40,119 bases of DNA. It comes from Candidatus Woesearchaeota archaeon (GTDB lineage: Archaea > Nanobdellota > Nanobdellia > Woesearchaeales > GW2011-AR4). Every line of letters begins with the position of its first letter. Within the stretch, counting starts at the first letter, position 1. Shown one piece after another: positions 1 to 40,119 of this stretch. The position numbers and the translations under genes were made by a program. The stretch is from positions 1 through 40,119 of the forward strand of contig JADHVE010000002.1 in the NCBI GenBank assembly GCA_016784195.1. The letters run 5' to 3'. Under the pieces are notes generated by a model. That model searched no databases. It saw nothing but the letters and a program-made list of their open reading frames with translations, and had not been told where the DNA came from.

Positions 1-1
1 C

Positions 2-1048
2 TCTTTTAACTTCTTGCAGTTCTTCGTTTAATCTTTCCATTTCGAACTGTTGTACTTTCTTTTTAGGTCTATGCCTGTCAATAGCCAGGAAATTTACATA
101 TTTATCTATTTCATCAGAACTAGGTTTATGTCCTAATCTTGCGTTTACTTCATCTGTAGTCCATCCTTTTTTAAGAAGATCACAAGCCATCCCTGACCTT
201 AAATCCTTCCAGGTTGTACGTTGACCGCCAGGAATACATTTAATTTCTGTCTTTTCAACAAGTCTATTAATTATCTTTTTTGCATTTGCATATTCAAAAT
301 CAAATAATTTTACTCCATCTTCTAAACCTTTTAAATACAAGTCTAACAGTTCTACAGTTTCAGGATAATTGGTTATTTCACTTCTCGCTTTACGTGATCG
401 CTTTAATATTTCTTTCCTCAGATTTATTCTATATTCTGGTTCTTTAGTGTATGGGTTATTTTGCCTTAAGAAATCATTTTTTTTCAGTTGTAATATTGCG
501 TTTATATTTTCTCCAATATCCCAACATAACCATAATAAAACTCGATGATGCTGTTTATAAGAACTATTAACAATAATTCTAAAACTTTCTTCTTGAATAA
601 ATCTTACATCCTCCTTATTATTATTTCCAGTATATTTAATTACTTCTTTTGCTAACTCAATCTTTCCAGCTAACTCAAAAGGCCGGCTCTTGAATACTTT
701 GGAATAATAAGAACCACTCAAATTTTGATAAGGCTTATTATATCTATTTAAAATAATACCATCTTCTAAATCATCATACACTTTTTTAATATCTTCTTTT
801 GTTAATTTTATCCAGGATTTATTATTAAAGAATCTGTTAGCATTTTTAAACATCCTAACATAAGCGTACAAGGTCTTTGCATTGCCTTCATCTAAAGCCC
901 TCAAATTCCTGATACGCTTCAATTTATATTCTTCTTCTTCAAAGAACTTGCTGAATAATTCTCTATTTTCTCTGCATATTGCAGAATCACTTAACAATTT
1001 ATCTTTTGCTTTCAAGTATCTATTAAGAAAAGTTGCTTTTTGTTTCAT
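2..1048 (-). CDS. Tyrosine recombinase/integrase, 3' end outside the window
   Basis: Not in the ORF track because there is no stop in the window. Manual translation from ATG 1048: MKQKATFLNRYLKAK...WDIGENINAILQLK...WKDLRSGMACDLLKKGWTTDEVNARLGHKPSSDEIDKY. This has the box II xxLR, LGH and Tyr pattern and starts 74 nt past the tRNA 3' end. Confidence 0.85.
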   Translation of the reverse strand, partial: MKQKATFLNRYLKAKDKLLSDSAICRENRELFSKFFEEEEYKLKRIRNLRALDEGNAKTLYAYVRMFKNANRFFNNKSWIKLTKEDIKKVYDDLEDGIILNRYNKPYQNLSGSYYSKVFKSRPFELAGKIELAKEVIKYTGNNNKEDVRFIQEESFRIIVNSSYKQHHRVLLWLCWDIGENINAILQLKKNDFLRQNNPYTKEPEYRINLRKEILKRSRKARSEITNYPETVELLDLYLKGLEDGVKLFDFEYANAKKIINRLVEKTEIKCIPGGQRTTWKDLRSGMACDLLKKGWTTDEVNARLGHKPSSDEIDKYVNFLAIDRHRPKKKVQQFEMERLNEELQEVKR

Positions 1049-1121
1049 TATTAATCACTCTATAGGCTAAGAAATAAAGCAAGTATTTAAATGTTTTTGT
1101 TAGGGGTACAAAAGAGTAAAA

Positions 1122-1237
1122 CGCCGAGGGTGGGATTTGAACCCACATATCCCGAAGGAAACAGGATTTTTACAATCTGTATAGCAATCTTACGCTTCTT
1201 GTTGAATCTGCGCAGTACCAGATTGTGCCACCTCGGC
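1122..1237 (-). tRNA. tRNA-Ser(GCT) with two introns: 29/30 (1190-1207) and 37/38 (1168-1181)
   Basis: Acceptor GCCGAGG/CCTCGGC, G73, long variable arm, T loop TTCAAAT. Removing both introns restores the CAGGA/TCCTG anticodon stem and loop TT-GCT-AA. BHB central helices are GCGC/GCGT and TTGC/GTAA. Confidence 0.92.
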
Positions 1238-1573
1238 AGTAAGCAATAGTAATTTCAATTTAATTTATAAATTTGTTGTTTTAAATTCAATAAAAAAATC
1301 ATTATGTAACAAATCTCAATTATTTGTTCAATATTCCATTGATTATCATTAAAAAACTTGATTATTTTCCATTTAACATTTTAAAACAAATAAAAATAAT
1401 AAAGAAAAAAGCTAAAAGCTATTCAGATAATTGTTAGCGTGTTACATTAATCAAGGGTAAATATCGGAGGTTAAAAAATATAACCGATTAAAACTTAACA
1501 AATAACCAAAATCAAATAGAAAACTTTAAATACAACTCTTATACTTCAATATATATTCCACAAAAGATATTGG

Positions 1574-1858
1574 TTGGGGGTAGAAATGAACAATAACAAA
1601 GAAATTTTTAATGTATTTTTTCGGGAAAAGCCTGCAATGATGCTTGTTGAGTTAAAAAACGCAAAAAGCGAAATTTACGCTTCCTCATTAGCAAAACAGA
1701 TTGACTGCACATATTCTCATGTTGTTAAGATACTCCAGCATATGGAACAGGCAGGTCTTGTTAATTTTGAAAAGCAGGGTAGATTAAAACTTTTGACATT
1801 GACAAAAACCGGCTCAGAAATAGCAGAGAATATTGATAACATCCGTATTTCTTTGTAA
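1574..1858 (+). CDS. Winged-helix DNA-binding protein (start may be ATG 1586)
   Basis: ASSLAKQIDCTYSHVVKILQHMEQAGLV followed by wing GRLKLLTLTKTG. Confidence 0.85.
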   Translation: MGVEMNNNKEIFNVFFREKPAMMLVELKNAKSEIYASSLAKQIDCTYSHVVKILQHMEQAGLVNFEKQGRLKLLTLTKTGSEIAENIDNIRISL

Positions 1859-1885
1859 TTATTTTATTTAAATTTTATTATTTAA

Positions 1886-3310
1886 CTAAACAATCTTTTC
1901 TTCCAAAGCCTTCTTCCCTAAAACTTCTTTAGCCCTCTCAACCATCAAATCTTCTTTATCAGTTGGAATTAAAGCTCCAGCAGCATTCTTATGACCTCCA
2001 GATTCGCAGCCATCTATACCTTTTATTATCTCTTCCACTACAGCCTTTAAGTCAACATATTTGTTTCTTCCGCTTAGCCTTAAAGAAACCTTGGTACAGC
2101 CGTTAAATAACTGGGCCATTGACATTATAAAAGTTCCTGATTTGAAGCCATTGGACTTTGAAAGTATTGAAGCTAATGTCCCTATGATTGTAGGCATTAT
2201 CTGGTCTTGGGCATTTATTATGACAAAACCATCTCCATCAAGGACTAATCTGCTTTCCTTGTTTTCCTCAAACCACCTTAATGAATTTATTATCTCTCTT
2301 TTATAATTGCTTAAGCTTGCAATAGCCTTCCGCTTGATCTTCTTGTCTCCAAGGCAAGCACCTATGCCTAAAGATGCTTTGTCCATACGCCCGCAAGCAT
2401 TAAGCAAAGTCGCGAATTCCTTAGCATCCCTCGTAGGGCTTTCTTTTTCTTCTTCTTTTAAAATATACACATTACCTAAAACATCCTCTGGATCATCTTC
2501 ATTGTTCAGCCTTTTCATTATAATCCCTGTAACAAGCTTTTTTATCTCTTCATCGCTTAAATGAACAAGCTTCTTCCACTCATTCCCGTTTTTTGGGTCA
2601 ATTCCAATCTGATGCAAAAATTGTATTGCTCCTGATTCACTTCCAGTAACATCCGGAATATAGGGGTCTGTAGAATACTCTAAAACCTTATGCAATGGCT
2701 TTGTTTGAGCTCCAAAAATTCTAAGCCCTTTTATAACCTTTATCTTGCCTGTACTAACAGCAACATCCAGAATTTCTTTATTAAGCATTAAAAAACCCTT
2801 ATCTTCCTGCATGTCCCCTATTGCCCCTATGACAGCAACATAAGCCATATCCTCAATTTTCTTATCCAGCATGCTCGCAAACAAATAAACAACGCCTGCT
2901 CCAGAAATCTCTTTTCCTCCATCTACTCCAAACACGTGGGGATTGACAAAAACAATATTTTCATCTATCTTTTCAACCTCCTCCGGAGTATGATGGTCTA
3001 AAACAAAAATTTTCTTTCCACTCAAAACCCTGCTCATATCACTTAGGCTGTTTGAGCCAATGTCAGTAAACATAAAATAATTATAAGGCTCAGGTTCAAA
3101 GCTGCTTAAAACTTCTTTTGTCAGTTGCTGTACAATCGAAACAGAATACTTCATATTATAATTGTTCAGCAGCTTCACAAGTATAGAACAGGCACTTATG
3201 CCATCAGCATCCAAATGGCTTATCAGCCTTATTGTCTCATTTTTATCTATTTTCTTGAACTCTTCAGTAGCCTTTTTAATCTGTTCTTTGAATTGTTCAT
3301 ACTGATCCAT
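1886..3310 (-). CDS. RecJ-like DHH/DHHA1 nuclease
   Basis: Motifs HLDADG, TDIG, LDHH, GAIGD, LLNACGR and C-terminal GGHKNAAG. Confidence 0.9.
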   Translation of the reverse strand: MDQYEQFKEQIKKATEEFKKIDKNETIRLISHLDADGISACSILVKLLNNYNMKYSVSIVQQLTKEVLSSFEPEPYNYFMFTDIGSNSLSDMSRVLSGKKIFVLDHHTPEEVEKIDENIVFVNPHVFGVDGGKEISGAGVVYLFASMLDKKIEDMAYVAVIGAIGDMQEDKGFLMLNKEILDVAVSTGKIKVIKGLRIFGAQTKPLHKVLEYSTDPYIPDVTGSESGAIQFLHQIGIDPKNGNEWKKLVHLSDEEIKKLVTGIIMKRLNNEDDPEDVLGNVYILKEEEKESPTRDAKEFATLLNACGRMDKASLGIGACLGDKKIKRKAIASLSNYKREIINSLRWFEENKESRLVLDGDGFVIINAQDQIMPTIIGTLASILSKSNGFKSGTFIMSMAQLFNGCTKVSLRLSGRNKYVDLKAVVEEIIKGIDGCESGGHKNAAGALIPTDKEDLMVERAKEVLGKKALEEKIV

Positions 3311-3463
3311 TTTAGAAAAACAATAAAAAAAGAAAAGAGCTTCTTTTTATAGTTTTTGATTTGGGTATTTTTAAGAGATTTTTATTTTGAATAAATCAAA
3401 AAGGAAATCAGGTGTGATATTAACCAAATTGAGGTTATTAGGTAAGTTTTAAACTTTTTTTAA

Positions 3464-3943
3464 TTATGTTAATTCTCTGATAATTTTTGCTTCAATTCGA
3501 TGATTATATACCTGCTCAAATTTATCCTTAGTCCATCCCATATCTGGTACAATCTTTCTATAATAATCTTTAGTAAATGATGGACTATCTCTGCCCAAAA
3601 GCAATGATTCAAATCCAGATACACAATATCCATATGAGATGCCACAAAGCATTCCTTTTTCTATCTTATCCTCAATCAAACTATTTTTTGCTAATAAAAA
3701 TTGATTTTCAACAGATTCCATAGGTATATAGTTCAAGTGCTTAGAAAATCTTTTGATTCTGGGGTGAATCAATTCAGATTCCAGGTCAGCACTTTCAAAC
3801 CCTAAGAAATAAACTTTTTTCCCTTGAGATAATGACTTTCGAATCTCAGCAGAAATCTTAATAGATAAATCACCAATGTCCTTATTGTATTCTTGATCCA
3901 TTTTAGGGTCAAATTCAATATGAATAACAGCTAACGCATCCAT
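3464..3943 (-). CDS. Hypothetical protein, possibly isochorismatase/cysteine-hydrolase fold
   Basis: 159 aa ORF. N-terminal ALAVIH strand and LCGISYGYCV resemble the family signature only weakly. Confidence 0.5.
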   Translation of the reverse strand: MDALAVIHIEFDPKMDQEYNKDIGDLSIKISAEIRKSLSQGKKVYFLGFESADLESELIHPRIKRFSKHLNYIPMESVENQFLLAKNSLIEDKIEKGMLCGISYGYCVSGFESLLLGRDSPSFTKDYYRKIVPDMGWTKDKFEQVYNHRIEAKIIRELT

Positions 3944-4035
3944 AAACAGAAAAAAAAAGCAGAGTTTATAAATCTTTCTATTTAGTTGTTATTATTGAGT
4001 GGTAAATATTTCTAGAATCAAGGTATATAATAAAT

Positions 4036-4767
4036 TCACTCACCAAACCTTCTCTCTCTTGCCTTAAACTCTTCAATTACCTTAATCAAATCCTCTTTCT
4101 CAAACTCAGGCCATAATTTATCAAGAAAAAACAGCTCAGAATAAGCACATTCCCATAAAAGAAAGTTACTCATCCTTTTCTCACCACCTGGCCTTATCAT
4201 AATGTCGGGTTCGCTTTGCAAATACAGATTTTCACTAACCAGCTTTTCATCAATGTCACCAATTTTAATCTCTTTACCCTCAGAGTTGTTGCCGGACGTA
4301 GTCCGAGCATTTTTAAATTTTTGAATTATTTTTTTGATGGAATCCACAATCTCAGCTCTGCCGCCATAGCCAACAGCAAAATTAACTATAAAATCAGTAT
4401 TGCCGGAAGTTTTTTCCATCAGTTCCTTCATATCTTGCCTTAAATTATCGGAAAACAGCTCCAGCCTACCAATAAAATTAATCTTTATCTTGCCCTCATT
4501 CACTCTTTTATCCTTTTTCAGCCTGTTAAACTGCTCCTTAAACAACCTCATTAAATAATCAACTTCCTTTTTAGGCCTGTTAAAATTCTCAGTAGAAAAT
4601 GTGTATAATGTAACTTCCTTAATTCCTAACTCTATGCACCAGTCAAACAGCTCCTCTACCTTTTTAGCCCCAACTTGATGGCCTTTGAACCTGTTGCCTG
4701 CCTTTTTTCCATACCTTCTGTTTCCATCTAAAATAATCGCAATATGCTTCGGGTTTTTTTCTTCCAT
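4036..4767 (-). CDS. uppS: Cis-prenyltransferase (undecaprenyl diphosphate synthase family)
   Basis: HIAIILDGNRRY, FSTENFNR, YGGRAEI, IRPGGEKRMSNFLLW. Confidence 0.95.
   Translation of the reverse strand: MEEKNPKHIAIILDGNRRYGKKAGNRFKGHQVGAKKVEELFDWCIELGIKEVTLYTFSTENFNRPKKEVDYLMRLFKEQFNRLKKDKRVNEGKIKINFIGRLELFSDNLRQDMKELMEKTSGNTDFIVNFAVGYGGRAEIVDSIKKIIQKFKNARTTSGNNSEGKEIKIGDIDEKLVSENLYLQSEPDIMIRPGGEKRMSNFLLWECAYSELFFLDKLWPEFEKEDLIKVIEEFKARERRFGE
4290..4310. repeat. Palindromic mini-element inside uppS
   Basis: TGC-CGGAC-GTA-GTCCG-A-GCAT hairpin, 21 nt and GC-rich, within an apparent insertion ARTTSGNNSEG. Confidence 0.6.
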
Positions 4768-4993
4768 TTTTTATTAATATTCGACCATGTCCACACCTGA
4801 TTGTGCTTCTGTTTGTGCTTTATTGGATTATTTTTATTGGTTTTTTATTTATAGGTCATGTTTGATTATACTTTTTTAATGGTTATTTTTATTGATTATG
4901 ACACTTAATTTTTATTGGATATTTTTTAATGATTTTATTATTGAATTTTTTTAAAATCCTGCTTATTTTTATTATTAAATTAATAATACAATT

Positions 4994-5518
4994 TTATTTA
5001 TATACCTTGCTAAAAATCCCTACAAAAACCTCTTTAGGAATCTCAATGCCAGCCTCAACAAAAGCCTTTGCTAGATTATAGCCATCTTCCCTTTCATCCC
5101 CTTTGAACCTGAACCTTAACAGCCTTCCCAGAGTAAACGAGTTCAATAATCCCTCATTCAACTTTAAACTAACCTCTCTATTGCCTTTTGAAACCTTCTT
5201 ATTTAAAAAATCAACAGAAAATTCACTTTTATCAACATCATACCTTAAAAACTCCCACTCAACAAGATTTTTTAATATCTTCTCCTTGTAATTTTTATCC
5301 AGGTACGCATCAATATTATCTATTTTTAAATATTCAAAAAAATCAACATCTTTTACCTTAGAGAAAGAATAAACCCTGCCTAAATACTTCTTTACCTTCT
5401 GTCTGGAGCCTTTGCCCTTTCCCTTAACACTCCGTTTATACCATTTATTATCTACAAGGTAAGCATAAGGATATATTTTCCCTTTTTTATTCTTGATATT
5501 CTTTACACGAATAAACAT
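4994..5518 (-). CDS. Putative DNA-binding protein with IS1634-transposase-like N-terminus, no DDE domain
   Basis: MFIRVK...YAYLVDNKW...RQKVKKYLGR resembles the IS1634-family N-terminal motif; the protein is only 174 aa. Confidence 0.6.
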   Translation of the reverse strand: MFIRVKNIKNKKGKIYPYAYLVDNKWYKRSVKGKGKGSRQKVKKYLGRVYSFSKVKDVDFFEYLKIDNIDAYLDKNYKEKILKNLVEWEFLRYDVDKSEFSVDFLNKKVSKGNREVSLKLNEGLLNSFTLGRLLRFRFKGDEREDGYNLAKAFVEAGIEIPKEVFVGIFSKVYK

Positions 5519-5526
5519 AGAATTAG

Positions 5527-5577
5527 TTAGGCACTATAAAATTATATAAACTTTTCGATTTAATGACTCTAAAACCC
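5527..5577. repeat. Duplicated motif, copy 1 (TTAGGCACTATAAAAT...CTCTAAAACCC)
   Basis: 16-nt and 11-nt exact blocks also occur at 11751 and 11792, with offsets of 40 and 41 nt. Confidence 0.75.
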
Positions 5578-5599
5578 CAAAAAAATGCCTTCTCAGGCC

Positions 5600-6190
5600 T
5601 TACATCTCCTTAACAACTTCACCATCAGGGCTTTTTTCAGAAAAAACCTCTGTCTGGAACTTATATACTCTGCAGGCATCAAAATCTTTCCAGGTATCAG
5701 CTGGCAATCCAGCCTTCATACATGTCTGCTGTAAAAACATCAAAGCATCCCATTTCTGTTCAATAGCCACAATAGGCAACAATAAACCGGAGTTAAAAAC
5801 ACCTCTAACCAACAAACCATCTTTGCCTATCTGTATCTGCCTTAAATAATCATCTGCATTCCTCACATTCATCACACTTGGATTAGTCAAAACAGACACA
5901 CTGATCGTTATTTGTTCAAGTTCTTCTCTGCCCAAAGGAGGAAACCTAGGATCAGAAGAAGCGCTAACAGCAGAATCCGCAACAGCCCGGTAAAGCGGAT
6001 AAGCAGCCTCGGTAATTCCTATACACCCTCTTAACACATTATTCTTCTCTAAAGTAACAAAAGCTCCGCTTAGCAATGAAAATTCTTTTTTAGTACCATC
6101 CTTGATTTTCAGATTTTTTTTGAAAACATAAGAAGAAATAGCCTGCCTTGCCAGCTTAACAAGTTTTGTGCCTTGCTCTAAGCTTAACAT
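5600..6190 (-). CDS. AMMECR1-domain protein
   Basis: GAFVTL, LRGCIG, DPRFPPL, GLLLP, KAGL. Confidence 0.93.
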   Translation of the reverse strand: MLSLEQGTKLVKLARQAISSYVFKKNLKIKDGTKKEFSLLSGAFVTLEKNNVLRGCIGITEAAYPLYRAVADSAVSASSDPRFPPLGREELEQITISVSVLTNPSVMNVRNADDYLRQIQIGKDGLLVRGVFNSGLLLPIVAIEQKWDALMFLQQTCMKAGLPADTWKDFDACRVYKFQTEVFSEKSPDGEVVKEM

Positions 6191-6300
6191 TGAACCTTAC
6201 CTCTTTTACCAGTCTTATTGACTAATTTAAGTACCCTCGGAATCACGAGCTTAAAGAAGCGCTTTATATACGGTTAGCGAGAGATATAAAACAGATATTA

Positions 6301-6582
6301 CTAAATACGTACTTCTTTTGAAAATTCTTTCTTGAATTTTTCACTTACCTTCTTCAGTCTTTGCACTGCAGCTAGTAAAGCGTTTTTTGCAGTTTCATTT
6401 CCATCTGTCTCGATAATCATCTTCGGCTTGCTCACCAAAGGGTGGCGTATACTATAAGTAGCAACCTTAATATGGCTGTCATTCCACATCTCCTTCTTTA
6501 AAACATTGCAAAAAGTATGGCCTAAGCCCCGACTTTCAAAAACAAGTTTATTTTTTTTATTCTCAAGAATATTTAATTTCAT
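6301..6582 (-). CDS. rpoL: RNA polymerase subunit L (Rpo11)
   Basis: GHTFCNVLK...ATYSIRHPL...IETDG, 93 aa. Confidence 0.92.
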   Translation of the reverse strand: MKLNILENKKNKLVFESRGLGHTFCNVLKKEMWNDSHIKVATYSIRHPLVSKPKMIIETDGNETAKNALLAAVQRLKKVSEKFKKEFSKEVRI

Positions 6583-6644
6583 TTTAATCTGAAAACCTAT
6601 ATTTATTTAAATAATTTTGCTTTTTAAAGTTTAATCAATTTAAC

Positions 6645-7286
6645 TTAATCTGTTTTCTCCAACCTAAAACACCCTACGTCAATATACTTTATCCTGCGGG
6701 AATGGAACTTATAAGTAGCTTTTAAGGGAAACTTGAAATACCATGCACCTGTAACTTTAAACTCATTTTTAGCAGAAAGTCTCTCTATAAATGCTTTACT
6801 CTCACTCTTATGGAAACTGTACACTACATTGCCTGTCTCAAAAGCCTTTTTTAAAAAAGCCAGGTCAGCATGTCTCACTTTAACCCCGAAAGGAGGATTT
6901 TCGATAACCGTATCGCACTTTTCATTAAACTCCTTAATATCTTCACATGTAAAAACAGCCTTGCCTTCTATATTGAACTCACTTTTCACCTTCTCAAGGC
7001 TCTTTTTAGCAATCTCTAAAGCTGAGCTATCACTATCCACAAAAAACACCTTTTTTGCCCCTAATAACAAGGCACCTATGCCTAATATTCCGGTTCCACA
7101 TCCCAGATCAGCACTCACTTTTTGCCTTATATCCCCATTTAGAAGCCCATTCCACAGTACAAATGCACCTATCTCACTGTCCATAGTATACTGCTCAACG
7201 CTCACTTTTGGCTCTTTAAAGCCTTCTAGCTTTGATAATGCTATTGCAAGCCCTGATTTTGACCTTATTTCCTTCATTTCGAACAC
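6645..7286 (-). CDS. METTL5-family RNA methyltransferase
   Basis: EQY, DLGCGTGILGIGA, NPPFG, VYSFH, C-terminal FH. Confidence 0.9.
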   Translation of the reverse strand: MFEMKEIRSKSGLAIALSKLEGFKEPKVSVEQYTMDSEIGAFVLWNGLLNGDIRQKVSADLGCGTGILGIGALLLGAKKVFFVDSDSSALEIAKKSLEKVKSEFNIEGKAVFTCEDIKEFNEKCDTVIENPPFGVKVRHADLAFLKKAFETGNVVYSFHKSESKAFIERLSAKNEFKVTGAWYFKFPLKATYKFHSRRIKYIDVGCFRLEKTD

Positions 7287-7517
7287 TCACTTCTCGCCAT
7301 TTTTGCCCTTATTTTAGCTATTTTCCAGCAATTCCATCCCTCACTATTACTTAAACTTTGCTCAAAATCCTTCCAAAGATTATTGCTTTCAGAACAAATA
7401 TAAAAACCTTGCCTTTCCACAAATCTGTTTTTATTCTTCATCATCTCTCTGAATTTTTTATCTCAACTAAAAAAATTAAAGTGCTATAACTCAAGTTCTT
7501 ATTCTCTTTATAGTCTC

Positions 7518-7685
7518 ATTCCCACAACATTCCCAGCAATTCCCTCGTCGGCAAAACATTTTCTTCATTCCCATGATAATCCCACCATATTCCCAAGACT
7601 ATCCCACCATAGTCCCACTATTTATAATTTTCTGTTCTGAAGATATTCCCCCCACGTTCCCAACTTATTCCCAACACAGTCCCAA
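7518..7685 (+). repeat. Helically phased TCCC(A) repeat array, 12 copies with 11-bp period
   Basis: TCCC starts at 7520, 7531, 7541, 7569, 7580, 7591, 7602, 7613, 7647, 7658, 7669 and 7680. Confidence 0.9.
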
Positions 7686-7726
7686 AAAACGAAATATTTA
7701 AATAAACCAGATTTATTTTATTAATT

Positions 7727-8440
7727 ATGTTCTGGAACCAAAACAAGATACAAAAAAAGATTTCAAATCTGCACAATCTTTTATCACAGTCATTCGGAAA
7801 TGTAAAGCAGGATACAGGCATCATCTTCCAGTGGCTGGACTACTTCCATAAAAAAAATTTAGAGCAGGAGCAAATAATCAAGAAGCTTCAGCTTGAGCTT
7901 TCTTACATACCTAAAACAAAAGAAGACCTAAAAAGAATCCTTGACAGCTATTATTCCTACGGGCCAATTTTAGAAAAAATCAATGATCTGAAAGAAAGAA
8001 TAGACTCTTCAAAAAGGGAGCGAATTATAGAAAATGAGCCAATCCTGAGAAAAATCAGAGAGCTTGATGAGCGTATAGAAGCAGTTAAACGGCAGGAATT
8101 AAGGCATATAGAAGAGCCAAAAGCTGCTTTAGAATTAGAATCAATAAGATCCAGATTAGGAAGATTAGAGCAAAAAAAGGATGCTATAAAGGAAAAAATA
8201 ATCAAGAGAATAACCAGAAACTCCAAAGATTATGTCAAGTCAATCTTAGTATCATACATCAAGAAATATGAAAAAATATCAGCCTTGCAGTTAAAGGAAA
8301 TGATTGTTGAAGAGCAGGGACTATGTTCAAAAAGCTCTTTCTACAGGATTCTGGAAGAAATAGAAATCATGAACGAAATAGCCACAATAAAGAAAGGCAA
8401 AGAAAAGCATTATATGGCTAAGAAGATAAAACTACAATAA
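7727..8440 (+). CDS. Coiled-coil protein with probable C-terminal winged helix
   Basis: Long charged heptad region, then ISALQLKEMIVEEQGLCSKSSFYRILEEIE plus a beta-hairpin. TTTAAATA box at 7697. Confidence 0.75.
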   Translation: MFWNQNKIQKKISNLHNLLSQSFGNVKQDTGIIFQWLDYFHKKNLEQEQIIKKLQLELSYIPKTKEDLKRILDSYYSYGPILEKINDLKERIDSSKRERIIENEPILRKIRELDERIEAVKRQELRHIEEPKAALELESIRSRLGRLEQKKDAIKEKIIKRITRNSKDYVKSILVSYIKKYEKISALQLKEMIVEEQGLCSKSSFYRILEEIEIMNEIATIKKGKEKHYMAKKIKLQ

Positions 8441-8498
8441 AGCATATACTGCAAAATAGAAATATATTTAAACAAGACTAATCTAGAAATCCTCGGGG

Positions 8499-9068
8499 GT
8501 GATTGCCATTTTTAGCAATTTTTTTAAGCAGATAAAATGCTCTTTTATAAAAAAAGAGAAGAACAAGAGCATTTTACAAAAGAAAATCTTAAATGAAATT
8601 AAAAATCAGTCTGAAGAGCATTTAAGGGCTATTAATGAGAATACAAACGAGATTCAGTCCAATTATGGCTATATTTCAGAAATTGAAAATAAGATGCATA
8701 AATTAACTGAAAGGATAGACCAGATGCAGCTATTCCTGCAATCCAACAGCAACTTTGTCATGGATAGGATAGAGAATTTTGAGATAAAGCCATTGACAAG
8801 AAACGAGCAGTATGTATTCCTCGTTTTATACGCTTTGGAAGAGGAAAAAGGCTTTGTATCTTACTTGGATATAGCAAGAAAAACAGGCTTCACTGAATCT
8901 TTAGTGCTGGACTATGTAGCCTCTGTTATTGAAAAAGGAGTCCCAATAATAAAGAGATACATCAACAGCAAAGCCTATCTAAAGCTGGATAAAGACTTCA
9001 AAAGGTTGCAGACAAAAGAAAACATCTTGTGCATAGATACAGCTCAAAAAGAGCTTATCAATTTTTAA
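8499..9068 (+). CDS. Coiled-coil protein with C-terminal winged helix
   Basis: Coiled coil, then LTRNEQYVFLVLY...SYLDIARKTGFTESLVLDYVASVIEKGVPI. Confidence 0.78.
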   Translation: MIAIFSNFFKQIKCSFIKKEKNKSILQKKILNEIKNQSEEHLRAINENTNEIQSNYGYISEIENKMHKLTERIDQMQLFLQSNSNFVMDRIENFEIKPLTRNEQYVFLVLYALEEEKGFVSYLDIARKTGFTESLVLDYVASVIEKGVPIIKRYINSKAYLKLDKDFKRLQTKENILCIDTAQKELINF

Positions 9069-9092
9069 CTTTTTTTTTCTTTCTAAAACCCA

Positions 9093-9138
9093 TGAAAAAC
9101 TTCGTTTTTCAGGTATTTTAAAAATCTTTGATGTTTCA
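9093..9138. repeat. Degenerate double-hairpin palindromic element
   Basis: TGAAAAAC-TTC-GTTTTTCA followed by TAAAAATC-TTT-GATGTTTCA; similar layout to 13106-13159. Confidence 0.5.
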
Positions 9139-9389
9139 AAACTTTTAATCAATTATTAAAACTTTTATTTCATACATATTTTAAAACTTTTAGTCATTGA
9201 CAATAACTTTTATTCTATTTATTGCTATATAGAAAATAAAAGAAACCAATTTTCCTAAAAAATCAACCAAATGACTTTCAACAATAAATCTATACCTTTT
9301 TGTGCAAAATCGAGCTTCAAAAGGATATTACATCAAAAACGCAACGATTCTACTACTTTTGTAGCATTTTAAGCCCATTTTCCATTAAA

Positions 9390-9419
9390 AACACAACATT
9401 TAAATACAAGTGTTGCGTT
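9390..9419. promoter_or_regulatory. 12-6-12 inverted repeat overlapping the TATA box; candidate recombinase core or binding site
   Basis: AACACAACATTT-AAATAC-AAGTGTTGCGTT; the arms match at 10 of 12 positions. Confidence 0.65.
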
Positions 9420-9444
9420 ATTTTAAGAAAATTGGTGTTTTGGA

Positions 9445-10110
9445 ATGGCAAAAAAATTCAACGAATATTACCTTAATTGGGATGAAATAAGCCAGATAAT
9501 TACAGCAGCAAAAAATCTTAAGGAAAGTGTTGTTCTAAAAATCTTAGCTCGAACAGGTATGCGTAGATTTGAGCTTGCAAATATCAAGGTTAAAAATGTT
9601 GATTTTGAAAGAAAGAGAATATTTATTGAGAAAGGTAAGGGAGCAAGCCAAAAAGACTCAAAATCAAGAACAGTTCCTGTTGATAATGACACTCTTCAGT
9701 CAATCAAATTCTACATAGAAAGCCGAAAAACAGGCTTTTTAATACAAAGCAACAACAAAATCAAGGACGGCATAAGTTTGAGCCAGATCAACAGAATTGT
9801 AGATAACTGTGCAAAAAAAGCCAATATAAAAAACCCCAATCCTAAGCTCAAAAACATGAACCCTCATATATTCCGCCATAGCTTCTCCAGGCTTAGCTTA
9901 GCAGCAGGAATACCCTTCAACATGGTGCAGAGAATAGCAGGCCATGCTGATGCCCGAACCACTCTACAGATGTACGGCATTCCCTCTATAACCGATACAC
10001 AGCAGCTATACGAGGAAAAGCTCGTTGAAAGGTTCAAAGAAAAGCCAAAGAGCAAAGAGGATGTTAAATTGACTAAGTTTACAGATAAAAACAATCAAAA
10101 ATCTTCTTGA
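9445..10110 (+). CDS. Xer-like tyrosine recombinase, catalytic domain only
   Basis: TGMRRFEL (R), GKG (K), HIFRHSF (HxxR), AGH and TTLQMY (Y) are all intact. 221 aa with no N-terminal core-binding domain. Confidence 0.92.
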   Translation: MAKKFNEYYLNWDEISQIITAAKNLKESVVLKILARTGMRRFELANIKVKNVDFERKRIFIEKGKGASQKDSKSRTVPVDNDTLQSIKFYIESRKTGFLIQSNNKIKDGISLSQINRIVDNCAKKANIKNPNPKLKNMNPHIFRHSFSRLSLAAGIPFNMVQRIAGHADARTTLQMYGIPSITDTQQLYEEKLVERFKEKPKSKEDVKLTKFTDKNNQKSS

Positions 10111-10158
10111 TATCCCTTAAACCAAAACAAATTTAAACAATCTCCTTAATTAATAAGT

Positions 10159-10851
10159 ATGGCAATCCAGATAATCCTGTTGGCGATATTAGGAATTCTT
10201 CTATTCTTACTGTTCTGGAAAATAACAAAAATGATTCTGAAAGCAATAACATTCACATTCTTAATCTTGTTATTATTGCTATCAATAACCGGATTTTTCG
10301 TCTACAAAGATATCAAAGACTTCCAGAATAATATTGGAGAAAAGCCTGTTCTGTTTGTTTTAACAGATCAAAATAAAGTCCTAACAGCAATAAGCATGGA
10401 AAAATTAGAACTTGAAGAAGGTTTTTTTGATAAAATATCAGAAGCAACATCCCCTGAAGAAATAGAAAAGCTATCATCTTACTATCAAAATAAAGACTAC
10501 AGCTCAATGCTCAACAACAATTACAAACTGGTATTAACCGACATAAGATTCATAGAAAATGGGTTAAAAGACAGCTTTGTTATAGGCGATAAAAGCGAAT
10601 TAGGAAAAGGCTTAACAAAAAAAGAAATCATTGATGTTCTAAAAGCAGAAAACCCTTTGAAAATCTCAGATTTTGAAGAAACAAACCCGGATAAAATAAG
10701 GAACTTCTTCTTTATCTTTTCTTTTGCAACAATTATCAAAGAAAATGGTCCTTTTTTCATGATAAAAGAGATGAAAAACAACAACATAGAAATCTATAAA
10801 GAGCCTTTCAGCCTCAAATTAATAAAGAATATCCCAAAAACTAAGAACTGA
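10159..10851 (+). CDS. Hypothetical membrane-anchored protein
   Basis: Two N-terminal hydrophobic helices followed by a soluble domain. Confidence 0.7.
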   Translation: MAIQIILLAILGILLFLLFWKITKMILKAITFTFLILLLLLSITGFFVYKDIKDFQNNIGEKPVLFVLTDQNKVLTAISMEKLELEEGFFDKISEATSPEEIEKLSSYYQNKDYSSMLNNNYKLVLTDIRFIENGLKDSFVIGDKSELGKGLTKKEIIDVLKAENPLKISDFEETNPDKIRNFFFIFSFATIIKENGPFFMIKEMKNNNIEIYKEPFSLKLIKNIPKTKN

Positions 10852-11173
10852 TACAAACACCCATCTCATCTGCTATTTTGCCCGTTAAACGGCATTTAAA
10901 GCCCTCTGGACAGCCAAAACCAGCTATACCACCACATTCACACTGCACTTGACACATTTCAATACAGAAATCAGCATCTGTTCCACCACAAGGGCTTCCG
11001 CATTCATTCCATTTGCCATTAACTTCTCTACATCTTTGTTTAGTAATACCATTAAAAGCTGTTTCTTCATCCATACCAGTATCATCTTCAGAAGGCTCAT
11101 GCACAACAGTTTCTTCCACACATCCAGCCAGAAAACCCATCAAAATTATTAAAAACAAGCCTGTTTTTTTCAT
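10841..11173 (-). CDS. Cysteine-rich lipoprotein
   Basis: Signal peptide with LAGC lipobox; 10 Cys in the C-terminal domain. Confidence 0.78.
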   Translation of the reverse strand: MKKTGLFLIILMGFLAGCVEETVVHEPSEDDTGMDEETAFNGITKQRCREVNGKWNECGSPCGGTDADFCIEMCQVQCECGGIAGFGCPEGFKCRLTGKIADEMGVCISS

Positions 11174-11750
11174 AAAAATGGTGGTAATTTTGATTTATTT
11201 AAATTTTTCTATCTCTGAAAATTTTATCAATATTTGATATTACCCTATAAACTATAATCTTTGATAAAAATATTTAATCATAAAACTATTGTTAAAACTA
11301 TATTTAATATTTTAGATAATCAAAAATAACCTTTACTAAACTATCAATAAAATATATAAACAATATAATCTATAACCAATTAAACCTATTCCCATCTATA
11401 GTTTAAACAACATAATGCCTAATTAATTAATTTCCATATTGAAAATTAAAAACATCAAAACCAAAAAGTGAGTGTTCAGATAGCAGTGATAAACCAATAA
11501 AAAATAACAAAAAAGAGCATAATCATAATTTGACCTAACCAGCAAAGAATTACTTAAAAAATGAGCTCAATAAATCAAAAAAATACAATATCCGAAGCAG
11601 CAAAAACATTCAATAATCGATAGTGAGACTTTATAGAGCATTCATAAATCTATGTACATTTTTTATCATCAAAAATAATATTTTATTTTATCAGTTAAAG
11701 ATTTAATGATCAATCAAAAAGATTAAACCTAAAGTGAGAATAACAGCTAA

Positions 11751-11802
11751 TTAGGCACTATAAAATAAGTAATCTATTTTCCATTTAAAACCTCTAAAAC
11801 CC
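11751..11802. repeat. Duplicated motif, copy 2
   Basis: Matches 5527-5577 in the same orientation. Confidence 0.75.
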
Positions 11803-11821
11803 TAAAATTTTTCAGTTACAG

Positions 11822-13630
11822 TTATTCTACTCCACTCAACTTCTTCCTATACAGTTCATTATCAGGTTCTAAACTAACAGATTTTCTCAACTCTTCCAAA
11901 GCCTTTCCCCTTTCACCTAAAAAATCATACAACACTCCAAGATTATAGTGAGCGTCAGCATAATCCTTATCAAGGATTATAGCTGTTTTAAAAGCCTCCA
12001 AAGAAGCATCAAAAGAGCCTACCTGCCCGTAAATTGTCCCTAAATCATTATAGCCTTTAGCATACTTAGGCTTTAAAACAACCGTCTTGTTCAGCATCAA
12101 AATAGCCTTTTCATACTCTCCAGTTTCAGCATACACTAATCCTAATTTATTGTAAGTTTTGTAGTACTGATTAAATGTTAAAGCAGTCTCAAACTCTATT
12201 ATTGAATAATTATACAAGCCAACCTTAGCCAAAGCAACCCCCAGATTAGTATGTGCTTTGTAATTATCCGGCTTTAATTCAATTGCTTTGCTAAACTCAG
12301 TTATAGCCTCTTTATACCTGCCCATCCTTTCATAAGTGAATCCAAGATTATCATGAGCCCCTGAATTATTTGGGCTATCCTTGACAGTCTCCGTCCATAA
12401 AGTTAAATTATCTTTCCACTCAGCATTCCTTTTTACGACCGCAAAAGAATAAGATAAAAACAGCAGAACAATAAAAACAACTAATCCTATTCTTATGTTT
12501 TTTTTGATATCCAGATTATAGATTTTGTCAAAAGCAAAAGCAAGCAGCAAACAAAATCCTAATGAAGGCAGATACAAATACCTCTCAGCCATTAAAACAA
12601 CCAATGGAACTATATTAGACACAGGCAATAAAGTAATAAAAAACCAAAACACGCAAAAAAAAGTTATTTTATTAAAAAGCCTTATTGTAATGAAGACAAT
12701 AAAGATTAAAATAAGTATTGGCAATAAAACATCAAAAATTGAATTTGCAATAGCCACATCATGAAATAATTTCAAGTCAAATGGAAATATCAACAGTAAA
12801 ATATAGCCGATAAAAACCTTAGTCATTGTTATCCCGGTAAAATACCATCCCTGGCTTGCATATTCAGGAACTCTGCCATACATGCCTAAAACAAAAAACC
12901 TGAAAAAAACATAAATACCAGCTATAATAAAAAAAGGCGAATATCTCTTAAATAAACTTTTGAAATTATCCTTGCTGAACCTTTCCTTGTTGAAAGAAAA
13001 CTCATACAATATAATGATTAAAGGTAAAGTTATGACTTCTTCTGACGCTAATAATCCAATAAAAAATATTATAACAGAGAGAATAAGATAATTTAATTTT
13101 TTATTTGTAAAAAATCTTTTAGATTTTTGAGCATGCTCGGAAATCTCCGATTTCCGACATTTAGAAAACCAAACATAAAAATAAAATGCCAACAAATACA
13201 AAAAGATTCCCAGTAAGTCAAAGCCGGCAGTCATATTAGTGACTCTGCCAGTATGCACTGGATGCAGAGCAAAAAGCAAAGAAGCAATTAAAGCAATATT
13301 CCTTTTATTGATAATCTTTAAAATTATAAAATAGGCTAATATGGATATCATTATGTGAAGAAACAAGGCATAAAGGTGGTATCCAAACGGGTTATCCTTA
13401 AAAACAGAGTAAACAACTGCATAACTGATGCTTCTTAAAGGCCTATACAATCCGTCTATACTGCTTGTAAAAAAACCCAAAACATTGGAAAAAGACTTTA
13501 TTTCAGTATTCTCCAAAATAAACATATAGTCATCCCAGACAAAATCATTAATGAAAATGTTCCCATAAGCTGTTATTGATAAGAATATGATTAAGAAGAC
13601 AGCAATAAGATTTTTACTTATTTTTTTCAT
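11822..13630 (-). CDS. TMTC-like GT-C membrane glycosyltransferase with C-terminal TPRs
   Basis: FVWDD, YRPL, LFALHPVHT, MAERYLYLPS, RNAEW, followed by several TPR repeats. Confidence 0.88.
   Translation of the reverse strand: MKKISKNLIAVFLIIFLSITAYGNIFINDFVWDDYMFILENTEIKSFSNVLGFFTSSIDGLYRPLRSISYAVVYSVFKDNPFGYHLYALFLHIMISILAYFIILKIINKRNIALIASLLFALHPVHTGRVTNMTAGFDLLGIFLYLLAFYFYVWFSKCRKSEISEHAQKSKRFFTNKKLNYLILSVIIFFIGLLASEEVITLPLIIILYEFSFNKERFSKDNFKSLFKRYSPFFIIAGIYVFFRFFVLGMYGRVPEYASQGWYFTGITMTKVFIGYILLLIFPFDLKLFHDVAIANSIFDVLLPILILIFIVFITIRLFNKITFFCVFWFFITLLPVSNIVPLVVLMAERYLYLPSLGFCLLLAFAFDKIYNLDIKKNIRIGLVVFIVLLFLSYSFAVVKRNAEWKDNLTLWTETVKDSPNNSGAHDNLGFTYERMGRYKEAITEFSKAIELKPDNYKAHTNLGVALAKVGLYNYSIIEFETALTFNQYYKTYNKLGLVYAETGEYEKAILMLNKTVVLKPKYAKGYNDLGTIYGQVGSFDASLEAFKTAIILDKDYADAHYNLGVLYDFLGERGKALEELRKSVSLEPDNELYRKKLSGVE
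13106..13159. repeat. 54-nt double-hairpin palindrome inserted in frame in the TPR/GT-C gene
   Basis: Minus strand TG-TCGGAAATC-GGA-GATTTCCGA-GCATGC-TCAAAAATCT-AAA-AGATTTTTTA-CA, encoding CRKSEISEHAQKSKRFFT between two TM helices. Confidence 0.8.
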
Positions 13631-13681
13631 TAAAATAAAAGAAAGAAGAGAAAGAATAAAAACTTTGCTCTGATAATCACC

Positions 13682-14398
13682 TTATCCAACATAACTCATT
13701 CTTTTCTTCTCGCTTATTTCTTGCGCCTTTTGGCTTTGGCTTAACAGGCCTTTTAACTTACCCTCAAACTTTTCAGCCTGCTCCAATAAAGGCTTAGTAT
13801 CCACCTTCAAGCCTAAATATTTATCTAAAGTTTCCACAATCCTTGCAGCAGCCTTACTGTCAGGCATATTACTCTGTGTCTCAGCAAAAATACAGCTAAC
13901 AGGAACTTTTTCAGACCTCAAAAGCAAAGCTCCGGTAACTCCAACAACTATCCCCTCTTTTAACGGCTCTAAGCCTATACTTTCAAATTTTTTCTTTTTT
14001 GCAGCTTCATCAGTGTAATAAAAAACCTTTGATGTTGTTAACGGAACTTTTTCACCACTTCCTACGCCTTCTAAAGAAATTATCTCTCTGGCATTCAATT
14101 CTTCTGCAAGCTTTGTAATAGTCTCTGCAATCTCCCACTCAAAGCCTTGAGAAGCGGTTATTGCATGAAGTATCACCAGATTATATTTTTTATTGTAAAA
14201 AATTCCTAACGGCTCAACCACCTTATTCTCATGTATGGCGACCATAGCGGGCATTTCATTAAAAATAATTTTTCCTATCTGCTCTGTTTTCTGATGTCCT
14301 ATCAAAAACTCAGAAGCAATAGTCCCTACTAAACCAAAGCCCGGAAAGCCTTCTATTATTATCGGATTCTTTGGTTTTTTCTTAAGCTTTATTTCCAT
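13682..14398 (-). CDS. Proteasome assembly chaperone, PAC2 family
   Basis: IIEGFPGFGLVGTIA and PDSKAA. Start placed at MEIKL (14398) after GAGG. Confidence 0.9.
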   Translation of the reverse strand: MEIKLKKKPKNPIIIEGFPGFGLVGTIASEFLIGHQKTEQIGKIIFNEMPAMVAIHENKVVEPLGIFYNKKYNLVILHAITASQGFEWEIAETITKLAEELNAREIISLEGVGSGEKVPLTTSKVFYYTDEAAKKKKFESIGLEPLKEGIVVGVTGALLLRSEKVPVSCIFAETQSNMPDSKAAARIVETLDKYLGLKVDTKPLLEQAEKFEGKLKGLLSQSQKAQEISEKKRMSYVG

Positions 14399-14411
14399 GT
14401 TAAAACCTCTT

Positions 14412-14876
14412 TTATTTTTTTTGTGTTCCATCATTTTTTACTTGTTTTTGGATGTTCCTGATAATTTTATCAATATCACCATCAATCTTTCTTACTTTTT
14501 TACTTAAATGATGAGCAGTTCTTGCTAAAAACCTATCAATGTTAATTTCATTAATCTCAGCTTTTTTCATCTCATCAAGCAGTTTTTCAATTTTTCGTAA
14601 TTTTTCCTTAATTACTGGAATAAGGTCATTCCTGCTTTTTGCTATCTCTCCTAAATTAGAAGCATCTCTGAAAAATTGGAATATGCCTGTATAATCAAAT
14701 TTAGATAACAGCGCTTTAAGCATTTCATCATCTTCAAAAATCTTAATATCTTCTTCTATTTTATCTAGGGCATTTTTTGAAGAATGTTTTTTTAAATGAA
14801 CATGAAGTTCTTCAACAATTTTATGTATCCTGCTAAGAGCTTCTTCCCGGCTAAGTTTTGTTTCTGCTGTTCGCAT
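14412..14876 (-). CDS. Hypothetical helical protein
   Basis: 154 aa charged ORF with a TATA-like box upstream. Confidence 0.6.
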   Translation of the reverse strand: MRTAETKLSREEALSRIHKIVEELHVHLKKHSSKNALDKIEEDIKIFEDDEMLKALLSKFDYTGIFQFFRDASNLGEIAKSRNDLIPVIKEKLRKIEKLLDEMKKAEINEINIDRFLARTAHHLSKKVRKIDGDIDKIIRNIQKQVKNDGTQKK

Positions 14877-15080
14877 AATTAATCGTCCGCAATTAACATA
14901 TATAAACTTTTTGTTTTGATTTTTAGATGCTGTTATGCAGGATAAATTATGGTTATTTTAAGAAAGAAAAAACTTATGAAGTTTACTTTAAATTTATTCC
15001 GACTAAAAAACACAATATTTATAAACCAATTATTATTCCCACTATAAGAAAAATAATCAAAATAATTAGGAGGATATAAA

Positions 15081-16367
15081 ATGGCAAAAGGTAACCCGCA
15101 TATAAATTTAGTATTCATAGGTCATGTTGATCATGGTAAAAGCACTACTGTAGGTAGATTACTGTTTGATTCTGGTAGTATAAGTGAACAAGCAATGAGA
15201 AAGCTTAAGGACAAAGCAGAAGAGCTGGGAAAGGGAGGCTTTGAATTTGCTTTTGTCATGGACAACTTAAAGGAAGAAAGGGAAAGGGGAGTTACAATTG
15301 ACTTAGCCCATAAAAAGTTTGAAACAACTAAGTATTATTTTACAATCATAGATGCTCCAGGACATAAAGATTTCATCAAGAATATGATTACTGGCGCATC
15401 ACAGGCAGACGCTGGAGTTTTAGTAGTTTCAGCAAACCCAAGCGACGGAGTACAAGCTCAGACTAAGGAGCATATTTTTCTTTCAAAAACACTGGGTGTT
15501 AACCAACTGATAATTGCCATAAACAAGATGGACATGGCAAAATATGCTCAAAAAAGGTTTGATGAAGTAAAAATGCAAGTGGAAACCTTATTGAAGAGTG
15601 TAGGGTACAAACCTGAAGAAATTTCATTCGTTCCAATTGCTTCTTTGCTTGGTGACAATATAACCAAAAAATCAGAGAATATGCCCTGGTACACTGGCAA
15701 GACCCTATTAGATGCATTAGACACATTAAAAGAGCCAGAAAAGCCAACAACTTTGCCATTAAGGCTTCCGATACAGGACGTATATAACATCACAGGTATA
15801 GGTGTTGTTCCTGTTGGCAGAGTTGAAACAGGCGTTATGAAAGTAGGAGACAAAGTAGTTGTTGTGCCTGGAAGGGAAGGCAAAGGCATTCAAGGGGAAT
15901 GTAAGACAATTGAGATGCATCATGAGCAAATGCAACAGGCAGAGCCTGGAGACAATATAGGCTTTAGCGTAAGAGGCATAGGCAAAAAAGACATTGCCCG
16001 TGGTGATGTTTTAGGGCATACAGATAATGTTCCAACTATTGCAACAGAATTCACAGCCCAGATGGTTGTCTTAAATCATCCAACTGTCATAACTGTGGGT
16101 TATACTCCGGTATTCCATATACATACAGCCCAGGTTGCATGCCAGGTAATAGCAATAGAGAAAAAGCTGGATCCAGCAACAGGAGAAACAAAAGAAGAAA
16201 ATCCTGACTTCATCAAGAACGGAGATGCAGCAATTGTCAGGCTAAAGCCGGTTCAGCCAATGGTAATCGAAAAGCAAAAAGATATCCCTCAGATGTCCAG
16301 ATTTGCTATTCGTGACTCAGGTGCAACTGTTGCAGCTGGTATGTGTATTGACTTAGTCAAAAAGTAA
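15081..16367 (+). CDS. tuf: Translation elongation factor 1-alpha
   Basis: [27 protein letters not shown]; archaeal type; GGAGG RBS. Confidence 0.98.
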
Positions 16368-16468
16368 TTAATTAAATTATTTTTTATATTTAAAATTAAA
16401 AAACCTCGTTCCGAGGGTCATGATAATTTATTTTATCATGTAAGCACGCAAATAACTACCCAAACAAA

Positions 16469-16777
16469 ATGCAGAAAGCAAGAATAAAACTAGCAAGTAT
16501 TGATATCACTAAGGTAAATGATGTCTGCAATTACATAAAAGATATTGCAGAGAAGACCGGGGTAGATATGCGTGGACCTATTCCTTTACCTACTAAAAAG
16601 CTTAAAGTTACCACTAGAAAAAGTCCAGATGGAGAAGGAACAGCAACCTGGGAAAGATTCGAAATGAGGGTCCATAAGCGCTTAATAGATCTTGGATTGG
16701 ATGAACGGGCTCTAAGGCTTGTTATGCGTGTGCCCATTCCAGAAGGACTTAGTATTGAGATTGAGATGATTGAATAA
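16469..16777 (+). CDS. rpsJ: 30S ribosomal protein uS10
   Basis: [25 protein letters not shown]; follows EF-1alpha. Confidence 0.97.
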
Positions 16778-16779
16778 GG

Positions 16780-17358
16780 CTAAATCTTTTCTAGGATTGT
16801 TATATCATTAAGAGCGCTAATTTTTTTGAATTTAATATTTTTTAAAAATTGAATAATTTTCTCATTATCTAACAAATCAGCTCCTTTATGGATACTATAA
16901 TTACCTTTTTTAGTTAATAATGAAAAAACAGACAATACTTCTTGGGTATTCTGAATTTGCTTTTTTGGATCGAATATTTCTTTTTCCTTTGTTTTGATAA
17001 AATTACAGGAACTAAAAAAATATGCGCTTGCCGTTAAATCAAACCTTTTATTAAAAATTTTATTATGATTATCCAAATTTATCAATTGGTTATCAGCTTC
17101 AACTTCAGCTCCATACAACCTTAATTTTAATATATCCTCTCCCCCAATCTCACATAGTTTTATATCCTGAAGAATTTTTTCCTTTTCAAAGAAATTATTT
17201 ATTTCTCTAAAAGGTTTATTTTCTATTTCATTTAGTCTATTTAGCTCTTTAATTGAAAAACAAACAGCAGCTAAAAGATAATTTCCATAATCAACAGCTT
17301 TATCATTATAGTTTTTATTCAAAACATCAAAGGTGAATTTTCTTTGTTCAAATTCCAT
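16780..17358 (-). CDS. Hypothetical protein
   Basis: 192 aa ORF, no motif recognised with confidence. Confidence 0.6.
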   Translation of the reverse strand: MEFEQRKFTFDVLNKNYNDKAVDYGNYLLAAVCFSIKELNRLNEIENKPFREINNFFEKEKILQDIKLCEIGGEDILKLRLYGAEVEADNQLINLDNHNKIFNKRFDLTASAYFFSSCNFIKTKEKEIFDPKKQIQNTQEVLSVFSLLTKKGNYSIHKGADLLDNEKIIQFLKNIKFKKISALNDITILEKI

Positions 17359-17434
17359 TTTTTATTTAAATTTACCTGAGTATTTAAAAATTTTCAATTA
17401 AGTTTATAAATGAAAAATAATTCTTTATTATTAA

Positions 17435-17536
17435 GCCGCAGTGGCACAACCTGGTACTGCGCAAGCTTGGAGTTTCAAGCAATGCTAGATAGCTTGTTTC
17501 CTTCGGGATATCCCGGTTCAAATCCGGGCTGCGGCG
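17435..17536 (+). tRNA. tRNA-Ser(GGA) with an intron at 37/38 (17473-17490)
   Basis: GCCGCAG/CTGCGGC acceptor, CAAGC/GCTTG anticodon stem, GGA at 17469-17471, long variable arm, G73. Confidence 0.93.
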
Positions 17537-17545
17537 TATTACTTT

Positions 17546-17576
17546 ACCAAAACGTGTTTTCGTTTTGGTTTTTCTT
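17546..17576 (+). terminator. Hairpin plus T-tract after tRNA-Ser(GGA)
   Basis: ACCAAAACG-TGTTTT-CGTTTTGGT followed by TTTTCTT. Confidence 0.45.
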
Positions 17577-17628
17577 GATTTCTAGGCAGAGGGGTCTCAA
17601 AGTCCCCTCTACTCCGACATATATTTTT

Positions 17629-17755
17629 AATTCCTGTTAAGTTCGTTTCCCATACGAAGTGTGGGAAACCTGAGTCTGCAGAGTAAAATTTGAGTTCCCA
17701 ATAAATTCGAGCCAAAGGCGAGTGTAAATGTCCGAAGGACTAGGGGGTTCCGTTC
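17629..17755 (+). repeat. Structured intergenic repeat related to the spacers at 25-32 kb
   Basis: Begins AATTCCTGTTAA, contains GTTTCCCATAC-GAA-GTGTGGGAAAC, and ends in a block homologous to 28217-28263. Confidence 0.7.
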
Positions 17756-17776
17756 ATTCCAAAAAAGATAAAGAAA

Positions 17777-17953
17777 TTATTTTTTAGAGTAAATCATATA
17801 TTCTATTATTAAAGTAAAAATTGGAAATAAAATACTTAAGACAATTGATGTATCTCTTCCGAGAGTTGTTGTTTGTAGAATGAAAAATATAATTAATCCT
17901 AAAGTTATTGTCTGTAATGTTCCAAAGACATAAAATAAGTTTTTGCTTTTCAT
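17777..17953 (-). CDS. Small two-TM membrane protein, 58 aa
   Basis: Manual translation MKSKNLFYVFGTLQTITLGLIIFFILQTTTLGRDTSIVLSILFPIFTLIIEYMIYSKK; ATGA overlap with the upstream ORF. Confidence 0.72.
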   Translation of the reverse strand: MKSKNLFYVFGTLQTITLGLIIFFILQTTTLGRDTSIVLSILFPIFTLIIEYMIYSKK

Positions 17954-18105
17954 TTTTTCTTAAAAAAAGCTTTTTGCATTAAAGGACGTATATTATAACC
18001 TAATCCAAACCCAATAAACAGCATACCAATAAGTTTATTGCTATTTAAAAGTGCAATTCCTACTACAACTAAACCTGCTCCTAATGTTTCTTGCCAATAT
18101 TTCAT
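17950..18105 (-). CDS. Small two-TM membrane protein, 51 aa
   Basis: MKYWQETLGAGLVVVGIALLNSNKLIGMLFIGFGLGYNIRPLMQKAFFKKK; ATGA overlaps at both ends. Confidence 0.72.
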   Translation of the reverse strand: MKYWQETLGAGLVVVGIALLNSNKLIGMLFIGFGLGYNIRPLMQKAFFKKK

Positions 18106-18281
18106 TTTTCAAAATATCCTCTTGCAATAAAGAATCCAGAAAACACCCCAATACCCACTAAGATTAATCCCGCAGGATTACCTTTAGAAAGCAATATTCC
18201 AATGATTGGCAAAAGTGGAGCAATTCCAAGCATAGCTTTTTTTGGAATAATTATAGATTCTTTTTTTAGTTTTTGGACCAT
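18102..18281 (-). CDS. Small two-TM membrane protein, 59 aa
   Basis: MVQKLKKESIIIPKKAMLGIAPLLPIIGILLSKGNPAGLILVGIGVFSGFFIARGYFEK; TTTAAATA box about 25 nt upstream. Confidence 0.72.
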   Translation of the reverse strand: MVQKLKKESIIIPKKAMLGIAPLLPIIGILLSKGNPAGLILVGIGVFSGFFIARGYFEK

Positions 18282-18505
18282 TATTATATCATTTAATCAC
18301 TTAGTATTTAAATTCTTTGACTTAGGAACCTTATCTTTTTTGTTTTATTTTCTAAAAAAGAAAATGGAACTTAACATCAAGTACAAAAACAGCTATTCAA
18401 AAGAGAATCTATTCTAGAAAAATAGAATTAGAGTCTCAAAAAATCTAGGCGAAATAGCGTTTTATAAAGACAATCTTTATATATCCATGCCTCCTTTTAA
18501 ATAGT

Positions 18506-18740
18506 ATGCCGTCAAAAGACGTGCTTTTTTAGCATGTCCGAGAGCATATATTAAGGACACAGACGGTAGAAATCAAGATTCACGAGGACGGTGCCTTTAT
18601 CCGAAAGCACGTTCTAATCATTACTCGCTTGGACTGGGTTCAAAACAGCATATCCCAACATAGTTTAGGCAACCAGCTTAGCTTGGTGGCTCACTACTAA
18701 CACCGGGATACCTGTTGAAAGTCTCAGTCCATGCGTTCTT
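18506..18740 (+). ncRNA. Unidentified structured RNA, about 230 nt
   Basis: GC-elevated with no ORF, TTTATATA at 18476-18483, and multiple helices including CGC.TGGACTGGG/TCTCAGTCCA.GCG, AACAG/CTGTT and TATCCC/GGGATA. Confidence 0.7.
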
Positions 18741-18867
18741 TAAAAAGTAAAGTTTTTGTAGAGTTCTGAGAAATAGAAAATACTTATAACCTCATGCTAG
18801 ATTCTAACTTGATCAGATGCAACAGTTCATGAAGTGAAAGAGGAACTTAAGTTCTAACCTTATAAAT

Positions 18868-19065
18868 TTAGGTTCCTAAAAATTTGAGCACTTCATAAAC
18901 AAGAAAAGTTGGCCAGATCATCGCTTTCAATAATCCTAAAGCAATATTCCAAAAACCCGTAGCATTTGATATATAATATATTGCTGCACCAATAAAACCC
19001 AGCCCATAAATTGCCCCGCCATTACACATATTATTTAAATCTCGTTTGCATTTTGTTTTCTTCAT
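18868..19065 (-). CDS. Small membrane protein
   Basis: 65 aa, GGAIYGLGFIGAAIYYI...LLKAMIWP; GAGGTG RBS upstream. Confidence 0.8.
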   Translation of the reverse strand: MKKTKCKRDLNNMCNGGAIYGLGFIGAAIYYISNATGFWNIALGLLKAMIWPTFLVYEVLKFLGT

Positions 19066-19305
19066 TCTAATTCACCTCTTACCTTAATTAGTATACCTAC
19101 TATATAAATTTAATGAGTGATTACATAAACAAACAATATTATTGAAACAACAAAAAATACAATGCCTATATGAGTCAGCTTGTTATACCCATTTAGTTTT
19201 ATAATATTCCAGTAATCACTTACCTTAAGGTATGTTTTAAGAAAATAGTTAACAAAACAAACACAGAAAGAAAGTAATTTATACTTCTTCCCAATCTCTG
19301 TTGTT

Positions 19306-19992
19306 ATGCATCGTGTACAGAAATTATTGAGCAATTATGGGTATTGTTCCAGAAGAAACGCTGAAGAGCTTATTAAACAAGGAAGAGTTAAAGTAAATAA
19401 TAAGCTTATCTCTATTGGCGATAAAGCTTCTGAAAATGATAAGATCTATGTAGATGATAGATTAGTAAAAAAAGAAAAAAAGCTCTATTTTATGTTCAAT
19501 AAGCCAGTAGGCTGTGTTACTGCTTTAACAGATAGGAAATATAAAACAGTGATGGAATATATTGATGTCAAAGAAAGGATATTCCCTATCGGAAGGCTCG
19601 ATTATTTCACCTCAGGATTGCTGTTGTTTACTAATGACGGCGATTTTTCAAATAACATCATACACCCAAGATACGAAATAAAAAAAACTTACATGGTGGG
19701 ATTATACGACTCAATAGACTCAAAAAAGATTTTAATGATTGAAAAAGGAGTAATGCTTGAAGATGGGCTAAGCAGTCCGGCAAAAGTAAGAAAACTAAGA
19801 AGAGATTTAGTCGAAGTAACAATACATGAAGGCAAGAACAGGATATTAAGAAGAATCTTTAAAGAATTAGGCCTAAGGATAAAGTTTTTGAAGAGAATAA
19901 GGATAGGAATGTTAAATCTGGGAGATTTAACTGAAGGAAAATATAGAAAAATAAGCAAAAAAGAAATTGAAAAAATATTTGATTATAATTAA
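19306..19992 (+). CDS. RsuA/RluB-family pseudouridine synthase with S4 domain
   Basis: SRRNAEELI, NKPVG, GRLDYFTSGLLL, EGKNRILRR. Confidence 0.93.
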   Translation: MHRVQKLLSNYGYCSRRNAEELIKQGRVKVNNKLISIGDKASENDKIYVDDRLVKKEKKLYFMFNKPVGCVTALTDRKYKTVMEYIDVKERIFPIGRLDYFTSGLLLFTNDGDFSNNIIHPRYEIKKTYMVGLYDSIDSKKILMIEKGVMLEDGLSSPAKVRKLRRDLVEVTIHEGKNRILRRIFKELGLRIKFLKRIRIGMLNLGDLTEGKYRKISKKEIEKIFDYN

Positions 19993-20064
19993 GCGTGAAA
20001 TGGTCATTGTTGTTTCATTTCATCCAAAAAAATTTATAAACTCCCAACTATTCTCAAATATTCT

Positions 20065-20203
20065 GCTCCCATGGTGTAGTCCGGCCAATCATACTGCCCT
20101 CTCGAGGAGATATTAGATCGGGAAGCGATTTATGACAAGCCAAAGTAAGGCAGTGACCCGGGTTCAAACTGAAAGAAATTTCATGAAAGTCCCGGTGGGA
20201 GCA
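20065..20203 (+). tRNA. tRNA-Glu(CTC) with two introns: 37/38 (20105-20147) and 59/60 (20169-20189)
   Basis: GCTCCCA/TGGGAGC acceptor, CTGCC/GGCAG anticodon stem. The T-loop intron has a full BHB (TTCA/TGAA, inner TGAAA/TTTCA). Confidence 0.92.
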
Positions 20204-20222
20204 CTTATATCTTATAGAAATT

Positions 20223-20942
20223 CTAAAGCATTCTCTTAACAAATTCAGGCATCATCTTGAGCAGTAAGGCAATTAAAGTCCATCTCTTTGTAATATACAC
20301 TTTCTTCTTCTTTTTCTTTATAGCCTCAAATATCTGCCCTGCAGCTTTCTTCGCGCTTGCAACCCAGAATAATCCTTTTCTGTTCTTAATCATAGGAGTA
20401 TCCACCAAACCCGGAACTATTTCAGTGATATATATCTTCAGCTTTTTATTCACAAGCTTCTGTCTCAGCCCCCTCATATAGTGTGATACAAAAGCTTTTG
20501 ATGCACCATAGGCTGTTGACCTGCAGCTGTGCCTAAGTGCTGCAATAGAAGATATTCCAACAATATGTCCATAACCCTTTTTGGAAAAATATTTAACAGC
20601 AACATTTGCCATAGCAGCAAAACCCCTTATATTGACATTTATAGTTTCATTTTCATTGTCCCACTCAAGCTCAGGATTTTGATAGGAAACAGCTGAATTT
20701 ATAACAATCAAATCCATGCCGTCCATCTCTTTAATCAACTCATTAAGCAGAGCCATAGCTTCTTTTGTTTTGGACACATCAATCCTCTTAGCATGAGTCT
20801 CTGTTGGAATTTCATTTTGCAGCTCAGACAGCAAATTGGCTCTTCTCCCAGCTAACCCCACAATATAATTATTTTTTGCCAGTATTTTTGCTAATTCCCT
20901 GCCCATGCCTGAAGTAGCTCCAATCACAACTGCCTTTTTCAT
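20223..20942 (-). CDS. Short-chain dehydrogenase/reductase
   Basis: GATSGMG, ISSIA, YGASK, PGLVDT. Confidence 0.93.
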   Translation of the reverse strand: MKKAVVIGATSGMGRELAKILAKNNYIVGLAGRRANLLSELQNEIPTETHAKRIDVSKTKEAMALLNELIKEMDGMDLIVINSAVSYQNPELEWDNENETINVNIRGFAAMANVAVKYFSKKGYGHIVGISSIAALRHSCRSTAYGASKAFVSHYMRGLRQKLVNKKLKIYITEIVPGLVDTPMIKNRKGLFWVASAKKAAGQIFEAIKKKKKKVYITKRWTLIALLLKMMPEFVKRML

Positions 20943-21252
20943 TATATCTTTGGAATATGTCCCCTTTATTAATACTTTTTTAATCTATCAATCTTAAACC
21001 ATTAAATGATATAGTACTATAACTATTATTTGAACACTTTTTTAGTTTTGTTCTTGTGTCCTTTTTTAATTTTTTAAAATTAATAAATAAAAATAAAAAA
21101 ACACAACAAGGTTCACAACTAATTGATATTCTTTTTCTGCTCTATTGGCAATTTTTATTGGTCGATTTTAATGGCATTATTGATATGGGTTTTAATGAAT
21201 TTTTAAACAAAGATTTAAAAAGCAATCAACCTTTTTATTATTCTAAATAAGA

Positions 21253-23721
21253 ATGATAAAGAATAAAAAAAGAAAAAAAAATAAGAAAAAACAATATAAG
21301 GGCTTTATTGATTTTATAAAGCAAAATAAAGTACTTATAATTATAATAGCCATACTACTCTTAATCATTCTATTTTCTTTTGGAACAAAGATATTTCTTT
21401 TGACCAACTTCCTGCTGGGAAATGATATAATCGTGAAGTTAAATGCAGACAAGGAATTCCTTTTTCTGGAAAGAAACCAGGAAGAAACTATTGTCTTTGA
21501 AGCATCTGTAACCACAAACCCATTCTGCAAAGCAGTCTGCAGCTCCACATTCAAGGATATAAGCAAAAACACTATTATCGAGCAGGACAAATTTACATTA
21601 AAGCCTTCGATCAATCTACAAAAAAAATACACATTAAAAGCAACGAGCTTAGGTTATGGTATAGAATTATACAGCTTCAGTATGGATTGCAGCAGCCCCA
21701 GAACATTTCTCTGCCACACTGATGAAGAATTAACAAAAAGAAACATCTTAATCACAGTAGAATACCATCTAAACTATGAAGACAAACAATTAAAATCTGA
21801 ATTAGAACCAGATTTAGAAACCTTAAAAACAAAATTAAGTGAATTGGGTGGCAAAAAACAGCTTTTTGAAAACATAATCTATCAACTAAATGAATCAATA
21901 ATTCTAAATGAAAATTTAAATATCAATAATATTCAAAACAGATTTAATGAACATATCAAAGAAATAAAAACCTTCCAGGATATCTGGGAAAAACAGGATT
22001 ATGCTCTTCTTGCCTTGGAGCTGGAAAACTTAAATAAAGAGATTTCTGAAACAGAAAAACAATTTGAAGGGTTTAATAAAAGCATATTGGCAGTTATTTA
22101 CCCTTACAGTGTTATTGTTGAAGAAATAGGCAAAGCAGAAGATCAATTAAGGCAACTTTATCTTTTTGCTCTTATCAACCAAGAAAAAGCTCCTGAAATC
22201 AACAGAACGATTAAGGAATTTAATTCAGCATTAACCCTGTTTAAACAAAAAAGCAGCCTTGAGCAAAAGAAAAAGATTGTGGGGGGCATAATGGATGAAA
22301 CAAAAGACATTACATCATCCACTAACAAAGAATTCAAAAAAGAAGTTCTTAAGCAGGAGCTTCAGCTTGACATTGAATATGATACATTATGCAAAATATC
22401 CGGCTCATGCACGCCCCGCCCTTCAATAGAAGAGCGCTCTAAACAAAAAATATTTGAGTTAAACACAACATGCAGGAACATTGACAAATTCAGGGACAAT
22501 CTTCTATTGTTGAATTCTTCAATGAAAAATGCATATGTTAAGGAAAAATACCTGGATAATGAAGACTTCATACAGAATATAAGTGCAAAGGTAAAAAACA
22601 TCAGGCAAAACGTTACCGAGGAGTATCTAAATAGCTTGCCTTCAAATGAAGAAAATACAGAAATTATTCAGAAATTATTAGTCAGAAATGACCTTTCTGA
22701 AACAAAAGAATACCCTGAATATGATCTCATCCCGATTATGATTAGTGAATTAATAAAGCAAATGCCTCTGAGTTGTTATTCAGCTAATCCAAAAATTGAT
22801 TTAGTTAAATCTCCAGGCATTACTAAGATAACAATAAACAAATCAGCACAAATTCCTCTAGAGATTGAATTTAAAGAGCCATTGCCTCAATGCTGCGCTT
22901 TTGGCAAGTGTGAAGTTTGCTGTGTTTCAGAAGAGTGCAGGGAAAAAAACGATGTAGTAATATTTTTGCATGGGCATTCGCTAAACAAAGACACATCTGC
23001 TGAATACAGCCTGGATGCATTTAACAAGATACAGGAAAAGCTGGAAGAAGCCAACTACCTGAACGGGGGGGCAATTTCTACGTATACAGAACGTGACTCT
23101 CCAAGAGATATATGGAATAAACTGCCTGTTCCTTTGACAATCAAGGCAAGTTATTATTTTGACATCTTCAGAGAGCCGGAAAACTATATTGTCGTTCAGA
23201 CAAAGAGCGAAAATATAAACACTTATGCCCTAAGGCTGAAAGAGCTTATTGAAACTGTCCAATATAAAACAGGCAAACAAAAAGTCATTATCATTGCCCA
23301 TAGCATGGGCGGCTTAGTTGCAAGGCGCTACATCCAGATTTTTGGAGAAGATAAAATAGAAAAATTGATTTTGATAGGAACTCCAAACAAAGGCATTGCA
23401 GGGAATACTGCAGATTACTGCCCTTGGATAGGGGAACAGCTTGAATGCAGGGACATGAATTCTGATAGCTTATTTATAAACAAGATGAACCAGCAAAAAA
23501 ACTTTGAAATCCCTGTTTATAACTTGGTTGGCACTGGCTGCAAAATGGACTCTGATAAGGGTGACGGCATTGTACTGGAAAAAAACGCAATGATGGATAA
23601 CGCAAAAAACTTTATAATCAACGGCACATGCAAGGGTCTTGAAAAACTACATACTAAATTACTGGATATTGATACATACCCTGAAGTTTATTTTGTTATC
23701 CAGGAAGCTCTGAAAGAATAA
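21253..23721 (+). CDS. Membrane-anchored coiled-coil protein with C-terminal alpha/beta hydrolase
   Basis: N-terminal TM, long helical region, CCAFGKCEVCC cluster, then FLHGH, AHSMGG, GTPN and GDGIV. Confidence 0.82.
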   Translation: MIKNKKRKKNKKKQYKGFIDFIKQNKVLIIIIAILLLIILFSFGTKIFLLTNFLLGNDIIVKLNADKEFLFLERNQEETIVFEASVTTNPFCKAVCSSTFKDISKNTIIEQDKFTLKPSINLQKKYTLKATSLGYGIELYSFSMDCSSPRTFLCHTDEELTKRNILITVEYHLNYEDKQLKSELEPDLETLKTKLSELGGKKQLFENIIYQLNESIILNENLNINNIQNRFNEHIKEIKTFQDIWEKQDYALLALELENLNKEISETEKQFEGFNKSILAVIYPYSVIVEEIGKAEDQLRQLYLFALINQEKAPEINRTIKEFNSALTLFKQKSSLEQKKKIVGGIMDETKDITSSTNKEFKKEVLKQELQLDIEYDTLCKISGSCTPRPSIEERSKQKIFELNTTCRNIDKFRDNLLLLNSSMKNAYVKEKYLDNEDFIQNISAKVKNIRQNVTEEYLNSLPSNEENTEIIQKLLVRNDLSETKEYPEYDLIPIMISELIKQMPLSCYSANPKIDLVKSPGITKITINKSAQIPLEIEFKEPLPQCCAFGKCEVCCVSEECREKNDVVIFLHGHSLNKDTSAEYSLDAFNKIQEKLEEANYLNGGAISTYTERDSPRDIWNKLPVPLTIKASYYFDIFREPENYIVVQTKSENINTYALRLKELIETVQYKTGKQKVIIIAHSMGGLVARRYIQIFGEDKIEKLILIGTPNKGIAGNTADYCPWIGEQLECRDMNSDSLFINKMNQQKNFEIPVYNLVGTGCKMDSDKGDGIVLEKNAMMDNAKNFIINGTCKGLEKLHTKLLDIDTYPEVYFVIQEALKE

Positions 23722-23786
23722 AAATTTGAAGATATAGAATAAAAAAATTTATAATCTCTCCAAGACTTCTTTTATCTGTTTTTATT

Positions 23787-23909
23787 GCCAGGATGACGGA
23801 GCTCGGTTAATCGTGTTCGCCTCGAATAGCATAAATGTTTTTCATTTATAATTTTCAAAAGAGAGCGAATGTCCTTCGGGACACGCAGGTTCAAATCCTG
23901 CTCCTGGCG
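23787..23909 (+). tRNA. tRNA-Ser(CGA) with an intron at 37/38 (about 23827-23863)
   Basis: GCCAGGA/TCCTGGC acceptor, TTCGC/GCGAA anticodon stem, TGTCC-TTCG-GGACA variable arm. The BHB is weak. Confidence 0.88.
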
Positions 23910-23916
23910 TAAAATA

Positions 23917-24192
23917 ATGAAACTCAAAAATATTTTTTTATTGTTAATACTTTTGATTCTAATTACAGGATCCACTATAGTGTGGGTTAGTTACCTCGAC
24001 TGCTCTGAAAAAACTTCTAAAAAAGAAATACCAAACAATGCAGGTTATAAAATGATCAAATTCGAAATAGAAGAAAAACCACCTAAGGTAACTCCATACA
24101 AACAAAAAACTGATTCTATCAGATATGTTAAGCATATTTACGAATATTTTGAAAAAATAGAAAAAGCCCGAGAAAGATCAATAAAAAAATAA
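23917..24192 (+). CDS. Small membrane-anchored or secreted protein
   Basis: Start moved to MKLKNIFLLL because the upstream part of the track ORF is tRNA; hydrophobic N-terminus. Confidence 0.6.
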   Translation: MKLKNIFLLLILLILITGSTIVWVSYLDCSEKTSKKEIPNNAGYKMIKFEIEEKPPKVTPYKQKTDSIRYVKHIYEYFEKIEKARERSIKK

Positions 24193-24194
24193 AG

Positions 24195-24378
24195 TGCCGC
24201 TGGCGGTACTCTCAAATCCTAAGGGATTTATAGTATCCCTTGAGGATATTCGAAACCACGACCTCTACGTAACCCAGTTAGACTTGAGTTAATCATCTCC
24301 CAAAGGGATCATCGCTCAAATTTATGAGCCTCGCTTCATCAAAGATGTAGCGCTCTAACCAGGCTGAGCTACAGCGGC
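24195..24378 (-). tRNA. tRNA-Met(CAT), probably elongator, with three introns: 30/31 (24330-24346), 37/38 (24271-24322), 59/60 (24209-24248)
   Basis: GCCGCTG/CAGCGGC acceptor. Removing the introns gives stem CTACG/CGTAG, loop CT-CAT-AA and T arm GTGGT-TTCGAAT-ACCGC. Central helices are CGCT/AGCG, CTCA/TGGG and TTCG/TGAG. Confidence 0.9.
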
Positions 24379-24477
24379 ATAGTCTAAAGAAAAAGTAATT
24401 TATTTTTAAAGTATTCGTTTTCTAAGAAAATGAATGGCATGAAGAAACCAATCTAAACTAGTTTATTGCTGGAATTA

Positions 24478-24888
24478 CTATAAAAACTTCTTAATATTCT
24501 CTTTATACTCCTCAATCTCTTTATTCCCGTATTTCTTATGGCTCCAGCTTAACCTTAATCTATCACCTTTAAACCTTGGAATAATATGGATATGTGCGTG
24601 TTGGACTAATTGCCCTGCGTCTTCACCATTATTCATAACCATATTGTAAGCGCCATTCCCTATAGACAAAGATAAAGCCTTGGTAATATTCTTAACAGCC
24701 TTAATCAACTCACTTAAATTTTCACCAGGGATGTCTAATAAGGTTTCATAATGTTTTTTTGGAATCACTAAACAATGCCCTTTGTTAGCAGGCATTATAT
24801 CCAGAAAGCTTATCACATTGCTATCTTCATAGACAATTGACGCAGGGATTTCTTTATTTATAATTTTGCAGAATATACAGTCTTTCAT
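24478..24888 (-). CDS. HIT-family hydrolase
   Basis: DCIFCKI, GHCLVIPKKH, HAHIHIIPR. Start placed at MKDC. Confidence 0.94.
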   Translation of the reverse strand: MKDCIFCKIINKEIPASIVYEDSNVISFLDIMPANKGHCLVIPKKHYETLLDIPGENLSELIKAVKNITKALSLSIGNGAYNMVMNNGEDAGQLVQHAHIHIIPRFKGDRLRLSWSHKKYGNKEIEEYKENIKKFL

Positions 24889-25236
24889 CTTAATATTTAT
24901 GTAATATTTCCTGCCTAGCAAAATGATCAGCCCATCAACTTATTCAATCAAATTTAGGGGCAGTAAACTCTGTTATTTCAATTCCACCTGCTAATCCAGC
25001 TAGGCAGCATTTATTAAACATTCACTCATTATTTATCTCAAACCTATATACATTTTAGTAGCATCTGGTTTGTCTAATTGCCGGGCTACGCTTTTCAATT
25101 CTATTGCAGATGGTTATTGTTCAACTGGAATATCATTCATTTTATTCCATCTACACATCTCAATAGACAAGAATATCTGGTGATTTTTAAACCTTTTGTC
25201 CCTCCCCTTTTTTTAGTGTTAATCTTTGATTGGATT

Positions 25237-25272
25237 CAATATCAGAAAGTGTGGTTAAATCCTTCCGCTAGG
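25237..25272 (+). repeat. Degenerate spacer-repeat copy
   Basis: CAATATCAGAAAGTGTGGTTAAAT compared with TAATATCGGAAATTCCCGTTAAAC. Confidence 0.5.
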
Positions 25273-25343
25273 AAAGAGGAATAGTCTACAATACGGTTTG
25301 GCAAAGCCAAAAAATTCCGAAGAGTTTTATTGTGATACATTTA

Positions 25344-25688
25344 CTAAGATGGTTCTATTCGTGTAACACTTTGATTTCCAATTTGTAAATGTTGAAGAAT
25401 ATAAGATTCAATATAAGGTTCAGGATCGTCTTTATAGAATTCAATTATTATACGATCTGTTTTTACTCCTTTTAGTAATCGCTCAATCAATTTATCTTCT
25501 GGAGAAAGTTTAATATCTCTTTTAATATTAACTAAACCATCTGGCCTATTTAAATCATATTTCACCCATACTTCTTTTCCAGCATATTGTTTTAAAATAT
25601 CTCTAGCTGTTGTAATAATATCTTTATTACAATATGATTCATACATTCTTTCAGGAGCAAATCCTTGGAAATTTTCAAAGTGATCCAT
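25344..25688 (-). CDS. Hypothetical protein
   Basis: 114 aa ORF with TTTATAAA upstream. Confidence 0.6.
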   Translation of the reverse strand: MDHFENFQGFAPERMYESYCNKDIITTARDILKQYAGKEVWVKYDLNRPDGLVNIKRDIKLSPEDKLIERLLKGVKTDRIIIEFYKDDPEPYIESYILQHLQIGNQSVTRIEPS

Positions 25689-25955
25689 ATTAGTTGTTAC
25701 TTACAAGTGATTTATAAAACTTTTGATTATCACCACCATAAAAATTGAATATAATATCCACGCTTGTTAGTTTTGTTTTTGGTTATTAAGTTCCGAAAAC
25801 CTACGTCCGTAGGACTCTGGGGCGTTATTTTACATGGGTTTTTTGTTTGTGTTAAAGGGAGGATGGATATATTGTATTTAACGATTGATGTACTTACTGT
25901 TGAATAGCAATAGATGGAAAGATTTATTAACTCAACTCTAGTCCTTACTTTTTAT

Positions 25956-27191
25956 ATGTTTAAACTAAATGTAGAAAAAAATTTAAAGAATCTCCTTGCT
26001 CAGGCTGACATCAAGATAAATACAGATGATCCAAGCAGACAATGGGACATACAAGTTCATAAATCAGAATTCTACGATAGAGCCATTAGAGGTGGAACAC
26101 TTGCTTTTGGAAGGTCATACATGGAAGGATGGTGGGACTGCCAAGATCTTACAGATTTTTTTACAAAAGTCTTAGAGGTAAGGCTTGAAGATAAAGTTAG
26201 TGGCATCATGGCTCTGTTAAATAGTTATAGGGCTGGAGGTCTTAATGAAGAAGGAAAGGCCTCTGTAAAGATGATATACAATGCATGGCTTAACAATCCT
26301 CAGGATAATGATGGCTCTCTTAAGGTTGGAACAACACACTATGATGCAGGAAACGATTTGTTTCAGGCAATGCTTGGTGAATCAATGACTTATACATGCG
26401 GTTACTGGCAAAAGTCAGAGCAGGGATTATGGAAAGCAGCAGAAACTCTTGAAGAAGCACAAGATCACAAGCTTGATATGATCTGCAAAAAATTAGACCT
26501 TGAGGCGGAAGATACGGTTCTTGATATTGGCTGCGGATTCGGAAGCTTTGCAAAGTATGCTGCTGAAAAATATGGTGCAAAAGTAGTAGGTATAACTATC
26601 TCCCAAGAACAGCTTGATTTTGCAAAAGAGGATTGTAAAGACCTTGATGTAGAGTTTGTTTTTCATGATTATCTCAAATTGTCCAAACCTCCTGCATTAG
26701 CGGGTCATCTATTTGACAAGATTGTCTCAATTGGCATGTTTGAGCATGTAGGCTCAAAAAATTATAGCAATTACTTCAAGTTTGTTGACGAGCATCTCAA
26801 ACAAGGAGGCATATCTCTCATTCATACCATTGGAAACGATAAAGAAACAAAAATGTGTGAGCCATGGACTGCTACTTATGTATTCCCGAATTCTAACCTT
26901 CCAACAGAGCGACAGATAAGAAAAACCAAGCCAGGACATTTTTTTGAGCAGGATTTTCATGAATTTGGAAAGGGCAATTATGATCCCACCATAAAAATAT
27001 GGCATGATAATCTAATGGAAGCATGGAGCGAACTTTCTGCAGGCAACAAGAAACATACTGAGAAATTCAGGCGTATGTTTAAATACTATCTTAATGGCAG
27101 CGAGGCTCTTTTCAAATCAGGCCAAGGACACCTATACCAATTTGTCTATTCAAAAGGAGAATTAAAACCATCTTATAAGATAGTACGTTAA
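25956..27191 (+). CDS. cfa: Cyclopropane fatty acyl phospholipid synthase family methyltransferase
   Basis: YMEGWWDC, HYDAGNDLF, MTYTCGYW, LDIGCGFG, SIGMFEHVG, YVFP. Start likely MFKL. Confidence 0.9.
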   Translation: MFKLNVEKNLKNLLAQADIKINTDDPSRQWDIQVHKSEFYDRAIRGGTLAFGRSYMEGWWDCQDLTDFFTKVLEVRLEDKVSGIMALLNSYRAGGLNEEGKASVKMIYNAWLNNPQDNDGSLKVGTTHYDAGNDLFQAMLGESMTYTCGYWQKSEQGLWKAAETLEEAQDHKLDMICKKLDLEAEDTVLDIGCGFGSFAKYAAEKYGAKVVGITISQEQLDFAKEDCKDLDVEFVFHDYLKLSKPPALAGHLFDKIVSIGMFEHVGSKNYSNYFKFVDEHLKQGGISLIHTIGNDKETKMCEPWTATYVFPNSNLPTERQIRKTKPGHFFEQDFHEFGKGNYDPTIKIWHDNLMEAWSELSAGNKKHTEKFRRMFKYYLNGSEALFKSGQGHLYQFVYSKGELKPSYKIVR

Positions 27192-27465
27192 AAATTTGTT
27201 TTTTCTATAATCTTTTTTTACTCATCTTTTCTTTTTTCGTTAAACTTTCAGGGAGTTTATTCCACCTAGTCCTGTCTGATATGCGCATTTTGTATAGGTG
27301 AGATATGCCATATTTAAAGTTTGATGTTGTTTAGCCCAGAACTCTTACTATCTTATTATCTTCAAGCCCCTGATTCTCATTATTAGTTTTTAGCCCCTTA
27401 TTCCGTTTTAGTTTATAATAAAAGATATTGATTTTTTTATATGGAATTGATCATTTAAAATTTTA

Positions 27466-27984
27466 CTATTTTTTCTTGATACGAGAAAAATTTTTAATTG
27501 GATTTCCCCATATCTTCGAATTTGGAATAGTAACAAATACCTGATCATCAGTTATAACAATACATGAAGATATACCCATTTCTTTGACAGTACCCTTTAT
27601 GCTTACAACCTCGACAGATTCTCCAATTTTCATTGGTTTGTTTATTAGAAGGAATATGCCGGCAGTAAGGTTAGATAAAACATCTTTGGTTGCGAACCCA
27701 ATAATAATCCCCATGGCACCCAAGCCAGCAACGAAACCAGTCACGTTGAAACCAAGATTGCTTAAGACTATTATGATAAAAATAACCCAAAGAAATATTT
27801 TAACTATTTTTTCTATAAACACTTCCAAGGTTCGATCAAGATCTACTTTATCAAAAAAGTGAGTTACATATTTACTAATAATATGAATTGCAACAAACCC
27901 ACCAATAAAAATTATAATAAAAAAGAGCCATTGAGTATAATGTCCAAAAAAATAATTTTGTATATTAGCCAATATTTCTATCAT
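27466..27984 (-). CDS. Short MscS-family mechanosensitive channel
   Basis: GIIIGFATKDVLSNLTAG, GTVKEMG, IPNSKIW. Confidence 0.9.
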   Translation of the reverse strand: MIEILANIQNYFFGHYTQWLFFIIIFIGGFVAIHIISKYVTHFFDKVDLDRTLEVFIEKIVKIFLWVIFIIIVLSNLGFNVTGFVAGLGAMGIIIGFATKDVLSNLTAGIFLLINKPMKIGESVEVVSIKGTVKEMGISSCIVITDDQVFVTIPNSKIWGNPIKNFSRIKKK

Positions 27985-28216
27985 TTTTGCCCCTATTTTA
28001 TTGAGTATCCAATAATTTTTATTTGTTTTTAGTAAATGTTTTTATTCCTAAGTCAAAGTCTTCATTAGATAATTCTTCAACCAATTCTTGTTATTTAATA
28101 TTCTCCAAATCATCTTTATCCATTATAAGCGTCCTCTGATCATTAAAAATAACATAATCCTATATAAATGTTAACATTAAAGATAATTCCACATATAAGT
28201 ATTCTCTTAACAAATA

Positions 28217-28263
28217 TCGCACGAAGTGAGTGAATATGTGCGTAGCACTAGGAGGCTCAGTTC
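28217..28263 (+). repeat. Twin GNA-triloop hairpin repeat
   Basis: TCG-CAC-GAA-GTG-AGTGAATAT-GTGC-GTA-GCAC-TAGGAGGCTCAGTTC, homologous to 17707-17755. Confidence 0.7.
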
Positions 28264-28301
28264 TATTTGAGAATCAAAGAGGAAGGCTAAAAATTATTTA
28301 T

Positions 28302-29600
28302 TTACCGCCTTCTATGACTATGTTTAAATCTACTCCCAAATTTAGCATGTTTAGAAAATGATCTTTTATTTTTTGATATGGGGTTAGATTTATGTTTAAA
28401 TCTGGAATTTCTACCAACCTGTTTTTTTGGCGGCGGTTTAGCTGCTGCACCTACTGCGTTTTTAGCAGTTTCTGAATGAAAGGTATGGTCCATAACTTCT
28501 ATTTTTTGCCTTATTAATTTCTCAATATCTCTAAGATAATTCCTTTCATCGGCTGCGCAAAATGAAAATGCTGTTCCATCAGCCCCTGCTCTGGCAGTTC
28601 TTCCAATTCTGTGAATATAGCTTTCCGGTTCGTTTGGAAGTTCAAAATTTATAACATGTGAAATATTATCTATATCTATTCCCCGCGCAGCAATATCAGT
28701 TGCAACTAATACTTTAATTCTGCCATTTTTGAAATTTTTAATAGCTTGATTTCTCGCATTTTGTGATTTATTTCCATGAATTGCATCAGAGAATATATTA
28801 TTTTTGCTAAGAAATAATGCTAATTTATTTGCCCTATGTTTTGTTCGAGTGAAAATTAAAACACGGGTAAGATGTTTCTGTCTTAGAAGTTCGAGTAATA
28901 AATCTTCTTTTGAAGGTTGGTCAATAAAAAATAGGTATTGTTTTACACTCTCAACTGTTGTTGCCTGAGGTGCTACTTCAACATGAATAGGATTTTTAAG
29001 TAAAGTTTTTGCAAGATTATTAATTTCCCGGGACATTGTTGCTGAGAAAAATAATGTCTGTCTTTTTTGTGGTAATCTTGTGATTATTTTTTTAATATCA
29101 TTGATGAAACCCATATCAAGCATTCTATCTGCTTCATCTAATACAAAAAATTCTATATTATTAAGACTAAGTTTTCTTTGATTCATCAAATCTAGTAACC
29201 TACCCGGTGTTGCCACAAGAATATCTACCCCACGAGCTAATGCATGAACTTGTTTTCCCTGGCTCACCCCTCCAAAAATTACAGTGTGTTTAAATTTAAG
29301 AAACTCACCGTATGCAGAAAAACTTTCTCCAATTTGTGCAGCAAGTTCTCGAGTTGGAGCAAGTACTAAAGTCTTAATTATTCTTGGATATTTCTCAGTC
29401 ATCCTTTGCAGTATAGGTAATACAAATGCTGCGGTTTTACCAGTACCTGTTTGTGCAATACCTATCAAATCTTTGCCTAGTAATAAATCAGGGATTGATT
29501 TTGATTGTATTGGTGTAGGTATAGTATACCCTTGTTTAGTTAGCGCTCTTTCGAGTGGAGGTATCAAATTCAGATCTTTAAATAGTAAGGTATTATCCAT
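28302..29600 (-). CDS. DEAD-box RNA helicase, RhlE-like
   Basis: Q motif, [29 protein letters not shown], basic tail. Confidence 0.95.
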
Positions 29601-29669
29601 TATAGCCTAAAATATGCATTGAGTTATAAATGTAAGCTTATTATTGATGTAACTAATGGTGCAAATATA

Positions 29670-30209
29670 TTAATTTAGTTCTCTTTTTAAAATTTTATGG
29701 GCAGAATTTATTTTCTTAAATTTTTCTGTGTTTCCATTGGGCATATCAGGGTGATGTTCTTTTGAAAGATTTTTGTAGTTTTTGTGCATTGTTTCAAAAT
29801 CTGTTGAGGATTCTTCTACACCAAGAATTTCTCTTGCATTTTTTCTTTGTTCAATAATATCATTATCTTCCACAAATAATTTTAAGAATTCTTCCTGAGT
29901 TATTTTATCCTCACTTAAAAGATCAATGAAATACTTAATAACCTGTGCAACCATAGCTAAGTTTTCAACAAACTTTGTAGATCTATTATAACTAAAGAAT
30001 AAATGTTCATTCCACATATACCATGAAGCTGAGGCCTGCGCTTTTCGTATTGTAATACTCTCTAGGGGAATATCCATATCGTCTTCAGTCAACCCAAAAA
30101 CTTTTAGGTAGCCTATTATCTTGTTCTTATATTGCAAAGCTCTTCGATTGTACGAGTCACGAATAGCTATTTGTTTGAAATCATAACCTTTAATATTTAT
30201 CATAGACAT
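29670..30209 (-). CDS. Protein with C-terminal J domain
   Basis: AREILGV...YKNLSKEHHPD...FKKINSAH. Confidence 0.88.
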   Translation of the reverse strand: MSMINIKGYDFKQIAIRDSYNRRALQYKNKIIGYLKVFGLTEDDMDIPLESITIRKAQASASWYMWNEHLFFSYNRSTKFVENLAMVAQVIKYFIDLLSEDKITQEEFLKLFVEDNDIIEQRKNAREILGVEESSTDFETMHKNYKNLSKEHHPDMPNGNTEKFKKINSAHKILKRELN

Positions 30210-30262
30210 CGTTATCCTTATCCTATTTATAAGGTTAACTGTAGCTATTTAAACACAATCTA

Positions 30263-30305
30263 GTATAACATCGGAAATTCCTGTTAGATGAATCATCCCC
30301 TACTA
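30263..30305 (+). repeat. Spacer-repeat copy
   Basis: GTATAAC-ATCGGAAATTCCT-GTTAGAT. Confidence 0.75.
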
Positions 30306-30507
30306 GCGTGCAGTTCAGTTATGATTTTATCGTCAAAGAAGCAGATATTTAACAATTTACAGAATGTTAAAAAATTAAGTTGCTAAGCGTAGCGGGGGTG
30401 AGTCAAGAAAAAGACGTCTTTCACAGAGTGAAACAATACGTTTAGTAAAAGAAGAAAAGGGCAAAAACAAAAAATTTATATTGGTTTTCTCATTTTAAAG
30501 TAATAAA

Positions 30508-31074
30508 ATGTCTGCTAATGGTAATCAACCTCACTTCACGTATAATCTCCATATAACCAATACTGGAGGATATCATCATGATGTTAGTAATTTAACTCTT
30601 CCATTTATATTAACTGTAAATAATCCGTTGAACCTTACTACACAAGATACAACGAAAGAACCAATAAATGTTGGCAATGTAGTAAGGGCGAGCCATGGTG
30701 GGGGTTTAGATCCAAAGAGAAGGGAATCTCATCTTGTTCTTGAAAGCCAATTAAGCGAAGATGAGCTTGGAAAGCTTTTTGAAAATGGTAAATATCTAGA
30801 TGTTAATTCTTATGGTCCGGATTTTAAATTTAATATTTTTGCTGAAAGAAAAGGTGAAGGCAGAATACAAATCAAAGGTGTAACATTTGCTAAACCATTT
30901 CAACCAGGTGATTATGTAAGTATTGATGAGTATAGTGAGATAGGAAGAGTAAAAAGAATTAGTTTTCCCATTGGACCAGGAGTAAAAGAAACTAATCCAA
31001 CTGCTCTGGTGCGAACAATATGGGATATTGAAACCTTAGTTAAACTTCATGATAGATACAGGGGTTGGAAGTAA
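30508..31074 (+). CDS. Hypothetical protein
   Basis: 188 aa ORF with TTTATA about 30 nt upstream. Confidence 0.65.
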   Translation: MSANGNQPHFTYNLHITNTGGYHHDVSNLTLPFILTVNNPLNLTTQDTTKEPINVGNVVRASHGGGLDPKRRESHLVLESQLSEDELGKLFENGKYLDVNSYGPDFKFNIFAERKGEGRIQIKGVTFAKPFQPGDYVSIDEYSEIGRVKRISFPIGPGVKETNPTALVRTIWDIETLVKLHDRYRGWK

Positions 31075-31102
31075 TTGTTTTTGCTCTCTTAACGTTTTTA
31101 GC

Positions 31103-31187
31103 CTTTTTCTCGATTTTGTCTAATATCGGAAATTCCCGTTAAACTCTTTCCCCCTACGAGGTGAGGTCAAACTTCGTCCGAAAAGTA
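31103..31187 (+). repeat. Spacer-repeat copy, about 85 nt
   Basis: CTTTTTCTCGATT, TAATATCGGAAATTCCCGTTAAACTCTTT, AAACTTCGTCCGAAAAGTA. Confidence 0.8.
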
Positions 31188-31250
31188 GAGAAAAAGACCG
31201 TCCAATCAAGCATGAAGTGCTATCAAGGAAAAGAATAAAAGTGGAAAAAG

Positions 31251-31796
31251 TTAAAAAAAGCAGAATATACCTATAAGAATAAATAAAATACCGGCTATAT
31301 ATGAAATAACTCTTCGATTTATTTTTTGTACAATAAACTTACCTAAGTATACAGCTATTATTGATAAAATGATTAATACAGAGATTACACCTAAAAAAAC
31401 CATCAATGTATCGTATTTTGTGGCAAATAATCCTGAAGCAATTTGAGTCTTATCTCCCATTTCTGATATTAAAATAATTGCAAATCCTGTTAGGAAGGGT
31501 TTTTTTAAATCACATTTAGATTCATCTTCCTTATTGTTTACTAAATTGGTTATCCCAAAAATAATAAAAATAATTCCTGAGATTATTTTTATATAATATA
31601 TTGGAACAATATTTGTAATGTAATTTCCTAAAAGGATAGCCAAACCATCTGTTATAATGAATGCTAAAATAACACCGGCCAATAATGGGAGGTATTTTTT
31701 TGTTTTGGAAGCTAAACAAATTACAGCAAGTTGGGTCTTATCACCTAGTTCTGCTAGTCCCACAGCAATAAATGGAATAATAAAATCTTGCATCAT
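31251..31796 (-). CDS. TMEM165/GDT1-family transporter
   Basis: Two E(L/M)GDKTQ motifs. Confidence 0.94.
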   Translation of the reverse strand: MMQDFIIPFIAVGLAELGDKTQLAVICLASKTKKYLPLLAGVILAFIITDGLAILLGNYITNIVPIYYIKIISGIIFIIFGITNLVNNKEDESKCDLKKPFLTGFAIILISEMGDKTQIASGLFATKYDTLMVFLGVISVLIILSIIAVYLGKFIVQKINRRVISYIAGILFILIGIFCFF

Positions 31797-31858
31797 AATT
31801 GACTATATCAAGCGATTATTAATAAATTTAACTTTTTCCGCTATTCTAATTTTCATGT

Positions 31859-31941
31859 CTTTTTCTCGATTAGCATAACATCGCAATTGTTGTTAAACTC
31901 TTTGCCCATACCTAGTATGTAAAAATTTCGACCGAAAAGTA
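31859..31941 (+). repeat. Spacer-repeat copy, about 83 nt
   Basis: CTTTTTCTCGATT, TAACATCGCAATTGTTGTTAAACTCTTT, AAATTTCGACCGAAAAGTA. Confidence 0.8.
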
Positions 31942-32093
31942 AAATTTCCATTTCCAATAGATTCTACCGAAGGCAGACTAAAGTTTAATGGTCTGTTCAG
32001 TCTATCATTAGAGCGTTAGCGGTACTTCAAGAGAAATAATCAAAGTGCACACTCAATAAGGGATAATAACTAATAAAACAAATTGGAATTGAC

Positions 32094-32771
32094 TCATAGG
32101 CATTTAAGGTAAGTACCTTCGTTTAATTTAGAATAACCTTGTGTGATTAATGCTTCTCTAATTGAATCTACTTTATCAGAGGTGGGGTCTATAATAAGTG
32201 CACCTAAGGATTTATTTGATTGGAATAATCTTTTTGATACAACTTCTAAGGTAGGCAAATCTGCTGAAAATCTTTGGTCTGTTAAATATTTTAGAAAGTT
32301 TATACAGAAAATTACATCATAACTATCCGGAGGAATGTCTTGAATTCCTAACACACCAAATCTAAGATTTTTGGCAATATCAGGTTTAGATTCAACCATT
32401 GTTTTTCCATTTGAACCAAGTTCTCTAAAATATCTCAGTCTATCTTCTGCAGTCAGATTTGACCAATGATACTCATAATTTGAATGTGGATCACCAATAA
32501 TCTGACCTGAAGTTGGACAAATAAAATATTGACCCATTTTAGCAGCTTCAATGGCTTCCCTATCTGTATCAAATCCTGACATATTATATTTATATCCTTC
32601 TTTTTCTAGTCCTATTGCAATTGCCAATGCCTCTATGCCAGTAGAACAAGGAACTGTGGCTACTTGTAATGGAATTACATTTGCAAATATTGGAAGTACT
32701 TCTTCTTTCAATGATTCAATAAGGGAGGGATGCCTGTTAAATCCTGTGATTCTCCACACTTTTTCTGCCAT
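32094..32771 (-). CDS. CheR-like SAM methyltransferase
   Basis: PCSTGIEALAIA, GFD, AKMGQY and YDVIFCINFLKYL resemble CheR motifs. Confidence 0.75.
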   Translation of the reverse strand: MAEKVWRITGFNRHPSLIESLKEEVLPIFANVIPLQVATVPCSTGIEALAIAIGLEKEGYKYNMSGFDTDREAIEAAKMGQYFICPTSGQIIGDPHSNYEYHWSNLTAEDRLRYFRELGSNGKTMVESKPDIAKNLRFGVLGIQDIPPDSYDVIFCINFLKYLTDQRFSADLPTLEVVSKRLFQSNKSLGALIIDPTSDKVDSIREALITQGYSKLNEGTYLKCL

Positions 32772-33111
32772 AAATTAAATACAAAAGAGATCATATATAA
32801 ACCTTTCTATCTGTTACTACTATATAATAACATTATTATTAACTGAAGTCTTTCTGAGTGTGCCCCTATCTATAATAAATCATTTGCAGAGCAAAAGACA
32901 ATATGTGATTTAGGACGAATAGACCTGTTTTTAACTATTTATAACTCAAATTTTATTGAACTTAACATGTACAACCAGTTAGGGGTGCACCATTTATAAT
33001 ATGGTTAAGTGAAATAGATTTAGAAAATTTAAGATACTATCCGATAGAAATTGTAGGGCTTGAGCCTGAAAAAGGTTTAATTTAAATATTCTAGTTGATT
33101 AATGGACAAAA

Positions 33112-33702
33112 ATGATAGAATCCATAATTTTTAGCAATGATTTTTTTTTGTATGTAGTTGTCCCTTTTTTAATATTTATCAGTAGAATTATTGACGTCAG
33201 CATTGGAACAATTAGGATCATTTTTGTTTCAAAAGGATATAAAATTTATGCTCCAATCCTCGGTTTTTTTGAGGTATTAATCTGGTTGATAGTCATTAGT
33301 CAGATTATGAATAATCTTTCGAATTTTTATTGTTATTTTGCATATGCTGCTGGTTTTGCTGCTGGAAATTTTGTTGGAATGGTAATTGAGGAAAAATTAT
33401 CTATAGGTAAATCTATAGTCAGGATAATTACAGGCAGAGATTCTTCATCTTTATTGAAAAATCTAAAAGATGCGAGATTTACTGTAACAAGCATGGGCGC
33501 AGAAAGTCCTGATGGAAATGTTCGATCAATATTCACGGTAGTAAAAAAGCAGGATATCCCTAGGGTTATCCAAATAATCAAAGATTTTAATCCCAAGGCA
33601 TTCTATACCCTAGAAGACGTAAGATATGCATATGAAGGTCCTACTATAAATCCGGAAAGGAAGCGTTTTGGGATGATGCAGTTTTTTAGGAAAGGGAAAT
33701 AG
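33112..33702 (+). CDS. DUF2179/UPF0316 membrane protein
   Basis: RIIDVSIGTIR, GFFEVLIW, YAAGFAAGNFVG, NPKAF. Confidence 0.88.
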   Translation: MIESIIFSNDFFLYVVVPFLIFISRIIDVSIGTIRIIFVSKGYKIYAPILGFFEVLIWLIVISQIMNNLSNFYCYFAYAAGFAAGNFVGMVIEEKLSIGKSIVRIITGRDSSSLLKNLKDARFTVTSMGAESPDGNVRSIFTVVKKQDIPRVIQIIKDFNPKAFYTLEDVRYAYEGPTINPERKRFGMMQFFRKGK

Positions 33703-33728
33703 ATTTTTTATTCTTTAATATACAATGA

Positions 33729-33846
33729 TGGACCAGCCGGGATTTGAATTTCCGTGCTGAAAACACTTTTCGAGCATCCCGGAGTCTTTCCCAGTCCAGT
33801 ATCTAAAAAGCCAAGGGAACACGATACCGGATTTCGCCACTGGCCC
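33729..33846 (-). tRNA. tRNA-Ala(GGC) with two introns: 37/38 (33794-33808) and 53/54 (33749-33777)
   Basis: GGGCCAG/CTGGTCC with G3:U70, TTCCC/GGGAA anticodon stem. The 53/54 intron has BHB central helix TCCG/CGGA. Confidence 0.9.
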
Positions 33847-33895
33847 ATTATCAAATTTAGAATAACATCTAATTTAAAAATATTCTCATTAAGAA

Positions 33896-34111
33896 CTATT
33901 GTTTAGCCGCTAACTTTACATCTCCTTCGTGAACAGTTTTCCTTCCGGAGTGTTTTGAAATTTTAACAGCCTGCGTGCCTATTTTTTCCGCTATATTGGT
34001 TAAAATCTCATTAAAAGCATTAACAGCACTGGCAGAAACCCTTTTAGCTCCTGCATTTGTTAAAATCCTGCCTACTGGCGCTTTTGGAATGATACTAACC
34101 TTTCTTCCCAT
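33896..34111 (-). CDS. Archaeal histone
   Basis: IPKAPVGRIL..AGAKRVS...HSGRKTVHEGDVKLA. Confidence 0.94.
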   Translation of the reverse strand: MGRKVSIIPKAPVGRILTNAGAKRVSASAVNAFNEILTNIAEKIGTQAVKISKHSGRKTVHEGDVKLAAKQ

Positions 34112-34287
34112 TAAAAGACCCCCTTTAAGACGATTATCATCAAATAAAACCCCTTTAGTCTTTGCTGATTATTTAATTAAACATATTCTTTATATATCTT
34201 TCGGTTTGTAGTCGGGATATTGGCAGGATAAGATATTTAGATAAAAAACCCAAAACCTTAAATATTAAAAATATTAATCTGTTTTTT

Positions 34288-34782
34288 ATGGCCCTTAAAG
34301 TTCCAAAACAAAAAACATTTACAGGTCCTGCGCTTATATGGAAAAGAGTCCTGGCTTTTGTTATAGACATGTTAATCATAAACTTCATAATCTTATTTCC
34401 ATTCAGAACTTTATTCCAGAAAATGATTCCGGCCTCCCTATCTATTAAAGAAACATTTGAGCTTGCTAATTCAGGAGAATTAAACAGCTTAGTCATATTA
34501 ATAAGTGTGTTTGCATCAATACTGATGATGCTGTATTTCATAATCCTTGAGGGAAGATTAAAGCAAAGTATTGGAAAAATTTTAACAAATATATATGTTG
34601 TTAGTGAAGCAAAAGAATTTAAATTTTGGCAGTTATTAATCAGAAACTTATTCCTAATCCCTGTTTTTCCATTCATTCTTCTGTGGATTGCAGATCCTAT
34701 CTTCATGCTCTTTACAAAAGGCAACAAAAGGTTAAGTGAAATATTAAGCAAAACCAAAGTAGTTGGAGAATATAAATATTAA
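34288..34782 (+). CDS. RDD-family membrane protein
   Basis: WKRVLAFVID, QSIGK, LIRN, RLSEILSKTKVV. Confidence 0.88.
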   Translation: MALKVPKQKTFTGPALIWKRVLAFVIDMLIINFIILFPFRTLFQKMIPASLSIKETFELANSGELNSLVILISVFASILMMLYFIILEGRLKQSIGKILTNIYVVSEAKEFKFWQLLIRNLFLIPVFPFILLWIADPIFMLFTKGNKRLSEILSKTKVVGEYKY

Positions 34783-34809
34783 ACTAAATAAGATAAATGG
34801 TGATGGAAA

Positions 34810-35328
34810 ATGGTAAAACTATGGAGATGTGAAATTTGCGGAGATCCTTATATTGGAGAAACTGCTCCTGACAACTGCCCATTCTGCGGAGCGCATAAAA
34901 ACTACATTAAAGATGTAAAACAAGCTGAAGTTAATTTTGATGTTGAATTAAACGAAAAAGACAAGGCAAATGCAGAGCATGCTTTGCAGGTAGAAGTGAG
35001 TAATGCTGCATTTTATTTCTGCGCTGCCAAAAAAACAGAGGATGCAGAGGGAAAATTACTGTTCAAAGCCCTGGGAAAAGTAGAGGCAGAGCACGCAAGT
35101 ATCTGGAGAAAAATATTAAAGCTTGATACTGTACCTGGGGGAAATGATTCCTGTAATGAAAGCAACAAAGAAAATCTTGAAGAATCACATTCCAGAGAAA
35201 CAAAAGCAATTGAATTTTACAAAAAAGCAGCTGCAGAATCTGAAAATCAGAAGGTTAAGCAGTTATTCGGGGCTTTGGTCGTGGTAGAAACAGACCATCT
35301 GAAGCTTTCAGAGGAACGGTTAGAGTGA
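34810..35328 (+). CDS. Rubredoxin plus ferritin-like protein (reverse-rubrerythrin type)
   Basis: WRCEICG...CPFCG followed by EAEH and ETDH diiron motifs. Confidence 0.88.
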   Translation: MVKLWRCEICGDPYIGETAPDNCPFCGAHKNYIKDVKQAEVNFDVELNEKDKANAEHALQVEVSNAAFYFCAAKKTEDAEGKLLFKALGKVEAEHASIWRKILKLDTVPGGNDSCNESNKENLEESHSRETKAIEFYKKAAAESENQKVKQLFGALVVVETDHLKLSEERLE

Positions 35329-36248
35329 AAAAACAAAAGACCAGATGGGGATTTATAATCCTGGTTGTTGTCTTTTTAATATTATTAGGATTTATTTTTG
35401 CAGGCTTTATTTCTTTATTCACATCAGACATTGAAAATTTTGGCGGAAACACAGCCTTGATTCCTATTAAAGGTGTTATTGTATCTGATGGAGCTGGAGA
35501 TCTATTTGAAGCTGGGGCATCCTCTACTGAAATAATCAAGTTAATCAAAAAAGCAGACTCAAACCCAAATATAAAGGCAATTATCTTTGAAATCAACAGC
35601 CCGGGAGGAACTCCTGTTGCGTCAGAGGAAATTACCAATGCAATAAAAAGAACAAACAAAACCACTGTTGCATGGATAAGAGAAGTAGGAGCATCAGGCG
35701 CTTACTGGATAGCATCTGCAACAGACCACATTGTAGCAAGCAGGATGTCTCTAACAGGATCTATAGGGGTTTTAGCCTCTTATCTAGAATTAGCAGGATT
35801 CTTAGAAGACCATAACGTTACATACAGAAGGCTTGTTGCAGGCAAATACAAGGATATCGGAAGCCCGTTTAAAGAAATAACCTCCAGCGAAGAATTACTG
35901 CTGCAGAAAAGCATAAACCAGCTCCACGATTATTTCATAGATGATGTTGTAAAAAACAGGAAATTAACACAACAACAAAAGCTAAGAATTTCAGATGCTC
36001 TGTTTTATACCGGTGCTGAAGCCAAAGAATTAGGCTTAGTTGATGTTTTAGGAAGCAAAGAAGAAGCAATCAGGTTGATTGAAGATAAATTGGACATAAC
36101 TGTAAATTTGGTAGAATATAAAAAAGAAAAAACAATCTTTGACGCTTTAAGCAGGATTTTCAGCGAGCAGTCCTTTTTTGTAGGTAAGGGAATCGGCTCA
36201 GCCATCTTAAGCAAAAGGCTGAGTAATGAAATAAGCATTACAACTTAA
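35325..36248 (+). CDS. sppA: Signal peptide peptidase, S49 family
   Basis: INSPGG, ASGAYWIAS, TGSIGV, GKYKD. Confidence 0.94.
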   Translation: MKKQKTRWGFIILVVVFLILLGFIFAGFISLFTSDIENFGGNTALIPIKGVIVSDGAGDLFEAGASSTEIIKLIKKADSNPNIKAIIFEINSPGGTPVASEEITNAIKRTNKTTVAWIREVGASGAYWIASATDHIVASRMSLTGSIGVLASYLELAGFLEDHNVTYRRLVAGKYKDIGSPFKEITSSEELLLQKSINQLHDYFIDDVVKNRKLTQQQKLRISDALFYTGAEAKELGLVDVLGSKEEAIRLIEDKLDITVNLVEYKKEKTIFDALSRIFSEQSFFVGKGIGSAILSKRLSNEISITT

Positions 36249-36300
36249 TTTCAGCAAAAGATAAATATAAGCTGTAAAACTAGTTCTTTGTTAATTCAAA

Positions 36301-39300
36301 ATGTTAAAAAGAGCAGTAGGGTTAATAGTCTTATTTCTGTTAGTTATAAACATAGTAAATGCTGCCAAGATTGATAAAACCATAGAAGAAAAACTGGAAT
36401 CAGAAGATGAAGTTTCTGTTATAGTTGTTCTAAATGATGATTATTCTTCTGTAAACGAATTGTCAGTAAACTCAGCTAAAAATAAAAATCTGATAAACGA
36501 AAGATTGATGGTTGAAAAACAGCAGGACAAAGTTCTCAAAAATTTAAATTATAAAAAGATTTCATTAAAAAACGAATCAATTGGAAAAAAGACATTATCA
36601 AAAACATCAAAAAAAATAAATGATGAGGAAAAAAAAGATTTCTGGTTAAAGCATAAATACAAAGCAATAAACGGTTTTTCAGGAGAAATAACTAAAGAAG
36701 GTTTAGAAAAATTAAAAAACAATCCTGATGTAAAAAGAGTTTATATCAATGGAGTAAAGAATATCTTTCTTGATGCCAGTGTTCCTTTAGTTAATGCAAC
36801 AAGAACTTGGTCTCTGGTATATAATAACTCCAATTTGACCGGAGCAGGGGAAACTATTTGTGTCATTGACACTGGTGTGAATTACAACCACACTAATTTA
36901 GGGGCAGGATGGGGCAATAAGATAATTGAGGGATATAACACCTTAGATGGTAGTACTAATAATATCTGCTCTGTGAATAATTCAGCCTGTTACGATGACC
37001 ATGGCCACGGAACGCATGTAATCGGCACTATTATTTCAAATCATTCAACTTACAAGGGGGTAGCTCCTGATGCGAAGATTGTTGCAATCAAAGCATGTAA
37101 CTCCGGAGGTTCCTGTACAGATGATGATGTTATTGCAGGGATTGACTTATGCATAAATAATGCAACAAATCTTAATATCTCTGTTATAAGCATGAGTCTT
37201 GGAGGCGGTCTTTATTCTTCCTATTGTAATGATGATTCTATAGCAAATTCTATAAATACTGCTGTGGGAGAAAATATTTCTGTGGTTATTGCAGCAGGTA
37301 ATGGGTTAAACAATGATGGTGTTGGAAGCTCAACTCAGATAGCTTCTCCAGCCTGTGTTCAAAATGCAACTCCCATTAGTGCCACAAACGATAATGATGC
37401 AATTGCTTCATTTAGTGATAGAGCACCAAATTTTGGAGTTTTGCTTTTTGCACCTGGGGTAGATATAATCTCTCTAAATTATGGCGGTGGAACAACATCA
37501 AAAAGTGGCACTTCAATGTCAACCCCTCATGCAGCAGGAGCATTCGCCTTAATCAACCAGTATAGGAGATTAGAGGGAAGTAGAAAATTAACACCAACAG
37601 AAATAGAATATAGTTTAAACAACACAGGAAAAGCAATTATAGATGGTTCCACAACCTACAGAAGAATAAATATTTTCGCAGCAATACTATCTTTGGATAC
37701 AATAGCTCCAAGTATAATATTTGTAAATCCAACTTTAGCAAATAAAAGCAATTCAACAAATGCAACTTATTTCATAAATATAACCTCAAATGAAATTTTA
37801 GTTAACGTTACTTTAGAGTTTAATGGAACCAATGAAACAATGGAAGGTTCTGGACTGAATTGGTTCAAAAATAAAACTTTAGATAGTGGTGCATATTTAT
37901 ACAATGTATGGGGAAATGATTCTTCAGGCAATATTGGATTAAGCGAATTAAGGTTGATACAAATCAACAACACAGCTCCAAATATAACTTCTTTTTTTCC
38001 ATCAACATTAGATTATAGCATAAATGAACCAAACAACCAGACTTTTAATATAACCTACAATGATATAGATGGAGATACTGCAACAGCATCCTGGTATAGA
38101 AACTCTACTTTGATTTCTACTTCAAATGAATTTAACTTTACAGGCAATTATTCTTCTGTTGGATTTTATAATATCACAGTTTTTGTTGCTGACAATGGAG
38201 ACACTTTTCAATTAACCTGGAATTTTACAGTAAACAATACAAACAGGGCTTCTTTAGTAACTTCTGCTAATTTAACCTCTTCAGACTACCTAAACAGAAC
38301 AAACGGAACGTTAGAAGGAAGTTTTTTCTTTACAGATGTTGACGGAGATACGATAACAGCCAACGAAACGAAATGGTACAATAACAGCGAAGAAGTTTTA
38401 GAATTGATAAACTACACATCCATAACTTCCAACTACACCAAGAAAAGCCAAAACTGGACATTTAGCGTTAGAGTCCATGACAACTTTAACTGGAGCAGCT
38501 GGGTTAACAGCACAAATTTAACAATAAGAAATACCCCTCCTGAAATAAACATAACTACAACAAACATAGAATTAAATGAAACCCAGCTTGTCAACATAAG
38601 CCTAAATGCATCTGACATGGATAATGCTGGGATGAATTTTACCATAAATAGCACACTGTTTTCCTTAATAAACAACCAGTTCTTGTGGTATCCTAACTTA
38701 AGCCAGAGTGGGAATTATAATTTCAACGTTACTGTAAATGACACAGAAGCAACAGACTCAATAATAATAGGTATCACAGTAATTGATGTAAGAGACGCAG
38801 ACAATGACGGAAACCCTGATTTTAATGATACTGATGACGATAATGACGGTATTTCAGATGAAAATGATTTTTTATTAGGGAATTTGAGTAGTGTGAATAC
38901 AACAAATATCAATATTTCTATTAAAATAAACAGTTCAACTAACTTAACAAAAATAGTAAATACTACATTATCCATAAATATAACAGAAAATAATCTTGCT
39001 CTTATTGAATTTAACTGGACTTTTAATTCTTCAAACATGCTGGATTTATATAACATTTCAATAATTAAACATCCCGCAAATGCATCAAATGCGTCCTTAT
39101 TGATAAAAGGAATTAATCTTATTTTACAAAATATGACAAAAACAGTCTATTTACCCAGATTGCTAAACGGCACTGGATTATGCATAGAAGATGCCAAGAT
39201 TTCTTCTATCACAGAAATCTCAAATACATGCAGTGATACGAATGAATTCTGGATAAACTGTCCTGGATCAAACAATAATTATGTTTGTCAATTTTTTAAC

Positions 39301-39942
39301 AACAATACTAGGTATAAGATTACTGGTTTAATTCATTCAGGCCTGATAGAACAACCTACACATTGCGGAGATGGAACTTGTAATGGCGGTGAATCTTGTT
39401 CATCATGCTCTACAGATTGCGGTTCTTGTCCAACTACATCGACAAGTTCTAGCAGCGGAGGAGGCGGTGGGGGTGGAGGTGGAGGCGGAGGAGCTTTCTT
39501 CACCTGCAACCTGGACTGGAAATGTGATGAATGGTCTGATTGTGTAAATGAAAAGCAAACAAGAAACTGCTCTTTTGTAAAATTTGCTCAGCATGTTCAA
39601 AGTGAAAGATGCCCTTCAAAAGACGAAATACCTCCGACCAACAAATCATGTGAAATGCCCAAAAAAACTGATGTGCCTGAAACAAAAGAAATAAAAGAAT
39701 TAGAACCAGAAGCACCAGCTTTAGAAAAAAAAAAAGAAACAAAAACTGAAGGGTTTAGAGCAATCGCTGCCACAGTCATTAAAAACCTATTTGGAATCGA
39801 TGACAGAAGCATTTTGCTGGATTTATTCATAACTGGAATTATAACAGCAACTGCAATATTGTCCTATCAAGGATTAAAAAAGAAAAAACATAGAAAAGTA
39901 AAAAGAGTAAAAAATAAAAAAGTTTATAAAACATTTAAATAA
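36301..39942 (+). CDS. Membrane-anchored S8 subtilisin-like protease with long extracellular stalk
   Basis: Signal peptide, propeptide, triad motifs IDTG, HGTHV and GTSMS, Ig-like repeats, DADNDG..DDDNDG Ca-binding motif, Cys-rich domains, poly-Gly linker, C-terminal TM and basic tail. Confidence 0.93.
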   Translation: MLKRAVGLIVLFLLVINIVNAAKIDKTIEEKLESEDEVSVIVVLNDDYSSVNELSVNSAKNKNLINERLMVEKQQDKVLKNLNYKKISLKNESIGKKTLSKTSKKINDEEKKDFWLKHKYKAINGFSGEITKEGLEKLKNNPDVKRVYINGVKNIFLDASVPLVNATRTWSLVYNNSNLTGAGETICVIDTGVNYNHTNLGAGWGNKIIEGYNTLDGSTNNICSVNNSACYDDHGHGTHVIGTIISNHSTYKGVAPDAKIVAIKACNSGGSCTDDDVIAGIDLCINNATNLNISVISMSLGGGLYSSYCNDDSIANSINTAVGENISVVIAAGNGLNNDGVGSSTQIASPACVQNATPISATNDNDAIASFSDRAPNFGVLLFAPGVDIISLNYGGGTTSKSGTSMSTPHAAGAFALINQYRRLEGSRKLTPTEIEYSLNNTGKAIIDGSTTYRRINIFAAILSLDTIAPSIIFVNPTLANKSNSTNATYFINITSNEILVNVTLEFNGTNETMEGSGLNWFKNKTLDSGAYLYNVWGNDSSGNIGLSELRLIQINNTAPNITSFFPSTLDYSINEPNNQTFNITYNDIDGDTATASWYRNSTLISTSNEFNFTGNYSSVGFYNITVFVADNGDTFQLTWNFTVNNTNRASLVTSANLTSSDYLNRTNGTLEGSFFFTDVDGDTITANETKWYNNSEEVLELINYTSITSNYTKKSQNWTFSVRVHDNFNWSSWVNSTNLTIRNTPPEINITTTNIELNETQLVNISLNASDMDNAGMNFTINSTLFSLINNQFLWYPNLSQSGNYNFNVTVNDTEATDSIIIGITVIDVRDADNDGNPDFNDTDDDNDGISDENDFLLGNLSSVNTTNINISIKINSSTNLTKIVNTTLSINITENNLALIEFNWTFNSSNMLDLYNISIIKHPANASNASLLIKGINLILQNMTKTVYLPRLLNGTGLCIEDAKISSITEISNTCSDTNEFWINCPGSNNNYVCQFFNNNTRYKITGLIHSGLIEQPTHCGDGTCNGGESCSSCSTDCGSCPTTSTSSSSGGGGGGGGGGGGAFFTCNLDWKCDEWSDCVNEKQTRNCSFVKFAQHVQSERCPSKDEIPPTNKSCEMPKKTDVPETKEIKELEPEAPALEKKKETKTEGFRAIAATVIKNLFGIDDRSILLDLFITGIITATAILSYQGLKKKKHRKVKRVKNKKVYKTFK

Positions 39943-39987
39943 TAGTTAATCAAGTTCATATAAAGTTAATATAAAAAGAGGTAAAAA

Positions 39988-40119
39988 ATGCCCAAACTGA
40001 GTACTTTTGAATTTATTCTTTTGATTGTAGGTGTTGGAGCAGCATTCCTCGGCTTTAAACTGATAAACCAGCTTTACATCTCTGATGGGGGCTTAAGCTG
40101 GTTAATGGTGATTTCAATA
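39988..40119 (+). CDS. Membrane protein, partial
   Basis: GAGGT RBS, then MPKLSTFEFILLIVGVGAAFLGFKL..., open to the window end. Confidence 0.65.
   Translation, partial: MPKLSTFEFILLIVGVGAAFLGFKLINQLYISDGGLSWLMVISI

Follow-up and report, generated by a model that had tools for sequence, protein, structure and literature searches.

The DNA examined here, a stretch of 40,119 nucleotides that we refer to as the window, raises the question of whether the short hairpins led by ATGCTC within two of its protein-coding genes and one of its tRNA introns are copies of a single mobile palindrome, as an initial annotation proposed. The four hairpin arms quoted in that proposal agree with the window in sequence, coordinates and strand. 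We nevertheless regard it as likely that two separate families of minute, non-coding insertion elements that fold into hairpins are present in the window, each by one copy, and that both families are spread across Woesearchaeota-type (DPANN) genomes. Both families recur in other genomes, in unrelated genes and intergenically. The features on which the argument turns are collected in Table 1.

Table 1. Positions of the repeat copies, their host genes and the tRNA features in the window
Feature	Position	Strand	Description
UppS host gene	4036..4767	-	undecaprenyl/cis-prenyl diphosphate synthase; Pfam PF01255, E=8e-77
Family-2 element	4276..4310	-	ATGCTCGGAC-TAC-GTCCGGCA, then a decayed second mini-hairpin; 33-nt insertion 4276-4308 plus adjoining AT
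Two A/T-rich hairpins	9093..9138	+	25 nt past the end of ORF 8499-9068
Host gene of family-1 copy	11822..13630	-	multi-pass membrane protein of 602 aa, TPR repeats at its C-terminal end; from ORF and Pfam TPR only
Family-1 copy	13106..13159		54 nt, complete; TGT-hairpin 1 (13110-13128)-GAGCATGCTC (13129-13138)-hairpin 2 (13137-13157)-CA
tRNA-Ala(GGC) gene	33729..33846	-	introns at two positions: 37/38 (about 15 nt, about 33794-33808) and 53/54 (29 nt, 33749-33777)
T-arm intron (53/54)	33749..33777	-	ATGCTCGAAAAGTGTTTTCAGCACGGAAA

At the level of sequence comparison, the window holds two distinct hairpin families and not one. The family-1 copy scores 77.9 bits (E=3.3e-13) against our two-hairpin model R1, and its arms score 50.5 and 34.2 bits against the single-arm model R2. 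The UppS hairpin (4287-4312, minus strand) reaches 37.4 bits (E=1.2e-8) against the family-2 model R3, which was trained on 11 copies from other genomes with the window's copy left out. Cross-scoring fails in both directions, as R2 finds neither the UppS hairpin nor the tRNA intron hairpin at E<=10 and R3 does not find the arms of the family-1 copy. A single ATGCTC-hairpin-CA family, present as single units in UppS and the tRNA-Ala intron and as a doublet in the membrane protein, and seeding bulge-helix-bulge introns, is thus unlikely, even though every arm combines ATGCTC with a short hairpin and ends in ..CA, and the coding copies of the two families have ATGCTC in an identical codon phase. 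What families 1 and 2 have in common is limited to ATGCTC, a short hairpin and a terminal ...GNCA; distant kinship or a common recognition site may lie behind this resemblance. In a genome-wide control, a perfect triloop hairpin of at least 5 bp follows ATGCTC at 10 of 645 sites, where the mean rate for other hexamers predicts about 3.4; six of the ten are family-1 arms, and the remaining four include the UppS and tRNA sites. Of 17 genomic occurrences of the longer motif ATGCTCRRAAA, eight fall outside family 1, against about 13 expected by chance.

Family 1 takes the general form TGTC-hairpin-GAGCATGCTC-hairpin-GACA, with two hairpins in 51-145 nt (54 nt being commonest) and a consensus of TGTC-[TCRRAAA..TTTYYGA hairpin]-GCATGC-[similar hairpin]-GACA. 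Searches with nhmmer and the covariance model place roughly 15-19 loci in the window's 1.09-Mb genome, and the element is matched in 26 of 41 related genomes, including 20 of the 24 of the same family, at 0 to 62 matches per genome. The copies are chiefly intergenic; those in frame within genes always read ..SEHAQK.., and since the element is two-fold symmetric the same peptide results from either orientation. Translated on the minus strand, the window's copy reads CRKSEISEHAQKSKRFFT. The copy is also present in independent data, in that a 233-nt contig from a separate, fourth study spans 13016-13248, and thereby the element within its gene, with zero differences. The contigs of three other runs break inside it, and both the breaks and the pile-up of depth at the element are as expected from a repeat.

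Alignment to orthologues, the check that the initial annotation had suggested for UppS and the membrane/TPR protein, shows the peptides of both families to be insertions, in keeping with its view of very small palindromes lying in frame at length-tolerant places in proteins. In the membrane/TPR protein the 18 residues are absent from 11/11 orthologues, three of which bear 2-10 other residues in that loop, and the gene differs from its same-genus orthologue by exactly 54 nt (18 codons), the size first given for this copy. The initial annotation called this host a GT-C protein; of that membrane protein, Pfam backs the TPR portion only. The 11 residues in UppS are absent from 13/13 orthologues. 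One unpublished genome (G012) supplies two of the orthologue rows (L017 and L029), without which these counts become 10/10 and 12/12. Further family-1 insertions of the same kind lie in a DegT-like protein encoded on contig C2 of the window's own genome (60 nt, lacking in 9/9 orthologues) and in ribosomal protein uL3 of G025 (54 nt, lacking in 11/11). An IGPS-PRAI fusion, an NAD epimerase, ribosomal S3Ae and the N-terminus of S13 are additional hosts identified by ORF and Pfam only.

Insertion of family 1 can also be followed between congeners, where the filled site in G001 reads GAAA/TGTC..GACA/TATAAAA and the empty site in G000 reads GAAATATAAAA; judged from this pair, the element went in with precise ends and left no duplicated target, at an A-W-A/T-W-T site. 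In the flanks of 50 elements, position -3 is A at 79 of the 100 ends, and direct repeats of at least 3 nt accompany only two of these elements. Compensatory changes at 7 of 18 stem pairs, among eight copies compared, indicate that the hairpin stems are maintained. This covariation, together with runs of T5 on both strands of the hairpins and a largely intergenic placement that includes two copies between convergent genes, would also suit structured sites that serve the host (two-way terminators, small RNAs or protein-binding sites) and are held by selection rather than being mobile DNA. The core of family 1 is moreover conserved over an order in which protein identity is only about 50%, which is unusual in a selfish repeat, and a host function could account for it. 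We consider this alternative quite improbable, given that copies sit within unrelated coding sequences whose orthologues lack them, that congeners differ as filled and empty sites, that many copies lie at contig ends, that G033 has tandem head-to-tail arrays, that numbers vary so widely among relatives, and that no Rfam family matches at its gathering score.

Family 2, the second of the two proposed insertion families, is GC-rich, about 34 nt long and mostly found in frame within genes, with the consensus ATGCTC-GRAC-nnn-GTYC-GGCAC-CAAC-TCC-GTTGG and the reading (N/D)ARTTSGTNSVG. In UppS the insertion translates as ARTTSGNNSEG; the 21 nt initially assigned to it fall short of the real insertion, which is 33 nt (11 codons) with bounds set against the DNA of G001 and G002. 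The AT of its ATGCTC sits in an AAT codon, for which G002 has AAT and G001 has GAC at the aligned place. Within the order, 6 of 301 genomes contain the family pattern, at 13 sites in all (reversed control pattern, 0), and the stems covary as GGAC/GTCC, GAAC/GTTC and GGAT/ATCC. In the window's genome the UppS copy is the only significant one, and three orthologues of host proteins from relatives are gapped at the element: a dihydroorotase-like protein by 12 aa, a PP-loop ATPase by 11 aa, and a third protein by 18 aa, which comprise the element itself and a few residues beside it.

In both families the confirmed coding copies are stop-free multiples of 3 nt in one reading phase. For family 1 this applies to 7/7 coding copies, against 21/45 of the others being multiples of three by our own row count. 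Judging from these open frames, the inserts are presumably translated. It is very improbable that they are instead introns cut from mRNA by the tRNA splicing endonuclease, as is the Cbf5 pre-mRNA intron of Crenarchaeota. The lineage is rich in non-canonical tRNA introns (all four tRNA genes of the window bear introns, and ARAGORN recovers none of them), and a likeness to the tRNA intron had been pointed out from the start. By our reading of the sequences, however, neither element offers a bulge-helix-bulge, whether taken alone or together with its variable flanks, and copies that are uniformly stop-free and in phase are expected under translation and needless under splicing.

The tRNA-Ala intron was said to share its hairpin with the coding copies and perhaps to have been seeded by the same palindrome. 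The gene, which has the G3:U70 pair, is detected by ARAGORN only once the 29-nt insert is removed, the loop intron then being placed so as to read Ser-GGA; the intron-free orthologue in G001 is tRNA-Ala(GGC) with loop TTGGCTT. The insert, for which 23 nt had been given, can by our reading of the sequence form a bulge-helix-bulge, with a TCCG/CGGA central helix, bulges GG/A and AA/T, and an inner helix TGC/GCA. Its hairpin scores at the level of chance, at 10.2 bits (E=1) against R3 in the window, where the next matches score 9.2 and 8.8 bits, and it is absent from the R3 matches at E<=5 in the whole genome. G002 has an intron at the same 53/54 position with the same 3' end CGGAAA and a different interior hairpin, so the intron position predates the hairpin and seeding is unsupported. 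In favour of a single family, there is a homologous intron in a tRNA-Ala(CGC)-like gene of G013, in which ATGCTCG..CGGCAC equals the flanks of the first family-2 hairpin and which scores 13.3 bits against R3 (E=0.026 in 8 kb). Against it, the motif is found in 0/3 of the other intron-bearing tRNAs of the window, and a scan of 24 relatives with the tRNA-hairpin pattern gave five matches against two for the control, three of the five from an unrelated repeat in G007. The two hairpins at 9093-9138 do read as quoted, but their proposed status as a degenerate copy does not hold up, and we reject them as members of a repeat family: nhmmer gives no match at E<=100 and R1 none at E<=1, R2 reaches only 8.5 bits (E=2.3) over the hairpin at 9094-9110, and no similar sequence was found elsewhere in the genome. 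The tRNA intron hairpin and this intergenic pair are probably unrelated look-alikes.

We read families 1 and 2 as RPE/REP-like elements, and our literature search turned up no earlier account of them from DPANN archaea. Like RPEs, they are palindromic, dispersed hairpin repeats found both intergenically and in frame in unrelated housekeeping genes; family 1 differs in being two-fold symmetric, and neither shows sequence likeness to RPEs, which are not known to have a mobilising enzyme. According to a review, RPEs add a short peptide without destroying the protein, and measure about 150 bp (PMC10969869). They occur in obligate intracellular bacteria, and the present elements, of 33-54 nt (up to 145), in DPANN archaea. 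The resemblance to REP/BIME (REPIN) sequences lies in hairpins that measure about 35 nt and frequently come as doublets, with compensatory stems, conserved feet and tens of copies per genome, and in the presence of Y1_Tnp genes in the same genomes as the elements, as in REP/RAYT systems. By definition, REPs lie outside genes, and they have both a conserved GTAG head and a RAYT gene that they flank; here there are coding copies, the motifs are TGTC/GACA and GAGCATGCTC, and 0/6 Y1 loci are flanked by full copies. IS200/IS605 elements and their miniature derivatives, which in Haloquadratum are termed 'palindrome-associated' transposable elements, likewise have hairpin ends and insert without target-site duplication. 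For the present elements, however, we found no full-length parent that shares their ends, and the outer cleavage and guide regions are missing because the hairpins extend to the very ends. Classical MITEs (Correia/NEMIS, Sulfolobus) are similarly short, non-autonomous and multicopy with terminal inverted repeats, but differ from our elements, which lack target-site duplication and are at or under the usual lower size limit. An archaeal host range is on record, as the above review names Haloquadratum walsbyi as one of the archaea with MITEs (PMC10969869), and one Woesearchaea genome ranks among the most MITE-rich archaea in a 2024 census (PMC11602168). Archaeal bulge-helix-bulge tRNA introns at non-canonical positions resemble the T-arm intron in the motif it can form, and differ from the repeat families, which do not form it and in neither of which the intron scores. 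Transposed tRNA introns of Thermoproteales were reportedly described by Fujishima in 2010.

If the two families are indeed mobile, they would spread as DNA and non-autonomously, with an enzyme supplied in trans that would recognise the conserved hairpin feet. Our best guess for this enzyme, a tentative and on balance doubtful one, would be a Y1/HUH transposase of the IS200/IS605-RAYT kind that acts on single strands and is specific for hairpins. A look for such an enzyme had been suggested, and Y1_Tnp genes do occur in 20 of 41 genomes, with four in the window's own, but none of the six Y1 loci examined is flanked by a full family-1 arm or family-2 copy, and the analysis revealed neither an autonomous parent nor a mobilising gene for these elements. 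Several genomes rich in family 1 give no Y1 match, namely G033 (62 matches), G015 (36), G007 (27) and G024 (20), and the closed genome G039 has seven family-1 matches and likewise no Y1 match. Two elements in G033 enclose genes whose ORF translations, by our own reading, resemble a nucleotidyltransferase with a partner protein and a ParA-like ATPase and do not resemble transposases. The target of IS200/IS605 is a tetranucleotide on one side only, and a target that looks symmetric (AWA/TWT) together with a symmetric element is a poor fit to that one-sided rule. Whatever the enzyme, copies that land in frame within tolerant loops would survive, translated as short, mostly polar loops.

The window, contig C67 of a 1.09-Mb genome (33.7% G+C, 73 contigs, 88.8% complete), carries one copy each of two ultra-small insertion elements of the RPE/REP-like kind, both lying in frame within genes. 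The initial annotation had gathered ATGCTC hairpins in uppS, in a gene labelled GT-C and in a tRNA-Ala intron, together with a degenerate intergenic copy, into a single mini-palindrome family. The four hairpin arms and the intergenic stretch are present exactly as written there, and the phenomenon is real and interesting, but two families and two chance look-alikes had been merged into one. By score the two families are distinct: the single-arm model of family 1 (R2) lists no UppS hairpin, and the first-hairpin model of family 2 (R3) lists no family-1 arms. The intergenic stretch is a member of neither family by nhmmer, blastn-short, R2 or the two-hairpin model of family 1 (R1).

Listing ATGCTC plus hairpin genome-wide, as had been suggested, returned near-identical double hairpins on contigs C9, C17 and C47, and an nhmmer profile followed by the covariance model R1 (built from 8 copies) places approximately 15-19 family-1 loci in the window's genome. 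The window copy has TCRRAAA/TTTYYGA-footed hairpins, a GCATGC joint and TGTC/GACA ends; the UppS, tRNA and intergenic sites are not listed by R1 or R2 and give no match at E<=100 to an nhmmer profile of three family-1 copies. Paired compensatory changes are found in 7 of 18 stem pairs. Matches to R1 occur in 26 of 41 related genomes and in 20 of the 24 belonging to the same family, with 0 to 62 per genome, counted on both strands since the element and its reverse complement are nearly identical; contig ends account for many of them. Across genera, the feet and linkers are almost invariant (TGTC RRAAA..TTTYY GAGCATGCTC RRAAA..TTTYY GACA), while the hairpin tips range from a triloop to about 60 nt and thereby set element lengths of 51-145 nt, most often 54 nt. 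Viral contigs gave three pattern matches and no full family-1 element. Identical units stand head to tail in one relative (G033), with the joint GACA/TGTC; two such arrays (L183, L187) lack spacers, and a ParA-like gene, on our own reading of its translation, adjoins one of them. At two further loci (L058, L048), AATTTCCGACA lies directly before a family-1 copy and repeats the element's own 3' end; at L058 this repeat falls within the first codons of ribosomal protein S13, reading NFRH..DFRH.

The host of the window copy of family 1 is a 602-aa protein with a multi-pass membrane N-terminal part, in which Pfam recognises the C-terminal TPR repeats only, such that its labelling as GT-C was not confirmed. 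As had been proposed, its extra peptide is an insertion: 18 residues are absent from all 11 orthologues, one of which comes from an unpublished genome (G012), and the difference from the gene of the same-genus relative G001 is exactly 54 nt, from TGT to ACA, placed between the AAA and GAG/AAT codons. The same spot holds 2-10 other residues in three orthologues, and the loop therefore tolerates changes in length. On contig C2 of the window's genome, a DegT-like protein carries 20 further residues from a second in-gene copy (absent in 9/9 orthologues), and a copy in G025 adds 18 residues to ribosomal protein uL3 (absent in 11/11). Further in-gene copies, recognised from a spanning ORF plus Pfam only, lie in an IGPS-PRAI fusion of G001, in an NAD-dependent epimerase and ribosomal S3Ae of G033, and ahead of the S13 domain in G040. 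All in-gene copies share one phase, reading ..SEHAQK.. from GAG CAT GCT CAA AAA, and because the centre of the element is a palindrome both orientations yield it. By our own count, all seven coding copies are multiples of three (54, 54, 54, 54, 54, 60 and 75 nt) versus 21 of the 45 other listed elements.

The mode of insertion is visible at an intergenic site that is filled in G001 and empty in the window's genome, with flanks that align well. The filled sequence (..AAGAAA/TGTC..GACA/TATAAAA..) differs from the empty one (..AAGAAATATAAAA..) by 52 nt with exact ends and no duplication of the target. Among 50 family-1 elements, direct repeats of >=3 nt flank only two, and with both ends pooled the flank before TGTC reads A (79/100), W, A. 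The context A-W-A/T-W-T is preferred on both sides and, since it already exists in the empty site, represents a target preference. This differs from classical MITEs of the DDE transposase type, which are characterised by target-site duplications around terminal inverted repeats. Public sequencing runs provide an independent view of the window copy, as a 233-nt contig from a fourth study spans 13016-13248 with zero differences. In three runs that are possibly the source, contigs end within the element, and over 13118-13154, where many different flanks are attached, depth is approximately 10- to 40-fold higher; this is the behaviour of a community-wide repeat. Joints skipping the element were not seen in the runs examined as contigs, in which rare empty alleles are invisible.

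Three RNA-based readings of the elements were rejected. If the coding copies were bulge-helix-bulge introns, two 3-nt bulges with a 4-bp helix between them should mark their ends, and our inspection of both families finds these absent. A family-1 fold in which the inner arms pair, considered as a splice motif, would bring the two triloops face to face instead of staggering them by 4 bp. Against a C/D-box small RNA, the element has no C box and its would-be guides are palindromes.

Family 2 is represented in the window by the element in UppS (PF01255), where 11 extra residues are absent from 13/13 orthologues, again including one from G012, and the peptide is thus an insertion as had been suggested. 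The copy does preserve the frame; its size had been given as 21 nt, but the DNA insertion measures 33 nt, with about 61% G+C by our count. The AT of its ATGCTC lies within an AAT codon, with AAT aligned in the relative G002 and GAC in G001. No second copy was found in the window's genome by blastn-short or R3; queried against the genome with blastn-short, the UppS insert, the tRNA intron and 9086-9145 matched nothing but chance words of 10-16 nt. Scanning relatives with the hairpin pattern recovered UppS-type hairpins with changed loops and compensated stems, whereas the reversed control pattern recovered none. Over 301 genomes of the order, the count is 13 sites in 6 genomes (four each in G050 and G272), with zero for the control. 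These sites share approximately 34 nt forming two mini-hairpins, ATGCTC-GRAC-nnn-GTYC-GGCAC-CAAC-TCC-GTTGG, of which the second has decayed in the UppS copy (AACAACTCTGAGGGT). The UppS site retains the first hairpin with its ATGCTC and GGCAC flanks and is recovered by R3, a model built from 11 foreign copies with the window's own left out. Family-2 copies are for the most part in frame inside unrelated ORFs, reading (N/D)ARTTSGTNSVG, and on our own reading of the translations the hosts include a metallophosphoesterase-like protein, a dihydroorotase-like protein, a PP-loop ATPase and several lysine-/glutamate-rich proteins. Against orthologues from the window's genome, the gaps at the element are 12, 11 and 18 aa, the last comprising the element together with a few residues beside it in a variable region. 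ATGCTC in the same codon phase, a hairpin and a ..GNCA end are common to the two families, which may or may not be kin. Directly before three family-2 copies (L221, L224 and L226, in G125 and G272) stands ATGCTC(G/A)CA, which resembles the two ends of the element without the hairpin and could represent either a footprint or a target motif.

The third gene placed in the original family is indeed a tRNA-Ala, with a cloverleaf, a GGC anticodon and a G3:U70 pair read from the sequence. Removal of the 29-nt T-arm intron allows ARAGORN to find the cloverleaf and a 15-nt anticodon-loop intron, placed such that the anticodon is read as GGA; the G001 orthologue lacks these introns, has the loop TTGGCTT with anticodon GGC, and is called Ala. 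By our reading the T-arm intron can form a bulge-helix-bulge, with a 4-bp TCCG/CGGA helix, bulges GG/A and AA/T, and an inner TGC/GCA helix. Its membership in the repeat system, an attractive over-generalisation, is unsupported, since the hairpin scores at chance level in both arm models: R2 leaves it out at E<=10, R3 gives it 10.2 bits (E=1) beside unrelated matches of 9.2 and 8.8 bits, and genome-wide it is missing from the R3 matches at E<=5. The 11-mer ATGCTCRRAAA occurs 8 times outside family 1, against some 13 expected by chance, and the motif is absent from the introns of the window's three remaining tRNAs. The site of the T-arm intron predates its present hairpin, because the intron occupying this site in G002 shares its 3' end (CGGAAA) but contains a different hairpin; G001 has no intron there. 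A homologous ATGCTC..GGCAC intron occurs in a tRNA-Ala(CGC)-like gene of G013, scoring 13.3 bits with R3, which is significant in a small search space only. We regard a family-2-like origin of the intron interior as possible but unlikely. The tRNA-Ala(GGC) gene of G001 (L236), which has neither intron of the window gene, carries an 18-nt insert, ACCTCATTGAGGCCCTTA, directly after the anticodon stem, and intron positions therefore differ between congeners. ARAGORN reports none of the window's four tRNA genes, all of which are intron-bearing, and Rfam at E<=10 gives no tRNA match over 33600-34000. Over the whole genome Rfam reports just 18 tRNAs above threshold, mostly longer than 80 nt, and many tRNA genes of this genome are therefore probably hidden by introns.

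Insertion without duplication, together with the conserved hairpin feet, leads us to consider an enzyme that reads folded single strands. Such an enzyme, of the IS200/IS605 or REP/RAYT kind, would move the elements, and we put this forward tentatively, as a possible mode. In insertion of the IS200/IS605 type, single-stranded DNA enters beside a fixed short target without duplicating it; here duplication is absent and the A-W-A/T-W-T preference is two-sided. Genes for Y1_Tnp (PF01797) occur in 20 of 41 genomes, with four in the window's own (contigs C16, C50, C17 and C2), and by our tally in 17/26 genomes with family 1 versus 3/15 without, a link that is overstated because the genomes are related. 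Family-1-bearing genomes without a Y1 match include the four richest (G033, G015, G007 and G024) and the closed genome G039, and a search for an autonomous parent found no transposase among the ORFs between elements in G033, judged from ORF translations alone. REP/RAYT systems feature a Y1 gene flanked by repeat copies, whereas the search for an HUH/RAYT-like partner found none of 6 Y1 loci with a full family-1 arm or a family-2 copy alongside, hairpin-only partial matches reaching 11-15 bits. An A/T-rich double hairpin of family-1-like layout without the conserved linkers (L066) lies ~300 nt upstream of one Y1 gene, with GC-rich hairpins in between. In a broader reading, ATGCTC plus a hairpin would be the common recognition module of an ultra-small (33-150 nt) Woesearchaeales superfamily moved by one hairpin-specific enzyme, colonising loops of essential, including ribosomal, proteins and replacing the interiors of existing bulge-helix-bulge tRNA introns (53/54 tRNA-Ala, in the window's genome and G013). 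We consider this unlikely; if true, archaeal tRNA intron gain and turnover would be tied to a DNA transposon.

Other hairpin repeats occur in these genomes. The window's genome holds a third family of about 130-175 nt with 80-90% identity, whose hairpins are TGAAAATG-CAAAA-CATTTTCA and CAAAAATC-TTT-GATTTTTG. In the relative G007, a multi-hairpin repeat, CAGCTGAA-ATGCACGAAAC-nnn-GTTTCGGCAC-CCTGAAAACC-TGG-TTTTCATGG-AATCAGCTG, has three copies on three contigs (L230, L233, L234).

Coordinates of elements, host genes, tRNAs and neighbouring features
Feature	Location	Strand	Score	Source or model
Family-1 copy, window	13103-13162		77.9 bits, E=3.3e-13	R1
Membrane/TPR protein gene	11822-13630	-
Family-2 copy in UppS gene, window	4276-4310	-	37.4 bits, E=1.2e-8	R3
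UppS gene	4036-4767	-
Intergenic look-alike	9093-9138
tRNA-Ala(GGC)	33729-33846	-
T-arm intron of tRNA-Ala	33749-33777
Intron-bearing tRNA	1122-1237	-		Rfam
Intron-bearing tRNA	17435-17536	+		Rfam
Intron-bearing tRNA	23787-23909	+		Rfam
tRNA-Ala(GGC), L236	G001 C19:28655-28775	-
Double hairpin, L066	G000 (window's genome) C16:5045-5103
Y1 gene near L066	G000 C16:5399-5779
Family-1 array, L183	G033 C9:37309-37476
Family-1 array, L187	G033 C10:23664-23900
Family-1 copy with preceding repeat, L058	G040 C10
Family-1 copy with preceding repeat, L048	G008 C15
Third family copy	G000 C10:18424-18598
Third family copy	G000 C10:26949-27121
Third family copy	G000 C55:11224-11383
Third family copy	G000 C55:20073-20165
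Third family copy	G000 C64:628-755
Third family, partial matches	G000 C29, C22, C8

The best-documented in-frame palindromic insertions are those of Rickettsia, whose palindromic elements resemble those described here in kind, in that one repeat recurs in frame within several unrelated protein genes whose orthologues lack it. For family 1 this pattern is found in three genes by comparison with orthologues and in four by ORF plus Pfam, and for family 2 in four genes. The Rickettsia insertions are described in a review (PMC10969869), the available text of which gives their size as ~150 bp, compared to 33-54 nt here, in different hosts, and confines its list of archaeal MITEs to Sulfolobus, Halobacterium, Haloquadratum, Desulfurococcus and "several other" genomes. 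The census in PMC11602168, in its accessible part, records 105 automatic MITE calls per Mb for one Woesearchaea genome; these calls may include families 1 and 2, of which our literature search, within the text available from such sources, found no description.

Our findings extend Rickettsia-like in-frame palindromic insertion to DPANN archaea, where it takes a free-standing form, with elements three to five times smaller (11-18 codons) that insert exactly and without duplicating the target. The genes targeted are essential ones, including those for uL3, S3Ae, UppS and biosynthetic enzymes of the pyrimidine and tryptophan pathways. These elements also serve as a warning for gene callers and tRNA finders applied to this lineage, and offer a defined substrate in the search for the enzyme that moves such mini-hairpins. 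They represent a concrete, datable source of lineage-specific protein loops in reduced genomes.

Follow-up and report, generated by a model that had tools for sequence, protein, structure and literature searches.

An array of directional TCCC boxes at 11-bp steps is conserved beside a pair of predicted winged-helix genes in Woesearchaeal archaea

The window analyzed here, a 40,119-base stretch of chromosomal DNA that forms the entire contig C67, derives from a small, low-GC Woesearchaeal (DPANN) archaeon, the genome assembly of which comprises 73 contigs and is 88.8% complete. It carries housekeeping genes, including a RecJ/DHH-family gene and those of UPP synthase, AMMECR1, rpoL, EF-1alpha and S10, and no tRNA gene was found within it. 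Between a methyltransferase gene on the minus strand and the gene p237 on the plus strand lies an array of short direct repeats, in the divergent intergenic setting that an earlier note on this DNA had ascribed to it. Downstream of the array, p237 and p189 make up an operon of these two genes alone, which is followed by short repeats, a palindrome and the gene of a tyrosine recombinase (Table 1).

Table 1. Features of the array locus, with positions numbered along the window.
Feature	Position	Strand	Evidence or remark
Small-domain methyltransferase, then rpoL (6301-6582)	6645..7286	-	Pfam MTS/PrmA, RNA_pol_L_2
Block 1, three TCCC(A) boxes (TCCC at 7520, 7531, 7541)	7517..7545	+	Kept in the 19-locus upstream alignment
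CG-containing spacer box CGTCGGC; family consensus CGaCGGcAAA	7546..7552	+	19-locus alignment; CGACGG also beside the G039 array
Block 2, five TCCCA boxes, exact 11-bp steps (7569-7613)	7566..7618	+	Tandem Repeats Finder, alignment
TATA-like ATTTATAA (7620-7627) + TTTTCTG	7620..7635	-	Minus-strand reading resembles a BRE/TATA pair
Block 3, four TCCC(A) boxes (7647-7680), flanked by two TATA-like boxes	7644..7685	+	
BRE-like CGAAA + TATA box TATTTAAATA of the p237 gene	7690..7704	+	22 nt 5' of the ATG at 7727
p237: conserved N-terminal helix, variable-length coiled coil, C-terminal winged helix (model)	7727..8440	+	
p189: long N-terminal helix, C-terminal MarR-, ArsR- or Orc1-WHD-like winged helix (model)	8499..9068	+	
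Three AAAACTTTTA boxes (9138, 9158, 9183), 3' of p189	9138..9192	+	
Degenerate copy of the multi-copy palindrome TTATTTTC-N6-GAAAATAA	9219..9239	.	Putatively ORB-like
Inverted repeat AAAACGCAAC / 15 bp / GTAGCATTTT	9336..9370	.	Genome-unique, 75 bp upstream of the recombinase gene
Short tyrosine recombinase, catalytic domain only	9445..10110	+	Pfam Phage_integrase 7.7e-28

Twelve TCCC repeats on one strand, in blocks of 3, 5 and 4, had been described in the earlier note, and a recount of the start positions reproduced this description exactly. On the plus strand TCCC starts at 7520, 7531, 7541, 7569, 7580, 7591, 7602, 7613, 7647, 7658, 7669 and 7680, which gives successive spacings of 11, 10, 28, 11, 11, 11, 11, 34, 11, 11 and 11 bp, and GGGA was absent from the same strand of 7400-7800. 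The whole window holds 106 TCCC, and the runner-up among its 190-bp stretches has 5 compared with the 12 of the array. Within the 440-bp intergenic region, 13 TCCC were observed, a number that none of 20,000 shuffles reached (maximum 10), and 9 neighboring TCCC pairs lay 10-11 bp apart, where the maximum among 20,000 shuffles was 3. At the genome-wide level (1,087,531 bases, with 1417 TCCCA on both strands), neighboring TCCCA pairs 11 bp apart occurred 7 times, all of them in the array; similarly, a pattern of three TCCC at 11 bp matched the array alone, and its reversed control matched nothing. Tandem Repeats Finder reported periods of 11 and 22 for the array. The array is a non-random, genome-unique, single-copy element.

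Comparison of 372 units from 42 loci gave the unit consensus A(0.84)-K-T-C-C-C-A(0.91) followed by four variable bases, that is, a 7+4 bp unit. Of 330 box spacings, 215 were exactly 11 bp, 17 were 10 bp, 14 were 22 bp and 29 were 33-35 bp, and since the larger spacings cluster at 22 and 33-35 bp, the wider gaps mostly keep the helical phase. The 28-bp gap of the array in the window is out of helical phase. The number of exact boxes per array ranged from 4 to 16, with 2-3, then 5, then 4 boxes as the common layout, and the gaps carry the CG-containing boxes CGaCGGcAAA and TTTtCGTCtA, which are conspicuous in DNA of 33% GC.

The two TATA-like sequences claimed for the region were both located, ATTTATAA between blocks 2 and 3, and the other, preceded by CGAAA, between block 3 and p237. 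In a 19-locus alignment the proximal promoter has the consensus acgAAAtATTTAAATAaa, and the gap between it and the ATG is constant at about 22-24 nt. Based on the usual archaeal promoter geometry, p237 transcription would start near the ATG, and the p237 mRNA is probably leaderless. In 25 of 40 loci, 16-18 bp separate the final TCCC from the TATA box; in 4, the distance is one repeat longer, at 28-29 bp. The BRE thus occupies the slot of a would-be next box. When reverse-complemented, the family consensus of the spacer between blocks 2 and 3 reads CGAaAAgTTTAAAtA and resembles the proximal promoter (19 loci). The inner TATA-like box may thus be a leftward promoter with its start inside block 2, a suggestion with a slender footing that we hold loosely; this box was not universal among 40 loci across the order. 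Two sequencing runs labelled as metatranscriptomic, but probably of DNA, yielded 151-nt contigs identical to 7373-7523, 7502-7652 and 7604-7754, and because such contigs cannot show strand, ends or level, they were given no weight.

The genes next to the array had been taken to encode winged-helix (wHTH) proteins, and the structure models agree with this: in those of p237 and p189 alike, a coiled coil is followed by a winged helix at the C-terminus. p237 is single-copy in its own genome and matched no family in Pfam and NCBIfam; its 910 homologues are all named hypothetical, the family spans at least 447 representative clusters at 50% identity (E <= 1e-3), all unnamed, and the homologues of p237 and p189 carry the source names Candidatus Woesearchaeota or Nanoarchaeota. 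Sequence searches of the PDB found nothing significant, and an ESM Atlas search with the p237 homologue P0094 returned unnamed clusters only. In the AlphaFold2 model of p237 (pLDDT 82.3), a helix at residues 5-59 and more helices up to residue 164 precede a winged helix composed of helix 167-181, strand 183-185, helices 186-196 and 202-214 and a wing at 218-231. VIA-align of residues 163-236 gave Z scores of 8-9.6 to many winged-helix domains, and Foldseek with the p237 model gave nothing at E <= 0.001. The segment C200-S-K-S-S-F-Y-R207 at the start of the third helix was invariant in 36 p237 sequences. Members as short as about 195 aa and as long as 382 aa match the profile at both ends, and no extra domain was found in the 14 longer members scanned; the coiled-coil middle thus varies in length, as it does in tethers.

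The p189 model (pLDDT 78.7) comprises a helix at residues 2-83, a winged helix at 101-163 and two further helices after it. Among 34 members, HTH_24 was matched by 23 and MarR_2 by 17, and weak Fur, HTH_24 and MarR profile matches recur among members of the two families. Structural matches of p189 had Z scores of 8.3-9.4, with the winged-helix domains of Orc1/Cdc6, MarR, ArsR and others tied, and Foldseek gave no match at E <= 0.001. Its weak Foldseek rows include AspA (4rs8_A, E 3.3e-3, TM(target) 0.69; 5k5o_C, rmsd 3.3 over 84 columns); the rows for these two entries and for 5k5q, with E values between 3e-3 and 5e-3, are below significance and tied with MarR rows, and all three entries were absent from the top 50 VIA-align rows for p189. 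A profile comparison between p237 and p189 gave a probability of 2%, and the two are not detectably related. The fold matches are to generic winged helices with many families tied, which we counted against the reading of the array proposed below.

The array travels with this gene pair. In a search of relatives, p237 was present in 29 of 41 genomes, its own included, and in 19 of 24 same-family relatives. Absence of the array from relatives that keep the genes had been named beforehand as a result that would speak against the earlier proposal, which withstood this check: an array was found beside the p237 orthologue in 18 of 19 same-family loci when 400 bp upstream were inspected; at the lone exception, L017, a TCCCA/TGGGA cluster lies downstream of p237 instead. 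The order rpoL, methyltransferase, array, p237, p189 is kept in most same-family loci, and p189 follows p237 both there and in the loci found by the DNA pattern. In the five same-family genomes that gave no p237 match, the neighboring methyltransferase was missing too, so that the locus is probably unassembled in these genomes rather than lost.

The link between array and genes was also recovered from the DNA pattern alone. Four TCCC at 11 bp matched 55 of 401 genomes of the order, compared with 1 of 401 for the reversed control, and of 30 pattern-found loci across the order, 28 had a p237 homologue beside the array; of the two that did not, one was at a contig end and the other was a low-complexity false match. 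At the phylum level, three TCCCA at 11 bp were found in 18 of 151 sampled genomes, all belonging to this order (0 of 34 genomes of other orders), and the control matched 0 of 151. Counts from the strict pattern are lower bounds, as degenerate boxes escape it, and relatives are non-independent samples; the conservation counts take in the unpublished genomes G012, G294 and G232, on which the conclusions do not rest. The difference between strict arrays in 55 of 401 genomes of the order and p237 in 29 of 41 relatives was likewise counted against our reading. In a same-genus genome pair, array and promoter are identical at 171 of 216 positions (79%), whereas the remaining intergenic DNA is identical at 136 of 241 (56%) and the p237 coding DNA at 65%. 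Because array and promoter thus exceed both the rest of the intergenic region and the coding DNA, the array appears from these alignments to be under purifying selection.

Rearranged loci separate the array from its usual surroundings. In G195 and G099, which belong to one genus, p237 is inverted, turning its 3' end toward the array, and the final box is not followed by a BRE/TATA; nevertheless, 15-16 boxes are kept, in blocks of 5/7/4 and 5/7/3. In the complete genome G039 and in G037, the p189 and p237 genes diverge from a region that holds no array, and a cluster of the half-site, arranged partly as inverted pairs TGGGAcagTCCCA and accompanied by a CGACGG box, lies directly downstream of p237. 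The CSKSSFYR motif is unchanged in both genomes. The methyltransferase, which stands left of the array in most type-A loci, is not in that place in G039, where a homologue of it was not found and rpoL lies about 14 kb from the array. Since the G039 array lies away from the left-hand genes, the constant partner of the array is the p237/p189 pair. Inverted pairs of the same half-site are usual for protein half-sites and would be unexpected for an RNA or a coding feature. The flexible half-site geometry and the persistence without a promoter argue for a putative protein-binding site with a role beyond autoregulation, and autoregulation cannot be the universal role, because the array next to the inverted p237 adjoins no p237 promoter.

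It is very improbable that the repeats act as RNA, with a transcript of UGGGA (minus strand) or UCCCA (plus strand) repeats titrating or guiding a protein. In favor of such a reading, the inverted BRE/TATA-like box would begin leftward transcription inside block 2, but this box is not universal, and the predicted folding of 7510-7705 was no better than that of shuffles on either strand (z -0.7 and -1.55). Rfam with permissive filters on 7000-7900 gave sub-threshold matches only, to IsrR (18 bits) and sR5 (15.5 bits). A period of 11 bp, further spacings at 22 and 33-35 bp and the inverted half-sites of G039 and G037 fit recognition of double-stranded DNA instead. A small peptide encoded on the minus strand of blocks 1-2 was considered as well and rejected, as its frame, read by eye, is not kept between loci.

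Based on these findings, we favor, with somewhat better than even confidence, the reading that the array is a dedicated single-copy site for protein assembly on the chromosome, with its binder encoded next door. This agrees with the proposal of the earlier note that a nucleoprotein assembly site serves the adjacent wHTH proteins, which is supported, indirectly, by the conservation of the array with the gene pair and by the winged-helix models of both products. Because the array is single-copy, it is simplest to suppose a dedicated binder with its gene alongside. Each 11-bp unit presents one directional 7-bp box, and twelve such boxes follow one another head to tail at about one per helical turn. 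The winged helix of p237, with its invariant recognition-helix motif CSKSSFYR, would be the most likely binder, and p189 may join p237 or may instead recognize other sites, either the spacer boxes that contain CG or the AAAACTTTTA boxes; the comparative data, in which both genes always co-occur, do not by themselves separate p237 from p189 as the candidate binder. The coiled coils could link neighboring subunits into a cooperative filament. With block 3 ending one repeat-length before the BRE/TATA and block 2 following the second, inverted TATA-like box, the geometry of blocks and promoters suggests that the complex would set transcription of its own operon and perhaps that of a leftward transcript. 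The array would probably be a structural, centromere-like landmark too, because it stays beside the inverted p237 where no promoter adjoins.

A narrower reading, to which we give roughly one chance in a handful, is that the array is a transcriptional operator only, consisting of repressor or activator sites that tune p237-p189, and perhaps methyltransferase-rpoL, with no role in chromosome structure. The fixed distance of the final box from the TATA box and the position of the array between divergent genes fit an operator. Two precedents point the same way, as the ParR iterons of plasmid R1 double as operators (PMC2241845) and regulators of the OmpR/PhoB family bind direct repeats of 7+4 bp (PMC4832192). 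Against it, 10-16 boxes are many for autoregulation, the array is kept at the 3' end of the inverted p237 with no promoter adjoining, the p237 coiled coil varies by up to about 160 residues, and the G039 array does not lie near the methyltransferase or rpoL genes. If the array is an operator only, it remains, as archaeal promoter architectures go, unusually large and deeply conserved, and its geometry to the BRE/TATA is fixed.

Several elements lie downstream of p189, and some of them bear on two further readings. The 11-mer TTAAAACTTTT stands 3' of p189 in 14 of 19 family loci. Of 20 family loci, 13 hold a palindrome of the TTATTTTC-N6-GAAAATAA type, which stands behind p189 in some and ahead of the array in others, and in L023 an extra match to it lies inside the p237 coding region. 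By one pattern, the palindrome occurs at 11 places in G039 and at 9 in the genome of the window; three lie within 4 kb upstream of cdc6 in G039, and three on contig C55 of the own genome, which carries the only Cdc6-like match of that genome. Because it is multi-copy and clustered beside cdc6, the palindrome appears ORB-like and not a unique dif. As PMC2958812 defines it, dif is a unique 11-6-11 imperfect inverted repeat. A dif identity of the palindrome at 9219-9239 was rejected, since counts of 9 to 11 per genome make it multi-copy, and the array does not qualify as a Xer/dif site either, being made of direct repeats.

With the ORB-like palindrome, the array could be thought an iteron-type, perhaps secondary, origin, at which p237 or p189 acts as a site-specific initiator with Orc1/Cdc6 helping at the palindrome. 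We regard this as improbable. In its favor, direct repeats in helical phase adjoin the gene of a winged-helix protein, the palindrome lies inside the locus in the 13 of 20 family loci mentioned and clusters beside cdc6 at the G039 skew minimum and beside the own Cdc6-like gene, and the p189 winged helix matches Orc1/Cdc6 winged-helix domains across 87-91 residues at Z scores of 8.6-9.4, level with the MarR and ArsR families. The analysis of GC skew that had been suggested for detecting an origin or terminus gave no consistent signal in three relatives. The detrended cumulative skew of the complete G039 chromosome has its minimum at 760,921, beside cdc6 and about 325 kb from the locus, and its maximum at 167,976, and no extremum was found at the locus either there or across 400 kb of G101. 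In G195 (a 732-kb contig), the cumulative-skew minimum, at 641,553, is 13 kb from the array, which would favor an origin, but between 520 and 680 kb the curve is flat and noisy, and the minimum by ORF strand falls at 521 kb. Moreover, no orc1/cdc6 gene was found adjacent to the locus: cdc6 and locus are at 765 and 437 kb in G039 (about 328 kb apart on a 1,301-kb chromosome) and at 275 and 628 kb in G195 (about 353 kb apart). The TCCCA boxes all point one way, unlike inverted ORB elements flanking an unwinding element. Known iterons are 17-22 bp long and their Rep proteins have two winged helices, in contrast to the 11-bp unit and the single winged helix plus coiled coil modelled here.

The second of these readings, which we consider slightly more improbable still, makes the array an accessory architecture for the neighboring recombinase, as in cer/psi or res, with the complex directing or restricting recombination at a nearby core site. 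Of 20 family loci, 9 have a tyrosine recombinase gene no more than about 1.5 kb from p189; the only strong one of G039 is 3 kb from p189, and one in G195 is 2 kb from the array. The recombinase in the window scored 123 bits against NCBIfam XerA_Arch (cut-off 220), matching model positions 94-252 only, and is without an N-terminal DNA-binding part, and a genome-unique inverted repeat precedes its gene; the corresponding position of L016 holds a perfect inverted repeat. However, the array is 1.6 kb from the inverted repeat with two genes between, whereas known accessory sequences abut the core site, and the recombinases at this place are in most loci 21-37% identical to the own one and do not represent one orthologue. 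No recombinase was seen within the fetched flank in 11 of the 20 family loci. The recombinase slot is a recurrent neighbor, and any link of it to the array is conjecture.

For the reading of the array as a protein-assembly site, several known systems offer comparison. In PMC2241845, R1 parC is described as two sets of five 11-bp direct iterons, 159 bp overall, with 39 bp holding the promoter between the sets; it lies upstream of the operon of its binder, is bound cooperatively by one dimer per iteron, and serves as centromere and operator. The parC/ParR system is the closest analogue, as the present element likewise has a 5-box and a 4-box block at 11 bp, a 30-bp TATA-like spacer, a length of 165 bp and a position upstream of binder candidates. 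The layout in which blocks of 11-bp iterons flank the promoter of the binder operon was found at this locus and was absent from G195 and G099. It departs from parC in being a single-copy element of an archaeal chromosome, in its additional third block, and in persisting where no promoter adjoins. ParR is a ribbon-helix-helix protein, whereas p237 and p189 are modelled as a coiled coil plus a winged helix. A Pfam scan of the window ORFs found no actin-like or ParA-like domain, there is no partition NTPase in the operon, and ParA/MinD-like genes were not syntenic with the locus; this, too, we counted against our reading. With no ribbon-helix-helix binder and no adjacent NTPase, array-p237-p189 is therefore not a member of the type II partition systems.

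Other winged-helix systems share single traits. The sites of OmpR/PhoB-family winged helices are 11-bp head-to-tail repeats of a 7-bp motif and a 4-bp spacer (PMC4832192), and the present unit similarly has 7 conserved and 4 variable positions in an array that abuts a core promoter. The array differs from them in having 12 or more boxes compared with 2-4 and in being a single site rather than a regulon, and Pfam scans of p237 with 36 aligned relatives and of p189 with 34 found no receiver or Trans_reg_C domain. AspA of the Sulfolobus plasmid pNOB8 is an archaeal centromere binder of PadR-like winged-helix fold, with its gene adjoining its own site. The AspA site is palindromic, with spreading, in contrast to the discrete, directional boxes here, and ParA/ParB partners were not found nearby. 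As in the iteron replicons (RepA of pPS10, RepE of F, pi of R6K), phased repeats touch the promoter of a winged-helix gene and an initiator-like box is nearby; unlike them, the unit is 11 bp, the protein has one winged helix and a coiled coil, and two of three genomes gave no skew signal. A literature search, with subscription journals outside its coverage, found no description of the array element.

Taken further, the assembly-site reading could make array and p237/p189 a Woesearchaeales chromosomal centromere or anchor, that is, a parC-like segrosome of winged-helix proteins. Their coiled-coil rod, variable in length, and their conserved N-terminal head would tether one defined chromosomal site to the machinery of division or segregation, and no NTPase dedicated to the task would be encoded next to it. 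We put this forward tentatively and think it doubtful as it stands. Very little is known of the organisation, segregation and regulation of DPANN chromosomes, and the organisms are hard to grow; the locus supplies three parts that can be made and tested in vitro, namely a delimited stretch of DNA of about 165 bp and two proteins that are small and soluble. If the centromere reading were true, no segregation site would have been defined on a DPANN chromosome before this one, and a centromere-like landmark of this kind would be a new construction, combining a winged helix and a coiled coil with 11-bp directional boxes and no adjacent motor.

Similar patterns outside the family loci were also inspected. 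A mobile element was rejected as the source of the array, the synteny being vertical and the window carrying housekeeping genes. A viral link was rejected as well: four TCCCA at this spacing occur in at least 108 viral contigs, of which 80 loci proved to be unrelated 11-bp tandem repeats, with a p237/p189 homologue in 0 of 80. Within the order, one finding counts against our reading: a variant array of the form GTCCCTGAyrTG was found in G306 and G377, where the p237/p189-like matches nearby were weak.

Copies of the palindrome TTATTTTC-N6-GAAAATAA were found at about 9–11 places per genome. In the complete chromosome of the relative G039, the copies cluster next to cdc6 at the GC-skew minimum, and in the genome to which the window belongs a cluster also lies on C55, the contig with the sole Cdc6-like hit. 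The palindrome appears to be this lineage's Orc1/Cdc6 box (ORB). The G039 chromosome (loci L106-L171), a single contig of 1,301,350 bp, was also observed to have a large net strand asymmetry: summed around the full circle, A−T is +77,697 and G−C is +13,941, and plus-strand ORFs are in net excess. Such a net asymmetry is unusual in a circle that is replicated in both directions.

Positions of the repeat elements in the window, its own genome and G039
Feature	Sequence	Position	Arrangement
AAAACTTTTA boxes (three)	Window	9138-9192	Directly 3′ of p189; spacings 20 and 25 bp
Inverted repeat	Window	9336-9370	10-bp arms, 15-bp spacer; precedes the short recombinase gene by 75 bp
Palindrome TTATTTTC-N6-GAAAATAA	Window	9219-9239; 11431-11446	
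Palindrome TTATTTTC-N6-GAAAATAA	Own genome, C55	40357; 46116; 46158	
Palindrome TTATTTTC-N6-GAAAATAA	G039 (L106-L171)	760,951; 762,364; 763,693	

Between p189 and the recombinase gene, two further elements were identified. The AAAACTTTTA boxes keep their position after p189 in most loci of the same family, where one or two copies are present, and in the relative G195 a single box immediately follows the array of phased TCCC(A) boxes; these boxes may constitute the site of a second protein, p189. The inverted repeat occurs once in the genome and is perfect in the relatives' locus L016. Around position 9382, metagenome contigs vary or break off (region about 9262-9416): one has 80 different letters in place of 9263-9333, and in short contigs the match is limited to about 9336-9416, the sequence on either side being foreign. 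The inverted repeat, or the region about 9262-9416, may be either a junction that varies among strains or a site of recombination. The adjacent recombinase (9445-10110) is a short form comprising the catalytic domain only. A tyrosine recombinase of full length (295-aa frame, scoring 133.6 bits) lies on a different contig, at C30:22955-23428, and may be this genome's true XerA.

In G306 (C17, L290) and G377 (C15, L291), which belong to another family of the same order, a phased array of a variant type was observed, with ATGTCCCTGAyrTG at 11-bp spacing. Its adjoining genes are only weakly p237/p189-like, and it may represent a diverged sister system. Unrelated 11-bp tandem repeats with TCCCA occur in many viral contigs of IMG/VR (L182-L261), as exemplified by TCCCAYGGCTA units recurring in at least 10 contigs; no p237/p189 homologues were found in these repeat contigs.

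Elsewhere in the window, the minus strand of 7388-7447 bears a weak resemblance to a C/D-box sRNA (15.5 bits and E 0.64 against Rfam sR5), with ATGATGA and CTGA boxes separated by about 55 nt. This match is not conserved in a same-genus genome, and overlaps a 56-aa ORF (7274-7444) that is probably spurious. A degenerate tandem repeat of TTTATTGGATTATT, with a period of 13-14 and about 6 + 3.5 copies, occupies 4819-4953, in the intergenic region from the UPP synthase gene to the ORF at 4994-5518.

Follow-up and report, generated by a model that had tools for sequence, protein, structure and literature searches.

ParR/parC of plasmid R1 and TubR/tubC of pBtoxis, which are type II and type III partition systems, respectively, come closest among described systems to the locus analysed here. 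AspA of the Sulfolobus plasmid pNOB8, an archaeal winged-helix protein, binds the centromere and, starting at a palindromic site, spreads along the DNA. The bacterial single-recombinase modules XerS/difSL and XerH/difH place the recombinase gene beside its own site, and FimB and FimE are tyrosine DNA invertases of catalytic-only architecture, similar in length to the short recombinase described below. The genomes of DPANN archaea are tiny, and most of these organisms have yet to be cultivated. In Thermococcus kodakarensis, according to PMC11840125, TrmBL2 is a filament-forming nucleoid-associated protein that stalls SMC and sets a domain boundary at dif; PMC2958812 places the dif sites of Sulfolobales close to xerA and describes dif of Thermococcales as marking the termination region.

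Here we describe a lineage-specific chromosomal unit of Woesearchaeota-type DPANN archaea that lies beside a recombinase slot. It was analysed in a stretch of 40,119 nucleotides (the window) from a Candidatus Woesearchaeota archaeon whose assembly comprises 1.09 Mb and is 88.8% complete. The unit encodes two predicted DNA-binding proteins of new families, P1 and P2, and carries a phased repeat array ahead of P1 and palindromes behind P2. Our literature search, with supplements outside its scope, found no description of the P1-P2 module in print; the text of the review PMC8371274, supplements aside, lacks the terms DPANN, Woesearchaeota and core-binding.

Genes of the locus and their surroundings

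The ORF list places P1, P2 and a recombinase gene as a co-directional trio downstream of the repeat array (Table 1), and the remainder of the 40-kb window is occupied by housekeeping genes, namely those for RpoL, EF-1alpha, S10, UppS, a RecJ/Cdc45-like protein and PAC2. Family scans of the window returned no ParA, Cdc6, phage or transfer families, no tRNA was found in it, and Rfam gave no family at gathering level, its single match lying far under it. A first-pass annotation had described the stretch as a phased array, two helical proteins with winged helix-turn-helix domains and a Xer-like recombinase, set among housekeeping genes without phage or transfer genes and without a recognisable ParA or Cdc6. 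The ORFs, AlphaFold models, Pfam matches and repeat spacings bear this description out, the family scans agree with it, and the three distinct DNA motif sets that it listed are all recovered here as the TCCC[AC] array, the palindromes after P2 and sites I and II of the recombinase cassette.

Table 1. Positions of genes and DNA elements at the locus, numbered from the first letter of the window
Feature	Positions	Strand	Description
Phased direct-repeat array	7516..7690	+	Unit YAKTCCCA + 3 variable bases, 11-bp period
Conserved CG-containing box	7546..7557	+	CGTCGGCAAAAC type; separates clusters 1 and 2
TATA-like A/T element	7618..7632	+	Spacer of clusters 2/3; read from sequence
Putative BRE/TATA of P1	7685..7704	+	TTTAAATA element; abuts last repeat, ~25 nt before ATG
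P1	7727..8440	+	237 aa, helical + C-terminal winged helix; ORF + AlphaFold model
TATA-like element	8463..8476	+	~25 nt before P2 start; read from sequence, putative function
P2	8499..9068	+	189 aa, GTG start; ORF + AlphaFold model
P2-downstream palindrome, four copies	9138..9212	.	Family consensus GATTAAAA[G/C]TTTTAATC
Recombinase cassette	9244..10118	+	Segment not common to same-genus genome G001
Site I	9338..9368	.	Inverted repeat with CAACA/TGTTG-type arms; right arm partly degenerate here
Site II	9390..9419	.	12-6-12 inverted repeat, 10/12 arm positions symmetric; overlaps TTTAAATA element of recombinase gene
Short tyrosine recombinase	9445..10110	+	221 aa, Xer-derived catalytic domain + Lys-rich tail

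Within the family, the block from the RecJ-like gene to PAC2 is syntenic as a whole, and the P1-P2 pair, the phased array and the palindrome after P2 are each single-copy and kept across the order. The locus is chromosomal, has been retained vertically and is not an island of phage or plasmid origin. The same arrangement is seen in contigs of three studies; two weak joints in run X4 (7292>7666 and 7277>11427), with sides of 29 and 20 letters, were not trusted. Neither the window nor the conserved neighbourhood in 20 relatives contains a motor NTPase of the ParA, ParM or TubZ type. For a 174-aa neighbour protein, the Protein Atlas returned only unnamed DPANN clusters. Counts across relatives, here and below, are not independent because the genomes are kin.

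P1 is predicted to consist of long helices at residues 3-59, 78-124 and 133-164 followed by a winged helix at 167-231 (AlphaFold, pLDDT 84.5), and its recognition helix, LCSKSSFYR, is invariant in 21/21 loci. No Pfam or NCBIfam family reaches its cut-off on P1, and the Protein Atlas gives only unnamed DPANN clusters for it. Structure searches (Foldseek PDB and VIA-align wide) return only generic winged-helix matches, for P2 as well as for P1, the helical parts being barely probed; TubR appears for P1 in Foldseek PDB as a weak row (3m8e, E 0.2). We found 910 homologues and 497 representative clusters, and detected P1 in 40 of 61 related genomes, its strong matches invariably adjoining P2.

P2 is modelled as a long helix (2-83), a winged helix (101-163) and two C-terminal helices (AlphaFold, pLDDT 80), and its fold matches to AspA, MarR and the Cdc6 WHD are all tied at Z 8-9.3 (VIA-align wide). 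No curated family takes it in: it shares the MarR/ArsR-like fold class, but its score of 19.6 bits with Pfam HTH_24, under the 21.9 cut-off, does not support membership of that family. There are 345 homologues, and P2 was detected in 47 of the 61 related genomes as well as in 26 of 27 further same-order genomes sampled.

No similarity between P1 and P2 is detectable (BLASTP E 0.32; hhalign probability 4%), and a paralogous origin of the pair was rejected on these values. An identity as ScpA/ScpB was likewise rejected, since no SMC_ScpA (PF02616) match appears at E<=0.1 and since a canonical ScpA (C1:5358-5990) and SMC (contig C46) are encoded elsewhere in the genome. None of the scans assigned P1 or P2 to the TrmB family. 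Prediction of a P1 + P2 complex (score 0.02, mark 0.32) is counted neither way.

DNA sites of the module and the recombinase cassette

The TCCC[AC] motif occurs 11 times on the + strand at 7520-7680, in three clusters (about 7516-7545, 7565-7617 and 7643-7687) with successive spacings of 11, 38, 11, 11, 11, 11, 34, 11, 11 and 11; the array lies across the putative P1 promoter and ends at its TATA element. Ten of the 45 + strand TCCCA of the 40-kb window are concentrated within 200 bp, against a genome background of 0.65 per kb per strand, and nowhere else in the 1.09-Mb genome do five or more share 200 bp. Among the 200 array units of 19 loci, the short spacings are exactly 11 in 105 of 132 cases and the longer ones lie within 1 of a multiple of 11 in 31 of 45. 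At least six TCYCA are present in the 300 nt upstream of the called P1 start in 17 of 20 relatives' loci, the background being 0.5-1.0 per 300 nt. L048 has 15 motif copies, located inside an over-long ORF call, and in G049 and G051, where the genes are rearranged, the motifs are clustered immediately after P1 and form inverted pairs.

Equivalents of the CG-containing box occupy the same position in relatives, including the rearranged array of G051. The A/T element that separates clusters 2 and 3 could serve as another promoter; relatives carry a TTTAAA-type element and a TCGTC box in this spacer. The TTTAAATA element before P1, which is nearly letter-for-letter identical in relatives, is probably the P1 promoter. 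Behind P2, an exact AAAA[C/G]TTTTA lies within 260 nt of the stop codon in 17 of 21 loci, with one-mismatch forms in the remaining four; near-palindromic sites of the AAAACTTTTA type have 28 exact copies in the genome, and those at 9138-9212 form the sole cluster. The genome thus has one array and one palindrome cluster and no others of either kind, which fits private cis sites better than a regulon.

The recombinase encoded next matches Pfam Phage_integrase (PF00589) over residues 10-177 with 97.8 bits, against a cut-off of 27.1; an N-terminal SAM-like or core-binding domain is missing. Residues R40, K73, H141, R144, H167 and Y177 occupy the motifs that we take to be catalytic, and on the PF00589 score and this residue set the protein is assigned from its sequence to the tyrosine recombinase superfamily. 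Its closest solved structures are archaeal XerA catalytic domains. It lies outside the XerA equivalog, since NCBIfam recomb_XerA_Arch (NF040815) scores 123.4 bits over model positions 94-252 of 263, below the cut-off of 220. The family comprises 166 proteins at E<=1e-10, and the 120 listed span 143-351 aa, mostly ~202-226. Orthologues with 76-83% identity were found in four of 60 relatives, belonging to three families, invariably in the slot after P2, and a plasmid collection yielded only integrases of ~31% identity.

Homology to the same-genus genome G001 ends at ~9243 and restarts at ~10119, and G001 carries in the same slot a different short recombinase (33% identity). The cassette so delimited is reversed in G017, G019 and G058. 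Two inverted repeats precede the recombinase gene within it, both conserved in five of five orthologous cassettes. Site I is single-copy in the assembly, and site II has no other match there at up to two arm mismatches or six whole-site mismatches. Site II is a candidate core recombination site and operator, and it bears no likeness to the dif-like consensus of relatives. Neither an excision nor an inversion joint at the cassette is present in the contigs of three studies, from which rare variants are dropped.

The recombinase slot across relatives

A recombinase gene follows P2 in 20 of 21 loci, of the tyrosine type in 16 and from a serine-recombinase cluster in four; two of the latter enzymes were scanned, and both match Resolvase. 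Cross-tabulation of P2 and recombinase coordinates placed a recombinase within ~3 kb of P2 in 22 of 26 same-family genomes with P2 (19 tyrosine, three serine), and in three of the other four a contig end lies less than 2 kb away. In other families of the order, a recombinase was near P2 in eight of 17 informative genomes and absent in nine. In L059 and L062, where rearrangement has disrupted synteny on the left, the link persists. The first-pass annotation had named separation of these genes in relatives, together with the lack of any interaction, as what would tell against a common module; the genes are linked, strong P1 matches always standing beside P2, and the objection fails.

The slot is usually occupied by a full-length XerA with a dif-like site, and otherwise by one of two short tyrosine clades or a serine resolvase. 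Relatives' slot enzymes score 255.6 and 281.5 bits with recomb_XerA_Arch (cut-off 220), and nine of 12 P2-adjacent full-length enzymes have a dif-like site of at least 16/20 within 400 nt upstream; shuffled genomes yield 3-7 such sites per 1.09 Mb. The XerA orthologue of the source genome sits on contig C30, away from the slot; it scores 227.8 bits with the XerA model (cut-off 220) and shares 45-49% identity with slot XerAs, compared with 35% for the other paralogue. The source genome has one dif-like site at 16/20 or better, which is not above chance given the 3-7 in shuffles, and beside the C30 xerA there is a half-site only, the contig ending 272 nt upstream. As the assembly is 88.8% complete, unassembled DNA could hold a canonical dif or another copy of site II. 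G001, G045 and G058 also have a short recombinase in the slot, and no site of at least 16/20 accompanies their relocated XerA-type genes in the 2-2.9 kb fetched, which is partly cut by contig ends.

The recombinase in the slot is interchangeable, so P1 and P2 do not belong exclusively to the short enzyme. The proposal that they serve as specificity subunits for a recombinase lacking its core-binding domain is accordingly unlikely as a conserved role, the partner varying among XerA, two short clades and a serine resolvase. The position next to the slot could reflect ancestral gene order and imply no common function, given that the block from the RecJ-like gene to PAC2 is syntenic.

Interpretation and comparison with known systems

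By analogy, P1, P2 and their sites may form a self-regulating nucleoprotein unit of the ParR/parC or TubR/tubC kind that adjoins a chromosome-resolution site, a reading to which we give an even chance of being right. The invariant recognition helix and the long helices suited to oligomerising suggest that P1 coats the phased array, which it would do as a co-operative filament, as ParR does on parC or TubR on tubC, and P2 would bind the palindromes behind its gene as a dimer. We infer this pairing of proteins and sites only from their parallel conservation. Both proteins would act as repressors at their own promoters and together set up a fixed nucleoprotein landmark next to the resolution site, which, like TrmBL2 at dif in Thermococcus, would serve as an architectural element or a roadblock. 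The short recombinase and site II could be a self-contained, self-repressing resolution-type unit that displaced XerA/dif from the slot, akin to the adjacency of xerS/difSL or xerH/difH.

A stronger version, which we think unlikely, would make P1, P2 and the array a dedicated archaeal organiser of the chromosome-resolution site, a polar landmark accepting interchangeable recombinase-plus-site units (XerA/dif, a short tyrosine enzyme or a serine resolvase). Such a landmark might stall SMC or replication forks, or position and synapse the resolution site, functionally resembling MatP/matS, RTP/Ter or TrmBL2 at dif, and a catalytic-only recombinase could then manage without a core-binding domain because the landmark delivers or holds the DNA.

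That P1 and P2 are an ordinary autoregulated transcription factor pair, with the array and palindromes as operators and the slot as a neighbour by inherited order, is a tenable if less probable alternative. The array stops directly at the BRE/TATA of P1, P2 has a MarR/ArsR-like fold, the entire block is syntenic within the family, and outside it the linkage to a recombinase is found in 8/17 genomes only. However, 11-15 phased sites are far above the usual need of an operator, the motif cluster of G049 and G051 lies off the P1 promoter, neither motif clusters anywhere else in the genome, and the P2-recombinase link survives the breaks in L059 and L062. A replication origin or origin-like locus, in which P1 would recognise the repeats as iterons and P2 would be an origin binder resembling the Cdc6 WHD, appears very improbable. 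Divergent transcription at the array, the RecJ/Cdc45-like gene in the syntenic block and a weak PHROG match of P2 to 'replication initiation protein' (E 0.019) speak for it, as does the alignment of the P2 winged helix with Cdc6/Orc winged-helix domains (Z 8.6-9.3), but these rows are tied with ArsR/MarR rows less than 1 Z apart. In the genomes checked, Orc1/Cdc6 is encoded on other contigs or, where on the same contig, 31 to ~400 kb from P2, which argues against an origin; closed genomes show no consistent angle of the module relative to Cdc6, and GC skew and ORF-strand profiles of six contigs (five relatives and the source) follow local gene orientation with no consistent extremum at the module. 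The usual neighbour, moreover, is XerA with a dif-like site, and in Thermococcales dif marks the termination region (PMC2958812).

We give hardly any credence to the whole region being a mobile element, left over from an integrated plasmid or provirus whose integrase, iterons and regulators these would be. P1, P2 and the two sets of sites are single-copy and vertically conserved within housekeeping synteny, phage and transfer genes are absent, and a search of 2.9 million viral contigs with the P1 profile brought up no relative. A tyrosine recombinase gene does adjoin the repeats, and the short recombinase is patchy, with 76-83% identity across families, in a cassette found in both orientations and replaced by a different recombinase in a same-genus genome; this mobile behaviour is, however, limited to the 0.9-kb cassette, for which the contigs of three studies hold no excision or inversion joint. 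It is similarly far-fetched that the short recombinase is a FimB/FimE-like invertase flipping a promoter segment between 21-nt inverted repeats (9240-9260 and 9421-9441). The likeness in length and catalytic-only architecture, and the 86% complementary arms that enclose 160 bp just upstream of the gene, have to be set against an NF007370 score of 28.2 bits (cut-off 221), arms lying in sequence that is not conserved among five orthologous cassettes, and a single orientation in the contigs of three studies, where rare variants may be dropped. The earlier assignment to a replication, segregation or dimer-resolution locus is partly supported: the genes are linked in relatives, an origin is argued against, and a true partition system is not supported, since no ParA, ParM or TubZ motor is nearby.

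The module offers two conserved proteins, two defined sets of DNA sites and a neighbouring resolution site, and is testable in vitro without cultivation. The slot is a case of non-orthologous replacement of a resolving recombinase, by XerA, two short tyrosine clades or a serine resolvase, and points to swappable resolution modules in archaea. It also exposes a large family of catalytic-domain-only tyrosine recombinases, for which site finding is a mechanistic question. If P1 and P2 were only autoregulators, the locus would be merely a tidy case of phased operators.

Like ParR/parC and TubR/tubC, the module has short direct repeats in clusters, spaced by a single turn of the helix (11 or 12 bp), that flank or abut the promoter of the gene for their binder, here a putative one, in an array private to its own locus. 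TubR is a winged-helix protein, as are P1 and P2, whereas ParR is a ribbon-helix-helix protein, and the long helical regions of P1 and P2 are absent from both. The present module differs further in being chromosomal and archaeal, with two proteins and two kinds of site; of the marks of a partition binder, it has phased repeats at the promoter of its own operon and no adjacent ParM or TubZ gene. AspA (PDB 5k5o, 4rs8) is among the top Foldseek rows for P2 (E 2e-3 to 4e-3), a match no better than that to MarR-family repressors, and AspA is plasmid-borne and partnered by ParA and ParB, both absent at this locus. The recombinase cassette resembles XerA/dif, XerS/difSL and XerH/difH in that the gene adjoins an inverted-repeat site with a 6-bp spacer; unlike XerA, the short enzyme lacks the whole N-terminal domain, has a site unlike the dif-like consensus and has spread horizontally. 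With TrmBL2 at dif the module has in common the neighbourhood of a resolution site, in a genome that also encodes SMC and ScpA, but TrmBL2 (PMC11840125) acts as a nucleoid protein across the genome and has no phased array private to it.

Gene order around P1 and P2 and their predicted folds

The co-oriented set described in the first-pass annotation, two winged-helix proteins of DNA-binding type (P1 and P2) and a short tyrosine recombinase, was borne out, with ORFs found at its coordinates (see table). The window is the full length of a 40,119-bp contig (C67). The genome to which it belongs amounts to 1.09 Mb (33.7% G+C, 88.8% complete, 73 contigs), and the nearest homologues retrieved in searches with the three proteins are named Candidatus Woesearchaeota or Nanoarchaeota by their sources. 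A search of 61 related genomes located P1 in 40 of them and P2 in 47, as single copies that are adjacent wherever the P1 match is strong. Of another 27 genomes from the same order, 26 have P2; of 173 from other orders in the class, 51 give weaker C-terminal matches to it. The P1 profile retrieved 497 representative clusters (E<=1e-3) among 1.84 billion proteins and matched none of the viral contigs searched.

About 15 kb around P1-P2 was fetched from 20 relatives and the ORFs were clustered. The conserved leftward genes encode a RecJ/Cdc45-like protein, UppS, a 174-aa protein, (AMMECR1), RpoL and a methyltransferase; rightward the conserved order is P1 and P2, beyond which follow a recombinase, a small Cys-rich protein and PAC2. 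Synteny among relatives, one of the checks named in the first-pass annotation, was found: P1 and P2 are linked, and the order from RecJ/Cdc45-like to PAC2 is repeated inside the family and also in several further ones. The surroundings of P1-P2 are housekeeping synteny, not an island.

The 174-aa protein, in the block of 19 of the 21 loci, directly adjoins P1 in one rearranged locus (G049) and is represented in the Protein Atlas by unnamed DPANN clusters only; it may be a member of the P1-P2 module. Degenerate tandem repeats lie just 3' of its gene. The Cys-rich protein, which has no Pfam family, has relatives near the recombinase position in 11 of the 21 loci, often duplicated.

Features of the window and of contig C55 of the same genome
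Feature	Location	Strand	Description
Degenerate tandem repeats	4819-4953		TTTATTGGATTATT-type unit, period 13-14 nt, ~6 + 3.5 copies
174-aa protein	4994-5518	-	No known family; from ORF clustering
P1	7727-8440	+	ORF, 237 aa
P2	8499-9068	+	ORF, 189 aa, GTG start
Site I	9338-9368		Inverted repeat in conserved upstream block of cassettes
Site II	9390-9419		12-6-12; overlaps TTTAAATA element before recombinase gene
Recombinase	9445-10110	+	ORF, 221 aa
Small Cys-rich protein	10841-11173	-	N-terminus signal-peptide-like
Palindrome-type AAAACTTTTAAT	C55, 39972		0.8 kb from Cdc6-like gene C55:40817-41809
Two TTTCNATATNGAAA palindromes, 42 bp apart	C55, 46116-46171		4.3 kb from the same Cdc6-like gene

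Neither P1 nor P2 belongs to a Pfam, NCBIfam or informative PHROG family, and sequence and profile comparison detected no similarity between the two. AlphaFold, given alignments of 42 (P1) and 40 (P2) homologues, yielded confident models for both. The modelled P1 (pLDDT 84.5) has long helices leading into a canonical winged helix at residues 167-231; in the P2 model (pLDDT 80) one long helix (2-83) precedes the winged helix (101-163), and two short helices form the C-terminus. Fold-search matches were confined to the winged helices and comprised MecI, cullin WHB, Rpa2 and Hop2 for P1 and MarR/ArsR, AspA and Cdc6/Orc WHD for P2, at Z 8-9.6 and all tied within about 1 Z unit. The recognition helix of P1 is invariant in all 21 loci.

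Phased repeats and palindromes at the gene pair

Before P1, eleven TCCC[AC] copies lie on the + strand from 7520 to 7680 (spacings 11, 38, 11, 11, 11, 11, 34, 11, 11, 11), in agreement with the 11- and 22-bp periods returned by Tandem Repeats Finder and a repeat finder. The end of this array abuts an TTTAAATA-type A/T element about 25 nt 5' of the P1 start. Against a genome-wide background of 0.65 TCCCA per kb per strand, five or more copies within 200 bp occurred nowhere in the genome but in the array. Seventeen of the 20 relatives' loci have an array upstream of the called P1 start, with 6-14 TCYCA per 300 nt against a background of 0.5-1.0; at locus L048 an array of 15 copies lies inside an over-long ORF call. 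In the two genomes with divergent P1 and P2 (G049 and G051) TCCCA clusters just 3' of P1, partly as inverted pairs with TGGGAC beside GTCCCA (L059:8540-8660 and L060:8410-8680, respectively), and the G051 cluster carries the same CG-containing box as the window array. The consensus of 200 units from 19 loci is YAKTCCCA plus three variable bases. Short spacings in these loci are exactly 11 in 105 of 132 cases; because the longer ones are mostly at or near multiples of 11 (21 of 45 exact, 31 of 45 within 1), the clusters of an array are mutually in phase.

A GATTAAAA[G/C]TTTTAATC-type palindrome recurs 3' of the P2 stop across loci, its exact core lying within 260 nt of the stop in 17 of the 21 and one-mismatch forms occurring in the other four. 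The four copies at 9138-9212 form the sole cluster among 28 in the genome. The palindromes on C55 near a Cdc6-like gene may be origin-related. We infer that the direct repeat, invariant like the P1 helix, would be the partner of that helix, and the palindrome the partner of P2 with its dimer-type fold.

The recombinase slot and its occupants

The gene position after P2, which we call the slot, holds a recombinase in 20 of the 21 loci: 16 are tyrosine enzymes and four fall in a serine-recombinase cluster, two of which were scanned and match Pfam Resolvase (2e-42 and 6e-43). In the remaining locus the contig ends 1.9 kb after P2. When coordinates from the searches of relatives were cross-tabulated, 22 of 26 P2-bearing genomes of the same family had a recombinase within ~3 kb of P2 (19 tyrosine, including the unpublished G012, and 3 serine), as did 8 of 17 informative genomes of other families; outside this last count stand 3 further genomes whose contigs end within 0.6 kb.

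Most often the slot is filled by a full-length enzyme whose gene runs convergently to P2, and such enzymes pass the XerA equivalog cut-off of 220 (255.6 and 281.5 bits). A GTKCGYATAA-N6-TTATRCGMAC-type site lies within 400 nt 5' of their start in 9 of 12 loci, and within 100 nt in 7 of 12, where shuffled copies of this genome contain 3-7 dif-like sites per 1.09 Mb. The ATAA-6-TTAT core layout of this site is shared by the Thermococcus dif described in passages of PMC11840125, and passages of PMC2958812 report dif close to xerA in Sulfolobales. Dif-like sites scoring 17/20 and 16/20 also lie beside 245-aa slot serine recombinases at L045:5975-6000 (G002) and L063:5860-5885 (G037), where they may be remnants of a displaced XerA/dif.

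In this genome the slot is occupied, instead of by XerA, by the 221-aa enzyme, which consists of the catalytic domain only (Pfam Phage_integrase over residues 10-177). It scores 123.4 bits against the archaeal XerA model (positions 94-252 of 263; cut-off 220), among solved structures the best matches to it are archaeal XerA enzymes, in their catalytic halves, and its sequence has, in the expected motifs, the six residues that we take to mark an active enzyme. The short-recombinase family numbers 166 proteins at E<=1e-10, nearly all of the best 120 being 202-226 aa long. The XerA orthologue lies outside the slot at C30:22898-23758, on another contig, and scores 227.8 bits on the XerA model. It shares 45-49% identity with slot XerAs and 35% with another paralogue found elsewhere in relatives. 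Upstream of it, where 272 nt remain before the contig end, stands only the left half of a dif-like site; beyond this, at the contig end, is an ORF end resembling that of a transposase gene (whole stretch C30 ~22898-24030). On C30, xerA/dif may have been displaced or disrupted by insertion of an IS.

The suggestion that P1 and P2 supply specificity to a recombinase lacking its own core-binding domain did not hold as a conserved role of the module, since its partner in most relatives is a complete XerA; the two proteins might still lend specificity to this 221-aa enzyme in particular.

Of 60 relatives only 4, from three families, have an orthologue of the short recombinase (76-83% identity), always beside P2 and in either orientation. 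Since P1 and P2 of these same genomes are only ~40-55% identical to those of the window, the recombinase cassette has moved horizontally. In the same-genus G001 the slot contains another short recombinase, only 33% identical to this one, and the homology of G001 to the window contig breaks at ~9243 and 10119. An upstream block with two inverted-repeat sites (I and II) is common to all five orthologous cassettes, and site II is the sole such site in the 88.8%-complete assembly. Within the limits of an incomplete assembly, a single copy that adjoins the recombinase gene and lies across its promoter is more readily explained by a resolution-type unit that represses itself than by an invertase, or by an integrase that uses a resident partner site. 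The arrangement of the window recurred in contigs of three studies, in which no joint was seen at the cassette. One sequencing run (X4) gave the recombinase gene (window 9401-9861) as several short contigs with 10-12 differences each and clean flanks, a pattern suggesting that variation between strains is concentrated in the cassette.

Readings of the module and known designs

The best-supported reading is a private nucleoprotein unit at the P1-P2 array, in which co-operative binding on the phased, promoter-abutting repeats would shut off P1 (and P2) and would also build a fixed complex beside the resolution site. Its main rival, in which P1 and P2 are a plain autoregulated factor pair and the recombinase neighbourhood is inherited synteny, is favoured by the synteny of the whole block and by the fall in recombinase linkage outside the family (8/17), but is weakened by the number and phasing of the array sites, by the motif cluster 3' of P1 in two families (G049, G051), by the lack of any other such cluster in the genome and by a P2-recombinase link that outlasts rearrangements. 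What points to a replication origin is the Cdc6-WHD fold rows for P2, tied with others, and one weak PHROG match, but Orc1/Cdc6 lies far away wherever this was checkable; local skew around the module was uninformative.

The literature searched, supplements aside, held no published description of the P1-P2 module, and a review of archaeal tyrosine recombinases (PMC8371274) makes no mention of DPANN/Woesearchaeota lineages. SMC and ScpA are present in this genome. ParR/parC and TubR/tubC are the closest designs to the putative unit of P1, P2 and array, from which the module differs in being without a motor gene, both in the window and in the relatives' neighbourhoods. TrmBL2, presented in passages of PMC11840125 as a filament-forming nucleoid-associated protein acting at dif, provides a precedent.

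Follow-up and report, generated by a model that had tools for sequence, protein, structure and literature searches.

Non-canonical BHB introns of archaeal pre-tRNAs, found in Thermoproteales, ARMAN, and other DPANN archaea, share a simple design. A 4-bp central helix lies between the two bulges, a stem of the tRNA itself serves as the outer helix, and a canonical loop is left once the intron has been excised. T-loop introns at position 59/60 are known elsewhere, as are split tRNAs with trans-joined halves in Nanoarchaeum and Caldivirga. A rise in disrupted tRNA genes within DPANN is reported in PMC5829648, and PMC3293823 describes a tRNA-Thr fragment beside a complete tRNA gene in Caldiarchaeum subterraneum. 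For the Woesearchaeota, we found no literature description of T-loop introns or of tRNA introns antisense to 16S rRNA; the supplementary tables of PMC5829648, which cover one Woesearchaeota MAG, may list some.

The locus considered here lies in a 40,119-nucleotide stretch of DNA from Candidatus Woesearchaeota archaeon (GCA_016784195.1 JADHVE010000002.1:1-40119), referred to below as the window; positions are counted from its first letter and refer to the plus strand unless stated. Like the non-canonical introns, the locus has a 4-bp central helix between bulges, an outer helix that is a tRNA stem, and a canonical loop that is restored by excision, and the genome encodes both an EndA catalytic domain (96.7 bits) and RtcB (549.8 bits). 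The EndA gene lies around C10:9814-10071 and the RtcB gene at C38:3850-5133. The locus differs from those introns in that the intron-bearing T arm is outside a recognisable tRNA, and in its 5′ bulge, which is 2 nt, or 3 nt with an opposed U. The original prediction was a novel or highly diverged trans-acting RNA. That claim is not supported for the 3′ domain, which is very probably a tRNA T arm with a BHB intron at position 59/60, followed by a 3′ acceptor strand, the whole being homologous to tRNA-Ser. The long hairpin is accordingly an unusual derivative of a tRNA gene family whose members are heavily interrupted, not a new RNA class. The evidence is as follows.

The block of interest extends from 18508 to 18737. 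Its GC content (0.42–0.45) is elevated over that of the flanks (about 0.2–0.3), and no ORF of at least 30 aa is present on either strand between 18418 and 18867, in agreement with the original prediction. A TATA-like box, CTTTATATAT, was correctly placed at 18476-85. A second such box, TTTTATAAAG, occupies 18460-69, and the two are 23–48 nt upstream of 18508. By eye, and uncounted, TTTATAAA-like boxes are found upstream of the mature 5′ end in many of the genome's 18 Rfam-supported tRNA genes. At the other end of the block, a T-rich tail (UUCUUU, GUUUUUG) at 18736..18760 is a likely archaeal terminator, as judged from sequence, and the genome's tRNA genes share a T-rich ending of this kind. 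The next gene, 18868-19065, is on the minus strand and is thus convergent to the block, as had been noted. The promoter-like boxes and the conserved hairpin described below support the proposal of an RNA gene with its own promoter, where the boxes themselves are putative promoter elements.

The arrangement is not an assembly chimera, since contigs of an independent study cover 18300-18691 and 18667-18900, at the level of DNA, with 0 differences. No RNA dataset was listed as containing the sequence; one record, from a run labelled metatranscriptomic but flagged as probably DNA, covers 18459-18609 unspliced, and no splice junctions were observed. We also observe that the 7-nt sequence TCCATGC forms a direct repeat, one copy being at 18486-18492, just 5′ of the presumed RNA start, and the other at 18728-18734, in the 3′ acceptor strand. 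The repeat could be due to chance or could be a trace of rearrangement.

The plus strand from 18500 to 18745 has a folding energy of −74.6 kcal/mol and a z score of −4.26, with 0 of 200 shuffles folding as well; the folding of the minus strand is weaker (z = −2.10). The source of most of the signal is the 3′ hairpin, 18626-18737, which by itself has a z of −4.59, again with 0/200 shuffles as good. This hairpin was proposed at the outset, and its folding score and its homologues in relatives indicate that it is real and conserved. The 5′ domain alone has a z of −2.34 (5/200 shuffles as good). Comparison of the block with Rfam, suggested along with the original prediction, produced no match to any family, either at the gathering threshold or with E values up to 10, and ARAGORN reported 0 tRNA genes in the window. 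The absence of SRP, RNase P, and 5S signatures is thereby upheld. The genome's SRP RNA is found on another contig (C69), as is its RNase P RNA (C25), and both identities were rejected for the block; a 5S rRNA identity was rejected on the basis of shape and the absent model match. The assembly, which is 1.09 Mb and 88.8% complete, has no 5S rRNA or 16S rRNA that we could find.

The 3′ domain begins with CGCUUGGA (18626..18633), of which 7 of 8 bases pair with the 3′ acceptor strand plus G73. It continues with the 5′ strand of the T stem, CUGGG (tRNA positions 49–53), and T-loop positions 54–59, UUCAAA, the two being identified by sequence and covariation at 18634..18644. A 77-nt BHB intron at tRNA position 59/60 follows (18645..18721), its assignment based on in silico splicing of a congener's gene, covariation, and folds. 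The domain ends with U60, CUCAG (61–65), the acceptor 3′ strand UCCAUGC (66–72), and G73, placed at 18722..18735 by alignment with 52 family rows. The T stem, formed by pairing of 18634-38 with 18723-27, is the BHB outer helix. The central helix consists of the 4 bp between UUCA (18639-42), i.e., U54 to A57, and UGAA (18716-19), and the inner helix is ACAG/CUGU. Proceeding into the intron, one encounters ACAG/CUGU, UAUCCC/GGGAUA, and an apical hairpin, and on the way out UGAA and the AG bulge. Across the predicted cuts, the 3′ bulge reads AG-U and the 5′ bulge AA-A (AA, or AAA with an opposed U).

Thus, the window copy has the 4-bp central helix, the bulges on opposite strands, and the helices on both sides that define a BHB. 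The predicted TCAA/GAAA internal loop is indeed present, but it is the BHB motif of a T-loop intron rather than a new fold. Once 18644 is joined to 18722, the T loop reads UUCAAAU, the canonical form, and 18634-44 together with 18722-35 supply a T arm whose loop is of the GGUUCAAAU type, followed by the 3′ acceptor strand and the discriminator base. The acceptor complement GCUUGGA (6/7) directly abuts the T stem, and C18626 pairs with G18735; the 3′ domain becomes one continuous helix of 12–13 bp that bears the BHB. Read in this way, the sequence of the 3′ domain is that of an intron-bearing acceptor/T-arm minihelix with no room for a tRNA body. An acceptor/T-arm minihelix is the kind of module recognised by RNase P and by the CCA enzyme. 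By a hand estimate, a 7/8 acceptor complement has a chance of about 0.6% at random; it may therefore be an accident, though it fits a selected helix.

Relatives of the 3′ domain are informative. A BLAST search with 18490-18750 found matches in 3 of 40 related genomes, all confined to 18634-18737 and with 72–81% identity. The sequences of the three loci were examined in full and are tRNA-Ser(GGA) genes. Each has an acceptor stem, GCCGGGA/UCCCGGC or GCCGAGG/CCUCGGC, plus G73, as well as a D arm, an anticodon loop CUGGAA interrupted by an intron, a long variable arm that covaries (UCC/GGA, ACCC/GGGU, GCCC/GGGC), and a T stem CUGGG/CCCAG. The conserved hairpin is located inside the T loop. When the hairpin is removed in silico from the congener's gene (L004), 35 of the 154 deletion variants are identified by ARAGORN as tRNA-Ser(GGA), the canonical intron being 19 nt long.

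A search for the flank-pair pattern across one genome per GTDB species yielded 49 loci, almost all labelled Woesearchaeota or Nanoarchaeota; one match, in a Bdellovibrionaceae MAG, looks like chance. The pattern loci, the BLAST loci, and the window copy together make up 53 family rows, among which L005/L016 and L006/L030 are the same contigs represented twice and L009/L039 are identical. After in silico splicing at 59/60, ARAGORN calls a tRNA in 38/53 rows, which indicates that excision restores a functional mature sequence; 18 of the calls are typed Ser, and many others carry the wrong type owing to introns still present (at 8/9, in the D loop, at 29/30, and at 37/38). Woesearchaeota MAGs contain the module in 51 tRNA genes, mostly tRNA-Ser, each with several introns and each with a 5′ acceptor strand and a tRNA body ahead of the module. 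In 51 of the 53 rows, a 7-mer complementing the 3′ acceptor strand lies upstream of the T stem at a distance of 49–196 nt (6/7 in one row and 7/7 in the other 50). The only rows lacking a distant 5′ acceptor strand are the chance match and the window copy.

For the 20 rows nearest to the window copy, a structure alignment was made. The T stem and both the central and the inner helix reappear in the RNAalifold prediction, and alignment columns 6–8 pair with columns 87–89 in 20/20 sequences. Under a fuller structure that we specified, 82.6% of cells are paired across the 20 sequences versus 31–55% when the partners are slid, and 9 pairs have changed on both sides. The covariation score is 0.136 versus 0.091 in shuffles, and 0/500 shuffles reach 0.136. 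As the shuffles ignore relatedness and the flanks are fixed by the search pattern, it is the inner helices alone that provide independent support.

To summarize the comparison, the window copy is like the Woesearchaeota tRNA-Ser genes with T-loop introns (L004-L055) in its T stem, BHB, intron architecture, G73, and T-rich tail, with 72–81% identity to three of them. Unlike them, it has no distant acceptor 5′ strand, D arm, anticodon, or variable arm. Its acceptor 3′ strand, UCCAUGC, is not of the ...CGGC type, and its stretch antisense to 16S rRNA, discussed below, is decayed.

Two further observations on this family deserve mention. The same genome has a second gene with a T-loop BHB intron (CCGGG UUCAAAA ... 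UGAAAGU CCCGG), at about 1097 on the plus strand of contig C41; its acceptor stem, GCCCUGG/CCAGGGC, is a proper one, and one or more other introns interrupt the gene. In addition, seven of the tRNA-Ser genes (L012, L015, L018, L027, L037, L046, and L048) contain the acceptor 5′ strand twice. The second copy is inside an intron at about 8/9, where its hairpin supplies a BHB strand; in L015 the resulting BHB is a canonical 3-4-3.

Our preferred reading, on which our confidence is evenly balanced, is that the locus is a tRNA-Ser-derived orphan module that is not a tRNA and that most likely remains a substrate for cutting by EndA and ligation by RtcB. Transcription from the TATA-like boxes would start near 18491-18508. 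EndA would cut after 18644 and after 18721, and RtcB would join 18644 to 18722, restoring the UUCAAAU T loop. A 77-nt intron, probably circular, would be released, and the spliced RNA would have a 35-nt acceptor/T-arm minihelix as its 3′ end. As for its origin, a rearrangement or insertion at a tRNA-Ser(GGA) locus may have brought another tRNA-Ser(GGA), a complete one, to the ancestral site, leaving the old 3′ module 1.1 kb downstream, fused to unrelated GC-rich sequence. The tRNA body would have been lost, the 8 nt 5′ of the T stem pairing with the 3′ acceptor strand in its place. The module still looks selected as a splicing substrate, and its 16S-antisense stretch has decayed.

The genomic setting bears on this origin. 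The window has real tRNA-Ser genes, as follows: tRNA-Ser(GCU) at 1122-1237 on the minus strand, with two introns (about 29/30 and 37/38); tRNA-Ser(GGA) at 17435..17536 on the plus strand (Rfam tRNA, 41.6 bits), intact, with one anticodon-loop intron and no T-loop intron; and tRNA-Ser(CGA) at 23787-23909 on the plus strand. ARAGORN mistypes 17435-17536 as Cys and 1122-1237 as Val(CAC), and Rfam at the gathering threshold missed the tRNA-Ser(GGA) gene on a first pass. This intact tRNA-Ser(GGA) is 1.1 kb upstream of the orphan module. The order EF-1alpha, S10, tRNA-Ser(GGA) is common to the window and the congener. In the congener, the site after EF-1alpha and S10 is occupied by the tRNA-Ser(GGA) with the T-loop intron, and in the window it is occupied by the intact gene. 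Beyond the tRNA-Ser(GGA) site the two are not collinear, and the neighbouring pseudouridine synthase has different neighbours in relatives. The variable arm and T arm of the window's tRNA-Ser(GGA) are identical to those of the congener's tRNA-Ser(UGA), an identity which hints that one isoacceptor gene may have been remodelled into another. Given that the GGA gene has no T-loop intron and carries the arms of the congener's Ser(UGA), the ancestral 3′ module was apparently displaced 1.1 kb downstream. Searches with Pfam, NCBIfam, and PHROGs found no mobile-element or recombinase genes between the two tRNA-Ser loci; thus, the proposed rearrangement has no known agent.

Two features of this neighbourhood are recorded here in their own right. 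A 192-aa ORF (16780-17358, minus strand) between S10 and tRNA-Ser(GGA) has no family match and no congener counterpart at the site. A GC-rich motif, consisting of the hairpin UUUCCCAUAC..GUGUGGGAAA and then CCUG(A/C)GUC(U/C)GCA(G/A)AGU, occurs at least 4 times in the genome, at 17633-17710 of the window, at C34:14325-14403, at about 13965-14040 of C34, and at the end of C21. The window copy, 17633-17710, has no Rfam match. The motif could represent a small RNA not yet described, or else have a regulatory or terminator role.

The setting is also what might be expected of a dead remnant, that is, a 3′ fragment of a tRNA gene left by recombination or integration and having no useful expression or processing. 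There is a complete tRNA-Ser(GGA) 1.1 kb away at the ancestral site, exactly where synteny with the congener breaks, and the arrangement is found in this species alone among those searched. The 16S-antisense stretch is decayed, with 15/23 positions identical to the congener versus 23/23 between two functional genes of different genera. There is a precedent in the Caldiarchaeum tRNA-Thr fragment beside a mobile element, as described in PMC3293823. As in that account, the window has a partial copy and, 1–2 kb away, a complete gene with the same tRNA identity, at a place where the gene order of related genomes differs. Unlike the Caldiarchaeum case, for which PMC3293823 describes a 5′ fragment with a recombinase-encoding element in between, the window has a 3′ fragment whose BHB intron is intact, searches revealed no recombinase, and there are signs of continued constraint.

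These signs lead us to consider a dead remnant unlikely. The T stem, BHB, and lower stems of the window copy are identical to the congener's at 23/23 and 21/22 positions (44/45), versus 49–66% identity at 4-fold degenerate sites (EF-1alpha, 48/97; S10, 23/35); the upper part of the hairpin is identical at 27/45. The single T-stem change from the congener, G-C to G-U, preserves the pair. The stability of the hairpin is −27.8 kcal/mol versus −19 to −26.9 kcal/mol in functional genes, and a new complementary strand extends the helix; this 8-mer matches the acceptor sequence of the window copy itself, which is derived. Searches for recombinase or element genes found none. The conservation pattern fits continued selection for a splicing-competent helix, as far as sequence comparison can tell, though a recent origin could also explain the identity of the lower stems.

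Whether the window copy could instead be part of a functional but extremely disrupted or split tRNA, e.g., the tRNA-Ser(UGA), depends on the tRNA body. The 5′ exons might be hidden by more introns than were modelled, or a 5′ half might be encoded elsewhere and joined in trans. The genome gives only 19 Rfam tRNA hits, along with 25 ARAGORN calls, several of them dubious. The low number is ascribed to T-loop and other non-canonical introns, which hide genes from standard tools, and many of this genome's tRNA genes are probably hidden in this way. PMC5829648 leads one to expect disrupted tRNA genes in DPANN that have escaped identification. A tRNA-Ser(UGA) was not found in the 88.8%-complete assembly. 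The T arm, BHB, and G73 of the window copy are intact and look constrained, and its promoter boxes are like those of the genome's tRNA genes.

Yet the window copy fails as a cloverleaf. Its sole acceptor 5′ strand abuts the T stem: within 200 nt upstream, no acceptor complement of at least 6/7 is present other than GCUUGGA. The Rfam tRNA model has no match in the block at E values up to 10. A hidden cloverleaf was sought in searches whose most complex model combined the T-loop intron with a canonical intron, a split acceptor strand, and a single free deletion. Deletion of the T-loop intron, alone or with any single further deletion, gave 0 ARAGORN calls. A split acceptor plus one deletion plus a canonical anticodon-loop intron gave calls in 4 of 366,005 variants, but 4 of 9 dinucleotide shuffles also gave calls, and these candidates were rejected. 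All four had the anticodon CUA and required a 40-nt insert with no BHB plus an insert of 8–10 nt. A permuted order (GCUUGGA, upstream body, T arm), searched with deletions up to a limit of 2.5 million variants, gave only poor cloverleaves that 7/20 shuffles equalled. A strict BHB finder likewise proposed only weak candidates in the 5′ domain, none of which yielded a tRNA.

Nor does the 5′ domain have similarity to the 5′ parts of tRNA-Ser. Spliced alignments of the 5′ domain to these parts score 20, 13, 5, 9, and 11, with shuffle means of 8.5–12.2, versus 64–84 for multi-intron relatives against about 12 ± 5. Residual homology to the tRNA-Ser genes of relatives and of the genome itself was rejected, both local and spliced alignments being at shuffle level. 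A control with a diverged isoacceptor scored only 14, so that spliced alignment is blind to distant tRNA types. By eye, parts of the 5′ domain resemble tRNA-Ser starts and variable arms in short collinear stretches, which have no statistical weight. Of the marks of the tRNA-Ser family, i.e., whole-gene homology, a class II variable arm, and a Ser anticodon, the window copy has homology over 18634-18737 only, and no Ser anticodon loop was seen by eye in the sequence of the block. A trans-splicing partner above chance was not found in the 88.8%-complete assembly, the best complementary partner being 15 nt (E = 0.2) inside an AT-rich coding region. Finally, the congener's tRNA-Ser(UGA) has no T-loop intron and is in a different gene neighbourhood, and the contig of this genome that matches that neighbourhood shows no Ser(UGA) gene. 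Together these results make a disrupted or split tRNA decidedly unlikely.

The 5′ domain, 18508..18625 on the plus strand, is the part of the locus for which the original claim of novelty may or may not hold: the domain has no homologue, and its folding signal is modest. The pairings proposed for it are present as sequence complements. GCCGTC at 18508-13 can pair with GACGGT at 18562-67 and at 18587-92 (in RNA, GCCGUC with either GACGGU), TGTCC at 18535-39 with GGACA at 18555-59 (GUCC with GGAC), and ACGTGCTTT at 18519-27 with AAAGCACGT at 18604-12, the last giving a possible 9-bp long-range helix between ACGUGCUUU and AAAGCACGU. A GC-rich domain with a 9-bp long-range complement is more than a mere fusion partner need have; it counts against our preferred reading, which leaves it unexplained.

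A further possibility is that about 18508-18626, the 5′ domain, encodes a new small RNA and that the minihelix is its processing handle, RNase P cutting before G18627, in the manner of tRNA-linked small RNAs. The elevated GC, the TATA-like boxes of its own, and the 9-bp helix are in keeping with this idea, as are the minihelix shape, which is of the kind that RNase P recognises, and the match of the helix-forming 8-mer to the derived acceptor sequence. But the folding signal of the domain amounts to z = −2.34, and an intron is needless in a processing handle. Homologues and covariation had been named as a check on the RNA. The hairpin covaries in 20 sequences, but none of the 40 relatives has a counterpart of the 5′ domain. 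The window-type architecture occurred 0 times in two metagenome scans and in one viral scan, and the DNA upstream of the neighbouring pseudouridine synthase's orthologues contains no such RNA. Neither the genome nor a relative's 16S rRNA nor the adjoining 23S region is complementary to the window RNA above chance level. A new small RNA with a processing handle is accordingly judged quite improbable.

The introns of the relatives have a property of their own. In 22 of the 53 rows, a stretch of 18–23 nt in the intron, of the GCUUGUUGCCUGACUUAACA type, is perfectly antisense, with G-U pairs counted, to a single conserved segment of 16S rRNA, positions 1089–1111. Numbering refers to the 16S rRNA of a relative, in L060, and the targets were confirmed as 16S by Rfam. 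The rows include L004, L005, L007-L010, L017, L019, L021, L024, L026, L033, L039, L041, L043, L045-L047, L050, L053, and L054. In most of the other 31 rows, the longest complement anywhere in that 16S rRNA is 9–13 nt; in two of them it is 16 nt and 18 nt, located away from 1089–1111. In folds, the antisense stretch is mostly single-stranded. Between functional genes of different genera it is 23/23 identical, and the surrounding stems vary. The window copy of the stretch is identical to the congener's at 15/23 positions and, by eye, has a 2-nt insertion. No C/D or H/ACA boxes were seen by eye. This stretch in related introns is a separate, directly testable lead. That the window locus is itself a selected stand-alone BHB cassette from a functional family of tRNA-Ser T-loop introns, its products being the 77-nt RNA (probably circular) and/or the minihelix, strikes us as very doubtful; were it true, Woesearchaeal tRNA introns would be rRNA-binding RNAs, and the locus would be such an intron surviving outside a tRNA.

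In our preferred reading, that of an orphan module derived from tRNA-Ser, the locus also resembles tRNA-like processing minihelices, such as t-elements and those of the mascRNA type, as the spliced 3′ end would be a minihelix directly behind another RNA segment. The known examples of such minihelices have no intron, and we know of none described in DPANN. A candidate new structured RNA is thus replaced by a tRNA T arm with an intact splicing motif outside a tRNA. If the module is spliced, the tRNA splicing machinery of archaea would have substrates beyond tRNA, rRNA, and the few known mRNAs, and the locus would offer a view of the break-up of disrupted tRNA genes and of the way in which the fragments survive.

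Follow-up and report, generated by a model that had tools for sequence, protein, structure and literature searches.

A conserved folded element interspersed with the accessory genes of variable genome regions in Woesearchaeota

Introduction

Self-cleaving ribozymes can cluster near small genes. The attC sites of integrons are 55–141 nt in length. Archaeal integrons were detected with the standard attC model, and their sites are described as sharing the bacterial attC fold (Ghaly et al., 2022; PMC9668308). A dif-type site comprises two 11-bp arms and a 6-bp spacer (PMC2958812).

The locus studied here lies on a 40,119-nt stretch of DNA (the window) from a Woesearchaeota-like genome of 1.09 Mb. 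An earlier note had read a short repeat recurring between its accessory genes as the recombination-site-like repeat of a non-classical gene-cassette system. That observation is partly confirmed and the interpretation is partly supported. The motif forms the first stem (H1) of an undescribed, strongly conserved and far larger element, which also comprises helices H2 and H3 and a variable tail. Copies of this element sit between the accessory genes of variable genome regions in Woesearchaeota, where they appear to mark joints of gene modules that vary from lineage to lineage.

As in integron arrays, including those that lack an integrase (CALINs) and archaeal integrons, co-oriented repeats lie between single genes or small groups of genes in variable regions. 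Conserved AAC..GTT feet enclose a variable terminal structure, folding is strand-specific, toxin–antitoxin-like pairs are among the cargo and copies are closer to those of other genomes than to their neighbours. Unlike integrons, the system has no integron integrase and no platform, its arrays occupy several loci and its genes face either way. H1 measures 12–24 nt in 93 of 98 copies, shorter than attC, lacks an L box and the 7-nt R-box pairing, and is accompanied by a large conserved H2–H3–tail outside the hairpin. Xer-dependent integrated elements (IMEX) and pdif modules also form tandem arrays split by site copies, and a host Xer-type recombinase could serve modules without a recombinase of their own; XerA-type genes, two of them typed, lie 2–13 kb from an array in nine genomes (a raw count, mostly from one genus). 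Site architecture sets dif apart, since the foot spacing of the element is highly variable and its arms are 4–5 bp. REP/RAYT and IS200/IS605-derived palindromes are likewise intergenic, strand-specific hairpins in genomes encoding Y1 transposases, but the element is much longer, with several helices, its copies are few, diverged and away from Y1 genes, and its hairpins are unlike IS ends. With large structured noncoding RNAs it shares conserved core helices with inserts of variable length and GNRA-like loops and, as with clustered ribozymes, it is present several times over in the gene-poor gaps that variable regions contain; it differs in that no Rfam family matched at E up to 1 and no known catalytic core was recognised. 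The element is not a canonical attC, a dif site, a REP, a MITE or a member of an Rfam family.

Results and discussion

The island and its genes

The genes of the island and its flanks are as follows.

24478–24921, minus strand: left flank, HIT-family protein (HxHxH motif), conserved in relatives at 66–75% nucleotide identity
24922–33728, no strand: variable island lying as an insertion between the HIT and tRNA genes, comprising nine accessory genes and, in the gaps, copies of the element
25344–25688, minus strand: cargo, 114-aa protein of no family
25914–27191, plus strand: cargo, cyclopropane-fatty-acyl synthase-like methyltransferase (PF02353, 5.5e-73)
27466–27984, minus strand: cargo, small MscS-type mechanosensitive channel (PF00924, 3.9e-19)
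28302–29600, minus strand: cargo, DEAD-box helicase (PF00270, 1.7e-53)
29670–30209, minus strand: cargo, J-domain protein (PF00226, 1.7e-11)
30508–31074, plus strand: cargo, 188-aa protein of no family
31251–31796, minus strand: cargo, GDT1-family cation transporter between two core copies of the element (PF01169, 2.3e-42)
32094–32771, minus strand: cargo, CheR-like SAM methyltransferase (PF01739, 1.8e-12)
33112–33702, plus strand: cargo or edge gene, DUF5698/DUF2179 membrane protein (PF18955, 1.4e-23)
33729–33848, minus strand: right flank, intron-bearing tRNA-like gene with its 3′ end facing the island (by eye)

The stretch at about 24.9–33.7 kb is an insertion, because its flanks are 55–400 bp apart in several relatives (G001, of the same genus, G006, G008, G017 and G021); in G002 the gap is about 2.2 kb. 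The region is a lineage-specific accessory-gene insertion, in keeping with the earlier interpretation. The tRNA-like gene is conserved in relatives and metagenome loci and was called by neither ARAGORN nor Rfam; no repeat of the tRNA 3′ end was found at the far side of the island. The DEAD-box helicase gene shares 80–82% nucleotide identity with G003 and G030, whereas the flanking HIT gene reaches 75% in G001, which belongs to the same genus. On contig C41, synteny with five of five relatives stops 55–75 nt ahead of the first copy, and on contig C35 it stops at the gene immediately ahead of the first copy. A fixed platform locus was not found: relatives are without the element at the loci that hold arrays in this genome.

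Copies of the element in the window

The following copies and fragments were located, with bit scores from covariance model R1.

17608–17686, plus strand: copy without the 5′ half of H1 (50.3 bits), absent from the earlier list and beyond its range
25214–25330, plus strand: degenerate copy with a different right-hand module, type C (nhmmer E 0.019; R1 E 0.85)
25738–25817, plus strand: core copy upstream of the cyclopropane-fatty-acid synthase gene (61.9 bits)
28190–28290, plus strand: tail-only fragment in the MscS/DEAD-box gap, by eye against long-form tails (ATATGTGCGTAGCAC..GAGTTC)
30252–30321, plus strand: diverged core copy, H1 30266–30286 (26.2 bits, E 4e-4; nhmmer 6.4e-11)
31107–31188, plus strand: core copy with leader, H1 31121–31141, H2 and H3 (73.1 bits; pattern match)
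31862–31942, plus strand: core copy with H1 31876–31895, H2 and H3 (73.6 bits)

The recurrence is real: the pattern TAAYATC-N8-9-YGTTA matches three times in the window against 0.05 expected, a number reached in 0 of 100 shuffles, and seven times across the whole genome. The three strong copies lie at the positions given earlier, all on the plus strand, and the direct repeats of about 85 nt described around the GDT1 gene were recovered as nhmmer envelopes 31101–31189 and 31857–31943, with 74% identity across a 57-nt stretch. The ranking of the copies changes. The copy at 30263 is correctly placed, but its score does not bear out its strength; that at 25752, called weak, is strong; the degenerate copy at 25234 is weak; and the one at 32963 was undetected by nhmmer or the covariance model at E up to 10. 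By eye, the sequence at 32963 resembles a leader plus H1.

The tail of the 31107 copy extends to about 31236 and has BLAST matches in other genera. The conserved tail of the 31862 copy reaches about 32006; positions 31885–31987 share 88% identity over 103 nt with a copy in another family (G100), and BLAST matches to this copy were obtained in 36 of 151 genomes of the order. A tail-like stretch of the 30252 copy (30406–30481) matches other loci, including G001:C5 at 88%, and positions 25254–25331 match G026, G030 and contig C27 of the same genome.

Structure of the element

In order from the 5′ end, the element has a leader (AUUG, unpaired), H1 (UAAC/GUUA feet, which are invariant, and an apex of from about 4 nt to a domain of ∼170 nt), H2 of ∼11 bp with one conserved U–G pair, H3 of 4 bp and a variable tail built of hairpin units. 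AAAATTG stands at a fixed distance from TAAC, and the TAAC–GTTA distance is variable, with values of 12–84 nt and more. Long forms have an H1 with ∼11 additional pairs, the sequences of which differ among genomes with complementarity kept (by eye), and about 170 nt are inserted between its halves. The loops are GNRA- or GNA-like, and there are many C(GNA)G mini-hairpins, which are unusually stable in DNA. Core identity between families is up to 88%.

Among 98 distinct model-aligned copies, 87.6% of pair cells are paired, against 30–62% in slid controls, and 238 cells are changed on both sides in a compensatory manner, against 14–45; 0 of 500 shuffles match this. The corresponding pairing in 14 hand-chosen copies was 84.6%, against 29–48%. 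At one position of H2, U–G outnumbers every other pair (51 of the 98 copies), and C-to-U changes in TAAC preserve a U–G pair in 24 copies. The conserved U–G pairs identify the folding strand as the one that reads TAAC..GTTA.

Finer attC-like features fared less well. The fold proposed for the short hairpin has no stability beyond that of shuffles (mean −1.1 versus −1.3 kcal/mol in 71 copies, none of which beat 95% of shuffles). At the right ends the GTTA foot is nearly invariant, but neither the full GTTRRRY fit nor the pairing with a left box was upheld; complementarity past the 4–5 bp of TAAC/GTTA is no better than in shuffles, and an L box was not found. The motif is not a stand-alone site but belongs to a larger multi-helix element, of a kind that an attC-like site could do without. 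Perfect palindromes of at least 6 nt occur inside H1 in 24 of 62 cases (10.3 expected), with sequences that vary from copy to copy. No conserved promoter was found; a CCCC..TTTAG box stands at a fixed distance in only nine of 46 canonical copies.

Distribution and arrangement

The core model gave 23 matches in this genome (E up to 1) and, among 101 relatives, matched 63 (E up to 1e-3; 1–12 copies each). In a phylum-wide sample the element was present in 47 of 151 genomes, including four that belong to other orders within the class. Within the order, most genomes have a single BLAST match, and in 22 of 40 loci fetched from relatives the element is at most 1 kb from a contig end.

Neighbouring copies no more than 6 kb apart are co-oriented in 27 of 27 pairs (matches from this genome, the relatives and the phylum sample, with G012 left out), so the claim of a common orientation irrespective of gene orientation holds. 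That of a single gene between strong copies is correct for 30263 to 31118 and for 31118 to 31873, but four genes separate the copies at 25738 and 30252. Similar co-oriented arrays, with 1–6 small genes between copies, are found in other genera.

Proposed joints between modules

Stretches of homology common to different genera start on the GTTA side of H1. In multi-copy genomes, 58 of 64 copies have their nearest relative in another genome. Genomes of two genera (G191 and G005) share 86% identity over 1353 nt from TTCYTGTTA, spanning two cargo genes; left of this block, H1 is long-form in one genome and short in the other, and the sequences are unrelated. G186 and G002 share 93.5% over 247 nt from CTTGTTA. 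Left-flank similarity shows no correlation with that of the right part (r = 0.02 over 4753 pairs). Any conserved element whose apex varies and whose upstream DNA is unrelated would also yield blocks starting at GTTA, and many of the 180 blocks may therefore say nothing about recombination.

Our preferred reading, held tentatively, is that the structured element, which may act as an RNA, as a DNA fold or as both, heads exchangeable gene modules joined at H1. Modules would move from one lineage to another, taking with them whatever lies right of the GTTA foot in the element, and would accumulate head to tail, in one orientation, in lineage-specific islands such as that at 24.9–33.7 kb. Arrays may grow when an incoming module recombines at H1 with an element already in place, with a growth logic that could be integron-, Xer- or IMEX-like; the agent might be a host XerA-type tyrosine recombinase or homologous exchange between copies. 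The H2–H3–tail would work as a putative transcribed structured RNA attached to each module. Several results stand against this reading: the short H1 is thermodynamically unstable and its stem is not extended above chance, searches gave no conserved promoter, fixed platform or dedicated recombinase, shared blocks do not have their right ends at the next H1, and in the paralogous unit C34 versus C2 the joints are off the GTTA foot, after H3 and at the H1 apex.

Alternative explanations

A structured noncoding RNA family without a role in recombination, whether independent genes or cis-acting leaders or trailers, is a rather unlikely alternative. Its copies would have reached flexible islands by hitch-hiking with acquired genes or by local duplication, and tandem duplication or replication-direction bias would account for their orientation. 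The covariation of several helices, the U–G pair, the loop types and the core identity between families all agree with this, as do the single matches in most genomes and the long forms, which resemble a large RNA with optional domains. The right-hand part of type A, which is short and resembles a two-way terminator, points the same way; four of its five copies face a convergent gene. The uniform orientation of close copies is harder to reconcile with RNA alone, because the intervening genes are unrelated and face either way, the genes downstream of long forms are inconsistent and three copies in this genome have both neighbouring genes on the opposite strand. Left and right parts are mosaic even between the 93.5%-identical copies, and Rfam offers no family.

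An exclusive role as a recombination site of folded single-stranded DNA, a greatly enlarged and non-canonical counterpart of attC with no RNA function, is improbable. The conserved AAC and GTT feet around an apex of about 4 to about 170 nt, the strand specificity, the mini-hairpins, the palindrome-rich H1 interiors and the co-oriented arrays with toxin–antitoxin-like pairs would suit such a site, but the parts outside H1 (H2, H3 and the tail) show sequence conservation far beyond what structure alone needs, and a specific U–G pair is retained. There is no L box, R-box pairing past 4–5 bp is at chance level and no integron integrase was detected, the best tyrosine recombinases scoring 189–190 bits with the integron-integrase model, for which the cut-off is 265 bits. 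The proposed link to the recombinase at 9445 was not sustained: close homologues occur in only five of 100 relatives, two of which are without the element, and in none of the five is the element near the homologue.

Movement as a non-autonomous single-strand transposon (REP-, PATE- or MITE-like) by Y1 (IS200-type) transposases is very unlikely. The hairpins are strand-specific, this genome has four Y1 transposase genes and the two element-richest relatives have four and eight Y1 matches. Element and Y1 occur together in 37 of 101 genomes (nine with Y1 only, 26 with the element only and 29 with neither), although these are related genomes and not independent samples. G040, G043, G044 and G055, which are 98–100% complete, have the element and no Y1 match. 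The repeats are not ends of the IS200-like elements of this genome, which have their own, different end hairpins and no element alongside; no TnpB was found, and intragenomic copies are old and diverged, with no burst.

A double-stranded promoter or operator, in which the A-rich box with ATTG would be TATA-like, YTGTTA would serve as initiator and a regulator would bind the palindromic core, is scarcely credible: the fixed AAAATTG–TAAC distance, the palindromic cores and, in H1s of 20–21 nt, a box-to-TGTTA spacing compatible with archaeal promoter geometry would fit, but the distance between the feet is far too variable, the cores differ in sequence among copies and a duplex site fails for the long forms, in which the H1 halves covary through ∼11 further pairs across the ∼170-nt insert.

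Repeat pattern and conserved fold

The repeat pattern TAAYATC-N8-9-YGTTA, which the earlier note had picked out in the window, was searched for throughout the genome under study (G000). The observation is sound: three matches lie in the window (30266, 31121 and 31876, all on the + strand) against 0.05 expected, none of 100 shuffled sequences reached three, and there are seven matches genome-wide. The unit is larger than had been seen, however. A profile built from twelve copies found about 25 places in the genome at E < 0.05, all of them intergenic, clustered and co-oriented within each contig. The element has the following parts.

ATTG leader, unpaired
Helix H1, variable inside, its feet being TAAC and GTTA
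Helix H2, about 11 bp
Helix H3, 4 bp
Variable tail

RNAalifold was applied to a clean alignment of 14 copies from nine genomes and predicted H2 and H3, with compensatory changes in six of 11 pairs. When H1 was added for the same copies, 84.6% of the pair cells were standard, versus 29–48% with the partner slid, and 29 cells had changed on both sides, versus 0–6 when slid; none of 500 shuffles reached the observed values. For 19 mixed copies aligned with MAFFT, RNAalifold yielded no structure because the variable parts were misaligned. A larger set of 102 hits (98 distinct) from about 60 genomes was aligned with R1, a covariance model of the element core. In the distinct copies 87.6% of cells pair, versus 30–62% in slid controls, and 238 cells carry double changes, versus 14–45, with compensatory changes in 15 of 20 pairs; this alignment was fitted to the model and is hence biased towards the pairs of the model. 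U-G is the most frequent pair at one H2 position (51 of 98 copies), and C-to-U changes in TAAC retain a U-G pair in 24 copies, so that the folding strand reads TAAC..GTTA. Conserved secondary structure with compensatory changes on one strand, as a structured non-coding RNA would show, is present.

Helix H1 and comparison with known sites

The feet TAAC and GTTA are almost invariant across copies, and the distance from one to the other ranges from 12 to 84 nt and beyond. Right ends fitting GTTRRRY, like the R boxes in the attC sites of integrons, had been noted; at the five additional pairs beyond the feet, only about 41–70% of cells are paired, and 39–95 of 500 shuffles reach the observed measures. 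A hairpin had also been drawn for the short H1. Its energy is the same as that of shuffled sequences, and the short H1 alone is not a convincing hairpin. Perfect palindromes of at least 6 nt occur in 24 of 62 H1 interiors, against 10.3 expected and a maximum of 19 in 500 shuffles, and a TC step is frequent after TAACA. attC sites, which are about 55–141 nt in total length, pair an inverse core RYYYAAC with a core GTTRRRY over 7 nt, which the element does not. They also carry an L''/L' box with extrahelical bases, whereas no second box was seen in the element, whose H1 spans 12–24 nt in 93 of 98 copies. The Xer/dif, IMEX or pdif site is 28 bp long, with two 11 bp arms and a 6 bp spacer, in contrast to the variable spacing between the feet of H1. 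A MITE would be expected in numerous, nearly identical copies that have terminal inverted repeats and target duplications, whereas the copies of the element are diverged.

Long forms in some relatives and on contig C29 of G000 were inspected by eye. They carry an insert of about 170 nt within H1, the halves of which form about 11 further pairs; the sequence differs between genomes and the complementarity is kept. H2 sometimes has inserts as well, and the tail is a row of hairpin units. In two relatives' loci (L040:1620–1800 and L031:1640–1760) these are tandem units of about 50–58 nt, GGGGAGUUC..stem..C(GNA)G loop..stem..GAACA. By eye, the succession of GGGGAGUUC, hairpin and GAACA loosely recalls H/ACA guide hairpins. 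A riboswitch or leader was considered and rejected, as the genes downstream of long forms are unrelated (Na/H exchanger, nucleotidyltransferase, HTH proteins and proteins of no family).

A short right-hand module is almost identical in five copies of G000.

C27:20531
C35:12140
C35:15153
C41:11680
C43:11640

Its two hairpins have runs of T and A on their flanks, and it looks like a two-way terminator; a convergent gene faces four of these copies.

Distribution and known families

R1 finds 23 places in G000 at E ≤ 1 and 16 at E ≤ 1e-3, the highest count among the genomes compared. At E ≤ 1e-3, 63 of 101 relatives have the element, with 1–12 copies each (relative G012 is included in the tallies of window matches, element, Y1 transposase and recombinase over relatives). 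Across the phylum R1 found it in 47 of 151 sampled genomes, four of them from other orders of the class, and of the 151 genomes of the order searched by BLAST with one window copy, 36 gave hits, mostly a single one. The best cross-family BLAST identity of the window copy is up to 88% over 103 nt. Of the genomes of the order that were sampled, between about one third and two thirds carry the element.

An Rfam search at E ≤ 1, which covered the window and 11 loci from relatives, gave no match over the element and returned only two intron-bearing tRNAs, both from the window. Locus L034 of G155 was omitted from this search, from the alignments and from the model; it was among the long forms inspected and supplied one Pfam query, and none of the conclusions rests on G012 or G155. 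The literature on archaeal integrons and cassettes and on DPANN or Woesearchaeota non-coding RNA, covered mostly at the level of titles and abstracts, holds no description of the element at that level; the attC lists of PMC9668308 might already count some of these sites. Viral carriage was rejected: a 16 nt core pattern matched 17 IMG/VR contigs, and the element is in none of them.

Arrays and islands

Clusters of attC sites are co-oriented and less than 4 kb apart. The element is similar in this respect, with 27 of 27 neighbouring copies at most 6 kb apart on one contig in the same orientation (among the R1 matches listed, with G012 left out); all opposite-oriented pairs seen are at least 9.6 kb apart. 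Between copies lie 1–6 open reading frames in either orientation. Many of the proteins in the array cargo belong to no family; the others include PIN and weak ParE/YoeB pairs, NUDIX proteins and Ig-domain proteins. The island of the window and the tRNAs, each with long or multiple introns, are as follows.

24.92–33.73 kb (approximate), island between the HIT gene and an intron-bearing tRNA
1122–1237, − strand, tRNA, found by Rfam and not by ARAGORN
23787–23909, + strand, tRNA, found by Rfam and not by ARAGORN
24196–24378, − strand, tRNA, recognized by eye and not found by ARAGORN
33729–33848, − strand, tRNA, recognized by eye and not found by ARAGORN

The two Rfam calls are 116–123 nt long and both are missed by ARAGORN, which marks them as intron-bearing archaeal tRNAs. 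The two recognized by eye are strongly conserved in relatives (up to 95–100% over 21–63 nt).

The HIT and tRNA flanks of the island are separated by 55–400 bp in G001 (same genus), G006, G008, G017 and G021 and by about 2.2 kb in G002, which makes the nine genes of the island and its element copies an insertion specific to the lineage. C41 and C35 show the same pattern. On C41, all five of the five relatives compared are syntenic up to 10.95–10.97 kb, and the first copy begins at 11.03 kb; on C35, synteny ends at a gene whose end is 78 nt before the first copy. Among 40 relatives' loci chosen by best score, 22 have the element less than 1 kb from a contig end, which fits assemblies broken by repeats or population variation. 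The element may explain where assemblies of these organisms break.

A classical tRNA-targeting island was rejected, since the 3' end of the tRNA has no duplicate at the other side of the island. A conserved platform was also rejected. In 80 metagenome loci with the HIT gene the gap between tRNA and HIT gene runs from 38–72 bp (seven loci) up to 3 kb, and none of them has the element (nhmmer, E ≤ 0.01); nor does an element lie beside the C41-syntenic block in G001, G002, G006 or G008 with filters off.

Within the island, the DEAD-box helicase gene has 80–82% DNA identity to G003 and G030, which belong to another family, and the pair of helicase and J-protein genes (window 28302–30209) is also present in G036. 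For comparison, the HIT gene flanking the island is 75% identical in the same-genus G001. The sequence identities suggest a recent transfer of the pair. No element adjoins the helicase gene or the pair in G003, G030 or G036.

Joints and possible exchange at the element

In multi-copy genomes 58 of 64 copies (ten of 14 in G000) have their closest counterpart in a different genome, and the copies within one genome do not represent a recent burst. Similarity over the left 45 nt before TAAC is uncorrelated with similarity over the 70 nt from TGTTA onwards (r = 0.02, 4753 pairs). Genomes G191 and G005, of different genera, share 86% identity over 1353 nt, starting at TTCYTGTTA and taking in H2, H3 and the tail as well as two cargo genes and the promoter region of these. 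On its left the block is preceded by a long-form H1 in one genome and by a short H1 in the other, and the DNA beyond is unrelated. Similarly, G186 and G002 are 93.5% identical over a block of 247 nt that begins at CTTGTTA and closes with the tail, with long versus short H1 on the left. A small zinc-ribbon gene unit of G000 is found on both C34 and C2 (85% over 294 nt); one end of it lies just past the upstream element's H3 and the other at the apex of the following H1, and the upstream cores are very different. In these comparisons joints lie at the element, but the point varies. Many of 180 shared blocks have their start at the GTTA foot for no other reason than that the apex cannot be aligned and the DNA upstream is unrelated.

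Recombinases

The genome has three tyrosine-recombinase matches.

C30, XerA-type gene, 227.8 bits versus a cut-off of 220, 272 bp from a contig end
Window 9445–10110, + strand, short tyrosine recombinase of 221 residues
Window 2–1048, − strand, weak tyrosine-recombinase match in a 349-residue open frame running off the contig edge, beside the tRNA at 1122–1237

The last of these, together with the tRNA, may be the edge of an integrated element. An integron has IntI with its specific extra domain. None of the three matches reaches the integron integrase model TIGR02249, on which the best recombinases score 189–190 bits, in two stretches, versus a cut-off of 265; on the XerA model they score 219–228 bits versus a cut-off of 220. 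The 9445 recombinase had been put forward as a possible partner enzyme, and this did not hold: close homologues occur in five of 100 relatives, two of which are without the element, and no element is near any of them. These homologues (76–83% identity) come from relatives of different families and have in-frame stops in two cases; the gene looks horizontally mobile. In nine genomes, of which five belong to a single genus, recombinase genes and arrays are 2–13 kb apart; two of these genes are typed as XerA (raw counts). Many XerA-like genes of relatives are less than 1 kb from contig ends, as are many element copies, and the two may be neighbours across assembly gaps.

Y1 transposases

G000 has four IS200-type Y1 transposase genes, comprising three IS200-like copies and a fourth, different Y1.

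C2, about 540–1260
C17, 1–650
C50, about 2280–2900
C16, about 5150–5800

The IS200-like copies have a common left-end hairpin and a right end ...GGAGGTCATTT; one has a disrupted frame. An origin from IS200/IS605 or REP/RAYT elements was rejected, as the ends of the four loci have other hairpins and no element. That the repeats might be the ends of a known IS or MITE had been named among the outcomes that would overturn the cassette proposal; for the resident IS200-like elements this is not so, the hairpins being different. Over 101 genomes, element and Y1 are both present in 37, Y1 only in nine, the element only in 26 and neither in 29, a modest co-occurrence in counts to which related genomes do not contribute independently. 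The element also occurs in several near-complete genomes that lack Y1. In G000, at 88.8% completeness, there was no match to TnpB.

Interpretation

The array had been described as a non-classical gene-cassette system. The logic of that proposal is supported by repeats that are co-oriented, an island that varies, modules that are shared and joints that fall at the repeat. Its particulars are not supported, as the anatomy is not attC-like, there is no integron integrase and no fixed platform, and the 9445 enzyme is unrelated to the element. A fold that is this strong, deep and strand-specific, and in which a U-G pair is conserved, points to a transcribed RNA comprising H2, H3 and the tail. What points to H1 as a site of DNA exchange is the invariance of its AAC/GTT feet, together with its variable apex, its palindromic cores and the joints. 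Tentatively, at somewhat less than even odds, we favour a composite in which H2, H3 and the tail would act as RNA and H1 would be an exchange joint. That the element is RNA alone is a close rival. A conserved fold at module joints, its wide spread and the lack of an Rfam match make the element either a new large archaeal RNA family or a recombination site of a new kind, if not both.

The genomes of DPANN archaea are tiny, and little is understood of how accessory genes are acquired and exchanged by them. It is conceivable, though we consider it rather unlikely, that Woesearchaeota and their relatives have a cassette system without integron integrase, in which the folded element heads each module, H1 serves as the joint through a housekeeping XerA-type or unknown enzyme and the rest is a structured RNA. 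If true, this would be a second, independently evolved form of gene-cassette capture, in very small symbiotic archaeal genomes. The covariance model and the defined joint provide a handle for locating flexible islands in these genomes, and the element makes the movement of modules open to experimental test.

Genomic setting

C67, the contig that makes up the window, belongs to a genome of 1.09 Mb in 73 contigs with about 33% G+C. The window is present in marine and estuary metagenome runs. The RNase P RNA and SRP RNA of the genome sit away from the element copies. The CheR-like gene has upstream of it some 35 nt (window 32793–32830) that recur at 84–96% identity in at least 16 relatives.
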